A stretch of DNA of 64,000 nucleotides from assembly GCF_964194025.1 (NCBI RefSeq), contig NC_134469.1, positions 9,238,001 through 9,302,000 of the forward strand, written 5' to 3'. Positions 1 through 64,000 of the stretch are shown in pieces. Every line of letters starts with the position of its first letter. Within the stretch, counting starts at the first letter, position 1. The stretch is from Convolutriloba macropyga (taxonomy: Eukaryota). Position numbers and translations under genes: made by a program. The notes beneath the pieces are model-generated. The model had not been told where the DNA came from, made no database searches, and saw nothing but the letters and a program-made list of their open reading frames with translations.

Positions 1-314
1 AAATAGCACGTGTTCACACTACATTTTAAGCTCCTCGAAAAAATCTAAATATAAAAACACTTTTAATTTGGAACGCTGGACGAGCTTTTTAATGATACCA
101 CTCACATTTCTCTCTGATGAATATATCAATCGGCCAAAATTGACTGAACAAAAAACACATTTGAGTATATATAGTTGCTCCCCCCACAAGTTGGGTTGGA
201 ACAATAATTGTTGTTTCTGTTATAACGTATGTTTAAGGTATCTTAGTAAGATATTAATTATTTTTTTTTGATGCCTTTTAATGCTAGAAAAAAAGAAGAA
301 AATAAGAAAAGTAC

Positions 315-530
315 CTGTTAACACCTGGCTCTCATTTATCAGTTTGTCTCCGACGCTGCCGTGAACAGACACTACCAAACCCAACTTCTCAATCCGCGCC
401 TGGTTAGAACAATAAGTACGGATATACTCCAGAAGGTCTCCCGGTTTTACGTAATCTTTGGCAACTCGGACGAAATCAGCTGTGTTGCCGTTTTCCGAAA
501 AGGTCACGGTGCCAAAATCACGACAAGGAA
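315..530 (-). CDS. Putative internal coding exon of an unidentified minus-strand gene that continues left of the window
   Basis: 216-nt open segment (xPCRDFGTVTFSENGNTADFVRVAKDYVKPGDLLEYIRTYCSNQARIEKLGLVVSVHGSVGDKLINESQVLT), more GC-rich than its flanks. Bounded by an atttcAG acceptor (531-532) and an ACAG|GTACTT donor (313-314), phase 1 to phase 1. No family recognised. Confidence 0.4.
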
Positions 531-616
531 CTGAAATATTCATATCCGTAAAATTTTACCCTCTTTCCAAACAATTCTGTTTGGGGGTCTAAGCATGCTC
601 AACTACTGTGGAAATG

Positions 617-688
617 GACTAGTACCGGATTCGAAACAGCATCTTTCACTTGCAAGCCTAGTGTGCTACCCATTTACACCAACTAATC
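617..688 (-). mobile_element. tRNA-derived SINE head or pseudo-tRNA
   Basis: Minus strand reads GATTAGT-TGGTGTAAATGG (A box) ... CTTGCAA ... GTTTCGAATCC (B box) ... ACTAGTC. The acceptor stem pairs but the anticodon stem does not. Confidence 0.55.
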
Positions 689-1800
689 TTAAGCTCTCGA
701 ACTGGGGCATCTCTTATAACCCGTTCTCACGTTCTTTCTTTTTCCTCAGGGCTTCACTTCTCTAGCCAAGTATACGTTGAACAAGTTGAGCTTCTTTTCA
801 AGCTATGTCAAGCTTATCTTATGCAAAATTTACATTAGGTTCTTTTCTCTCCACCTTCCATTAATGCTTGTAGGTCCATGGTGTAAAAAATGAGCAATGC
901 TCGCCGCCTTTTCTTCCTAGCCCTGAAAAAACATCAACATCAGAAACTGTCTAGCTTTAAATTGGTTTCACAATAAACGTTTAATTTTTAAGTTCATAAG
1001 CAAAGTCTGCTTGGTATTTTAACAGTAAATCGTTGATTATTTTCAATTAATTTTGTTTATGACAACCCGTCATTAATGTGACTATCAGAAAACACGGCAA
1101 TAAATATCAAATAATTACAAACTTTATTTTACATCCAAAACTCGTTGTCCATTTTCTTAAAACAATTAATTACCAAATCAAAGTGGCTTCAGATAAAACC
1201 TATACCCTATACATATACTAAAACCCAAAAAATAAACATGGACTCCATTAGAAAAAAATGTGGGTCTTTTCCTCAATGCTTCCTGTCAAGCTTTCGCGCA
1301 AATTACATTAGGTTGTACTCGCTCAACTTTCTAACAAATTTCAACATTCCAGGTCTTTCAGCAAACTCTCTGAGATTTAGGAGACGTTAAAGCATACGCT
1401 CGAATGATTTTAAAATAGCGGTATATTTTTGAAATACAATTTCTCAGTAAAAGAAGCTAGATAGCATTCTGTTTTCAGTTTGAGTTCTTAGTTGAAACTT
1501 AGTTGAATTTAGTGAAATGCCGTGGTTGAGATATATGTTTTGTTCTGGAGTCTTTCACGGAAAACTTGGAGAATAAGGACTCTGAATTTCGCTCTGACTC
1601 AGAGAAATTTAGATTCAGTGCAGAGTATATTTCCTCAAAATTTTCTGTATCATTATTTCAAAATCTGAAAAAAGTGTCTGAAATTTCTCTGAATTAGTAG
1701 TCTGTATCAGATACTCACTGACTGTTAGGTGAAAGCAGGATAATTTTTTTTCCAAAATTTAAAGCAACTTGATGATCCAGTATTTGATAGATTCCCCGGA

Positions 1801-2594
1801 CAGAACTCCAAGTCTATATCAGTACTGTTCAAGCCTAATTCCAAGTTTTATTTCGTTTCCCAGTACTGGGCGAGTCTAAATACAAGTCTTACAAGTCTGG
1901 CAAGTCTTAACCAAGGAAGTCAAAACCAACTTTTCAAAAAATTTCGAGTGAAAATTTCGAATTCAAAAAAAGTTCGCAACGGGGCACTTTCTCAGGGGCA
2001 CTTTCTCGGTGACCCCTGAAAACTGATGCAGACTGATGCCAACTCATTTCAACTGATGCCAACTGATGCCAGGGGAACCGGGAAGGTCAATTTGGGCCGT
2101 TTTCAACTGTTTCTGGGCCGTTTTCAGCCATTTCTCAGCCGTTTTAAGCCGAATTTTTGACGTTTCCCCCGTTATTTTTGACGTTTTTTTCGCCTATTTT
2201 TGACGTTTTTTCGGCTTTTTTTGACGTTTTTCCGGCTAATTTGGACGTTTTTTTGGCTATTTTAGACGTTGTTTTCGGCTATTTTTGACGTTTCTCCAAC
2301 TATTTTAGACGTTTTTTCGGTTAACGTAGACGTTTTTTCGGCTATTTTTCATCTTGACTTTTTCGGCTATTTTTGACGTTTTTTTCGGCTATTTTTTAAG
2401 GTTTTTCGGCTATTTTAGACGTTTTTTTGGCTATTTGAGACGTTTTTTTTTCGGCTAATTTCGACTTACGGAAACTTGGATTTAGAAATTTAGAATTGTC
2501 AAGTCTTAAATCAGACTTGGATCAGCCTTGCCAAGTCTCAGCCCAGACTTGATTTAGACTGCCAAGTGTAAAAAGTGACATGATCATAGTTCTG
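1801..2594. mobile_element. Foldback/MITE-like element with an internal ~21-bp minisatellite
   Basis: Ends CAGAACT...AGTTCTG. Subterminal inverted match GGCGAGTCTAAATACAAGTCT / AGACTTGATTTAGACTGCC. Central array of TTTTTCGGCTATTTTTGACG-like units at ~2150-2465. Confidence 0.55.
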
Positions 2595-3947
2595 AATCCG
2601 CAATGAAATAAGACCAAGATTTAGATATGCCCAGTAGTGAAATTGACTTGGCGATAGATCCGGGTAATCACTTTGAAATATTGACATGTCTGTCAGAGAA
2701 ACAAAGGCCAGATCAATTTGGATATATTACCAGCGTCGTTTACTCGAACATATTGCGACCAGTTATAAAAACAAAAAAAAACAAAAAAAAACACTCACTG
2801 ATTGTTTGTTCTGTTGTTGTGTTGCTACTACTGCCAGCCAAATCGCGTCGATCAGTTGTAGTTAGCGAAGTCTCAGCATAATCTCCACTGTAGTGAGCGA
2901 AGATAGCTTGCACGAATTCTTTCTAAAAATTCACTTTATAGTTCATTAAAATACAGTGTAACATTGAAAAGCATTATTTGAAAAACACTTCGCTGTAACA
3001 CAACCACAAATCAGTCAGAAATGAGGCAACTTTTTAAAGTAAAATTAATTTTAAAATAGTGGCGCTTTATTGTGAAAGCCCAAATTATACTGCGACTTCA
3101 AACATTGCTTCACTGAAATGTTAAATTAACTTAGTATTTTGGAATTCAAAAATTTTCAAACTTTTCGTGCACGAAAATAAAATTTGAGTAAATAAGAGAA
3201 TCATAATTTGTTAAAATAAAATCAGGATCAATCCAAAGGCAAAAACATTTTTTATTATCTATCGAAAAATTGGTCGCGAGATATAGCAAAACTTTGTTTC
3301 TCTTTAATTTCAATTTGCGAAAATATAGAATTATACAAATCAATAATGATGAACAAAGCCATTCATTAGAGAAAAGCCTTGGCGGCAAAGCCACAAATAG
3401 GAAAACTTTATTGTCCTCACAACAAATATCAAGATTCTCCTTCACTTTTCTTTTTCAAAAACATAAGGAAGAAATTTATCAAGGAATCTACTATTTGTGC
3501 CCAAAATGGTACCATTTGTAACCATCCCAGCAAATGGTTGCTCTCTTGAGTTCCCGTTTAACATTCCTGCAAGACGTATAAAAAGCATTAACATTGAGCC
3601 AATATTTGACAGAGATTGGCTACATTAACACAAACTCGATTCAATCATTAGTTCAACAGATGACAGTATCCAGTTTTCAGTTTCGCCAATTTTATTAATG
3701 TAATTAGCTTAAGTTTTTCTCTGATTATTCGTGTGCTTGTGTGTTTAAAAATAGCAGTTTTAATTAAATGTTTAGCCATCGTGGTATACAAAAGCTTTTG
3801 AGAGTTTTTAATTGTTTCTTAAGGAAAAAGTGCGCTATATCTTAAGGCCGCTCAGTAGTTGTCTTCTAGACGACGAGATGCTGATTTGTTAACGTGCGCA
3901 AAGGCGCTCAAAACTCCTGTGACTTGTTATCTAAAGAAATCTTTGTT

Positions 3948-6900
3948 TGTTGGAGCTGTGCTTGCGGAGCATGCGTAAGAAGATAGAAGCTTAAAAACTG
4001 AGAGGGAAAAATTCTTTGTATTAATTGTAAATTTTTGTCCACTTTCTGCTTTCATAACAGCTGTCTATTCATAGTAATATTCCCAGTTCTGTTTATAATT
4101 AAAAGTACAGAAAAAGTTGCGTGAAATTAAGAAAAAGAGTGAATAACAATAGCAACCCAACAAGACTCAACAATCATTAGCAAACGGCTTTCTTCCTTTA
4201 ACTCAGCAAAACATTGCAACGCAAAAACAAATTGTCTCGAGGAGTAAATAACGTTTCACTGTGTCTTGCGTTTTAAGTATTCTTCAGCAGTAATTTGCAG
4301 TGTCTGGTATTGAAAATTATTCTTGATAAGTAATTTATTTGTTACTCTGTACTGTAGCTACGAATTATTTGAGTTGCAATTCAACTGTTACAAAACCCCG
4401 CTTCTGGTATTTCATCTCGTGAGTGAAAACGCAAAACCCAACATAAATTATACTTAAAATATTATTGCATAAACAGATCTTAGACATATAAATTGTCTAT
4501 GATTTGTTTCCATATCGTTCTGCACTGGTACAGATAGAGAGATCCCGTATTGTGTGATCTGTAGCGACCCAGTCAGATTCAATTTCTAAAAAACTAAGAA
4601 TAACAAATAGACAATTTTAAATTGTAATGCAACGGTAAAAATAAAGCGGCTATACAAACTCAAAAGCGAACTGCAAAGGCAAATTATCCGGATATATTTT
4701 CAACCGTTGAAAAGAAATGAGTGGTGTAAAGCTTTCTCCATCGCAATTGACTGGAAGATCAGCCACTACATTTGGACTGCCGACACGCACAGTGGAAGGC
4801 AAGCTCTTGTTGAATGAACTGAGAGAACAATAAAGTTAACTTCTCAAATCAAGAAATTATCAGTAAAGAATCAAGCTGCTGCCTAAATCATAAAACGAAG
4901 TAAATGGATCAGGGAGTCGCAGCAGCCTGGAAAAACAGCAGATTCAGAGCTGCCTACAGCCCACTCGAGCAAAAACGGGAAAAGGGTAAGACAAACTTCA
5001 AAACGGTAACCCGCCCAGCAAATGCAAACCAATCTGCTAACAGATACAAGCAAATTGCAACCACCTTTAATAACTACCTTGAAAAACGAAGTGATTTGAA
5101 ATTGTTTCGCAATTATAAATTAGAATAACATAGGTCCTCTAGCAGCCTATAAAACAATTGTTAACTCTATATTCACGCAAAGAAAGATATGTCAATTTAG
5201 CAAAGTCAATCGATTGCTCAGTTGTCTGAAGCGGATCTGACTCTAATTGATTCATTGCCGACAAGTCAAAACATGGAATCATAACACACAGGAACCATGC
5301 GAGAGTGAACGTTGTTATACCAAACGAACAAACAAACAATCAAGACATTAAAGACGTTCCCGAAAAATCCTTAGTGAAGAAAAGTTTCTTGAGTATGCGT
5401 TGGAATTGGATTCGAACCAAAAAAGAAACTCAGAAGAACCGAAATTAATAGAGGGACACTGGAGCTGGAAATGCAGATTAAAAGTTTTGGCGATGCAGCA
5501 TCATCTTCTGGAGCGGGCGAGAGTTAGAGTGCAAATTGTAAATCACAAAAACAAACAAGGATGACGTACGTTCTCAATCAACCAACGCTCGTGACAAGTA
5601 ACCTTTCAATTAGACAAGAAAAAAAGAGTTTCTCGGTGTCGGCCAGTATAATGAACCAAACACAAACACCAGTTCAAACAAAAACACACATTCATGTCAG
5701 CCCTGAACAGATTGAAGATAGGCTTTATCAACAGTCTCTAAAATCTGGATATCCTTTATCAATTGTTGAGGAGAGATTTTTTGATTTTTTGCACAAGCAC
5801 TGGACATCACAAGCACTTTTGTATGCGGACAAGCACTGGACATCCAAGAAGTAACAGTTTCCCAAAGCTGAAGCCAAAAAGTTTTGACAAAAACCACTAG
5901 CATGTTTACTGCAACAGTCCATAAACGCATCATTCCCGATTCAGAGAAAATGAGCCAGTTGAAAAAGCTATTAACAGTCAAAACAAAATCGGCAACCCCG
6001 GCAACGGGAGTCTGGATAGTTTTACAGCGTTGTCTGTAGCATTCTTAAAAAATGGAAGACAGCATCTAGGGAAGCAGCTCCATAGCTTGTGGAAATCAAA
6101 TCAGTACAGTAATAGTCACGTGAAACGAAAAAAAATGGGGAATAAAAATAGCGACCCAACAAACTCAAAAATCTTTAGCAGACGAGTTGCTTCCTATAAC
6201 CCAGCAAAACACTGCGAAGTAAAAAAACAACTGTCTCGAGCAGTAAATAGGATCTGACTGTGTCTTGCGTTTTAAGTATTCATGAGCAGTAAAATTCTGT
6301 GTCTTGTATTGGAAAATGTTTTTGAGCAGTAATTTATTTGTTACTGTGAACTGCATCTACGAATTGTTTGAGCTGCAATTCATCTGTTACGAACCTCAGC
6401 TTATGGTCTTTCAATCGGTGATTAAATAATCAAAACCCCACATAGGTTAGACTTGAACATTTTTGCATAAACACATCTTAGACATACAAATTGTCTTCGA
6501 TTTATTTTCATATCGCTCTGTATTGGTATATATAGAGAGAGATCCCGTATTTTGTGATCTGTAACTAACCAGTCAGCTTCGTCAATTTTAAATAAACTAA
6601 AAATAGCAAACAGTCAAAACTGAATTGTAATGCAACGGTAAACATTAAAGCGGATATACAATTTCAAATGCCAAATGCAAAGGCGAAATATCTGGATATA
6701 TTTCAACCGTTGAAAAGAAATGGGCGGTGTAAAGCTATTTCTGTCTTAACTGTTTGGCAAATCAGCCGCTACATTTAGTTCACCAACACTCACAGTGGAA
6801 GGCAAGCTATTGTTGAATGAATTGAGAGAACCACGAGGTTAACTTCTCAAATCAAGCTGCTGCCTAAACTACAAAACAAAATGTCTCAATCAGGGAACGA

Positions 6901-9302
6901 CAGCAGCCTGAAAAAACAGCAGATTCAGTGCTGCCTGGATCCACTTCGATTAAAAACGCGAGAAAGGTAAGACATAATTCAAAACGGCTATCGGCCCCGC
7001 ATATTCAAACCAATCTATCAACAGATACAAGCAATAAGTGAAAATTGAAGTGATTTGAATTTGTTTCGCAATCATAAACTAGAACAACATAGGTTCTCTA
7101 GCAGCCACTATAACGATTGTTTACTATATATTCACGGACAAATTATGTCAAATTAGCAATGTCATTCAGTTGCTCAGTCGTCTGAAGCAGAACCGCCTGC
7201 AAATGGTTCAAAGCCGTCAGATCAAAATTGTTGGCTCTCAGATGAGATCATAACACGAGCCATGCAAGAGTGAACGGTGTTACACCAAACGAACAAACAA
7301 ACAATCAAGACATAAAAAACGTTTCGGAAACACGCTCAGCGAAGCAAAAATTTGCTGAGTTTTTGTTGGAATTGGATTCGAACCTAGAGTGCAAATCACA
7401 AAAACGAACAAGGATGACTGCGTTCTCAATCAACCAACGCTCGTGACAAGTAACCTTTCAGTTAGACACGAAAAAAAGAGAAATATTTCGGATTGGGCCA
7501 GTATGATGAACGAAACACAAACACCAGGTCGAACAGAAACCCGCTTTCACGTCAACCCTGAACAAATTGAAGATAGGCTTTATCAACAGTGTCTGAAGTC
7601 TCGACATCATTCATCAGGTGTTGAAGACAGAGATGTTTGGCAAAAAGTAAGTATGCGGACAGACATTGGACATCTAAGAAGTAGAAGTTTCCCAAAACTG
7701 AAGCAGAACAATCTTTAAAAAAACCCACTACAGTGACTTGAATGGTCTAGCATCACGATTGAGAGAAAATGAGCCACTTGAAAAAGCTATTAACCGTCAA
7801 AACAAAACTCAGCAACGGGAGTCTGGATAAATGTACATCGTTGTATGGACCATTCTTAAAAAAATTGAAAGACCGCATGTGATTTTAGAGGAGCAGCTCG
7901 AGATCCAGTGGAAAACAAATTAAGTAAAGCCTCGAGACTCATCAATCCTGATTCAATTTCTTGTTACTGTATTTAATTTTGTAAAACTACTCAGGGATAA
8001 CAAACAGAGTGGTGATTTGCATTCATGTTAACAGTTATATACGGCCATTGTTAAGCCACTACAGATATTCAAAGAGAAATTATAGTTTTATGTTGATGGC
8101 AAGGACCAGGAATGACTGATATAATCAATTTGAAGAATGGTTATCACAAAATGCATTCGTGCATGATGGTTTCTCAGCGTTTAAAGAATAACGCAAAAAA
8201 AGACAAGCGTATTAAAAGGAGAAAAACCATACTTAAAGACATCAAAAGTCAGTGCAATACGCAAAAAAAACGAATGCAAAGCCAAGCGATCTGTGTTAGC
8301 TAGCTGGCACTCACCGTTATTAGAACTGTCAATTATTCAGGAACATGAAAATTAACGATCGGTAAGTAGCAGTGCGGAAGCAACAATTGTGTTGTGGATG
8401 CCCGGGAAAAGTAAATGCTAAAACGATTGCAGAGTCAACGTGTGTGTTATAAAACAGATGCGTGCCAAAAAATTACCATCGATTGCTTCCATCAAATATT
8501 AAATGGACGGTGGCAATCCCGCAGACAATGTAAGCGCACAAACGAAAAACCAAAGGAACGAAGTTGCGGGGTTTCTTACGATAATCCGGTCTCAATAAGG
8601 AGCGGTAGCAACCGCTAAACAAAAACGCTCTTCTCAATTGTGGATCAACAATATCATTCAATGATCAAAGCATTCATGAGAAGTTGCAAGCTTGAGGCAC
8701 CAATTATACGCTTCAAGTAGCTGGTATTCGAGGAAAAAAACTCTGAAGACAGAGAAAGCTCTTCTAAGAACAAAGCGACTGCATTCAAAGGTCTACCTGC
8801 TCGATGTGTTTGTACACTGGTCAAACTCATTGGGATATCCGTACCAAGAACACAAAACACACTTGAGTTCTATCCCGAACAGCAACTTGAATTTCAAGGA
8901 AACACGCATCATTCTGGGCCAAGATGCGGACGAACTACAAAAAGCAAAAGACTACAAGATAGGAACAGGAAGTGAAAATTTCGCTGTCCTGACGAAAATC
9001 CAGACAAGGTGGGACATAGAAACCTATGCGTCCAAAATCAACCGTTGTCAGTTAGTCAGTTAGGCACAACAGATGCTAGAGAGTACGACAAAGTTCACAG
9101 GCGACCGCTAAAAAGTGGGAATGATTTGGAGTGAACCAAATCCGAACCTACAGACCAAATACAGATCAGCCTTTGCTCAGATATACTTATTGGTGCGAAG
9201 ATTCCAAAAGGACCCAATGCTTAAAAGTTTGTATCAACAATGGGCGCAAAATTGAAAGTCGATGGCTTTGTTTGTTTACAACTTTAACAGTACGAACTGT
9301 GC

Positions 9303-9334
<32 letters not shown>

Positions 9335-10360
9335 TCCCAAAACTGGAAAATGACAGTTGTCTAAACGCAATCCATAGCGCGAAGAGGCAAACCAATAAAA
9401 ACAATCAGTGACAACGGGACAAACTTTGTTGGAGCAGACCAAGAGTTCTAAGAGTATGGAAGCAGCATGGAGCAGAGAAGAGACGCAGGAAATTTATTTC
9501 AACGGGGAATGAGATGGCAGCTCAATCCGCCCACAGCAACTCATTTTCGATGATTGTGGGAGCGATTAGTCAGAAGTCGCAAGAAAGCAATATATGCATT
9601 GTTGGGGAACCGATCAATTACGGAAGATGGGTTTTCAAAAACAATGTGTCTTGTTGGGCAGACGTTGAGTGGCAGACCATTGACACCATTCAGTTCTGTT
9701 GTAAGCGGTTTGTAAGCTTTTACGTCAAAGCAGTCCCTGTTTGGTAACAGAAACACTAAGCTACCATATTTACCAGTCACAGAGAAAAACAAACTTAATC
9801 AATCTCATCTGAGACAGGTTCCGAAAAAGTACCTGCCAACTTTGAACAATAAAAAATGGAAACGCATATCCGACAAAAACCTGCACCAAGGAGACCTCGT
9901 TTGGTTGGTCGGAGACAGTGACAAACGAGGGTGACACAAATTTGCTCAACTTACAGAAACCATCGCATGTTCTGACACAGCAATTCGATCAGCAACAAAA
10001 GATGTAGTCGAAAAATTCTGACGGAAGATGGAGTCCGGGAGGCCTGTCATAAAGCTCGCTCCAGATACCAATTGAATATATTTTCACGAAAAGAAACGGG
10101 GCCTGCGATTTTGAAGCTGAGCTTGCCGAGCTCTCCAAACATAGAGAAATAAAAACTGAGAGTAGAAAACTCTTTTGTATTAGTTGTTTGTTTTTGCCCA
10201 CTTTGTTGTCATGGCAACTGTTGAATCCTAGTACCCAGTTCTGTTTAGGGTTACAGGTAGATTAATAGTCAGGTGATATGAAGAAAAAGGGGAAAATAAC
10301 ATAGCAAACCAGCAAGGCTCCACAAAATTATCCGTAGCAAATGGCTTTGATCCTTTAATT
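3948..10360 (+). mobile_element. Decayed, internally deleted BEL/Pao LTR retrotransposon
   Basis: Diverged LTR-like direct repeats (~3948-4400, partial at ~6140-6400, ~10110-10360). Protease-like NALLNCGSTISF at ~8625. Integrase remnants WLCLFTTLTVRTVHI (~9263), ISDNGTNFVGA (~9405), LWERLVRS (~9555) and QGDLVWLV (~9890). PPT-like AAGAAACGGGGCC at ~10090. Many stops and frameshifts. Confidence 0.85.
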
Positions 10361-11700
10361 CAAATATCGCAAAATATCCCAATAAACAGTTAAATCTGGA
10401 TTGTAAAGCAAGGGTAAGAAAATAGCGGAAATATAGTTACAAAAATAAACTGAAAAGGAAAAATATCAGGAAAGATTTTGAACCACTGAAACAAACTGTG
10501 CGGTGCAAAGTTTTCCTCGTCGCAACTGATTGGTAGCACAACCGTTATATTGTTGTCATCATTACGTTTTAGTCTGGAGAAGTCTCAATCATAAATAGTC
10601 TTCTTTCAGTTTTAGTAAATAATAATAAACATAACCGACTAATGTAGGACGTATTGCGCTCACATCTCAAAGGACAAATGACGGCAGAGTTTCGGTTGTA
10701 ATATACTTGGGAACCAGCATAATTACCTAGCGTTTGCAAGTTGTTGATTGCTTTCATTGTTCTGACCTCATGTGATGAGGGAGAGGACCATATGCTGGCC
10801 TGGCTTTCTTTTTTTGTCTTTAGCGGTAACAATGGAAAAATTTTGCAGTTTACAGTATGCAAACGGGTTTAGAGAAATTTGTTTTTTTTTGCGGTATAAA
10901 TATTTTTCTAAAAGAAGAAAACTGGGTTTTCCAGCTCTCGCGTTCTTTGCCGAAGTTTAGGCATGGCCTTTAAAACTTAGGGAAACTTTCACAGAATCGA
11001 TGAAATACAATAAAATTCTCAAAATCATAGGGTAGATTTCGGGCAAAAAAGTAAACACCAGTCATCTTTCTGCGCTTTACATCTAATTGTCTAAAAATTA
11101 GAACTCCTGGTTTGATGAATAATTAAAAAATTCAAATTTTCCTTTCATTTACCAAAACGAAACAGAACGCTTGATTAGACTCACAGAACTTTCAACATTT
11201 TAAAAACTGGGCTTCTTGCTACACAAATATTATTAAAACCATTTTGAACATAAAGCATTAAACTGACAAAAAAGGGCTTTCGAAAAGTTTAAAACCTTGT
11301 TTCAGACTAATTTCACATGCCTGGATCTGATTAAAAACTCGAAGTAAATTCCATAATACATAAAAAATTTTTTTCGTTTTTTCGTAATAAAACACTTTAA
11401 AACACTTTTTCTTTAAAGTTTATTTTTTATATTTATTTAGTTCAGCGAATAAAAAGGTTGCGCTGAGATTTGTTAAACGAATCTTATTGACTGAAAGTTT
11501 TCAGCTGAATCATATAGTCGGAACTATTTCCTCCCCTCGTGGAAAAAAATTGCTTCCTTATTTACATTGTGAACAAAACAAACGAATGTATGTTTTGCAC
11601 TGATAGTAGATATTGTCTATTATGTACCCACTACAATTTACATACAAATATAAAGGGATAAAATTGTCAAATGAAGGGTCAATTTAGAAAAAAAACGTAC

Positions 11701-11805
11701 CTGTGACAGGTAGACATCTTCTCGACTGGGTCTTCGCGACCAGCTCAGAAGAGTGGGAATATTCTCAAACACCACCTTCTCAAATGCGTCCACCGTCAGC
11801 TCCAT
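11701..11805 (-). CDS. Possible first coding exon (MELTVDAFEKVVFENIPTLLSWSRRPSREDVYLSQ)
   Basis: ATG at 11805, 35 open codons, GC-richer than flanks, ending at a good CAG|GTACGT donor (11700-11699). Downstream exons not identified. Confidence 0.3.
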
Positions 11806-14800
11806 TAATAAACCAGTCTTTAATGAACCAGTCTATTAATAAACCAGTCTTATAACATCAATGAATGCAGTGCTGTTTGTTGCTGTTTTCTATCACACAC
11901 AAATAAAATGTTCAAAAGATGTCCGTCTGTTCAGGAAAATTGGTTAAATTCCAATTTCCCGGTAGTAAATAATACAAACTAGAGCCCAAATATAAAGAAG
12001 CCGCAGTTTCTCTAAATAAGCGGGTTAGTTTAGAACTAATGTTTCAAAATAACACCTATAGGATAAACGAATGCTGCCCAAATAGACTATGGCGCTACCA
12101 AACTGGTGCAGTCTGAACTATTTCTACGTGCAACCAACACTAAAGGTAAACTGTATACATGTAAAAAAGCAGCGGTATGGTAAGCTAGAAGGCAAAGCTC
12201 TGCACGGAGCGAATACGATCAAAGAAATGTATCTTTTATTCTTCCACAATCAAATAGCGAGTATTCCCATAGACCACCCGTTGCTATGGTAATTCCCAAC
12301 TTATAACCCAATGGCTCAAATGCTGTGTGATTCTATATTCCAGGAATAAAAATGCAAAGCTATAACGCTTTTATTTTTCCATTTTTTTCCGACCAGTTAT
12401 ATATTGTGAGGAAATAAGCAGTTCAGGACGCGTTCTAAAAATTTAATCTTATAAAAAGGGGGAAATACATTGTTCATGTTTTCAATGCTTTATTTTTTCA
12501 AAGGATGATCGCACAAAATGACGCGTGCAGCCGTTACAATAAAAACACACTGTTAAAGCTGAGCTTGAAGGACTAATTTTAAGCATTTTAAGCTTAGTAC
12601 TTTACGCTAGGTTCCTGTACCGGATAAATTAACATTCGTATAGGATAAATTTAACAGCATAATTTTAAAACAAACCAGCCGTGGCTATCTGGAAGATAAG
12701 CTCAAATAACGCAATTTGTAGAGAAAGGATAAAATTGGATAAAGATTATTCAACGATAGCAACTTCGCATCGCTAGTCGCGCTAATCTTCAAAAAGATTT
12801 GAAAAATTTTTTGCTGATTTTCGAAAAATACTATCCTTTTAATCTGAACGCATTTTAATTGTTTCTATTTTCAAAATTTTTGCTCCAACCCTCGATTAAA
12901 TGGGAGTTAGGAATTTAGACAAACCTCTTTTGTCGAGCCAATTTTGGCCGACGGATATCTTTTGCGGTTATATGTGGAACCATTGGAAAAATCTTGAAAA
13001 ACCCATTAAGCGAGATATTTTTAGTTTTATTTCGCAAGCGAAAAACAAGGTTTCAATTCACATTAGTTTCATTGTTCTCTCGCTTTTTCACCTTTCAAAA
13101 GCGCGTTTCAGGTACCTAAATTAGCAATATTAGCAATCTTTGTTAACTACAAAAATAGCTAGATTCACTTGAGAATCCTTTGAGAGTTCTTGAATTAAAA
13201 TTTTGCAGTTTTTGCGCTAATTTAGTTCAATAGTTAGGCAAAATACATCAAATATTTTGGTTATCTTGACTTTTTTCTGTCAAATTATCCAAACATAACA
13301 TTCAGAATAGTTAAGTGTTCCTAACAGACGAACGGCCATAGCAAGTTTTGGTGTAATCGTTGTTTCTTAAAGAAAAAAGTTCGGATTGTAATCACTCGAT
13401 GTTTTCTTTCAAATCTTTTCGTTTTTTTGCTTTTTCTAATTTAGTTTCAAAAAAAAAAGAATTCGAATCAAGGCGTACTAATAACAGGTCCAATTGGTTC
13501 TCTAGGGAGTTTCAAGAAAACCTATCCCTTTTTTATTTAAAAGCTTATGGTCGTTTTCAATTTGAAAATTTTCATAAAAATAATGGACTATTGACCTTTG
13601 CAAATTTTTTTCGCTTATTGTTTTAATGGCTTCGATACCGTTTTTTGCAAATATTTATCTAATTTTCAGTTTTTTGTCTATTTATTGCTCTTTTTGTAGA
13701 CAAATGACATATTCCGGATAATAGCAGATCTCATTGACTTTCTGTCGAGAAAAAAAAAGAACTTATCTATTTCAGTCGCTAGCTATTGTTTTTATGTCAT
13801 TGAAAATCATTGTTTTCGAAAAATGCAAATGTATTTTACAACTTTTCTCATTTTGTTCTTTTTAAAAGTTGTTACCTAGTCTCATAATTCACAGGTCACA
13901 GATAACACTAATGACGTTCAAAGCAACCACAGTTGAGTCTACTTTCTTTTTGGTTTAGACTATGGTTCTGACGGCTTCGAAGCTGTTTTCATGCAAAGTT
14001 TAATGGATTCTTTTCGTCTGAAATTGTTGTTTATTTTTATAGACGTACGACATATTGTGGATAATGACAGGTCTAGTATTCATTTTGCGGTATGATTGAA
14101 CGGAGAACTTTTTAAAGATTTCAATTGATATCTAATGGCTTTCATTAACTGAATTGATATGTTTTCATGAAAACAAACCATTTTTTAACTTTGTCGTTTT
14201 TGTTATTTTTGGACAAACTGTTACCGCATCTCATCAAGGACTTGTCCCATGTTTTTTTCAGTTAGGAAAAAACTAGTTTGTTTTTAGTTTAGATTTTATT
14301 TGACACAATTTTGACTTTGTTATTTTGTATTTTTATCAAAAAAGTAGACATTGATTTTTGGATTTAAATGTTTGTTGTTTTTTTGGAATTTTTGTTTTTC
14401 TTGTTATTCATACAACAATTAATTTCAATCAATATCTCAGATTCATTGAAAGTTTCCTATTTCTTCCTGATTTGGTAGACAGTTAAGCCGATATTGTGGA
14501 TGAGTGGGGTCGGAACATCATGTGCGAACGCATATTATCAGGCCTTCTTGTTGCTTTTGTTTGGCGGAGGATAAAACACAGCTTAATTCATAATTTTTCT
14601 ACGTAAAGCAGAAGTTCCTCAGTAAATAAAAGATACAGATGTTAATTATAACTAGCTCCCACATGCGATGAAACAATCATTGCAATAAATTTTAAAAAAG
14701 CAGGAAGTGCGCGTTGAATAACTTTGCATAATTGTTTATGCACTAAATATTTTCCTATTTTTACAGCTGAATGGATCAAACGAACAAATTAAGGAGTTAA

Positions 14801-16768
14801 ATTGATCTAAAGCACAAATTTTCCTGCTTTTTGTTGAATTTTGCTGAATTAAAAGCGAACATGAGATTAACCTGGAAATGACAGCATATAAAAAAATAAT
14901 TATTTAAACTGAAACGGGAGTTTTTGAAAATTGAAATTTTTGAAAGATGAATTTTTTCTTCAGTTAACTGATGCAACAAATAATAAACCATTTATCTCTA
15001 AAACACCGTTTTTGGCAGTGGCCATCAAAACAGTCAATGGTGTTCAAATGTGACTTTAAAATGACTCTTTTTGTTTTCCTGTTCACAATTGACTTGGAAA
15101 ATAGTTTTTTCTCTTAAAAATTGGCTTTGTTCATAATTATTTGACGCTGTTCTTCTGAGTACTTATAGAACAACACGAGCTACTTTATTTAGTGGCTTAA
15201 CGGAAACTTGCAAAATTTAACAAGTTAACATTTATCGGAAAAATCGTAGGTACTGAAATTTCATTCAAGACTAAGTTATCATACATCTGTGGATATGTGG
15301 TAATTGTTTAAATATATAGTTTTTACGCTTGTTTATAAAAAATAAAGTATTATATGGGTTGCAACTTAATATGAGGGTTAACAATCCTCCTTCTTTTGTT
15401 TAAAAAACCATGACTTTTTAAGTTTGCATCTATACAATTCACCTAATTTCTATGATCAGCATAAAAAATGACATGAACATAGTACTGTGCAGGGTAAAAT
15501 TGCAGAATTGAAATACTATGATTCAGTGCTGAGTTACTATGTTACCATGATCCGGGAACTTAATAAATCACCCATGTTCTTCATCAATTGAAAACCCCTT
15601 TCGAAAGGTTCCGCTTCCAAACTACGAGAGGTTTTATGAACAAAAATAAATCTGTCGAGATTGATTAAAGCGTGAAATAGAATTTTTTTGCAACGAAGGC
15701 GCGATTTTTGTCCTATTAAACCACGATCCGAATTCGCCAAGAACAGTGAAAATCAGTAACACTCAAGTAAAGCTGAAAAAAACAGAAATTGCAACAGATA
15801 TTTTTTTTCACACTTTAAATAATAGTGTCATTTTTCGCCCATTTTTGATGTCGGATTTTTAAAATACTCAATGCAAACTTACCTTACAGCCGTAGAATTC
15901 TGTATGAAAAAGACTCAATAAATGTAAAAGAGCACACAAATAAAACTGAAGAATGAACTAGATGATAAATAAAAAGTCGCATACATCAAACACTTGGTTT
16001 TTCAATAAACAGAACAATGTAACCAATATTATTTACACCATAAATTACAGGTATCACATCGGTTAGCGAATTTGCCACACATCAAAGCGCTACGTGTAAT
16101 AAGTAAAGCTGTAATCAGTAAAAACAGAACGCAAACCGCGGCCTCTTAACTGCTCGGCCATGAGATAACTTCACAACTTATATTCATATACCAATCTGCA
16201 GTTTAAGGATGAGACAATAATTTTTTTTTCAAAAACTTTTGCAATTCAACTTAGCAAATTGTAAAAGAGTTTCAACTTAACGACTCAGAGTTTGAGCGAA
16301 ATAGATTTGATCTCTCGAAACAAGAATTTGTAAAATTGTGAAGCAGATTTAACTTGAAGAAGCCATCTCTGTTTTTCAGTTCATAAGAAACTTAAACCCA
16401 TCTTACATAAATCAATGCAGTCAAGCATGCACCTGTATTGTTATAGTACACAAGGCGTTGCATCAGGTAAACTCTTTGAGAGCCCAGTTTACAAGCAACA
16501 ATCACTTCAAAGACAAGTTAAATAGTTATTTCTATACTGGTTCAAAGACTACATTTACTGAGACACGGAATATAATTCATAAACGTAAATTTGCTGATGA
16601 CTTAAAACACAACAAACAGTGTGTATTTAATATATAACTTACGTGAGATTCATAACGGTTATTCGAGATCATTGAAACAACATTAAAAAATACCTGAGCC
16701 GCTCTGTAACGTTTCTTTAATTTGGTGCCTTCAGTAAGTTCCATAAATAAGTGTAGCGACGCGGGCTG

Positions 16769-17461
16769 ACCACCCAGAGCATCGCAGTACTGAATCATTG
16801 TAAATCCAGAGACTGTATATAGACTGCTTTATACTTGTCGAGATTCTGTTAATGTCAATTTACACTGATCAGTGTCTTTTTCAGAATAAAATTGTACTTC
16901 TCATTTTATGCTGATTTTGATCTGTTCATAACTATTATACAATTATCAGCCTGATTAAAATTATTGTATATCTATTGTCAGCCTAAAGCTATTCTGTTCT
17001 TAACCTGTTTCAGCTTTGATGATCAGCCTAAAAAACACTGTTTTTAACCTGTTTCAGCGCTGTTTCACACCATACTACATCACACCACATGCATATTCAC
17101 ACAATATGATAACACTACTGCTAATTTAAAAGACGATGAAGAAATTAAATGTGACGCACCCCGAATGCACACCAATCGCTCCGTGTCGGTATTCAGTATC
17201 AGCAGAAGTATGCAGCGTGTATGTAGCTGTTAACTGGTACCGTGTCTTTACAAAATGCATGCAATCAAGACAATCCTGACAATCAAGCGGTTTCATCATT
17301 TTCGAAAATTTCACTGTAGTTTTTACTAAGAACAGTCTGATTAGTTGTTGTTTTTTGGACATAATGATCTACTTTTTTTAATGTTAATACGCTGTTTCAG
17401 TACTGGTTTTACATATTGATATTGAAATACGCAGGTTCAGTACTGAAACACTCTGGGTGGT
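16769..17461. mobile_element. MITE with ~26-bp imperfect TIRs (second full copy at 24387-25079; right end deleted in the middle unit)
   Basis: Left end ACCACCCAGAG-catcg-CAGTACTGAA; right end TTCAGTACTG-aaaca-CTCTGGGTGGT. Internal short TCAGC-containing sub-repeats. Confidence 0.7.
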
Positions 17462-18694
17462 AAGCCAAGGGAGCTGCATCCAATCTTGTCTTTGTCATAA
17501 CAGCTCAGATCTGCCCACAACCAACATTTGACCGACTAATGTACAAGAAGTTTGTCCCTCTTGTACATACTATTTCTCCCTCTCAACGTAACAAAATATA
17601 TGTTTTCATAGCCATTCGTGAATAAACTGGTGCACGTTTTCACAAATAATATTTGCATAGCTTGATATGAGGTGAGCCAGCCATTACAATCTATACCAGT
17701 TAAAACCATTACAAAGTTTTAAATATGTCAATAATAGATGGTTATATTCCGCCGAGGTAATCTTTTCAACAATTTTAATGCAGTGAAAAACACGACAGAT
17801 TGAGAAGTGACTCATTTTGACACGCAATATATAAGTATTGAACTTCATATTTCCCTCTCAGAAAACTTTGTTTAGTTTTCTGAGATTTTTACTCGCCGTT
17901 TCCTTATTGTCAATTAACCCATCATTATTGTTACTCATATGATCACTACTTTTGGGATATAGGTTCTGAAAATTGGGGTCTTTCCCATTATAGCCCCCCT
18001 TTAGTGGTCAGATAACCTATACCCCTTCCCACCCCACTCATGGTAAATATACCATGATGGGGTGCTATAACTTCCCGGGTGACTACAAGGGGAAAAATCC
18101 AAAAACTTTATCTTTTTGTTTGTGCCCCAACACTTAGGGGGTTCATTTTATTTCAAAACCCAGGAGCGCACGACGTATGATATCACACAAAAATTTGCTG
18201 TGTATTAGCATATCTTCTGCAACTTGTAACGCATAACCTACCGAAGCAAAACAAAAGAGCATGACACCAGAAATCGGTTTTTAGGATATATTCTGTTTGG
18301 CCCCTCCAAGCTTAGCGGGCACAAAACTTCTCTATACCCAATTACATGCGCTAGTTTTTTCCATAGAAACGTGCTTTATAACAACTCACTAATTGTAATT
18401 AAGGTGCACAAACTCAATGAGAGGAAGGGGAACATTGCTCATTGGTGCTATAGCTAGAGAGCACTCATGTCCATCTCTAAACGATCAATAGCGTTTCTGA
18501 GCATCTTTTAAAATCGAAGTTCAAAAAACGTTGGTGCAAAAACATCGGATCTATTCTCTTTCCCCAGCTTAGTAGACATATAACTTTTACCCACCTAGTA
18601 ACGTGCTATATAACAAATTAAATTGTAATTGGGGATAAAAACACTGGGTGCCGATACAGAATAGATCCAAAACTAAAAAAAGATCCTTCTTAAA

Positions 18695-18762
18695 TGAGAG
18701 CGGTTCGAACTCGCAACCTCGTTGTAGAGAGTCGGGGACTTCAACCTCTAAGCTACACAGCC
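18695..18762 (-). mobile_element. tRNA-derived (Pol III A/B box) segment; full copy at 26313-26380, truncated in the middle unit
   Basis: Minus strand GGCTGTG-TAGCTTAGAGG (A box) ... GCGAGTTCGAACCGC (B box / T arm). Cloverleaf incomplete. Confidence 0.6.
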
Positions 18763-21700
18763 CATGTGCGGTACCCGTTCACAATCCGTTATATTTTAGC
18801 GATAGACTTAATTCCTGAATGCATGCAATTCACTCAAGTCCTGAAGTCACTCAAGAGTCAAGTATAAAAAAGTAACTAAGAGTAACTGTGAAACCCATAG
18901 AAAGTTCTAGAAGAAAACGGTCGAGTAAAAATTTTGCATAAAAAGACACATACCTTTACAGTGGCTGCCTCAAACTTTGTTCGAGAGAAATTAATAACTG
19001 CGTTTCTAAAATAGTTCTGTAATTTACGAAAAAGAAAAGCAAATCGTTTCTTTGGTCGAAACAAAGGGCAAAAAAAACAACTCATGACGCCATCTTAGAG
19101 GCAGGTACCATGATTTAAAATCAAAAGACAAGTTTCCAGTGGGTGGTAATAAACCTCTTCCCACAAACTTAGAAATTATTTTCCAAGAACAGACTTCTTT
19201 CACATTATTGTCTCGGTTTTTGTCTCGATAAGTTCACATGGGACACCAACAAACAGCTGCTGTAATCAATAAAATGAGCAAAATTTTTAATGACAAGCCT
19301 GGGCACTGTGCATTCTGGATAACAATTTTTTCTCTTCTCTCTCGTTTGATAGAGCTTCTGAGGGTTAGAGTCTGTAATAGCGTACATGGCTGACGAGTAG
19401 ATAGATCTCTACATACGCTTCAAGCGCTACTGAATGTTTTTCACTTGTGTCTATCAAAACGTCTAAGAGTTATGAGAGCCGATTAAATAAATATGATTAA
19501 GATGCCTTTCTTTACTGCCCATGAACGTTGCATAATATTTGCATTACGCAAGCGCGGTGGTATAATAGCAGTAATTAACTAAGCAAATGGAGAATCCGTA
19601 ACTCGGTTACATAAAGTATAGAGAAGGACAATATCGAAATGGTATAAATTGCAACAAAATGATATCTCGACAAATGACCTACCAGGAAACGTAGAGGCAC
19701 TATTTTCTGAACCCTGCCACAAAGGTTCGACTCAGCCTTAAAAGCCGTAACAAAGTCCGAGCGAACAACCATTTACCACAAATTATCTTGTTTTCTCTCC
19801 ACTTGGAACAAGAGCTGAGAGCTACATTTTAAAATTAATATTAGGTCTCTGGTTTCCGACAGCCAACACCGTTTTTTTCACAAATGCAGACAAAAAGAAT
19901 GACTTCATATTTTAAGTTTTTGAACGACTGTCAAAACTCCGAAGAACCAAATATCACCTCTAACCAACTCAAAGCACAGTGTTCAAAATCGCAAAAAAAC
20001 AGAATCAAACAAACAAATAAAATCACGAGCAGGAGACAGATTAAAAATGACAAGAAGTGCTGCATGATAAACATAAGAGCAAAACAATTTTTCTCAAGGC
20101 TAGAAAATATTTAAATTTAACACTCCCAAGAAAGTCGATTTTTGCATTGAGAGACGCGGAGCACCCTGTTGACCGCAGTCAACAAAATAAGAAAGCACGG
20201 TCTAGACTAATTCAATAATCCGAATTCGCCAAGAACAGTGAAAATCAGTAACACTCACGTAAAACTGAAAAAAAAACAAATTTCAACAGATATTTTTTCA
20301 CACTTTAAATAATATTGTCATTTTTCGCCCATTTTTGATGTCGGATTTTTAAAATGCTCAATGCATATTTACCTTACAGCCGTAGAATTCTGTATGAAAA
20401 AGACTCCAATAAATGTAAAAGAGCACACAAATAAAACTGAAGAATGAACTAGATGATAAATAAAAAGTCGCATACATCAAACACTTGGTTTTTCAATAAA
20501 CAGAACAATGTAACCAATATTAATTACAACCATAAATTACAGGTATCACATCGGTTAGCGAATTTGCCACACATCAAAGAGTTACGTGTAATTAATGAAT
20601 CACTAGCCGGTGAAAACAGAACGCAAACCGCGGCCTCTTAACTGCTCGGCCATGAGATAACTTCACAACCTATATTCATATACCAATCTGCAGTTTAAGG
20701 ATGAGACAATAATTTTTTTTTCAAAAACTTTTGCAATTCAACTTAGCAAATTGTAAAAGAGTTTCAACTTAACGACTCAGAGTTTAAGCGAAATAGATTT
20801 GATCTCTCGAAACAAGAATTTGTAAAATTGTGAAGCAGATTTAACTTGAAGAAGCCATCTCTGTTTTTCAGTTCATAAGAAACTTAAACCCATCTTACAT
20901 AAATCAATGCAGTCAAGCATGCACCTGTATTGTTATAGTACACAAGGCGTTGCATCAGGTAAACTCTTTGAGAGCCCAGTTTACAAGCAACAATCACTTC
21001 AAAGACAAGTTAAATAGTTATTTCTATACTGGTTCAAAGACTACATTTACTGAGACACGGAATATAATTCATAAACGTAAATTTGCTGATGACTTAAAAC
21101 ACAACAAACAGTGTGTATTTAATATATAACTTACGTGAGATTCATAACGGTTATTCGAGATCATTGAAACAACATTAAAAAATACCTGAGCCGCTCTGTA
21201 ACGTTTCTTTAATTTGGTGCCTTCAGTAAGTTCCATAAATAAGTGTAGCGACGCGGGCTGACCACCCAGAGCATCGCAGTACTGAATCATTGTAAATCCA
21301 GAGACTGTATATGGACTGCTTTATACTTGTCGAGATTCTGTTAATGTCAATTTACACTGATCAGTGTCTTTTTCAGAATAAAATTGTACTTCTCATTTTA
21401 TGCTGATTTTGATCTGTTCATAACTATTATACAATTATCAGCCTGATTAAAATTATTGTATATCTATTGTCAGCCTAAAGCTATTCTGTTCTTAACCTGT
21501 TTCAGCTTTGATGATCAGCCTAAAAAACACTGTTTTTAACCTGTTTCAGCGCTGTTTCACACCATACTACATCACACCACATGCATATTCACACAATATA
21601 ACACTACTGCTAATTTAAAAGACGATGAAGAAATTAAATGTGACGCACCCCGAATGCACACCAATCGCTCCGTGTCGGTATTCAGTATCAGCAGAAGTAT

Positions 21701-24700
21701 GCAGCGTGTATGTAGCTGTTAACTGGTACCGTGTCTTTACAAAATGCATGCAATCAAGACAATCCTGACAATCAAGCGGTTTCATCATTTTCGAAAATTT
21801 CACTGTAGTTTTTACTAAGAACAGTCTGATTAGTTGTTGTTTTTTGGACATAATGAGAGTCGGGGACTTCAACCTCTAAGCTACACAGCCCATGTGCGGT
21901 ACCCGTTCACAATCCGTTATATTTTAGCGATAGACTTAATTCCTGAATGCATGCAATTCACTCAAGTCCTGAAGTCACTCAAGAGTCAAGTATAAAAAAG
22001 TAACTAAGAGTAACTGTGAAACCCATAGAAAGTTCTAGAAGAAAACGGTCGAGTAAAAATTTTGCATAAAAAGACACATACCTTTACAGTGGCTGCCTCA
22101 AACTTTGTTCGAGAGAAATTAATAACTGCGTTTCTAAAATAGTTCTGTAATTTACGAAAAAGAAAAGCAAATCGTTTCTTTGGTCGAAACAAAGGGCAAA
22201 AAAAACAACTCATGACGCCATCTTAGAGGCAGGTACCATGATTTAAAATCAAAAGACAAGTTTCCAGTGGGTGGTAATAAACCTCTTCCCACAAACTTAG
22301 AAATTATTTTCCAAGAACAGACTTCTTTCACATTATTGTCTCGGTTTTTGTCTCGATAAGTTCACATGGGACACCAACAAACAGCTGCTGTAATCAATAA
22401 AATGAGCAAAATTTTTAATGACAAGCCTGGGCACTGTGCATTCTGGATAACAATTTTTTCTCTTCTCTCGTTTGATAGAGCTTCTGAGGGTTAGAGTCTG
22501 TAATAGCGTACATGGCTGACGAGTAGATAGATCTCTACATACGCTTCAAGCGCTACTGAATGTTTTTCACTTGTGTCTATCAAAACGTCTAAGAGTTATG
22601 AGAGCCGATTACATAAATATGATTAAGATGCCTTTCTTTACTGCCCATGAACGTTGCATAATATTTGCATTACGCAAGCGCGGTGGTATAATAGCAGTAA
22701 TTAACTAAGCAAATGGAGAATCCGTAACTCGGTTACATAAAGTACAGAGAAGGACAATATCGAAATGGTATAAATTGCAACAAAATGATATCTCGACAAA
22801 TGACCTACCAGGAAACGTAGAGGCACTATTTTCTGAACCCTGCCACAAAGGTTCGACTCAGCCTTAAAAGCCGTAACAAAGTCCGAGCGAACAACCATTT
22901 ACCACAAATTATCTTGTTTTCTCTCCACTTGGAACAAGAGCTGAGAGCTACATTTTAAAATTAATATTAGGTCTCTGGTTTCCGACAGCCAACACCGTTT
23001 TTTTCACAAATGCAGACAAAAAGAATGACTTCATATTTTAAGTTTTTGAACGACTGTCAAAACTCCGAAGAACCAAATATCACCTCTAACCAACTCAAAG
23101 CACAGTGTTCAAAATCGCAAAAAAACAGAATCAAACAAACAAATAAAATCACGAGCAGGAGACAGATTAAAAATGACAAGAAGTGCTGCATGATAAACAT
23201 AAGAGCAAAACAATTTTTCTCAAGGCTAGAAAATATTTAAATTTAACACTCCCAAGAAAGTCGATTTTTGCATTGAGAGACGCGGAGCACCCTGTTGACC
23301 GCAGTCAACAAAATAAGAAAGCACGGTCTAGACTAATTCAATAATCCGAATTCGCCAAGAACAGTGAAAATCAGTAACACTCACGTAAAACTGAAAAAAA
23401 AACAAATTTCAACAGATATTTTTTCACACTTTAAATAATATTGTCATTTTTCGCCCATTTTTGATGTCGGATTTTTAAAATGCTCAATGCATATTTACCT
23501 TACAGCCGTAGAATTCTGTATGAAAAAGACTCCAATAAATGTAAAAGAGCACACAAATAAAACTGAAGAATGAACTAGATGATAAATAAAAAGTCGCATA
23601 CATCAAACACTTGGTTTTTCAATAAACAGAACAATGTAACCAATATTAATTACAACCATAAATTACAGGTATCACATCGGTTAGCGAATTTGCCACACAT
23701 CAAAGAGTTACGTGTAATTAATGAATCACTAGCCGGTGAAAACAGAACGCAAACCGCGGCCTCTTAACTGCTCGGCCATGAGATAACTTCACAACCTATA
23801 TTCATATACCAATCTGCAGTTTAAGGATGAGACAATAATTTTTTTTTCAAAAACTTTTGCAATTCAACTTAGCAAATTGTAAAAGAGTTTCAACTTAACG
23901 ACTCAGAGTTTAAGCGAAATAGATTTGATCTCTCGAAACAAGAATTTGTAAAATTGTGAAGCAGATTTAACTTGAAGAAGCCATCTCTGTTTTTCAGTTC
24001 ATAAGAAACTTAAACCCATCTTACATAAATCAATGCAGTCAAGCATGCACCTGTATTGTTATAGTACACAAGGCGTTGCATCAGGTAAACTCTTTGAGAG
24101 CCCAGTTTACAAGCAACAATCACTTCAAAGACAAGTTAAATAGTTATTTCTATACTGGTTCAAAGACTACATTTACTGAGACACGGAGTATAATTCATAA
24201 ACGTAAATTTGCTGATGACTTAAAACACAACAAACAGTGTGTATTTAATATATAACTTACGTGAGATTCATAACGGTTATTCGAGATCATTGAAACAACA
24301 TTAAAAAATACCTGAGCCGCTCTGTAACGTTTCTTTAATTTGGTGCCTTCAGTAAGTTCCATAAATAAGTGTAGCGACGCGGGCTGACCACCCAGAGCAT
24401 CGCAGTACTGAATCATTGTAAATCCAGAGACTGTATATAGACTGCTTTATACTTGTCGAGATTCTGTTAATGTCAATTTACACTGATCAGTGTCTTTTTC
24501 AGAATAAAATTGTACTTCTCATTTTATGCTGATTTTGATCTGTTCATAACTATTATACAATTATCAGCCTGATTAAAATTATTGTATATCTATTGTCAGC
24601 CTAAAGCTATTCTGTTCTTAACCTGTTTCAGCTTTGATGATCAGCCTAAAAAACACTGTTTTTAACCTGTTTCAGCGCTGTTTCACACCATACTACATCA

Positions 24701-27700
24701 CACCACATGCATATTCACACAATATGATAACACTACTGCTAATTTAAAAGACGATGAAGAAATTAAATGTGACGCACCCCGAATGCACACCAATCGCTCC
24801 GTGTCGGTATTCAGTATCAGCAGAAGTATGCAGCGTGTATGTAGCTGTTAACTGGTACCGTGTCTTTACAAAATGCATGCAATCAAGACAATCCTGACAA
24901 TCAAGCGGTTTCATCATTTTCGAAAATTTCACTGTAGTTTTTACTAAGAACAGTCTGATTAGTTGTTGTTTTTTGGACATAATGATCTACTTTTTTTAAT
25001 GTTAATACGCTGTTTCAGTACTGGTTTTACATATTGATATTGAAATAAGCAGGTTCAGTACTGAAACACTCTGGGTGGTAAGCCAAGGGAGCTGCATCCA
25101 ATCTTGTCTTTGTCATAACAGCTCAGATCTGCCCACAACCAACATTTGACCGACTAATGTACAAGAAGTTTGTCCCTCTTGTACATACTATTTCTCCCTC
25201 TCAACGTAACAAAATATATGTTTTCATAGCCATTCGTGAATAAACTGGTGCACGTTTTCACAAATAATATTTGCATAGCTTGATATGAGGTGAGCCAGCC
25301 ATTACAATCTATACCAGTTAAAACCATTACAAAGTTTTAAATATGTCAATAATAGATGGTTATATTCCAACGAGGTAATCTTTTCAACAATTTTAATGCA
25401 GTGAAAAACACGACAGATTGAGAAGTGACTCATTTTGACACGCAATATATAAGTATTGAACTTCATATTTCCCTCTCAGAAAACTTTGTTTAGTTTTCTG
25501 AGATTTTTACTCGCCGTTTCCTTATTGTCAATTAACCCATCATTATTGTTACTCATATGATCACTACTTTTGGGATATAGGTTCTGAAAATTGGGGTCTT
25601 TCCCATTATAGCCCCCCTTTAGTGGTCAGATAACCTATACCCCTTCCCACCCCTCTCATGGTAAATATACCATGATGGGGTGCTATAACTTCCCGTGGGA
25701 CTACAAGGGGAAAAATCCAAAAATTTTATCTTTTTGTTTGTGCCCCAACACTTAGGGGGTTCATTTTATTTCAAAACCCAGGAGCGCACGACGTATGATA
25801 TCACACAAAAATTTGCTGTGTATTAGCATATCTTCTGCAACTTGTAACGCATAACCTACCGAAGCAAAACAAAAGAGCATGACACCAGAAATCGGTTTTT
25901 AGGATATATTCTGTTTGGCCCCTCCAAGCTTAGCGGGCACAAAACTTCTCTATACCCAATTACATGCGCTAGTTTTTTCCATAGAAACGTGCTTTATAAC
26001 AACTCACTAATTGTAATTAAGGTGCGCAAACTCAATGAGAGGAAGGGGAACATTGCTCATTGGTGCTATAGCTAGAGAGCACTCATGTCCATCTCTAAGC
26101 GATCAATAGCGTTTCTGAGCATCTTTTAAAATCGAAGTTCAAAAAACATTGGCGCAAAAACATCGGATCTATTCTCTTTCCCCAGCTTAGTAGACATATA
26201 ACTTTTACCCACCTAGTAACGTGCTATATAACAAATTAAATTGTAATTGGGGATAAAAACACTGGGTGCCGATACAGAATAGATCCAAAACTAAAAAAAG
26301 ATCCTTCTTAAATGAGAGCGGTTCGAACTCGCAACCTCGTTGTTGAGAGTCGGGGACTTCAACCTCTAAGCTACACAGCCCATGTGCGGTACCCGTTCAC
26401 AATCCGTTATATTTTAGCGATAGACTTAATTCCTGAATGCATGCAATTCACTCAAGTCCTGAAGTCACTCAAGAGTCAAGTATAAAAAAGTAACTAAGAG
26501 TAACTGTGAAACCCATAGAAAGTTCTAGAAGAAAACGGTCGAGTAAAAATTTTGCATAAAAAGACACATACCTTTACAGTGGCTGCCTCAAACTTTGTTC
26601 GAGAGAAATTAATAACTGCGTTTCTAAAATAGTTCTGTAATTTACGAAAAAGAAAAGCAAATCGTTTCTTTGGTCGAAACAAAGGGCAAAAAAAACAACT
26701 CATGACGCCATCTTAGAGGCAGGTACCATGATTTAAAATCAAAAGACAAGTTTCCAGTGGGTGGTAATAAACCTGTTCCCACAAACTTAGAAATTATTTT
26801 CCAAGAACAGACTTCTTTCACATTATTGTCTCGGTTTTTGTCTCGATAAGTTCACATGGGACACCAACAAACAGCTGCTGTAATCAATAAAATGAGCAAA
26901 ATTTTTAATGACAAGCCTGGGCACTGTGCATTCTGGATAACAATTTTTTCTCTTCTCTCTCGTTTGATAGAGCTTCTGAGGGTTAGAGTCTGTAATAGCG
27001 TACATGGCTGACGAGTAGATAGATCTCTACATACGCTTCAAGCGCTACTGAATGTTTTTCACTTGTGTCTATCAAAACGTCTAAGAGTTATGAGAGCCGA
27101 TTACATAAATATGATTAAGATGCCTTTCTTTACTGCCCATGAACGTTGCATAATATTTGCATTACGCAAGCGCGGTGGTATAATAGCAGTAATTAACTAA
27201 GCAAATGGAGAATCCGTAACTCGGTTACATAAAGTATAGAGAAGGACAATATCGAAATGGTATAAATTGCAACAAAATGATATCTCGACAAATGACCTAC
27301 CAGGAAACGTAGAGGCACTATTTTCTGAACCCTGCCACAAAGGTTCGACTCAGCCTTAAAAGCCGTGACAAAGTCCGAGCGAACAACCATTTACCACAAA
27401 TTATCTTGTTTTCTCTCTACTTGGAACAAGAGCTGAGAGCTACACTTTAAAATTAATATTAGGTCTCTGGTTTCCGACAGCCAACACCGTTTTTTTCACA
27501 AATGCAGACAAAAAGAATGACTTCATATTTTAAGTTTTTGAACGACTGTCAAAACTCCGAAGTACCAAATATCACCTCTAACCAACTCAAAGCACAGTGT
27601 TCAAAATCGCAAAAAAACAGAATCAAACAAACAAATAAAATCACGAGCAGGAGACAGATTAAAAATGACAAGAAGTGCTGCATGATAAACATAAGAGCAA

Positions 27701-28448
27701 AACAATTTTTCTCAAGGCTAGAAAATATTTAAATTTAACACTCCCAAGAAAGTCGATTTTTGCATTGAGAGACGCGGAGCACCCTGTTGACCGCAGTCAA
27801 CAAAATAAGAAAGCACGGTCTAGACTAAATAAAAAAAATTGATCAGCTTAAAATCTGAGTGGAAAACGTCAAAGGACAGTTCGAATCTATTAGAAAAAGA
27901 ATTTATTGCCATGAAGGGCAATCAGTTTTAATTTTCGTTGAATAAACTGACAAGTTTTTGTATAATAGCTATTCAAATCAATCTGCAGTTAACTCGAATG
28001 CCTCCTTTAAAGGCTATTGGTTTACCCTCAAAGAGTACAAATTACGGAATCAAGAATGCCTGTAAGAGAATGGTAAAATTCAACGTTACAAGAAAAAGTA
28101 TAGTTCTTCTTTCCAAAACCAGTAGGTCAATCCTCACCAGTAGCGCCAACTACTATCAATGAATAAGCTCCATCCCATCTGGTTACAATTTTATTTTAGT
28201 TCAGTTACGCCTGGACAGATACGAAGGCAACAAATATTTAATTTCAGCTTTCTTAACGCGCGCTATTATTGAGCTCTTATTTGCTCCACTAGGTAGAGTA
28301 AACCCAAAATCACGACACGCCAACAGTCCATTAATAAGTTTCGAGTCTTAAGAACCATTATAACTGTGTTATCTTTCCGCTGTCATAAAAACGGAATAAT
28401 TAAATACAATTGAATTTCACAGAAAAATTATGTAATCTGCAAAAAAAT

Positions 28449-28990
28449 AAAACATACCCGGCAGATTGCCGGAAAATAGCCGCCGTTGATTCCAATAAAC
28501 ATGACTGGGATTGAAATAACAGAAGATATTGAAAAAAAAAGATTTTCGTACAAAAACATTTTTTTAAGTCCGATTTATTTTGATGGCATTTCGTAGTTGA
28601 ACATACTTCTGTTTCTTAGAGAGAGGCTACAGGGGCTACTATCAATAACAATCAGCATTAGAGAGAGGTAACTAATACTTATAGGACCGACGTTCAAATA
28701 GCGGGCATCTAAAATTGGGCTTTATGGGTTTATCCCGTTTCTATTTCTGACTTCAATTTTTTATACTGACTGTTCATTTTGAATTGCTTTGCTGAGCAAC
28801 TGATGTTCAAAATCACTTTTAGCAGAATGAGAGAAGAGAGAAACTAGCCTAGAGAAGTCAAAAAGATTTCACGCAAAATGTTGAAAAGGCGGCAAAATGA
28901 GGTAAAGCGAAACATTTTTTTATTCGACGAAGTAAAAAAAAAAATAGGAGCGCTATAATAGCCGGCTGAGAAGATGAGGGCGGCTATTAA
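28449..28990 (-). mobile_element. Non-autonomous Helentron-like element (HINE), subTIR family B
   Basis: Plus strand: AAACATAC, hairpin CCGGCA-gat-TGCCGG, then AATAGCCGCC (28475-28484) ... GGCGGCTATT (28979-28988) followed by AA. A fold-back AATAGCC lies just inside the right end. Confidence 0.75.
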
Positions 28991-29067
28991 TGAAAACCAA
29001 AAACAAAGTCAACACAGTCATTTATTCACTGAAAAAGAAAGTCAGTTTCATTAATTGAGAATCGCTT

Positions 29068-31643
29068 TCATTTGTCCGCGGAGTAACTCGAACCAACGCT
29101 GCCGACAAGTTGGTCCGCAACATCAGCCGCCGCTTTCAACCCACTCAAATAAGCACCGTGTGCCGATGCAGGATAGTTCCTCATAGTATGCTCTCCGGCG
29201 AAGAACAGGTTGTTCTTTCCAGACCTCAGTCCAGACACTGGTTTGGCTAGCAGATCATAATCATCACCAGTAGCTCCAATTGCAACGTATGAGTAGGCTC
29301 CGCAGCAATACGAGTCATCTTTCCATCTTGTAACGATCTTGTTTTTGGGTTCAGATACGTCTGGATAGAGAATCCGAAGTCGGTCCATACATCTGTCCAC
29401 AATTGCCTTGTCATCAAGCTCGTCCATGACAGCGTTCGATTCGCCTTAAACAAAATAAACCATTTCATGAATTTTCAGAGCAGTACAAAAATTATAATTA
29501 GGACATAATCGAACAGCAAATTGCACAAAATTTAAGCATTACAACTAGGGGAATGAACTTTTGGCCACAGTGCAAACATACGAGCATTTAGCTGCTGGTC
29601 TAAGAAAAATTATGAAGTTTTTTTTGCAATAAAAGATAAACTTTAAAATTGTGAGGCCACCTTGAGCCAACCTTTAAAAAGTTATAATGTCAGATTGAGC
29701 TACTATGAATTAAAAGGGCATTAAAAGTTTCATTCATTATTCTTCTTTAGAAAAAGCATTCGAACACATCAATTGCCTTGAATTAAGAGAATCAACTGAA
29801 TCTCACCTGCAATCAATGCAACCAGCACAGGTGCGTTCCATAGACTGTTGAACAAATAACACTCTCCTCTTGACGAATAGTTCGTATTCACAAATCCAAA
29901 CATATTTGTCGCTGTATCCCAAAATCTGCGGTCAAAACAAAGCACTACTTTCATCAAGTTCCCAAACCCAAGCCGATCAATAGCCGCCACTTTCCACTCG
30001 GGTAACTCGGGTTTGAAAACCAGAACCTGTGGTTCCTCTTTAAGAACTCCTAAGGGTACCGAAACTACGACTGCGTCAGCATTGTAGATCTCAGTACCAG
30101 AACCATCAACAGACGAACTTCCACTGGAACCAATGTCAACAACTTGCGCCGCTCGCTTCGAAATAGGAATCCCTTTCACGTTTTTGGTGTTGATAACTAC
30201 GTTAGAGGTACCGTAGTCTACGCAGGTAACTGCGGTGTTAAATCTTATGTCCAGACCTTCAGATAGGGTTTCAGGGATGAGCCCGAGACCGGATTCCACT
30301 GAATAATGCTCACCCGGGAATTCATTAACATCGTCCTGATCCCAGCTGCTCAACGATAGGGTATTTAAAGGAGTGTTGTTTGCAAACTCCAAATTAGCGG
30401 CGTGCCAATCCAATACTTGTCTATCTTCTGTTGTGAGATACGTATCAACAGGTACGTCATTTTTAAGGTTTTCGAATTTTTCCTGAAGAATCGTAATTTC
30501 CTGCATCGTCGAATGATATTGTTTAGTCAGGTCATCAACATTGTAAACTGCAGATCGGAACTGGAATTCTTCTTGTACACTTCGACCTTCTTTTGGTTCA
30601 AATTGACGAACAATTGACTTTTCGTATTCAATGTTTTGGTAAAGCGTGCTCGCTTCATCGGCACGTTCTTTAATTTCACGTTGCAAGTTCACTAATGTTT
30701 GGCAGAATTTTTCTGATTTTTTCAATAATGTTTCTTCTTGGTGCATGATTATAAGCTCAATAGTTTGACCTAAGGACACTGGTCGACCAGGAACTGTTTC
30801 GCTAAAACCAAGTTGCGATGACGCATACTTCGCTGCTTCCAACAATCTATTGAACTCCTGTTCCAACGCTAAATCCTTCTCCGAATCAATTTCTTCCCCT
30901 AAACTATTATAAAGTTTACAAACATTGTTTATCCGTCTGTAGGGAATGTTGAACTGTCGGGCTAGAATTGAAAAAGGGTTCCCACCCAGACCTGTGATAA
31001 TCATCGCACCCAAATCGGCGACGTAGCTGCCTTTTCTGTACGTTTCGATTCTACCTCCAACCCTATCACGCGCTTCCAACACTGTGACGTCAAAGCCGAG
31101 GTATGACAGTTGCCTGGCACATGAAATCCCCGATAGTCCAGCTCCAATAACTATTACATTCTTGTTCACCTTCGCGTTCGGGCTGACGACTTCAAATTTA
31201 CCCGAATTGATGTAACCGTACCGTTCAAGGAACCCAAAAGCTTTAATGTTAACAGTATTCTGTTCTTTAGTGTAAGCTAGTCCTTTATTAAACAAGGCAG
31301 CCTGTGCGTCTTTGTAAGTCATCTGTATCTTACAACCTTTCACCCATTCTGACAAAATGAAGTTCCGGGCGCTGAAATACATCCTACGTTGCGGTCCTTC
31401 GGGGGCTTTGCGCAGGAACGAGAACTCCTTTTCCTCATCTGGTGAGGGGTTCTCGGGGTCCAATCGATGTCTGAAAGCCCCCTCCTCCATCGGGGTTTTC
31501 AACTCCTCGATGCGTGACAAAAACAGACTATCCTGTTGTTCGATTTCTTCGTGGGAAACATTGCCTTTAGTCATTGACTTTGGCTTCTGGGAATTTGCAC
31601 CGCTTTCGTCGCTTTTCTGCTTATTGCGTCTTCGGCCTGACAT
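29068..31643 (-). CDS. KDM1A: Lysine-specific histone demethylase 1 (LSD1/KDM1A), 2 exons: 31643-29807 and 29444-29068, 737 aa
   Basis: SWIRM region (RNFILSEW...FGFLERYGYINSG), FAD-binding VIVIGAGLSG and LEARDRVGGRI, Tower coiled coil, LDWHAANLEFAN...WDQDD, GFGNLMKVVL with the catalytic Lys retained, and FFAGEHT. Phase-1 intron GCAG|GTGAGA...tttaAG|GC joins ALIAG-ESNAVM in frame. Confidence 0.96.
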
Positions 31644-31931
31644 TGCGAAATCTGAAATTAGTTTATTCTCTTTTTGTCAATATCAGTAAACAGACAATAC
31701 GAAATGAAACATTGCACACGAGTGGGCGCTGCTATTGACAAGCTCAGTTGATTACAATACACCAAACGCACTTTGACATTATCTTGGACAATTGATCAGA
31801 GCGATTAATCAAACATCGAATAACTAACTAATATCACACTTGGTTATTTTCATTCATTCTCCACAACAGATCTTTGAAATTTAGACTAGATCTATTCAGA
31901 AATTTAAACTCTTGTAGTTTACAGATCAACG
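31644..31931. promoter_or_regulatory. 288-bp divergent intergenic region, probable bidirectional promoter
   Basis: Head-to-head start codons at 31643 (minus) and 31932 (plus). Promoter activity is inferred from geometry only. Confidence 0.5.
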
Positions 31932-34900
31932 ATGTTGAAGCTGAGTCTCCTAGCTGTTCTAGCTGCAGGTACTAATTTATACCAACAGAAAATTCAATCG
32001 TAAAGAAAAACACCGGTGGTCTTTCCCACTAGAGCCCCCCACCATGAAATTACAGCCTCCCATTATGGTATGCTTATCATGATGGTGGTATATGTTTATA
32101 CGTTATATCACCACTAAGATGGAGGGGGCTACAATGGGGGAACTACCCAATACCGGACACCTCAAAAATGACATTTGAGAACCTTAATCTTAAATTTTAT
32201 TTGCTTAAATACAACCGGCTTATCGCACCAAGAAACAATATAAACTCACGCATAATACCCATTCCTAAACATGCAAACCATGTCATTTACATTATAAATT
32301 TTTGAAGTGTACACTTCTACGAGCCAACTTTATACGAGCCAAATGAGCCGGTTTGACCAATTCATGCTGTTAATGACTGAAGTATCAAACAAATATTAAA
32401 TTATATGTACATGGTTTTGGTGCCTGATGATACAGAAGTAAGAGCAAAAAAAGTCAAATAGTAACAGCACTACTAGCCAATGACAAATGTGAAATGTAAT
32501 AGGACACCAATATTTAAAACGGTTGTAAATTATGCACATAAGGCTTACAACTTTTTAAATGATATCACTCTAGCCTCAGCCTTGTTTCAATCAACTTGAA
32601 AAGCAATAGTCGGAACTGCTCGTCGTGTAAATTACAACCCTCCAAATTTTTGATAATTCAACCCCTGCATAATGGTCTATACGAATTATAATGGATAGTG
32701 CCACCCCCAAGAAAACCATATCAGTGCAAAATTACGCATAAAAACGAAAATTTTCTGTGGGGGGTGGGGGGGGGGAAGAATAGTCTAATACACATGCATT
32801 AAATTTGTTCCAGCGGCGTTTGGAGACATATCATCAAATGACCAGCCAAGTTACCCACTATGGCCTAACCAATTTACACAAAACTTCACTGACAAGACTA
32901 TATGGCCAACTGGAAAATACTCTACCAGGTAGCTATTTAGATAGTAATTTCTACCATAATTAGTTTCACGTAATTGAAAAATTAAAATATTAACACATAG
33001 TACTAGTTGAGCCTACTAATGATTCACCGAGAAATTCATCCAGATCTGATTATTCTTTTAATTGAATAACACACTTCTAATCCTACCAGCCAATTAGCGA
33101 AAAAACTTCCCTATATTTGCCATAATTTTTGATTCACACAACCAGGGCCACCTACATCTACGACTGGACTACACAGAGGTACAGAGTTGACAGGGATAAC
33201 GGGAGATACGACAGATACTGTGGCACTAATGGCATCAGCTACCAGTTCGAGAACACCCCATGTTCCCACATTGTGGTCGACGGGAACAGGATAGTACTCT
33301 CCGATTTCCTTTTTCGATTCAATCAGTATTATGCATTCAAAAAATTGAGACATGATATCCAAAATCAAACAGTTCAAAAAAACAGTTCCCGAGTTTTTCT
33401 CAGTCTAAATGTAGATTGCCGAAATTCAAGATTTTACCAGGGTTATTTTTGCCGACCGATATCTTATGAGTCACCAACTCCCATAGCTTAAATTGCACTA
33501 AATGCCATCAATATTGCACATTTACCATCAATCTGTAAGGTTGACTGTTTGAAACCATAACTTTCTATCAATATTTCCAAAATTTCAAATTTGAAAAGTT
33601 TTCCATTTCAAAGTTTGTCGAGTATGATCACCGAATTACTTGTTTGGTCAACAACAGGTACCTCTATTACCCAGAGAAGGAAGACTGCTGTTTCTGTTGC
33701 AATGCGGCTGCTGGCTGTGGTGTTCTGAAGCCAGACTGGCTCGACGGAGCCAAATTCATTGGCAACGTCTCCTTCACTCTTCCGGACGGATCCAGCACTT
33801 ATGTATACAAGTGGGAGCAAGACGGACTACAGGTTGGGTTGGGTCTTAAAACCCAGAGTATTGTCTCTACTCGGAACAAAAAATATCATTAAAATCCAAT
33901 TTGAACTCTTGCAGACCGAAAGGTAAAATGACCGAACAGATCCGGAAAACGTAAAATTCGAATGATTCCAAAGTAAGCCAAAAAAAATATAATTTTTGAC
34001 ACGATTGCTCATAAATGCGCGATCAGAATGATTTTCATTAAAGTTTCTACCGCACTGTACAAATAAGGCTCCATTTAGCCTGGCTAAATTTGGGCTTCCA
34101 AATACATAGGTGACCGAACAAGACCAGAAGAGTAACAAATGATGATTCCATTATGTGGTATACTCCTTAAAAAAGAACGTTCAAATTGCAATGTGAACAG
34201 AGCTATATGCCAGGTTTATCAGTACTCTAGTAAATCAGTTCATAGCACAGATGGATCTTTAATGATTTGACCGTTCTCTTTAATGAACACTCTAAAAAGA
34301 TGAATACTCTTTTTCCCAGAACATTAATTAATGCGTACATGCAAAAGTTGTTCCATATCTATTACTTAGAAGATCAAGTGACTGTTTTGAACTAATATGA
34401 TGAAAATAAATTGAACTATTTGATGAAAATGATTCTCATTTGTTTTAAGATGACTTTTATAATCAAAGTATGATTTGCTCTACCTATAATCAAGAGAACT
34501 TTACTTCCAGAGCAATATACAATTCCCAGAGAAGTTGTTGACTTTTTCACAAGCAGAACTAAATTACCTATTATGTAAAAAAACCCTGTCCAATTTAAAT
34601 TGATTACAATTGATTACAACGAAAATTGTAGCAAATTGAAAAGATAAAGTTGAGATTTTAGATGCCATGTATTTTTTTTTATAACTGTGCAACTCTTAGA
34701 AATAATAGAGTTGTGTAACAAACTGGCGGAGTTCTAAATAATTTTTCTCAGTTCAAATGCTTCACAGCACTCTCGTCTGACACCCAATATCTAAACTTCG
34801 ATTATTCCAGCGATTACCAATTTTTTTTCAGTCGAACTACTACTTTGAGACAACCGAGTCGAACCCAGTGGACAGAGTTATGTTGGAAATCGAACAAGAC

Positions 34901-35098
34901 CCTAATGAGTTCATGTACTACGACACCGATCGAGCCCTCAGCGTTGACTCGTCAAAACTAGAGTTGCCTTCAATCTGCTCCGTGAAAAAGAGTTGCAGCA
35001 CCCTGAGTGTGTGCACTGCCCTTTCACAGGCAGCCGAGCATAAGAGCCATAAGAGTTCACACCGGGCCAACAGAAATGGCAAAAAGGTTCACTTCTAA
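31932..35098 (+). CDS. Secreted cysteine-rich protein, probable ependymin-related/LolA-fold; 5 exons: 31932-31968, 32814-32928, 33146-33289, 33658-33832, 34832-35098; 245 aa
   Basis: Signal peptide MLKLSLLAVLAAAAFG, then PLWPNQFTQNF, YIYDWTTQRYRVDRDNGRYDRYC, PCSHIVVDGNRYLYYPEKEDCCFCC, GCGVLKPDWLDGAKFIG, YKWEQDG and LPSIC. Exon phases (1,2,2,0) close exactly. Three introns are GT-AG; intron 3 is GA-AG. Fold assignment is from motif recall. Confidence 0.8.
32013..32150. mobile_element. ~135-bp MITE in intron 1; related inverted copies at ~17975-18100 and ~25593-25718
   Basis: Imperfect TIR GGTCTTTCCCACTAGAGCCCCC / GGGGGCTACAATGGGGGAACTACC. Its reverse complement aligns by eye to 17975-18100. 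Confidence 0.55.
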
Positions 35099-35201
35099 AG
35101 AAAAAAACTCACAATTCGATTCTCTAACTACTCAAGAATGGATACATAGCAACCCAAAAAAATTTAACAACAGACGATATTTCGACACTAATTTTCTTTT
35201 C

Positions 35202-37237
35202 AATTATTCAGGTGCTATTTAAAGCAATGTATAGCTTCACAAAATTATGTAATCGAGTATACGTCCAAAATATTATTGAGCATATCTCCACATTGTAACT
35301 TACGTAACATACACCCACGTAAATGAGCCGATTTGCATGCCGATGGAGCGAAAGGGAATAGGAAGCCATAGATACGTTAGAAGACAAAAATTTGAAAAAC
35401 ATAGCCAGCAGAATACAGGAAACGACTCGAAGAGTCGTGCAATATAATCTGTAAGTCGGAAAAATTAAAAGTAAAGAGCCGGTGTTCTACCTATACCGAA
35501 AACATGAAAGAGAAAAATTAAATGCTTAATAGAACTATAGTGCTTTGAAAAAAGCAGACGAACTTTTCAATTTGAGGGTGTGGGTTGGCGGTGGTGCGAG
35601 ATGGTGGGGGGGGGGGTAGCTTAGTGAAGAGGGGGTAGGTATGCAGGTGGAGGGTAGATAGATGGGGGGTAGGTAGGTAGGGGGTGGTAAATAAGTGGGG
35701 TTGTAGGTGGGTGGCGGGTTCTGTAATTGGGATGGGAGGAGGGACTATTATGGGAAGAAAACGTCTCAAAATGACCTTTTGACATTGAACCCTACGAGCA
35801 GTACCTAATCACTATGTATTATTAACTATTATTATTAGTACAAGCCATAAAACAAAGTTGCTTTCGCTAAACAAAAAGCTGCAGAATCCCAATACTCCTC
35901 TTCGGGTCGTAAAACAGTAATCAAATCAAGACACTTAAACGATAGGAAGAACAAGAACAATTCAACCTGCAATTATATTTGCTCGTACCCCGCATAGTAG
36001 ATCTACCGGGGTTGGGTTTTGTACTCGTTGGGCTTTTTTTTTACTTCGTCAATTTTGACCGATACGTAAAGGATAAAAACCATTATTTTTATAAATGCAT
36101 TATGAATAAAAATTATCATACCGAACTGTTTCGGCGGACTTCTACAAGTTGAATTGATGTGGTGATATAATTCCACCTATTGCTTTGAGTGTATTGGCAG
36201 ATGGTAGTTTTCTTTCGAAATTATTCAGGTGCTATTTAAAGCAATGTATAGCTTCACAAAATTATGTAATCGAGTATACGTCCAAAATATTATTGAGCAT
36301 ATCTCCACATTGTAACTTACGTAACATACACCCACGTAAATGAGCTGATTTGCATGCCGATGGAGCGAAAAGGAATAGGAAGCCATAGATACGTTAGGAA
36401 GTCAAAAATTTGAAAAACATAGCCAGCAGAATACCGGAAACAACTCGAAGAGTCGTGCAATATAATCTGTAAGTCGGAAAAATTAAAAGTAAAGAGCCGG
36501 TGTTCTACCTATACCGAAAACATGAAAGAGAAAAATTAAATGCTTAATAGAACTATAGTGCTTTGAAAAAAGCAGACGAACTTTTCAATTTGAGGGTGTG
36601 GGTTGGCGGTGGTGCGAGAGGGTGGGGGGGGGGGGGTAGCTTAGTGAAGAGGGGGTAGGTATGCAGGTGGAGGGTAGATAGATGGGGGGTAGGTAGGTAG
36701 GGGGTGGTAAATAAGTGGGGTTGTAGGTGGGTGGCGGGTTCTGTAATTGGGATGGGAGGAGGGACTATTATGGGAAGAAAACGTCTCAAAATGACCTTTT
36801 GACATTGAACCCTACGAGCAGTACCTAATCACTATGTATTATTAACTATTATTATTAGTACAAGCCATAAAACAAAGTTGCTTTCGCTAAACAAAAAGCT
36901 GCAGAATCTCAATACTCCTCTTCGGGTCGTAAAACAGTAATCAAATCAAGACACTTAAACGATAGGAAGAACAAGAACAATTCAACCTGCAATTATGTTT
37001 GCTCGTACCCCGCATAGTAGATCTACCGGGGTTGGGTTTTGTACTCGTTGGGTTTTTTTACTTCGTCAATTTTGACCGATACGTAAAGGATAAAAACCAT
37101 TATTTTTATAAATGCATTATGAATAAAAATTATCATACCGAACTGTTTCGGCGGACTTCTACAAAATGAATTGATGTGGTGATATAATTCCACCTATTGC
37201 TTTGAGTGTATTGGCAGATGGTAGTTTTCTTTCGAAA
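35202..37237. repeat. Tandem duplication of a ~1.02-kb unit (35202-36218, 36219-37237) containing a G-rich tract
   Basis: Near-identical copies starting AATTATTCAGGTGCTATTT; duplicated spurious Pro-rich antisense ORFs. Confidence 0.95.
35396..35912 (-). mobile_element. HINE-like element, subTIR family C (second copy 36416-36932)
   Basis: AAACATAG, degenerate hairpin, ACGACTCGAAGAG (35422-35434) ... CTCTTCGGGTCGT (35898-35910, one mismatch), then AAAA. G-rich interior. Confidence 0.65.
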
Positions 37238-38770
37238 ACATATCTGGATTGATGTGGAGACTGGATTTAAATCAGGCAATTCAAGTTCTCATTCGAGTAA
37301 GATAAGATATGCCTGATGAAAAAATTCAAAAAGATATGCCCAAAAAAATCAAACAATGGTAGTAGCCAAAATCAGGGGAGACATTGAAATAATGACCAGC
37401 AGTTTAAATGACCATTACGAGCCAAACAGGCAAAAAATGCATTCACAAAATTTGAGAAAAGAAAGAACAATAACATTTAAATTGCATCTAATTTTGGAGT
37501 TAAATTATTGAAAACACCAATGCTTTCTATCGGGAACGCGGGGACGCTAAAACTGTCAAAACTAAAAGTAACAAAAAAAATTAAAAGCAATATAGTGCTA
37601 CTACTAAAATCTACATAAACAAACTAGCTTCCAGCTCATAGGGAGAGATATTGGCGAGTTAAAATCAAAACCACGGAAATACAAAAAACTAGAATCATAC
37701 CCAGAACATTACCGGAATAGCTGCAAACAACCCGCTGGCCAAGAATACAGATAGAAGCAGGTAAAGAAATGAGATGAAAGTTTCTGATGCCGCTTAAAAA
37801 AGTTTATTTTCAGCGATAAAATAAAATGAATAAAATTCAGCTTTTAAAGTACAAAAATCATTTTGAGCGAGGTAAGTCACGTACGATCAAAAGCTATTCA
37901 GGCAATTGATCTTAAACTTTTGTTCACAGAGTGATAAATGACGTTACGTGCGCAAACGCCGTTAGTGAGAAGTCTTTCGGAAACTTTCGCTTTTTCAGCT
38001 TTACTGTGTTAGTAGAAGTAGATCCAAAAAAAAGAGCGTCAATTGACGAAACGAAAAACCCCAGGACAACGGCAACACATCTACGCTCAGTTTACAGTAA
38101 TAAGAAGGCAGACCGTTAATCGCTTTTTCTAGGTTTTATTACATGTTTGTACATTGCCTTTTTAATCCAACCAAGTAATAAAATCTTTTAGAAAATTAGT
38201 GGCTCATATAAACGAGAAAAAGAGGCAGAAAGAACGCTAAAAAAGGCAGAAAAACTCATCCGATACTGTCCCAAAAATTCTTAAAAAACAACCAAAAAAC
38301 TCTATAATGTAAAATTCAACCATTAATCCAGCTGCAAGTTTTCCAGAACTTTTTATCGATCCTTGAAGTTAAAATCTCAAATAAAAACAAAATTTAAATT
38401 AACACTCAATAAAGCAAATACAAAATTCTGATATAATTAAAACTGCAAAACTCACAAAAAAAATGTCAATACAAATAAATAGCGAAAAACGTCAATTGAA
38501 AACATCTGTCAAAAACTCAAGAAATTACGAAAAACTGGACAAATTCGGGCTCTAAAAACATCAAAGTAAAAATTTCAACAGAATTAGGTAATCTCTAGCA
38601 CTAAAATACTACTATTTCCAGCTTAGGAACTCTAATACCCGAGGCCTATGCCTTCACTTGCTAATATCGTTTCAAACGCTCAACATGATCTAACAAGTTG
38701 TGATTACATCTCACAAAAACCGACCAAAAACAATCCTGTGGATCAACGCAATCACGCCAATAACTACCAC

Positions 38771-41477
38771 GTCGTTTAACTCAGAAAAGGACAAAAAATA
38801 TTGACAAATTTTGGAAAATTTCAAATTTTAACAAAATCTTGATAAAATACAAGATATTAATATCTTAAGAACCATTTCATTGTCTCAAGAGACTATCCAA
38901 AATCCCTGTTTCAAGCCTAAAATAGTTTCACAGGCTCATAAAGATCCATACAATTGGAACATGAAAATTATCCAAAAATTTTATTCAAAAAATTACTAAA
39001 ACTGGAGTCATAAAAAATGTTGATCGCAATCCCATTAAGTCTAGAAACTATACATTAGCTTATCATCAAAAATTGGAGGAAGTCCTAGGGACTCTGCTGC
39101 CGGAAGAAATTCAAAAACATCAAAAAAATTGCAAATATTTAAAATTGCTTAAAATCGTAATATTAAAATCTTGAATTACATTCCATTACATCTATAAACT
39201 ATGCAGTAATATATTATCAAACCCTAGAGGAAGTTCCGTGGCTCTTGAAGCTAGAGAAACCAGAAATTGACAAGAAACTTCATAAAAACTAAAAAATAAT
39301 TGCAAGTTTTATAAAAAAAAAAATTGCTAAAACTTGTGATATTAAAAAGTTGAAAAATAATCCATGACCAACAAAAATTTTCCAGTAACTTATTATCAAA
39401 CCTTAACGGAGGTTTTCTGACCCTTGAGACTCAAAAAACCTGAATAATGACTGTCAAAAAATTGAAAAAAAAATTGGCAAAATTTGTTAAAATTCGTGAT
39501 GTTTAAATCTGGCAGGACATTCCAATTAATCTAGAAATCATACAGTAACCTTTTTTCAAACCTAGAGCAGGTTCCTTGGCTCGTGAGGCTAAAAAAAATA
39601 TAATAAACGACAAAAATTTTCAAAAAAACATGAAAGCAGGTTTTATCAAAAAACTGCAGTCAGCAGTTAGCCACGGTTTAGTGACCTCTGGGCTCTACAT
39701 CTATCCCATTTCTGAAGACGAAATTCAAATGGGTCAGACGAAAAATCGGCCAAGCGAAAAATTGCATAAAATACAAACAGGATTAATAAAGTTGCCACAG
39801 ATTACTTTTGAGAGCAATTAACAATGATTTCATAAAAAGTGCATGTTAAGTCATTAATGATTTAAAAAAAACAATTCTACTAAAACTCATTGTTAATGAG
39901 GATTATAATTGACATTACGCCACATAACAGCAGCTGAAGAGCTGCATCAACAAAAAGAGAGAGAGAGAAAGAGAGAGAGAGAGAGTGAGAGAGAAAGAGA
40001 TAAAAAGTGAACGAGAAAGAGGAGGAAAGGAACCCTAACCGACACAGAGAGAGAAGGAGAGAGGAATATTTCCCGTGATGGGATTCGACTCTGCAACTTC
40101 TAGTTTTCTAGCCTTGTTAATAAATAAATCATATAGAAAAAATGAAAGGCAAAATTTAAAAAAATTCAACTTCGCAGTAAAAAAGTTCAAAACCATGTTT
40201 TGGCTCGAAAGTTCGGAAAAGTAACCCATCTCCGAGACTTGAAAAGTTTCGTTGGCCGTTTGGTCGTTTAAGTAATGGTCGTTTCAGTAATGGTCGTTTA
40301 ACTCAGAAAAGGACAAAAAATATTGACAAATTTTGGAAAAAAATTTCAAATTTTAACAAAATCTTGATAAAATACAAGATATTAATATCTTAAGATCCAT
40401 TTCATTGTCTCAAGAGACTATCCAAAATCCCTGTTTCAAGCCTAAAATAGTTTCACAGGCTCATAAAGATCCATACAATTGGAACATGAAAATTTTCCAA
40501 AAAATTTATTCAAAAAATTACTAAAACTGGAGTCATAAAAAATGTTGATCGCCATCCCATTAAGTCTAGAAACTATACATTAGCTTATCATCAAAACTTG
40601 GAGGAAGTCCTAGGGACTCTGCTGCCGGAAGAAATTCAAAAACATCAAAAAAATTGCAAATATTTAAAATTGCTTAAAGTCGTAATATTAAAATCTTGAA
40701 TTACATTCCATTACATCTATAAACTATGCAGTAATATATTATCAAACCCTAGAGGAAGTTCCGTGGCTCTTGAAGCTAGAGAAACCTAACAATTGACAAG
40801 AAACTTCATAAAAACTAAAAAATAATTGCAAGTTTTATAAAAAAAATTGCTAAAACTTGTGATATTAAAAAGTTGAAAAATAATCCATGACCAACAAAAA
40901 TTTTCCAGTAACTTATTATCAAACCTTAACGGAGGTTTTCTGACCCTTGAGACTCAAAAAACCTGAATAATGACTGTCAAAAAATTGAAAAAAAAGTTGG
41001 CAAAATTTGTTAAAATTCGTGATGTTTAAATCTGGCAGGACATTCCAATTAATCTAGAAATCATACAGTAACCTTTTTTCAAACCTAGAGCAGGTTCCTT
41101 GGCTCGTGAGGCTAAAAAAATATAATAAACGACAAAAATTTTCAAAAAAACATGAAAGCAGGTTTTATAAAAAAACTGCAGTCAGCAGTTAGCCACGGTT
41201 TAGTGACCTCTGGGCTCTACATCTATCCCATTTCTGAAGACGAAATTCAAATGGGTCAGACGAAAAATCGGCCAAGCGAAAAATTGCATAAAATACAAAC
41301 AGGATTAATAAAGTTGCCACAGATTACTTTTGAGAGCAATTAACAATGATTTCATAAAAAGTGCATGTTAAGTCATTAATGATTTAAAAAAAACAATTCT
41401 ACTAAAACTCATTGTTAATGAGGATTATAATTGACATTACGCCACATAACAGCAGCTGAAGAGCTGCATCAACAAAA

Positions 41478-41524
<47 letters not shown>

Positions 41525-44500
41525 GAGAGAAAGAGATAAAAAGTGAACGAGAAAGAGGAGGAAAGGAACCCTAACCGACACAGAGAGAGAAGGAGAGAGG
41601 AATATTTCCCGTGATGGGATTCGACTCTGCAACTTCTAGTTTTCTAGCCTTGTTAATAAATAAATCATATAGAAAAAATGAAAGGCAAAATTAAAAAAAA
41701 TTCAACTTCGCAGTAAAAAAGTTCAAAACCATGTTTTGGCTCGAAAGTTCGGAAAAGTAACCCATCTCCGAGACTTGAAAAGTTTCGTTGGCCGTTTGGT
41801 CGTTTAAGTAATGGTCGTTTCAGTAATGGTCGTTTAACTCAGAAAAGGACAAAAAATATTGACAAATTTTGGAAAAAAATTTCAAATTTTAACAAAATCT
41901 TGATAAAATACAAGATATTAATATCTTAAGATCCATTTCATTGTCTCAAGAGACTATCCAAAATCCCTGTTTCAAGCCTAAAATAGTTTCACAGGCTCAT
42001 AAAGATCCATACAATTGGAACATGAAAATTTTCCAAAAAATTTATTCAAAAAATTACTAAAACTGGAGTCATAAAAAATGTTGATTGCCATCCCATTAAG
42101 TCTAGAAACTATACATTAGCTTATCATCAAAACTTGGAGGAAGTCCTAGGGACTCTGCTGCCGGAAGAAATTCAAAAACATCAAAAAAATTGCAAATATT
42201 TAAAATTGCTTAAAATCGTAATATTAAAATCTTGAATTACATTCCATTACATCTATAAACTATGCAGTAATATATTATCAAACCCTAGAGGAAGTTCCGT
42301 GGCTCTTGAAGCTAGAGAAACCAGAAATTGACAAGAAACTTCATAAAAACTAAAAAATAATTGCAAGTTTTATAAAAAAAATTGCTGAAACTTGTGATAT
42401 TAAAAAGTTGAAAAATAATCCATGACCAACAAAAATTTTCCAGTAACTTATTATCAAACCTTAACGGAGGTTTTCTGACCCTTGAGACTCAAAAAACCTG
42501 AATAATGACTGTCAAAAAATTGAAAAAAATGGCAAAACTTGTTAAAATTCGTGATGTTTAAATCTGGCAGGACATTCCAATTAATCTAGAAATCATACAG
42601 TAACCTTTTTTCAAACCTAGAGCAGGTTCCTTGGCTCGTGAGGCTAAAAAAACATAATAAACAAAAATTTTCAAAAAAACATGAAAAAAGCAGGTTTTAT
42701 CAAAAGACTGCAGTCAGCAGTTAGCCACGGTTTAGTGACCTCTGGGCTCTACATCTATCCCATTTCTGAAGACGAAATTCAAATGGGTCAGACGAAAAAT
42801 CGGCCAAGCGAAAAATTGCATAAAATACAAACAGGATTAATAAATTTGCCACAGATTACTTTTGGGAGCAATTAACAATGATTTCATAAAAAGTGCATGT
42901 TGAGTCATTAATGATTTAAAAAAAAAACAATTCTACTAAAACTCATTGTTAATGAGGATTAAAAATGACATTACGCCACATAACAGCAGCTGAAGAGCTG
43001 CATCAACAAAAGGGAGAGAGAGAGAGAGAGAGTGAGAGAGAGAGAGAAAGAGATAAAACGTGAACGATAAAGAAGAGGAAAGGAACCCTAACCGACACAG
43101 AGAGAGGAGAGACAGGAATATTTCCCGTGATGGGATTCTACTCTGCAACTTCTAGTTTTCTAGCCTTGTTAATAAATAAATCATATAGAAAAAATGAAAG
43201 GCAAAATTAAAAAAAAATTCAACTTCGCAGTAAAAAAGTTCAAAACCATGTTTTGGCTCGAAAGTTCGGAAAAGTAACCCATCTCCGAGACTTGAAAAGT
43301 TTCGTTGGCCGTTTGGTCGTTTAAGTAATGGTCGTTTCAGTAATGGTCGTTTAACTCAGAAAAGGACAAAAAATATTGACAAATTTTGGAAAAAAATTTC
43401 AAATTTTAACAAAATCTTGATAAAATACAAGATATTAATATCTTAAGATCCATTTCATTGTCTCAAGAGACTATCCAAAATCCCTGTTTCAAGCCTAAAA
43501 TAGTTTCACAGGCTCATAAAGATCCATACAATTGGAACATGAAAATTTTCCAAAAAATTTATTCAAAAAATTACTAAAACTGGAGTCATAAAAAATGTTG
43601 ATTGCCATCCCATTAAGTCTAGAAACTATACATTAGCTTATCATCAAAACTTGGAGGAAGTCCTAGGGACTCTGCTGCCGGAAGAAATTCAAAAACATCA
43701 AAAAAATTGCAAATATTTAAAATTGCTTAAAATCGTAATATTAAAATCTTGAATTACATTCCATTACATCTATAAACTATGCAGTAATATATTATCAAAC
43801 CCTAGAGGAAGTTCCGTGGCTCTTGAAGCTACAGAAACCTAAAAATTGACAAGAAACTTCATAAAAGCTAAAAAAACAATTGCAAGTTTTATAAAAAAAA
43901 TTGCTGAAACTTGTGATATTAAAAAGTTGAAAAATAATCCATGACCAACAAAAATTTTCCAGTAACTTATTATCAAACCTTAACGGAGGTTTTCTGACCC
44001 TTGAGACTCAAAAAACCTGAATAATGACTGTCAAAAAATTGAAAAAAATGGCAAAACTTGTTAAAATTCGTGATGTTTAAATCTGGCAGGACATTCCAAT
44101 TAATCTAGAAATCATACAGTAACCTTTTTTCAAACCTAGAGCAGGTTCCTTGGCTCGTGAGGCTAAAAAAACATAATAAACAAAAATTTTCAAAAAAACA
44201 TGAAAAAAGCAGGTTTTATCAAAAGACTGCAGTCAGCAGTTAGCCACGGTTTAGTGACCTCTGGGCTCTACATCTATCCCATTTCTGAAGACGAAATTCA
44301 AATGGGTCAGACGAAAAATCGGCCAAGCGAAAAATTGCATAAAATACAAACAGGATTAATAAATTTGCCACAGATTACTTTTGGGAGCAATTAACAATGA
44401 TTTCATAAAAAGTGCATGTTGAGTCATTAATGATTTAAAAAAAAAACAATTCTACTAAAACTCATTGTTAATGAGGATTAAAAATGACATTACGCCACAT

Positions 44501-45735
44501 AACAGCAGCTGAAGAGCTGCATCAACAAAAGGGAGAGAGAGAGAGTGAGAGAGAGAGAGAAAGAGATAAAACGTGAACGATAAAGAAGAGGAAAGGAACC
44601 CTAACCGACACAGAGAGAGGAGAGACAGGAATATTTCCCGTGATGGGATTCTACTCTGCAACTTCTAGTTTTCTAGCCTTGTTAATAAATAAATCATATA
44701 GAAAAAATGAAAGGCAAAATTAAAAAAAATTCAACTTCGCAGTAAAAAAGTTCAAAACCATGTTTTGGCTCGAAAGTTCGGAAAAGTAACCCATCTCCGA
44801 GACTTGAAAAGTTTCGTTGGCCGTTTGGTCGTTTAAGTAATGGTCGTTTCAGTAATGGTCGTTTAACTCAGAAAAGGACAAAAAATATTGACAAATTTTG
44901 GAAAAAAATTTCAAATTTTAACAAAATCTTGATAACATACAAGATATTAATATCTTAAGATCCATTTCATTGTCTCAAGAGACTATCCAAAATCCCTGTT
45001 TCAAGCCTAAAATAGTTTCACAGGCTCACAAAGATCCATACAATTGGAACATGAAAATTTTCCAAAAATTTTATTCAAAAAATTACTAAAACTGGAGTCA
45101 TAAAAAATGTTGATCGCCATCCCATTAAGTCTAGAAACTATACATTAGCTTATCATCAAAACTTGGAGGAAGTCCTAGGGACTCTGCTGCCGGAAGAAAT
45201 TCAAAAACATCAAAAAAATTGCAAATATTTAAAATTGCTTAAAGTCGTAATATTAAAATCTTGAATTACATTCCATTACATCTATAAACTATGCAGTAAT
45301 ATATTATCAAACCCTAGAGGAAGTTCCGTGGCTCTTGAAGCTAGAGAAACCTAACAATTGACAAGAAACTTCATAAAAACTAAAAAATAATTGCAAGTTT
45401 TATAAAAAAAATTACTAAAACTTGATATTAAAAAGTTGAAAAATAATCAATGACCAAAAAAAATTTTCCAGTAACTTATTATCAAACCTTAACGGAGGTT
45501 TTCTGACCCTTGAGACTCAAAAAACCTGAATAATGACTGTCAAAAAATTGAAAAAAATGGCAAAACTTGTTAAAATTCGTGATTTTTAGATCTGGCAGGA
45601 CAATCCAATTAATCTAGAAATTATACAGTAACTTTTTTTCAAACCTAGAGCAGGTTCCTTGGCTGGTGAGGCTAAAAAAATATAATAAACGACAAAAATT
45701 TCCAAAAAAACATGAAAAAAGCAGGTTTTATTAAA
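38771..45735. repeat. Tandem array of ~1.52-kb units (starts 38771, 40293, 41829, 43346, 44858), a higher-order repeat of ~130-bp monomers plus (AG)n
   Basis: Each unit starts GTCGTTTAACTCAGAAAAGGAC; unit lengths 1522, 1536, 1517 and 1512, the fifth partial. Internal monomers carry CAGTAAC-TATTATCAAACC-TAGAGG. (AG)n length varies between units. Confidence 0.95.
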
Positions 45736-47810
45736 AAAAAAACTGATACAATTTTTGACATTAAAAAGTCGAAAAACTAATCCATGGCCAATAAAAACTG
45801 CCAGTAAGTTATTATCAAACCCTAATGGAGGTTTTTTGACCCTTGAGGCTCAAAAAACCTGAATAATGACTGTCAAAACTTGAAAAAATGGCAAAAATTG
45901 TTTAAATTTGTGATGTTAAAATCTGGCAGGACATTCCATTTAATCTAGAAATTACACAGTAACCTATTTTCAAACCTAGAGGAGGTTCCTTGGCTCGTGA
46001 GGCTGAAAAAATCTAAAAACGACAAAAATTTTCAAAAAAACTTGAAAAAAGCAGGTTTTATCAAAAAACTGATACAATTTATGACATTAAAAAGTCAAAC
46101 TAATCCATGGCCAAAAAAAAATTGTCAGTAAGTTATTATCGAACCCCCTAGGATGTTTCAAAGGGGCTGACGGGGGTTATCAAACCCCTTAGTTTAGGGA
46201 CTGACGGGGGGAGGGGTGAGGCAATAGTGGGGGGGGGGCTCAACAGTGGGGTTGTCTTCAACCTCTAAGAACCGCCCTTCACACCATAGGTATAAATATA
46301 AGTCTCCAAAACAGTTTGAGCTGAAAGGCTCTAAGAGCACTTAATGCCCGCTGGGCGCTACCTGTTTATCCCGTTTTTGTGGACGAAAAGTCAAAAGCGT
46401 CAGACGTAAAATCGGTCAAGCAAAAAATCGCATTAAAAAAGACCGACAGGACTACTATAAATGCTACAAATTTCGTTTGCGAGCAATTAAAAACATTTGT
46501 GGATGGCCAATTGTATAAATGAACTAGCCTAAAAAATTATGCAGAGAACTTCAAAAATGGATATAAGCAGTCATTTATTGGCTTACTTTGATCAATTTTA
46601 GCCGACTAAAGTGCGGCATATGCAATCTCTGCCGACTAAGAAACATAACAGACGAAGTTTTGGCTAGGGAGCGGAGCGGATCTAAACCTCCATGAAAAAA
46701 TTGCAAATATTTTAAATTGCTTAAATTCGTAATATTAAAATCTTTAATTACATTCCATTACATCTACAAACTATGCAGTAACATATTATCAAACCCTAGA
46801 GGAAGTTCCGTGGCTCTTGAAGCTAGATAAACCTAAAAATTGACAAGAAACTTCATAAAAACTAAAGAATAATTGCAAGTTTTATAAAAAAAAATTGCTA
46901 AACTTGTGATATTAAAAGGTTGGAAAATAATTCATGAACAACAAAATTTTCCAGTAACTTATTATCAAACCCTAGCGGAGGTTTTCGGACCCTTGAGACT
47001 CAAAAAACCTGAATAATTACTGCCAAAAAATTGAAAAAAAGCAAAACTTGTTAAAATTCGTGATGTTTAAATCTGACAGGACATTCCATTTAATCTAGAA
47101 ATTACACAGCAACCTATTTTCAAACCTAAAGGAGGTTCCTTGGCTCGTGAGGCTGAAAAAATCTAAAAACGACAAAAATTTTCAAAAAAACTTAAAAAAG
47201 GTTTTATCAAAAAACTGATACAATTTATGACATTAAAAAGTCGAAAAACTAATCGATGGCCAAAAAAATTTGTCAGTAAGTTATTACCAAACCCCTATGA
47301 TGTTTCCAAGGGGCTGACGGGGTAATCAAACCCCTTAGTTTAGGGACTGACGGGGGGGAGGGGTGGGGCAATTTTGGGGGGGGGGGGGTGTTCAACAGTG
47401 GGGTTGTCTTCAACCTCTAAGAACCGCCCTTCACACCATAAGTATAAATATAAGTCTCCAAAACAGTTTGAGCTGAAACAGAGCTGAAAGGCTCTAAGAG
47501 CACTTAATCAAAAGCGTCAGACGTAAAATCGGTCAAGCAAAAAATCGCATTAAAAAAGACCGACAGGACTAATATAATTGCTACAAAATTCGTTTGCGAG
47601 CAATTAAAAACATTTGTGGATGGCCAATTGTATAAATGAACCAGCCTAAAAAATATGCAGAGAACTTCAAAAATGGATATAAGCAGTCATTTATTGGCTT
47701 ACTTTGATCAATTTTAGCCGACTAAATTGTGGCATATGCAATCTGCGCCGACTAAGAAACATAAAAGACGAAGTTTTGGCTAGGGAGCGGAGCGGATCTA
47801 AACCTCCAAA
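45735..47810. repeat. Continuation of ~130-bp monomers plus a duplicated G-rich/terminal cassette (~46160-46690 and ~47310-47810)
   Basis: Both copies carry TCAACCTCTAAGAACCGCCCTTCACACCATA ... TTCGTTTGCGAGCAATT, also found at 51981-52224. Confidence 0.85.
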
Positions 47811-48713
47811 AAACTGACCCTTACCATAATTTTATGTCTTCTCAGCAGCTTCGTTTATTTGTAGATACTAGCAAAACTTCCCAATAACTTATTGCCATCC
47901 GGGCTTCACCTGTTTAATACCGTTTTTGACGACAAACATTCAAATCCTCAGAAGAAAAGTCAGCGGTACCAACAATCGCATTAAGAGACAAACTACCAGG
48001 ATTCATTAGAATTTCTGCAAACTTTACAAACCTAATATTAAAACCAATCGAAAAGTACCAATATCCTTGACAAAAATGCTCAAAACAAATTGTTTAACGA
48101 AAACACTTTGAAATATCCCCATCGAACGATCAGAAATGGGACATTACACAATTCTTAACCGAATTCTAAAGAGAACAGCTCCGATCCGCTGTCGCTGTAG
48201 CGGTTATTGACAAGAAATGCGTAAATTACAGAACTCGCTTAATTTTTAAAACTGTATGTAGACCAAGTAATCAAAAGGGTAATACGCCTTCCCTTTAAAG
48301 CGAGTTGTAAGAATATCTGTTTTCGGACTATTTAATGGGTAGCAAGAAACAAAGCAAATGGATTTGATAAAACAATCACTGAAATAGATTTCAAACTAAT
48401 GTAAAAAGGACAGAAAAACTGACTACCCTGACTTTCTACAACTTTGGAAATAGGCTAAAACGATGAAAATAAATTTCAGCTTTGTTAAAGGTAAATTTTA
48501 CTTTGATTCAAAGGGTAAAACAACGCGAACATAATTTACAAATCAGAGATTAAAATATACTAATAAATTCATTAATGATTGCAACATTGATCAAGTTACA
48601 TCAAGGTACATCTAAGGAAAAATCTGCAAACTTATAAAAATTCAATTTTCAACTCAGAATCGGCTTTTCAAGGAATCACTCATTTCATTTCACGAACTCC
48701 TCTTCATTTCAGT

Positions 48714-51700
48714 TCACGAAATAGCCATTGCTTGAACAACGGTACTTACTCCGTTTTGATATTGATGATGATTATATCCATTTTTATATTCAACAGTGTC
48801 ACATTTCAGGGATGTCATTGGCAGCACATTAGCTTTCGGATTGTTTTTGGAATTAACTCCGGGTAGACTAGTTTTACGTTTCGTAGATTTGGAGCCGAAG
48901 AAGTAGATTATATAGCCTGAAAAATAAACATTTTTTTCAAGATCAAATTATTCATTTTGTGGTTCATTATATCACCTAATATAATTAATTTTGAGTATCA
49001 AACCTTTTTACTTTACGGCATGCATTTGAGTACTTTTTTAAACCCTTCTCGATATTTGAATTATTACTTCACCGGTATGACTGAAAAAAAAATTTCATTC
49101 GGGCAATTTTTGCAATTAAAAACATAGCTGGCAGATTGCCAGAAAATAGCCGCAATAGATTCGTAGATCGGCAGTCTAAAAAAAACAGTAAAAAAGACAG
49201 ACCAAAAAAATTCGTCTTTTCATTGAAGGCTGATCTGTTATATTTTGATTAAAATATAAGTTGTATAAGTTATTGCTGCCTCTATTAGCTGATCTCAAAT
49301 AACCTTAATTTAGAGTGATACACACCCATTTGACCTTATCTCTTTGAATTAAAGTAAATAAAAGTCAATTTCAAAGTGAGGAAGTCATTTTTGAGAGTGA
49401 GGTAAGTCAAGTGTGACCAAAAATTTAATCACGCGCATGAACAAAAAAACTCGCTCCACTAAGAGCGAAAAATGACGTCACACATGCAATTCAGTTGAAA
49501 TTGCATGAATGAATGAACAAAAAATGGCTGTGACGTCATATGGTCGTAACAAAAATCATGACGACGAAATAAAAAAAACATAGCAGGACAAGTCCTGACG
49601 CACAATTCAAAGAATTTTCATTGACTAACCAGAAAACTAGACCTTGAACGGACAATGAATGGATTGGGAAAACCATTTAGAAAAAAATCCGATCCACAAA
49701 ATCGAAAAAACAGTAAAAATCAAAGTGAAATTGCCGCATGTGAACAAAAAACCACTAGCGAGAAAGTGAATTTTTGTTCAAACACCGTTTTCTCACTCTG
49801 CTTTAAATTTAGAGCGAAAAAATTTCACGCCGCAAAACCACTCGCTTTTTCGCTCCACTTCCTGTTTCGGCGTGACCAAAATCACTACTCCAATTTGACT
49901 TCAAAAATCATGAAAATGTGTGAACAGATCTTAAAAAAAAAGACAGCGCCCCAATACAATTCAAATTCTTTGAATTGTAAAAAACCAAGAGAAGGCCAAT
50001 AATAGCCTCAGCTATCGCTGTGCGGCTATTAAAAATACTTAAAAGAATAGAGCTGATCGGTTTATTTCTTAACTTTATGTGCAATCTCACCTGCAATGTC
50101 GTACATGAATATCCACCCCACAATGTACATGCCAGTGCCTCCCACTTTGATGAGGAGGGTAGGGCGGGGGTGTAGCCAGGTGGTGATTAATAAGTAGGTA
50201 CCCAGAATGATGCGGAAGGTGAAGAATACCAACACGAACACGATGTTGTTCACTTCGTACATTTTCGTGTCTCTCAGACCCATCTCTTTCAGGAACCATC
50301 TTCAAAAAAAATCCGTTGTCTTACTTTGCCATTCCTTTATAAAGGTGAATCAAGAGCAGCCTTTACTAAGAAAGGGAAACAATTTTTTAGAGTTGCAATT
50401 TTTTTTTCAAAGCAAGGTCAAGATCAACTTTTGGCAGAATTTTTGAAGAAATTTTTGAGAAAAAGTTACCCAATGTAACAATCATCTTGGCAACTATCTA
50501 TCCCGTTGCCCCTCTCCTCTGGTCTCATTACTTAATTGTTTTTCACGTACGAAAATTTTATATGCACTTAAAATCGGAAAATATATTCTTCAAGTTAAGG
50601 ATAACTGAAAAGCGTCAACAAGCAATACATTTCCCAGAAAGCTCTGTTAGGTTTAAAAATAGGTCTGGTCTGTTCACGCAATACTTGTAGCTCTTTTTGA
50701 AATTAGACCCAGTTATTGCAACGATTATTGTAAAAGGAGACCATTTTTTGTCCGATGCCTATAAAGAAAGCAGAGACCCCCTTGATACCCATTATCCCAT
50801 TACCCACAAAAAATTACTCATTATTGGGAAAAATTACCCATTACCCACAAATTTGTCAAAACTGCTCCAGCATAGTGGATGTAACTATTGTCATTTCATC
50901 ACTCTTAAAATGCAAACAGTGTATACTACAAAATATCCTAATCTGTTATGGATTGGTAACATGGAAGCACTAACCGTATTTGAAGGAATGGATTACTGGC
51001 TTCGGCACCGAATACTGTGCCCATAAGCTCTGTTCCACTATGCTCAGTGTAGAGCACGTAGAAGAGAGCAGTGATGCTAAGGAGGTGATGGATCAACATG
51101 ACTCTGGACTCCTTCGTGGGTTGAAGGAGACACCAGACGAAGTCAAACAGGAAGTAGCCAAGACAAACGGACACTATAAACTCCTCTAACATGGTGTTGG
51201 GACCACCTGAAATTATGCAAGTCTATCAACTGTCGGCCCAGTAAAACATCTAATCTTCTTACCAAACTAAACGTTTAAATCGCTAGTTTACATTAAACAC
51301 TACCTGTTTTCAAGGCGCATTTTTATGACAATTCTACTGTTACCGTGAACGAATTTTAACATGAATCGGCGTGTTGTCATCAGATTTCAGCACAGGAATC
51401 TTAAGTTCCAGAAAAACAATAAGCCAACTACTTATAAAGTAAATCCATTTAGAAGACGGCCAGTTTCCAACAAGATAGGGCAATTTGCCCCCTTATCGCA
51501 ACCGCAAGCTTGAAAAACTGCAAAAATTTTATTGCAGTTTTTTTGTGTTTAAGTTGGAATTGCCGATGTATTATATGACTTTTGCTGTTTTTGATAAATG
51601 GGTCTTAAGATGACGTTGATCACATTTCAGAAGTTTTGTGATATGTCGAGAAATTCTTTCTAAATATAAAATAAAACAAATTTCTCGCCTTCACAAAACC

Positions 51701-54700
51701 TCTATGACCTGTGACCACCGTCAATTTAAGACCGTCAATTTGATAGGCGAGGGAATGGCTTCGGCTGTAACTATCTGAAGCCTATCAAAGTGATTCACAA
51801 ACATAACCGACTAACGTCGGGCGAATTGCTCTCAAACGACCGGCGAGCGGTTGGCTTCGTCAGTAGCTAGCCACGGGGGGGGGGGGGGGTGCACTGGGGG
51901 CTGATGGGGGCAACACTGGGTTGGGGAGGGGGGGCAACAGCGCGGTGGGGATGGGGGTCAACGGGGGGGGGGGGGGTTTCTCAACCTCTCAGAACCGCCC
52001 TTCACACCATAAGTATAAGTATAAGTCTCCAAAACAGTTTGAGCTGAAACAGAGCTGAAAGGCTCTAAGAGCACTTAATGCCCGCTGGGCGCTACCTGTT
52101 TATCCCGTTTTTGAGGACGAAAAGTCAAAAGCGTCAGACGAAAAATCGGTCAAGCGAAAAATCGCATAAAAAAAAAGACCAACAGGACTAATATAATTGC
52201 TACAAACTTCGTTTGAGAGCAATTAATAAGTAAAGGCGGGGTAATTTAGTGTGAGAGTTGTCCTTATAAATATGAAGTTATGCTTTCCAGCAACAATGTA
52301 CACTCAGAGCCACTTAGACTAAATGATAGCTCTTTAGCAGCAAAAAAAAACACAAGAGAACAATATTTAATTCAACATTTGATCGAGAGCAATAAAAGAA
52401 GAGAAAGAAAACATAAACCGATTAACATCGGACAAATTGCTCTTGAACAACAGGAGAGACAATTTAATTCAAGGGCTGTAGTCAAGATAATTTTTTCTTC
52501 ATGGGTGCAAACATCCTATCAGGGAGGGAATTGAATCCCCGACCTCCCTCGGCTATCAGGCCCTTGGGATTTCCTCGGCTAAAACCACTTATAATTCAGC
52601 AACAAACTTTACTTTGGAGTGAGAGCAACTGAGATCACTAAAAAATGAAGCGGAGAAAGGTAACAAGAGTCACTTGAGAGGGCAAAGAATCTAGAACAAA
52701 AGCGCAAAAATGGTCGGGCAAAATTTTTCATAAAAGCACACGTTTACATAAATTGCTTCAAACGTCGTTCCAGAGCAATTAAAAAGGAATAAAAGACAAC
52801 AGTAAGAAAATAGAAAAAAAAATAGACAAAGGCAGAGAGACAAAAGAAAATGAGCGAGAGGGAAGACAAAAATAGGAAAGTCGAAGAAGAAGACGAAGAC
52901 CAATAGTATATATAGAAAAAGAGATAGCAAAAAGCAAATTAGAGAACAATAAGGAAGAGAGAAAAAGCAACAGAAAAAAGAAGAGCAAAAATAGGGACGA
53001 AAAAGCTGGAGAAAAAAGATCAAAAATATTACAAAAGACAATGCCTTAATAGAATCTGTTAATTGTAAAACCAACTAATCGCCAAATAGTAACACTCAAC
53101 TACCACTTTTATAACTATTAATCGAAAAAAAATAGTGACAGTCAGAAAATACAGAGCGCGGAAACTAATGAGAAAAGTTGAAAAAAGAAAGGCAGGTGCA
53201 TTGTTAACCAGAAAAATTTCCAAACCATGCACCTCATGTTTCTTAGCCCTACTCAATGCACTTTTGCTTCTCAACCCGTAGACCCAGGACTTTTCAGCTG
53301 TTTTTGCTGAACACATCTTTAAGGGTTGTTAAAACATGCAAAGATAGGCGCTTAAACATGGTGCTCAATGACTGTAGACGTTGAATTAAAATATAGAAGA
53401 TATGAGTTGACAGAAAAATCATACAATTTTATCAGTCCTCAATTCTAGAAAACTCTAAGATTAAATAAGTAAATTATCCAGTTAGATGTTTGTCAGCTTT
53501 AGGCAACCAGCAGTGAGTTGAAAACCCCGTGAAATATGTTCAATTTGAACATAAATCTTCATATTGCAATTAGTCGTTTCAAGCAATGGAGGCATGATCA
53601 AGTGTTTCTTACGAAAAAAGTAGACCTAAATAGTTTACCATGTAAAAATGCGATTTGAGCGTTTACTATTGTAAACGAGTATATTGTCATTTCTATGAAA
53701 AATCAGATGAAGTTTTTCCGAAAGATTCGATGATGTAAAACTAAAAAGAAACGGAATATCGAGAACGTTTTTATATCCTCTTCAGAAACAGACACTTACT
53801 AGAAAACTTAATTTTGGGTACCTTTAAATTTCCGTATTAGTTTTCATACACTGAACATCAAAACTAAGTTAGCGCTGTTTTTCATATCACTGCCCCTTTC
53901 CAACAGCGATCTTGGCAGCGTGTTAAATTGACAAAATGCATTTTAATTTGCCATGAACATTTTGGAGAAACGACATATGATGAATTCACGAAAACTTTCT
54001 CCGAAAGAAGATCCGATGGTGCTCCTCATATTGACGACGTGATAAGTTAGCGTATGTCACAATCACACGTGGTCAAGATCGCTACAGTCGGCGAGAAATG
54101 TAAAAAAAAAACTGTTCCGAAAACCTTTCACAAATTGGTTCAACTTCTTGTCGAATTTCGAATCATAGCTTAGTAAAATTTTAGGTTGCTAACGTTTTTT
54201 TTTCCATGTTTTTGCCGTCAGGCGCCATAAGGATCAAACGAAGCCAAGCAAATGAAAAATTGTATCTGACATTGAAGGCCCTTTAAGTAATTGAACCATT
54301 AATGCCTCTTCTCGCATTATGAATAGAAGCTGTTATCTATGAACTGCCAAAATTTTCCCCACATACGTTTCTAAAATGTCAGTTCTAAGCTAGATTTAGT
54401 AAGGCTTAAACACAGGATCAGTTCAGTTATAGTCCCTTAAGTTAAATTTGAAGCTGCTACTAAGTCTGCTCATCAGATTCCGCAGTATTAAAACAGTGTG
54501 CTTAAAATGTTGAACGCAAAACGGCAAACATGACAGGACCGTTTAGTTAGCAGGACTTTACTAAATGGTCCTGTCCTGTTTAGTTAGGAGTTTACTAAAC
54601 GGCCCTGTCCTGTTTAGTTAGGAGTTTACTAAACGGTCCTGTCCTGTTTAGTTAGGACTTCACTAAACGGTCCTGTCCTGTTTCGTTAGCAGGTTAGTTA

Positions 54701-54903
54701 GTTAGCAGGACTTTACCTTGATCAGTGAAGGGCCAGGGTCCAAATATCAAAGCAGAAGTAGCGGAAGAGAACAAGCAGAACACCCCGTGAATCAAAGTCA
54801 CCACCCTACAGTTCCACTCAGGCGATTGATGTCCACAAATGGCAAATCTATTCAGCAGTTTGTACAACACAAACCAAAAGATAATCGAAGCCACAAACAA
54901 CAT
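48714..54903 (-). CDS. TLCD5: TLC-domain membrane protein, TLCD5/TMEM136-like; 4 exons: 54903-54717, 51206-50975, 50299-50091, 48916-48714; ~276 aa
   Basis: EWNCRVVTLIHG...GPWPFTDQGGPNT...LGYFLFDFVWC...MLIHHLLSI...SGTE...FGAEASNPFLQIRWFLKE matches the TMEM136 motif order as recalled. All three introns are GT-AG with consistent phases (1,2,1). The start and the last exon are less certain (internal GTAAGT at ~48749). Confidence 0.9.
49119..50032 (-). mobile_element. HINE-like element, subTIR family B, in intron 3 of the TLCD5-like gene
   Basis: AAACATAG, hairpin CTGGCA-gat-TGCCAG (49128-49142), AATAGCCGCA (49145-49154) ... TGCGGCTATT (50021-50030), then AA. Confidence 0.75.
49576..49980 (-). 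mobile_element. HINE-like element, subTIR family D, nested within the family-B element
   Basis: AAACATAG, hairpin CAGGAC-aa-GTCCTG (49584-49597), ACAATTCAAAGAATTT (49602-49617) ... perfect inverse AAATTCTTTGAATTGT (49963-49978), then AA. Confidence 0.75.
51799..52226 (-). mobile_element. HINE-like element, subTIR family A
   Basis: AAACATAA, hairpin CCGAC-taac-GTCGG, AATTGCTCTCAAACGA (51824-51839) ... perfect inverse TCGTTTGAGAGCAATT (52209-52224), then AA. G-rich interior. Confidence 0.8.
52408..52782 (-). mobile_element. HINE-like element, subTIR family A variant
   Basis: AAAACATAAA, hairpin CCGAT-taac-ATCGG (52418-52431), AATTGCTCTTGAAC (52435-52448) ... GTTCCAGAGCAATT (52767-52780), then AA. 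Confidence 0.75.
54533..54716. repeat. ~34-bp hairpin-forming minisatellite abutting the exon-1 donor of the TLCD5-like gene
   Basis: About 4.5 copies of GTCCTGTTTAGTTAGGAGTTTACTAAACGGTCCT, each with a GTTTAGT/ACTAAAC stem. Confidence 0.85.
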
Positions 54904-55349
54904 GCTGATGTCGAAGTGATGTGTGATAGCTGATTAAATGTACAAATAGCTTGTATACATTTAGTTATAAATCCTTATTGCTAACAATCTACTGCTTCTA
55001 AGGTTAGTTAGCTAGCGGACATTGTTATATTTACACGCTCATATAAATCTGAAAAGAAATTTAGTGGTTTTACATGTTTAACTTCATAAATTATTGAAGA
55101 CTTAAAATATATTCAGACTGTTTCTCGATTCAGATGCAAGCAGGACTCATACGACAAGGATCATCCAACAATTAGCCACTACGCATTAAAGACAAACTTT
55201 TTGCAAAACTCAATCAAGTACATGGCGGAGCAAAAAATTATTTTTTATTGAAATATGGATAATCTCTTCGCTGCTAAAAAAAATAATAAAGGGGAAAACA
55301 TAATATTCAAGCTTTCCACTATTTGAAAGCCCCCTTGATCATCTAGAAG

Positions 55350-55549
55350 NNNNNNNNNNNNNNNNNNNNNNNNNNNNNNNNNNNNNNNNNNNNNNNNNNN
55401 NNNNNNNNNNNNNNNNNNNNNNNNNNNNNNNNNNNNNNNNNNNNNNNNNNNNNNNNNNNNNNNNNNNNNNNNNNNNNNNNNNNNNNNNNNNNNNNNNNNN
55501 NNNNNNNNNNNNNNNNNNNNNNNNNNNNNNNNNNNNNNNNNNNNNNNNN
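55350..55549. other. Assembly gap (200 N)
   Basis: Run of exactly 200 N, typical of a fixed-size scaffolding join. Confidence 0.99.
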
Positions 55550-56122
55550 CCTCTTATGGGGCAAATGTTGTAAATGCAGCACATTTCAAATGCTACATAC
55601 AAATATTTGATATCGCGTTACACGGATTTGTGGTCCCATTGATTGGATAAAATGTTTTGTTCATTGTTCAATTTATGCTACCATGAACGCAGAAACAAAA
55701 ACAAAATAATTTATTTGGAAATCAATTTTTTCCTTATAGTACACGATGCCGGGATTCAAACATGATATTCAAGATTAATGTACTAAAAATCATTTTGACA
55801 AGATGCTAAATGCCAACATACAAAGGGGGAGTTTGGCAGAAAAATAGCGAGAATATATAAAAACGTTATATTTTCGCTAATTATTGCGCCCTTACTTAGC
55901 AAAGAAAATTTGATCATTTTTCGTTCGATGGCCATCCTCAATCTTAGCAGCTACATAATTACAGCACCCAACACGTTAACGTAATCCTATTTCAAAGGAG
56001 CTTTTGTAAAGATGAGTTGTAATCAGACTTACCAGAAAATTCATTGTATGCAAGTTTTCACTTGAAAATCACATACAGTCATCCAATTGTTCTCTATTTT
56101 TTGAATATTGGATAGCTATTTT

Positions 56123-57105
56123 CCCAGGCCTAGGCCTCGTCTTCTGAAAAGACTTTCAAAGTCTAGTAGGGGGGGCAATATTGACTATAATTACACGGTC
56201 GAGCTTCCTAGTTAAAGTCGAGCTAATATCTTTTCATGGGCCGAGCTTAAATCTTTTCATAACGAGGAAAGTCCAGCTAAAGACTTTTCATGGGTCCACC
56301 ATTAGTCATTTCATAACCAACAAAGTCGATTAAATGACTTTTCATGGGTCCACCATTAGTCTTTTCATAAGTCTGTTTTTTTCAAATTCCGAAATTTTTC
56401 ATTTTTGTCTGCCTCTGTACTTACAGACGCAGAGCCGGAGCAAGACTAAATAGCTTTGCACCGGAGCAGTCCAACTTAAAAAGTAGTTTGAAAACTGCTA
56501 AAAGCCTTAAGATCTTTGTCAAATTTTAAGATAAAGTGTTAGGGCAACTCGAGTATATTACCACCTTACTTGATTCGATGAAATCAGCTAGCTTAAGTGT
56601 ATTGGTCCTAGTCCCATTAGCCATGACAAATTTTTGGCGCTATTCACTTTGTTTTCCCCTCCAATATAATAAACTATCTTTTTTAATAAAAATAATGCAG
56701 GTTTTTGAGGGATTAGTGGTTCTTCTGAATCGTAAAAAAAGAAGGAGCATAAACGCTGACTATGTTATATGCAATATTGGACGGACAATTTCAATGGCAA
56801 AAAAGCAGACTTAAGAAAAGAACAATAATGCACCCATGAAAAAACTTTAACTCGACTTTGTTTGCAAACATCGTGTCGAGCTTAAGGCCAGCCGAAAAAT
56901 TGGGTCGAGCTAAAGTCTTTTGTAAAAATTTGAGTCCAGCTAAAGTCTTTTTGCGATTTTGCGACAAATCTGAGTCGGGCTAAAGTCCAGATTGTCTTCA
57001 ATTCCAGCTAAAATCTTTTCAAAGCTCATATGAGTCGAGTATGGTCTTTTCATAGTACATTTGGGTCGAGCATTGTCTTTTCATAAGTCTGTAACTAGAC
57101 CTGGG
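56123..57105. mobile_element. Non-autonomous DNA transposon with CCC...GGG ends (CMC/EnSpm-like) and subterminal repeats
   Basis: TIR CCCAGGCCTAG / CTAGACCTGGG with TT on both flanks. Many GTCGAGCTAAAGTCTTTTCAT-like subterminal repeats. The empty site is visible in the paralogous repeat copy at ~61915-61935. Confidence 0.7.
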
Positions 57106-57588
57106 TTATACTTCTGCTAAACATTTTAGTACATAAAACCTAGACCCCTTGAGACCTTGTAAGCCTGTCTGCTGATAGTGAGGTGGAACAACTGCTGGTC
57201 CATATCACAGGTAAGTGTAAACGATGACAAACTTCCAAGTTGTTCCCTGTCGATCCGTTAACAAATTTAAGTATCAATCCATAAAATGAGTATGCTGATT
57301 TAAGCCCGAGAAAGAGCCACGCAGTTTTGGTTTAGGGATATCAAGAGAACAAAATGCGAATCGGAAGGAAGATTTAAACTGGAAAGACTTTGTAACGAAG
57401 TGATGTAATTCCCGAAGCAAAAAATGAACGCAGTTACAACAATTGCAGGCTTCAACGACAACCGAAAAAATGGTGTCTCAATACTGTTGAGACTTCGAAA
57501 GGCTAATTAGCTTCGAACTGAACCCCAAAACTATCCTAATACTGAAAACTATTGGAACCTCAAATAAAAAAATTAAATTGCAATAAAA

Positions 57589-57635
<47 letters not shown>

Positions 57636-58399
57636 TATATACATAATATAAAGGGAAACAACAAACAATTACGCTCAAACATCTGTCCAGTGCAAACAAA
57701 GATCATAGTTAAATACAGAACTATCCAAAAACTAGTGAGGTCACCATTAATACTCTCGTTTGAACTTAAAAAGAAGAAAACATTGGAAACCGTTCAGCCG
57801 TCTATCATTATAAATGACAGAATTTTTCGCTCTTTCGTTTTTTCGCAACGACCAAAATCTTGTGAGGCGGAGGAAGCAGCTTCGAAGAAGAGCAAAATTG
57901 ATCTCTGTTTGAATAACCTAAATAACGTCAACTAACTTCAAATAACGCTTTGATAGAACATACGTTATCAATTTGCTCAATGTGCTACTTTTTTATTCAA
58001 AAAACCTTGCCGACTATGTCTGTCAACAATTTTATCACAAACAAGTTTACTAATTTTTTTTGACAAGATGCTAAAAGCCACCTTGCAAAAACGGGATTTT
58101 CGCAGAAAAAAACAGGAGAGATAAATGAAAACGTTATATTTGTGTTGATTATTGCGCACTAACTTAGTTTAAAAAATTTTCGGCATTATTCATTTGATTA
58201 CCATCCTCAATCACAGCAATCATATAACTATAGCTCCCAATACTTTACCGTAATTATAGTTTAATTGAATTTTGGAATGATGAGTTGTAATCACACTTTA
58301 CAAAACAATTAACGTGTGCTTGTGCAAGGCTTCATATGAAGATCACATACAGTCATCCAATTGTCGTCTATTTTTTGAATAATCGATAACATACTCAAA

Positions 58400-60430
58400 A
58401 ATTGATCGATGAACCAACACCTCAAACGGCATAGAAAACATCAGACTTTCTGACTTTTTTGACATTGCTGCAACTCAAATACTGTCGGCATATTATATGC
58501 TGAATTTGTGAAAAAACTTCAGATGCAAGATAATGGCAAACAATCAACATCCGCCCAAATGTTATGGTAAAATTGTTGTGATAAACTTATAAAATAGCCT
58601 CTGCTGTTCAAAAGTTCATTAGCACAACATGGGTTATACTAAAAACAACTCTGCAACCGATTTGTGCAAGAAAGAGGAGGGCAGCAACCATCTTGTGGAA
58701 TGTACTGGCCCAAGGTTTGATGAGAACTGCTGCATCATCTGGACAAACATTGGGTTGTGGACACTCATTTCCAAAAGTTTCTTCGCAGAGCCCTTCCTAC
58801 GTGGTTTTTTTGTTTACCAGGAACTGTAAAAAAAGAGCGTTGCTATGCTGTGGAGGACCTGTTTTCAGTCAGGGAGGCTGACAGCATTGAGCTGTACGGG
58901 CGCAAAAGAAAATGTGCGTATCTTTGGCGTAGATGAGGTAAAGATATCTTTGCATAGGTGTTGAGTGTGGCTGCGAAGGCAGGTGTCATAATCACTTCAA
59001 AAGATATGAGTACATGTCATCACTTACCACGTGGAGGTAAAGACCCAACGCCCATAATTGCCAAGTTTGCAGACGTTATACTAAACATCAGTTGATGAAG
59101 AAAAAAGGGACTTTGAAAACCACTAACATATTTGTTAATGACTACCTGATCCCAATTCGTGCCAAGATAACTAAAAAAATTAGTGAGAAGGAAAATGTCG
59201 GTAAAGTTTTTACTGTTAATGCAAAAAAAATATTTTTCTTATGCGGGACAATGAAAAGATTGTATTCGAAAATCTCTTTAAGTTCCAAAAGTAGGATGAT
59301 GAGCTATTCTCAGATGCATGCAAGAATGTAAAAAAGCTGCCTTTAAATCATTGGGATATCTGATGTACCAGTTTGCGAATTGATGTTTCTCTGGTCTGCT
59401 GAACTATTTTTGAACTGTTGTGGTGACGTCGAGCGAAATCCTGGGCCTGAAATCGAAAACGAAAATTTTTCAAATCTTCGCAAAAATATGAACAAAACTT
59501 ACGCGTTGCTCATATTAGCTTTCAAAACGTAACAAAAAGCGTATTCAACTCAATCATTTCTTAATGACTTTGGATAAAATTCTGTTGCGGGTATATCAAA
59601 AAGTTGATTTACAGCAGATGATAAACGTGTTTTAACCTGTTTGATCAATCAAAATACGACTCGTTTTGGTTAAATGTCGGCGAAAACTTGCATGCAACTG
59701 CAGGTTTAAAATAATTTTGAGTGTAACTTACAACCCCTCAAGTAGAAGCAGAATTAGTTCCTAAAGCAATTATTGACTAACATTGACAATTTTTCTTGAG
59801 AGTTTATTCCTGTTGTTCCCTTGGCTGATTTTAACATAGATTACCTAAATGTTAGCCAGAAAAAAATAGGACGCCACAGTTCCGCACTACAGTTTTACAA
59901 CATCTAGACCAAATTTAACTACGCGTTTCTATAAGCCGACAAACAGCAAGTAATTGAAACTGGTAAGCGTTTGCAGTAGGCGCTTATTGTCTTGTAGTAT
60001 AAGCCCACAGCAAGTAATTGAAACTGGTAAGCGTTTGCAGTAGGCGCTTATTGTCTTGTAGTCACAAAAAGTCCGCACTTGCCAAATATTTTTTGTGGGA
60101 GATCTTCCGTCTTTTTCGTCCTCTAAAACATATTCTTATCATGTACTGTTGAAGTGGAACTCAAAACTATTTTACCTGCGAGATGCAAGTGTAAATTTAC
60201 ATGAAATCAAAGTCGATTGAAAAAGTGTTTGACAGACGAGTCAACAGCTTTTCCTATCCATAAAACTAGCACACGGCGTGAATTCCGCTTCAAACGAACT
60301 GGGACCAGTTAAAATTCAATAAAAACTATTTGTGTTTGTATATAAATCTTTTACACTTATTGCATGTTTAGGAACAGCTATTCTTTTACAACAATATAGT
60401 GTTCTCTCTCTCTCTAACACTCTCTCTCAT
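58400..60430 (+). mobile_element. Decayed APE-type non-LTR retrotransposon (CR1/L2-like) fragment
   Basis: ORF1-like CHHLPRGG...PTPIIAKF (~59015-59070), 2A-like CCGDVERNPGP (59416-59448), and endonuclease remnants VAGISKS*F (~59584) and PLADFNIDYL (~59818). Frames are broken; boundaries approximate. Confidence 0.7.
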
Positions 60431-63400
60431 CTTTCTCTCTCACTAACGTCTAAAGCCTATGCTATTACCACTTGTACCAATTTTATTGCCTATCGGTAAC
60501 CAAATAATTTTCGGCAGCAGTTTTCCTTGCAAAAGCTAACGAGTTCTAGTTTTTCGCATTAGGAATTTTCACATTGTACTACTCGTGCAATCATGATTGA
60601 ATAACCAAAGAGACTATTTTTTGCCATAAACTTAAGCATTTTTATTTTGTTGGCCCTAACCCTCAAAACTGGTTACTTGACGTGCTGATAGTGGCAAGAG
60701 ATGAAACAACTGCTGGCTCTTATCACAGTAGTAAACGACCTCAAATTTCCAAGTTGTTTGTCTCATTCGATCCTTTAACAAAAATAATTATCAATCCATC
60801 AAATGCATAAGCTTTTTTTAAGACCAAGAGAAACCCACGCTGTCTTGTTTTAGGGACATCAGGAGCAAAATATAAAAATCCGAAGGGAGTTATAACCATG
60901 GATAACTGAATTTGAGGAGCAGAATTGGAAACCTTTGTAACGATGTGATGCAATACCGGAAGCAAAAAATGAATACTTTTTCAACAGTAGCAGGCTTCAA
61001 CGACAATTAAAAAATAATGTCTCGTTGTTGTTGGGATCTCGAAAGGCTATTTGAGCTAATTCAGTTCAACTTGAATCCCAATTACATTCTAATTGGAAAA
61101 ACTATTGGTACTTGAAAAAAATGTGAACTACAACATAAGCATATATACATTCATTATATCGAGAAAAACATAAAATAGTTACACCCAGGTATTTGACAAG
61201 TGCAAAGATAGAACATAAACATAACGAAACACAGAATTATCAAATAATGGTGGGGTCACCTTTAATACATGCGTTTAAGCTAAAAAAAAGAAAACATTAG
61301 AAATGGTTCAGCCGTCAATCATTGACAATGGCAGAAAAATTTTTCGCTGTTTCGTTTTTTCGCAACGACCAACATGTTTTGAAGCGAAGGAGGCCGCCTT
61401 GAAGAAGAGCGAAATTGATCTCTGTTGAATAATGTAAATAATGCCAACGTCAAATAACTTCAAATAAAGTTTTGACAGAACATACGTTACCACTTTGCTC
61501 AATTTGCTATTTTTTATACAAAAATGCTAGAACCTTGTCGACTAATTCTTTCAACAATTTTATCACAAGCAATTTTACTAATTTTTTTCTGACAAGATGC
61601 TAAAAACCAACTTGCAAAAAACGGATTTGGGCAGGAAAAAAAAAGAGGAGAGAAATACAAAAACGTTATATTTGTGTTGAATATTGCGCCCTAACTTAGT
61701 AAAAAAAATTAAACAACTTTCGTTTCATAGCCATTTTCAGTCAACCCATTTTCAAATAATTATAGCTCCCAACACATTACCGTAATTATAGTTTAAAAGA
61801 TTTTTTGTAAAGATCAGTTGTAATCACTCTTAACAAAAGACAATTAACTTGTGCAAGGTTTCACATGAAGTTCACATACAGTCATCCAATTGTACTCCAC
61901 TTTTTGAATATTGGATTGATATTTTATAATTCTGCTTAATATTTTAGAACAGAAACCCTAGACCCCTAAACCCTAGACGTTGTCAGATAGTGAGGTGGAA
62001 CAAATGCTGGTTCATATCACAGGTAGTGCGAACGATGACAAACTTCCAAGTTGTTCCGTCTCACTCAATCCTTTAACAAATTTAGTTATCAATCCATCAA
62101 AAGAATATGCTGCTTTAAGCCCAAGAGAAACCCTCCCAGTTTTGTTTTGGGGACATCAAGAGAAAAATTTGTCTGAAGGGAGTTATAACCTGGAAACCTT
62201 TGTAACGTTGTGGTGTAAAATCGGACGCAAAAAATGAACGCAGTTTCAAAGATTGCAGGCTTCAATGAAAACCCAAAAAAGTGTTATCTCAATGCTGTTG
62301 AGACTTCGGAAGGCCACTTAAGCTGATTGGTTTCAAATTGAACCCAATACTATCCTAACTCTGAAAACTATTGTAACTTCAAATAAAAAACAACTAAATT
62401 GAGACAACAGCGTATATACATACAAAAAATCATGAGGAACAACAAATACTTACGCTCAAATATCTGGCCAGTGCAAAAAAGGACATAGTTAAATACAAAA
62501 AAATCGGAAAAATAGTGTTGGTCCTTGCGTTTAAGCTTAAGACCCAAAAAATACATTTGGAAACGTTCAGCCGTCCCTCCATAAAATGGCAGAAAAAACA
62601 TTTCCTTGTTTCGTTTCCTCGCAACGACCGATATTTTTTGAGGTGGAGGAAGCAGCTTCCAAGAAGAGCGAAATTGATCTCTGTTTGTATAACTTAAATA
62701 ACGTCAGCCTCAAATAACTTCAAATAAAGCTTTGAGAGAACATACTTTGCTCACATACTTTTTTCACAAACAATTTTTCTAAATTTTTTTGACAAGATAA
62801 TAAAAATGAACTTGCAAAAAAAAAATTTTGGCAGAAAAAAACAGGAGAGATATATAAAAACGTAATATTTTTGTTGATTATGGGCCCCTATCTTAGAAAA
62901 AAAATTTATGCATATTTTGTTTGATGATCATCTCCAAACATAGCAATCATATAATTATAGCACCCAACACATTACCTTAATTATAGTTTAATAGAGTTTT
63001 TTTTAAAGATAATTTTTAATCAGACTTAATAAAAAAGTTTACGTATGCAAGGCTTCACATGAAGATCACATACAGACATCCAACTGTGGTTTAATTTTTG
63101 AAAATTGGGTTAACTTTTGAAAATTTGGTTCGTCTAGTATTTGAAAATCGGGAAAATTGCGTTGAATTGGGTTATTCTTTTGCTCAATTCTTTAGAACGG
63201 CCCCTCGAGACTTCTATCTACCACGCAGGTGCAAGCTCCATCATGCCAAGAAAATTTTTCGACTGGCACAATCTAGGTGCTAAGATGGCTCTGATGCAAG
63301 ACTTTCATCGGGTTCTAACAATTAGAGTTCATTATGAAAAGTATTTGAATGAGCAAGAAAACACAGGGAACAAACTCGATCTAGACCATTACAGAGCTAG

Positions 63401-64000
63401 CATCATAGCTTCCTTTTCTTAATATTTTTACTGGCAGCCAAATATAGTTCCAAATGTTCTAGAGCTGTCAGATTTCAAAACCGAATACAGTCAATTTTGT
63501 TCAGGGTGTACCGGATACTCTCACAATTTTTGACAAAGAAAATTCAACGTTGCCTTGTTAGTTAAGGCGGTTCAAAATTATCCGGAAATTGCGTTTTTGA
63601 TGTTCAGTTTTGTTTCTGTACTTCTTCGCTATAACACTACAAATACATAATTGTTCCATTACAACTACAATAATTGTTTGTAAAGCCAAATGTTACGCAC
63701 TTAATTTTGAGGATGTTTATTCGGTGTTTTAGAAGGTAATCTCAGGTGTAATTAGATAAAAATATCATTCTTTTACAAAGACTTAAAATGCTTGTTTCAC
63801 GGTTCAATATTAGCAGATATAATTTCAATGCAATTAGCTAGAAATAGCCTTTATTTGAGCTGTTCAGATGCGTGATAAACCCAGATGTTGCCTGTTGTTT
63901 TCATAGCTTTTCAATCCTATAGTTAATTTCGTCAGTGTCTCTTTTAACTTTGGGAATCTCAGAAACATTTTGCAGCTCAATCTTAAATTGTCTTATCGAA

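What the first reader, a model, noticed from the sequence alone, without database searches (positions are those of the whole stretch)
28449..52782. A family of non-coding Helentron-type elements with one shared terminal architecture but four different inverted-repeat sequences
Seen in sequence: seven complete elements (28449-28990, 35396-35912, 36416-36932, 49119-50032, 49576-49980, 51799-52226, 52408-52782). Each reads AAACATA, a 5-6-bp hairpin (degenerate in the two family-C copies), a 2-4-nt spacer, an IR, unrelated cargo, the inverse IR and AA; families A, B and D also have a fold-back copy of the IR at the right end. The IR differs by family: A AATTGCTCTCAAACGA, B AATAGCCGC(C/A), C ACGACTCGAAGAG, D ACAATTCAAAGAATTT. 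Established knowledge: asymmetric subTIRs with a 3' hairpin and TT insertion define Helentrons and their non-autonomous HINE/DINE-1 partners. Inference: structure plus the terminal TATGTTT, rather than IR sequence, is what a trans-acting Rep-helicase recognises. These families may be uncatalogued.
Basis: partly seen in the sequence, partly recalled or inferred. Interest (0 to 1): 0.8.

Follow-up and report, generated by a model that had tools for sequence, protein, structure and literature searches.

The report
Non-coding rolling-circle transposons in an acoel
The flagged repeats are real, short, non-coding "Helentron-type" (HLE2/HINE-like) rolling-circle transposons in the genome of the acoel worm Convolutriloba macropyga; one is present in only one of the animal's two haplotypes, so the group is an apparently undescribed but otherwise ordinary example of a known kind of mobile DNA.

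Summary
All seven elements have the stated layout at the stated coordinates: AAACATA, a 5-6 bp hairpin, a 2-4 nt spacer, an inverted repeat (IR), cargo, the inverse IR and AA. The full pattern occurs 4 times against 0.003 expected in shuffles.

Corrections:
- C1 and C2 lie in one 1,018-bp tandem duplication, so they count as one insertion.

The window comes from Convolutriloba macropyga (Acoela). A second haplotype from a public assembly lacks element B1. The gap matches the proposed ends to within a few bases, sits in an A/T run, and shows no target-site duplication.

The anatomy fits HLE2/HINE/DINE-1 elements read on the minus strand:
- a 5' TT followed by the subTIR and a nearby fold-back IR;
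- a core, a G/C-rich microsatellite and ~170-bp central repeats in the larger A copies;
- a 3' subTIR, a stem-loop and a terminal TATG(T)n.

Canonical Helitron and cut-and-paste MITE criteria fail. No Rep/helicase gene lies in the window, so the autonomous partner could not be tested, and neither could the choice between Helentron and Helitron2.

The idea that one enzyme reads structure rather than IR sequence is possible but unproven. Family-specific hairpin loops argue for separate partners. Verdict: new members of a known kind, of modest interest.

The parts
28449..28990 (-). Element B1 (542 bp). Its 3' module lies at the low-coordinate end: AAACATA, hairpin CCGGCA-gat-TGCCGG, then the subTIR AATAGCCGCC. 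Its 5' end lies at the high-coordinate end: fold-back IR, then GGCGGCTATT-AA. The insertion is polymorphic.
   Evidence: Anatomy and folds. The element is absent from the alternative haplotype (empty site at L001:12783-12814 and L004:5459-5490).
35396..35912 (-). Element C1 (517 bp). It has AAACATA, a decayed B-like hairpin, the palindromic subTIR ACGACTCGAAGAG(TCGT), a G-rich low-complexity centre and the inverse IR plus AA.
   Evidence: It is present in both haplotypes, so its ends are not independently verified.
36416..36932 (-). Element C2. This is a copy of C1 made by a 1,018-bp tandem duplication, not an independent insertion.
   Evidence: Self-alignment of 35189-36220 with 36205-37237 at 98% identity. 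The segment is single-copy in the alternative haplotype.
49119..50032 (-). Element B2 (914 bp including nested D). It has the hairpin CTGGCA-gat-TGCCAG and the subTIR AATAGCCGCA. It lies about 30 bp downstream of the stop codon of a TLC-domain exon.
   Evidence: Only the ends are shared with B1.
49576..49980 (-). Element D (405 bp), nested in B2. It has the hairpin CAGGA-caag-TCCTG, the 16-nt subTIR ACAATTCAAAGAATTT and a strong 5' fold-back.
51799..52226 (-). Element A1 (428 bp). It has the hairpin CCGAC-taac-GTCGG, the 16-nt subTIR AATTGCTCTCAAACGA, a G-rich microsatellite-like block (51876-51985), a shared core and a 5' fold-back.
   Evidence: The core and right end are homologous to 46248-46493 (89%) and 47400-47610, and the homology stops at ..GCAATTAA.
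52408..52782 (-). Element A2 (375 bp). Its ends are family A, with a compensatory stem change (CCGAT/ATCGG) and a 13/14 subTIR match. Its cargo is largely unrelated to A1.
39659..39821 (-). A truncated family-A copy (core plus 5' end ..TTTTGAGAGCAATTAA). It is repeated at 41181-41343, 42713-42875 and 44232-44394 inside a 1.52-kb x 4.6 tandem array (38771-45738).
   Evidence: In the alternative haplotype the array is single-copy and the element is complete (L004:18773-18937, with AAACATA, hairpin and subTIR).
46641..47607 (-). A larger family-A member. It has a decayed 3' end (AAACATAACAGAC..), ~165-170-bp (331-bp higher-order) central tandem repeats, a G-rich microsatellite, the core and a 5' fold-back plus TCGTTTGCGAGCAATTAA. 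A sister copy ends at 46490, and a degenerate copy lies at about 47757-48040.
10627..10670 (-). A decayed family-A 3' end (AAACATA-ACCGACTAATGTAGG-ACG-TATTGCGCTCACATC) with no detectable partner end.

Best explanation
These are non-autonomous Helitron-like elements of the HLE2 group (Helentron/Helitron2 type; HINE/DINE-1-like) in the genome of Convolutriloba macropyga.

Anatomy, read on the minus strand:
- 5'-TT, then a 10-16-nt subTIR.
- In families A, B and D, a nearby inverted copy that can fold back on the subTIR.
- Cargo. In the larger A copies this is a shared core, a C-rich microsatellite and ~170-bp central tandem repeats.
- The 3' subTIR, a 2-4-nt spacer, a 5-6-bp stem-loop, 1-2 nt, and TATG(T)n at the 3' end.

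Inferred mechanism, by analogy with Helraiser and with Helentron descriptions:
1. A Rep/helicase encoded elsewhere nicks one strand at the 5' end.
2. It unwinds the element 5'->3'.
3. It pauses at the 3' stem-loop and cuts after the conserved TATG(T)n.
4. The single strand, or a circle made from it, is pasted into a T run without duplicating the target.

The matched subTIRs probably bring the two ends together, or are bound by the enzyme.

What is shown: the anatomy, the excess over chance, hairpin covariation, mobility with these ends (one polymorphic insertion), and the absence of target-site duplications and of coding capacity.

What is inferred: the enzyme, the strand polarity, the cleavage position, and the role of the subTIRs.
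For: - Anatomy at all claimed sites; single-stranded DNA folds of both ends.
- Excess over shuffles: 5 vs 0.78 and 4 vs 0.003.
- Hairpin covariation. In the A/D set 95% of cells are paired and 3 of 5 pairs change on both sides, against 10-40% paired in the slid controls. B1 and B2 differ by one compensatory pair.
- B1 is absent from the second haplotype exactly between ...TAAA and T(G/A)..AAACC, in an A/T run, and the CATA is not in the empty site.
- No target-site duplication beyond the A runs at any copy.
- Copies of A and B share only their ends or core, and homology stops at AAACATA and at ..ATTAA in different flanks.
- No Pfam Rep, helicase or RT hit in any ORF of 75 aa or more; no tRNA or Rfam match.
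- Published definitions match:
  - HINE/DINE-1 and Cg_HINE have a 5' subTIR plus IR, a microsatellite, central repeats and a 3' subTIR plus palindrome, with a TT target and no target-site duplication.
  - HLE2 elements have 12-16-nt TIRs with a stem-loop after the right repeat and insert between T and T.
  - Several subTIR families per genome are normal, and some subTIRs are palindromic like family C.
- The Helraiser 3' hairpin acts as a termination signal.
Against: - No autonomous Rep/helicase(/endonuclease) element with these ends was found or could be searched for in the genome, so the defining link to Helentrons is missing.
- Only one empty site is available. It has a 3-nt ambiguity next to the junction (TAC in the empty allele, TGA in the filled one) plus the A-run ambiguity.
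- Family C lacks an intact hairpin and a fold-back, and its ends are unverified.
- Polarity is assigned by analogy. The same structure on the other strand would be an 'HLE2-reverse' layout.
- No copies were seen in 65 kb of Symsagittifera roscoffensis sequence.
Confidence: 0.85

Rival explanations
1. One Rep-helicase mobilises all four subTIR families. It reads only the geometry (stem-loop position, paired subTIRs) and the terminal TATG(T)n. The subTIRs act through base pairing within the single-stranded intermediate, not as protein-binding sequences. This is the first reader's inference, and it is a sub-hypothesis within the best explanation.
For: - Four unrelated IR sequences, each matched between its two ends, share an invariant AAACATA, the same IR offset (26-28 nt) and the same hairpin position.
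- Stems change by compensatory substitutions.
- B and C share a homologous terminal 25 nt but carry different subTIRs.
- Swapping the Helraiser stem sequence kept about 90% of activity.
Against: - Loops are constant within families (A TAAC, B GAT, D CAAG) but differ between them. Changing the Helraiser loop was as bad as deleting the hairpin.
- In mites and mosquitoes each Helentron family carries its own subTIR, shared with its HINEs.
- No partner has been identified here.
Confidence: 0.25
2. These are cut-and-paste MITEs: deletion derivatives of a TIR DNA transposon, moved by a DDE transposase.
For: They are short and non-coding, have inverted repeats near both ends and occur in several copies.
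Against: - No target-site duplication at any of six insertions or at the empty site.
- The repeats are asymmetric: 2 nt from one end and 25-28 nt from the other.
- A conserved stem-loop and heptamer lie outside one repeat only.
- Four unrelated TIR sequences share that one-sided module.
Confidence: 0.04
3. They belong to another, undescribed class of single-strand (HUH-type, IS200/IS605-like or Fanzor-associated) eukaryotic transposon. Such a class would use hairpins at both ends and would not be a Helitron-like element.
For: - Both ends can form hairpins: the 5' fold-back and the 3' stem-loop.
- There is no target-site duplication.
- All copies have the same orientation, as seen for strand-specific single-strand transposition.
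- The partner enzyme is unknown.
Against: Every feature is already accounted for by published HLE2/HINE anatomy, including the 5' IR, the microsatellite and the central repeats. Nothing requires a new class.
Confidence: 0.06
4. It is a chance pattern, or the by-product of local segmental duplication, and not a mobile element.
For: C1 and C2, and the four copies in the 1.52-kb array, are indeed products of tandem duplication.
Against: - The shuffle controls.
- Unrelated flanks and cargo for A1, A2, B1, B2 and D.
- The presence/absence polymorphism of B1 with precise ends.
Confidence: 0.02

Closest known systems
HINE / DINE-1 non-autonomous Helentrons (Thomas et al. 2014, PMC4067079) and the oyster Cg_HINE elements (Vojvoda Zeljko et al. 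2020, PMC7492417)
   Same: - The 5' subTIR lies 2 nt from the end, with a nearby complementary IR.
- The same order of core, microsatellite and ~170-bp central tandem repeats (in the large A copies).
- A 3' subTIR followed by a short palindrome.
- T strings at both boundaries and insertion in T runs without a target-site duplication.
- Non-coding.
- Several subTIR families per genome; family C has a palindromic subTIR like the mite HINEs.
   Different: - The host is an acoel. No Helitron-like element from acoels turned up in the paper library.
- The subTIR sequences match none of those listed in Thomas et al. Table S2.
- The satellite monomer is unrelated to oyster Cg170.
- The 3' subTIR is closer to the end (about 25 nt) than in the mite (38-60 bp).
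- All four families share one terminal heptamer, TATGTTT.
- The partner is unknown.
HLE2 group as defined for HELIANO (Li et al. 2024, PMC11417382): Helentron, Helitron2, proto-Helentron and HLE2-reverse
   Same: Short (here 10-16 nt) terminal inverted repeats, a stem-loop after one repeat, and T-T insertion.
   Different: Without the transposase gene, the subgroup (with or without the endonuclease domain) and the polarity (canonical or HLE2-reverse) cannot be assigned.
Canonical Helitrons (HLE1), e.g. Helraiser (PMC4778049)
   Same: A stem-loop a few nucleotides upstream of the 3' end that probably terminates rolling-circle transposition, no target-site duplication, heterogeneous cargo, and non-autonomous copies that share only their ends.
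   Different: There is no 5' TC, no 3' CTRR and no A-T target. Inverted repeats are present.

Membership tests
HLE2 / Helentron-type non-autonomous elements (HINE, DINE-1-like) | Short (about 11-18 nt) inverted repeats at or near both ends | tested here: met
   IR pairs: A1 16/16, D 16/16, B1 and B2 10/10, A2 13/14, C1 12/13. B, at 10 nt, is just under the 11-nt family criterion of Thomas et al..
HLE2 / Helentron-type non-autonomous elements (HINE, DINE-1-like) | Asymmetry: the 5' repeat is 2-4 nt from its end, and the 3' repeat is pushed inward by a stem-loop near the 3' end | tested here: met
   One repeat ends 2 nt from its terminus and the other starts 26-28 nt from its terminus. Perfect 5-6-bp stem-loops lie 8-10 nt from the end in A, B and D, with covariation. 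The stem-loop is decayed in C.
HLE2 / Helentron-type non-autonomous elements (HINE, DINE-1-like) | Insertion between T and T (in T-rich sequence) without a target-site duplication | tested here: met
   One empty site, for B1, lies in an A/T run and shows no duplication. All six insertions are bounded by A runs on the + strand, and the flanks beyond those runs are unrelated. With n = 1 empty site, the junction is ambiguous by a few nucleotides.
HLE2 / Helentron-type non-autonomous elements (HINE, DINE-1-like) | A 5' IR next to the subTIR, a microsatellite and central tandem repeats (DINE-1 / Cg_HINE composite structure) | tested here: met
   Fold-back IR in A1, B1, B2 and D. G-rich microsatellite-like blocks in A1 and C, and 165-170/331-bp tandem repeats in the large A copies, in the published order. 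These features are not present in every copy.
HLE2 / Helentron-type non-autonomous elements (HINE, DINE-1-like) | No coding capacity; copies share their ends, and homology stops at the termini | tested here: met
   No Pfam transposase hit. Self-alignments and end comparisons support this for A and B. It is not met for C, whose two copies are one duplicated segment.
HLE2 / Helentron-type non-autonomous elements (HINE, DINE-1-like) | An autonomous partner encoding Rep/helicase (plus an APE endonuclease in Helentrons) with the same termini | not testable with these tools
   There is none in the window or in the fetched loci. The whole C. macropyga assembly cannot be searched here, and no seed RepHel sequence was available from a tool.
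Canonical Helitron (HLE1) | 5' TC, 3' CTRR, a hairpin about 11 nt from the 3' end, and insertion between A and T | tested here: not met
   The ends read TTA... and ...TATGTTT, the target is an A/T homopolymer run, and inverted repeats are present.
Cut-and-paste MITE | Symmetric terminal inverted repeats flanked by a target-site duplication of fixed length | tested here: not met
   No target-site duplication, and the repeats are asymmetric.
SINE / tRNA-derived or known structured RNA | A tRNA/7SL/5S-related head or an Rfam family match | tested here: not met
   ARAGORN found no tRNA. Rfam gave no match with E <= 0.1 in 28000-53500.

The most novel reading that the evidence does not exclude
A single Rep-helicase serves all four subTIR families. 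It recognises only the stem-loop geometry and the terminal TATG(T)n, while the subTIRs work purely through intramolecular pairing of the single-stranded intermediate. If so, any complementary pair of 10-16-mers would do, and new 'families' could arise freely by end-swapping, as the B/C pair hints.
Probability: 0.2. Interest if true: 0.6.

Novelty: new member of a known kind. Interest (0 to 1): 0.35.

Why it matters
- It adds Acoela (Xenacoelomorpha) to the hosts with recently active HLE2/HINE-type rolling-circle elements. No description of such elements in acoels turned up in the paper library searched.
- The elements are locally dense in a 1.18-Gb, 3.65%-heterozygous genome whose published note carries no transposon annotation. 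They are tied to haplotype-specific structural variation: the presence or absence of B1, and tandem arrays seeded on family-A copies.
- Four subTIR families that share one 3' heptamer and one hairpin geometry form a convenient natural series. They could be used to ask what an HLE2 transposase actually reads, which has not been tested experimentally for this group.
- For annotation, these copies would be missed by Helitron finders built around the TC/CTRR signals of canonical Helitrons.

Tried and rejected
1. One scan of JGI metagenome contigs with the shared B/C terminal pattern returned only a chance match in a bacterial coding contig (L003).
2. Attempts to reach the alternative haplotype opposite B2, D, A1 and A2 failed.
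   - A search with the TLC exon found only a 67%-identical relative.
   - Exact look-ups of four exon variants were not in the collection.
   - L004 stops at about window 48840, 280 bp short of B2.
   - L009 turned out to be the window's own haplotype.
3. LINE reverse-transcriptase relatives were used to fetch more genome, but the loci came from other samples (L005-L008: Symsagittifera roscoffensis and an unidentified relative). They held no convincing AAACATA-type element. One possible end in L005 (about 3105, minus strand) has only an 11/13 partner repeat, which is within chance.
4. A generic scan for a hairpin plus an 11-nt IR with any terminal motif found only A1 and D. The rest were AT-rich chance pairs.
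5. A relaxed scan gave weak look-alikes at 20069/23195/27687 and at 29574. They were rejected because there is a stem mismatch and no IR partner.
6. Oyster Cg_HINE satellite and end sequences do not match.
7. The idea that AAACATA is target-derived was rejected. It is absent from the empty site and present in unrelated flanks.
8. Dfam and Repbase could not be consulted.
Full report
**Observation.** I read the three stretches and measured each claimed element.
- All seven start with AAACATA.
- A1, A2, B1, B2 and D then carry a perfect 5-6-bp hairpin with a 3-4-nt loop. C1 and C2 do not.
- In every copy the inverted repeat (IR) begins 26-28 nt from the start, and its reverse complement ends 2 nt (AA) before the right end.
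- IR matches are 16/16 (A1, D), 10/10 (B1, B2), 13/14 (A2), 12/13 (C1) and 11/13 (C2).
- Folded as single-stranded DNA, the hairpins are the dominant structure at that end in A, B and D.
- The right-end fold-back is strong in A1, B1, B2 and D (z from -2.0 to -4.8), weak in A2 and absent in C. The subTIR of C is itself a 7-bp/3-nt palindrome.

**Chance.** AAACATA occurs 26 times on the + strand and 8 times on the - strand.
- AAACATA followed within 5 nt by a perfect hairpin of 5 bp or more occurs 5 times, all on the + strand, against 0.78 in 300 dinucleotide-preserving shuffles.
- With a 10-nt IR pair plus AA within 3 kb, the count is 4 against 0.003.
- A motif-free scan for a hairpin plus an 11-nt IR recovered A1 and D and otherwise only AT-rich chance pairs.

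**Corrections and additions.** Self-alignment shows that C1 and C2 lie in a 1,018-bp tandem duplication (35189-36220 and 36205-37237, 98% identical). They are one insertion.

Family A is larger than reported:
- a decayed end at 10627;
- four truncated copies ending at 39821, 41343, 42875 and 44394 inside a 1.52-kb x 4.6 tandem array;
- two larger copies ending at 46490 and 47607, which carry a G-rich microsatellite and 165-170-bp (331-bp higher-order) tandem repeats;
- a degenerate copy at about 47757-48040.

A1 shares a core and its right end with these copies. The homology stops at ..GCAATTAA in four different flanks. The cargo of A1 vs A2 and of B1 vs B2 is close to shuffle level. B and C share a homologous 25-nt terminal region but have different IRs.

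**Source and second haplotype.**
- The 624-aa ORF at 29769-31643(-) is an LSD1/KDM1 exon.
- It is 614/614 identical, up to the splice site, to XP_075264303.1 of Convolutriloba macropyga.
- The genome note reports 1.18 Gb, 3.65% heterozygosity and no transposon annotation.
- The public ENA sample holds two contigs for this locus. L009 is 99.99% identical to the window. L001/L004 is 93-96% identical, which makes it the other haplotype.

**Empty site.** In L001/L004 the whole of B1 is missing (coordinates).
- Empty allele: ..CTGCAAAAAATTAAA|TACAAACCAAAAAC..
- Filled allele: ..CTGCAAAAAAATAAA[ACATACCCGG...GGCGGCTATTAA]TGAAAACCAAAAAC..

The CATA is not in the empty site, so it belongs to the element. 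The insertion lies in an A run (a T run on the element's strand), and nothing is duplicated. The junction is ambiguous by the A run and by 3 nt (TAC vs TGA).

The same comparison shows three more differences:
- the duplication that produced C2 is haplotype-specific;
- the 1.52-kb array is also haplotype-specific;
- the truncated A copies in that array derive from one element that is complete in the other haplotype (L004:18773-18937, with AAACATA, hairpin CCGAC-taac-GTCGG and subTIR AATTGCACTCAAACGA).

No other insertion shows a target-site duplication once the A runs are set aside.

**What it is.** Published descriptions fit point by point when the elements are read on the minus strand.
- HINE/DINE-1 and oyster Cg_HINE have a 5' subTIR close to the end, with a complementary IR nearby. 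A microsatellite and central tandem repeats follow, then a 3' subTIR and a palindrome. T strings sit at both boundaries, the target is TT, and there is no target-site duplication.
- HLE2 elements have 12-16-nt terminal inverted repeats with a stem-loop after the right repeat and insert between T and T.
- Several subTIR families per genome, some of them palindromic, are the rule.
- Canonical Helitron signals (TC, CTRR, A-T target) and MITE signals (target-site duplication, symmetric TIRs) are absent.
- There is no Rep, helicase or RT domain in any ORF of 75 aa or more, no tRNA and no Rfam hit.

**Mechanism.** In Helraiser the left end is essential. The 3' hairpin pauses the helicase so that the second tyrosine can cut at the terminal tetrad. 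By analogy, the stem-loop 8-10 nt from TATG(T)n is the terminator and TATG(T)n is the cleavage motif. This step is inferred, not shown.

The hairpin is under selection for pairing:
- A1/A3 against A2 (C-G to T-A) and B1 against B2 (C-G to T-A) each differ by a compensatory pair.
- In the A/D alignment 95% of cells pair and 3 of 5 pairs change on both sides, against 10-40% paired in the slid controls.
- The B/C alignment gives 83% paired with one compensatory pair.
- The samples are small and the sequences are related, so this is supportive evidence only.

Some facts are compatible with one enzyme that reads structure plus the heptamer: four unrelated but internally matched IRs, one invariant heptamer and one geometry. 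Two points argue the other way.
- The loops are constant within a family (TAAC, GAT, CAAG) but differ between families.
- In Helraiser a stem swap kept about 90% of activity, while a loop change was as bad as deleting the hairpin.

Published Helentron families each carry their own subTIR. I give the single-enzyme reading about 0.2-0.25.

**Limits.**
- The autonomous partner, the genome-wide copy number, Dfam/Repbase status and further empty sites could not be obtained.
- 65 kb of Symsagittifera roscoffensis sequence and 45 kb from an unidentified relative held no convincing copy.
- No paper in the library describes Helitron-like elements in acoels.

**Verdict.** The mechanistic inference remains open. 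These are new members of a known kind, of modest interest.

Noticed in passing
window 10627-52782 (all HLE2-type copies): Every copy and fragment, about nine independent insertions, lies in the same orientation, and the + strand is A-rich over most of 4-54 kb (AT skew up to +0.25). The cause could be local reinsertion, strand-specific single-strand targeting relative to replication, or selection relative to the minus-strand genes. None of these was resolved.
   Followed up: partly
window 28449-28990 and 49119-50032: B1 and B2 each sit only about 30-80 bp downstream of the stop codon of a minus-strand gene: the last LSD1 exon (29071-29445) and the TLC-domain exon (50065-50301). They probably lie in 3' UTRs, in sense orientation. 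With n = 2 this could simply reflect a preference for T-rich targets.
   Followed up: no
window 38771-45738: A 1.52-kb unit is repeated about 4.6 times at 96-98% identity. It is single-copy in the other haplotype. The unit runs from the interior of a family-A element through the flank into the ~170-bp satellite. This is a haplotype-specific tandem amplification seeded on a transposon.
   Followed up: yes
window 15726-27836: Large tandem repeats (4.5-kb and 3.1-kb overlapping units, about three copies) are 98-99.7% identical. Only part of this region aligns to the alternative haplotype locus.
   Followed up: no
window 32484-32491; L001:4887-9299: The alternative haplotype carries a 4.4-kb non-LTR retrotransposon (a 320-aa ORF1 and a 960-aa endonuclease/RT ORF) that is absent from the window haplotype. 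This is a second polymorphic transposon insertion at the locus.
   Followed up: partly
window 55787-63125: A family of diverged repeats is present: four ~330-bp copies at 74-77% identity, and three ~1.2-kb copies at 70-73% identity (57106-58379, 60683-61931, 61924-63125). Their nature was not examined.
   Followed up: no
window 57590-57645: A perfect 44-bp palindrome, extending imperfectly to 54 bp.
   Followed up: no
window 4104-7920: An old segmental duplication at about 76% identity (4104-5439 with 6103-7405, and 5537-6101 with 7390-7920).
   Followed up: no
window 28715-28760, 39690-39720, 46354-46380, 47903-47930, 52087-52115: A short conserved core motif (GGGC.CTAC.TGTTTATCCCGTTT..GA.GACGAAA) recurs in family-A copies. 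A weaker form occurs inside B1, which is reminiscent of the DINE-1 'core' block.
   Followed up: partly
L005 about 3105 (minus strand; ENA ERZ25878734, unidentified relative): AAACATA-G-CCAATC-aaa-GATTGG-AA has the same terminal layout as family B, but only an 11/13 candidate partner repeat 360 nt away. That is within chance.
   Followed up: partly
window 55350-55549: A run of 200 N (assembly gap). The same-haplotype ENA contig ends at about this position. The gap was left untouched.
   Followed up: no
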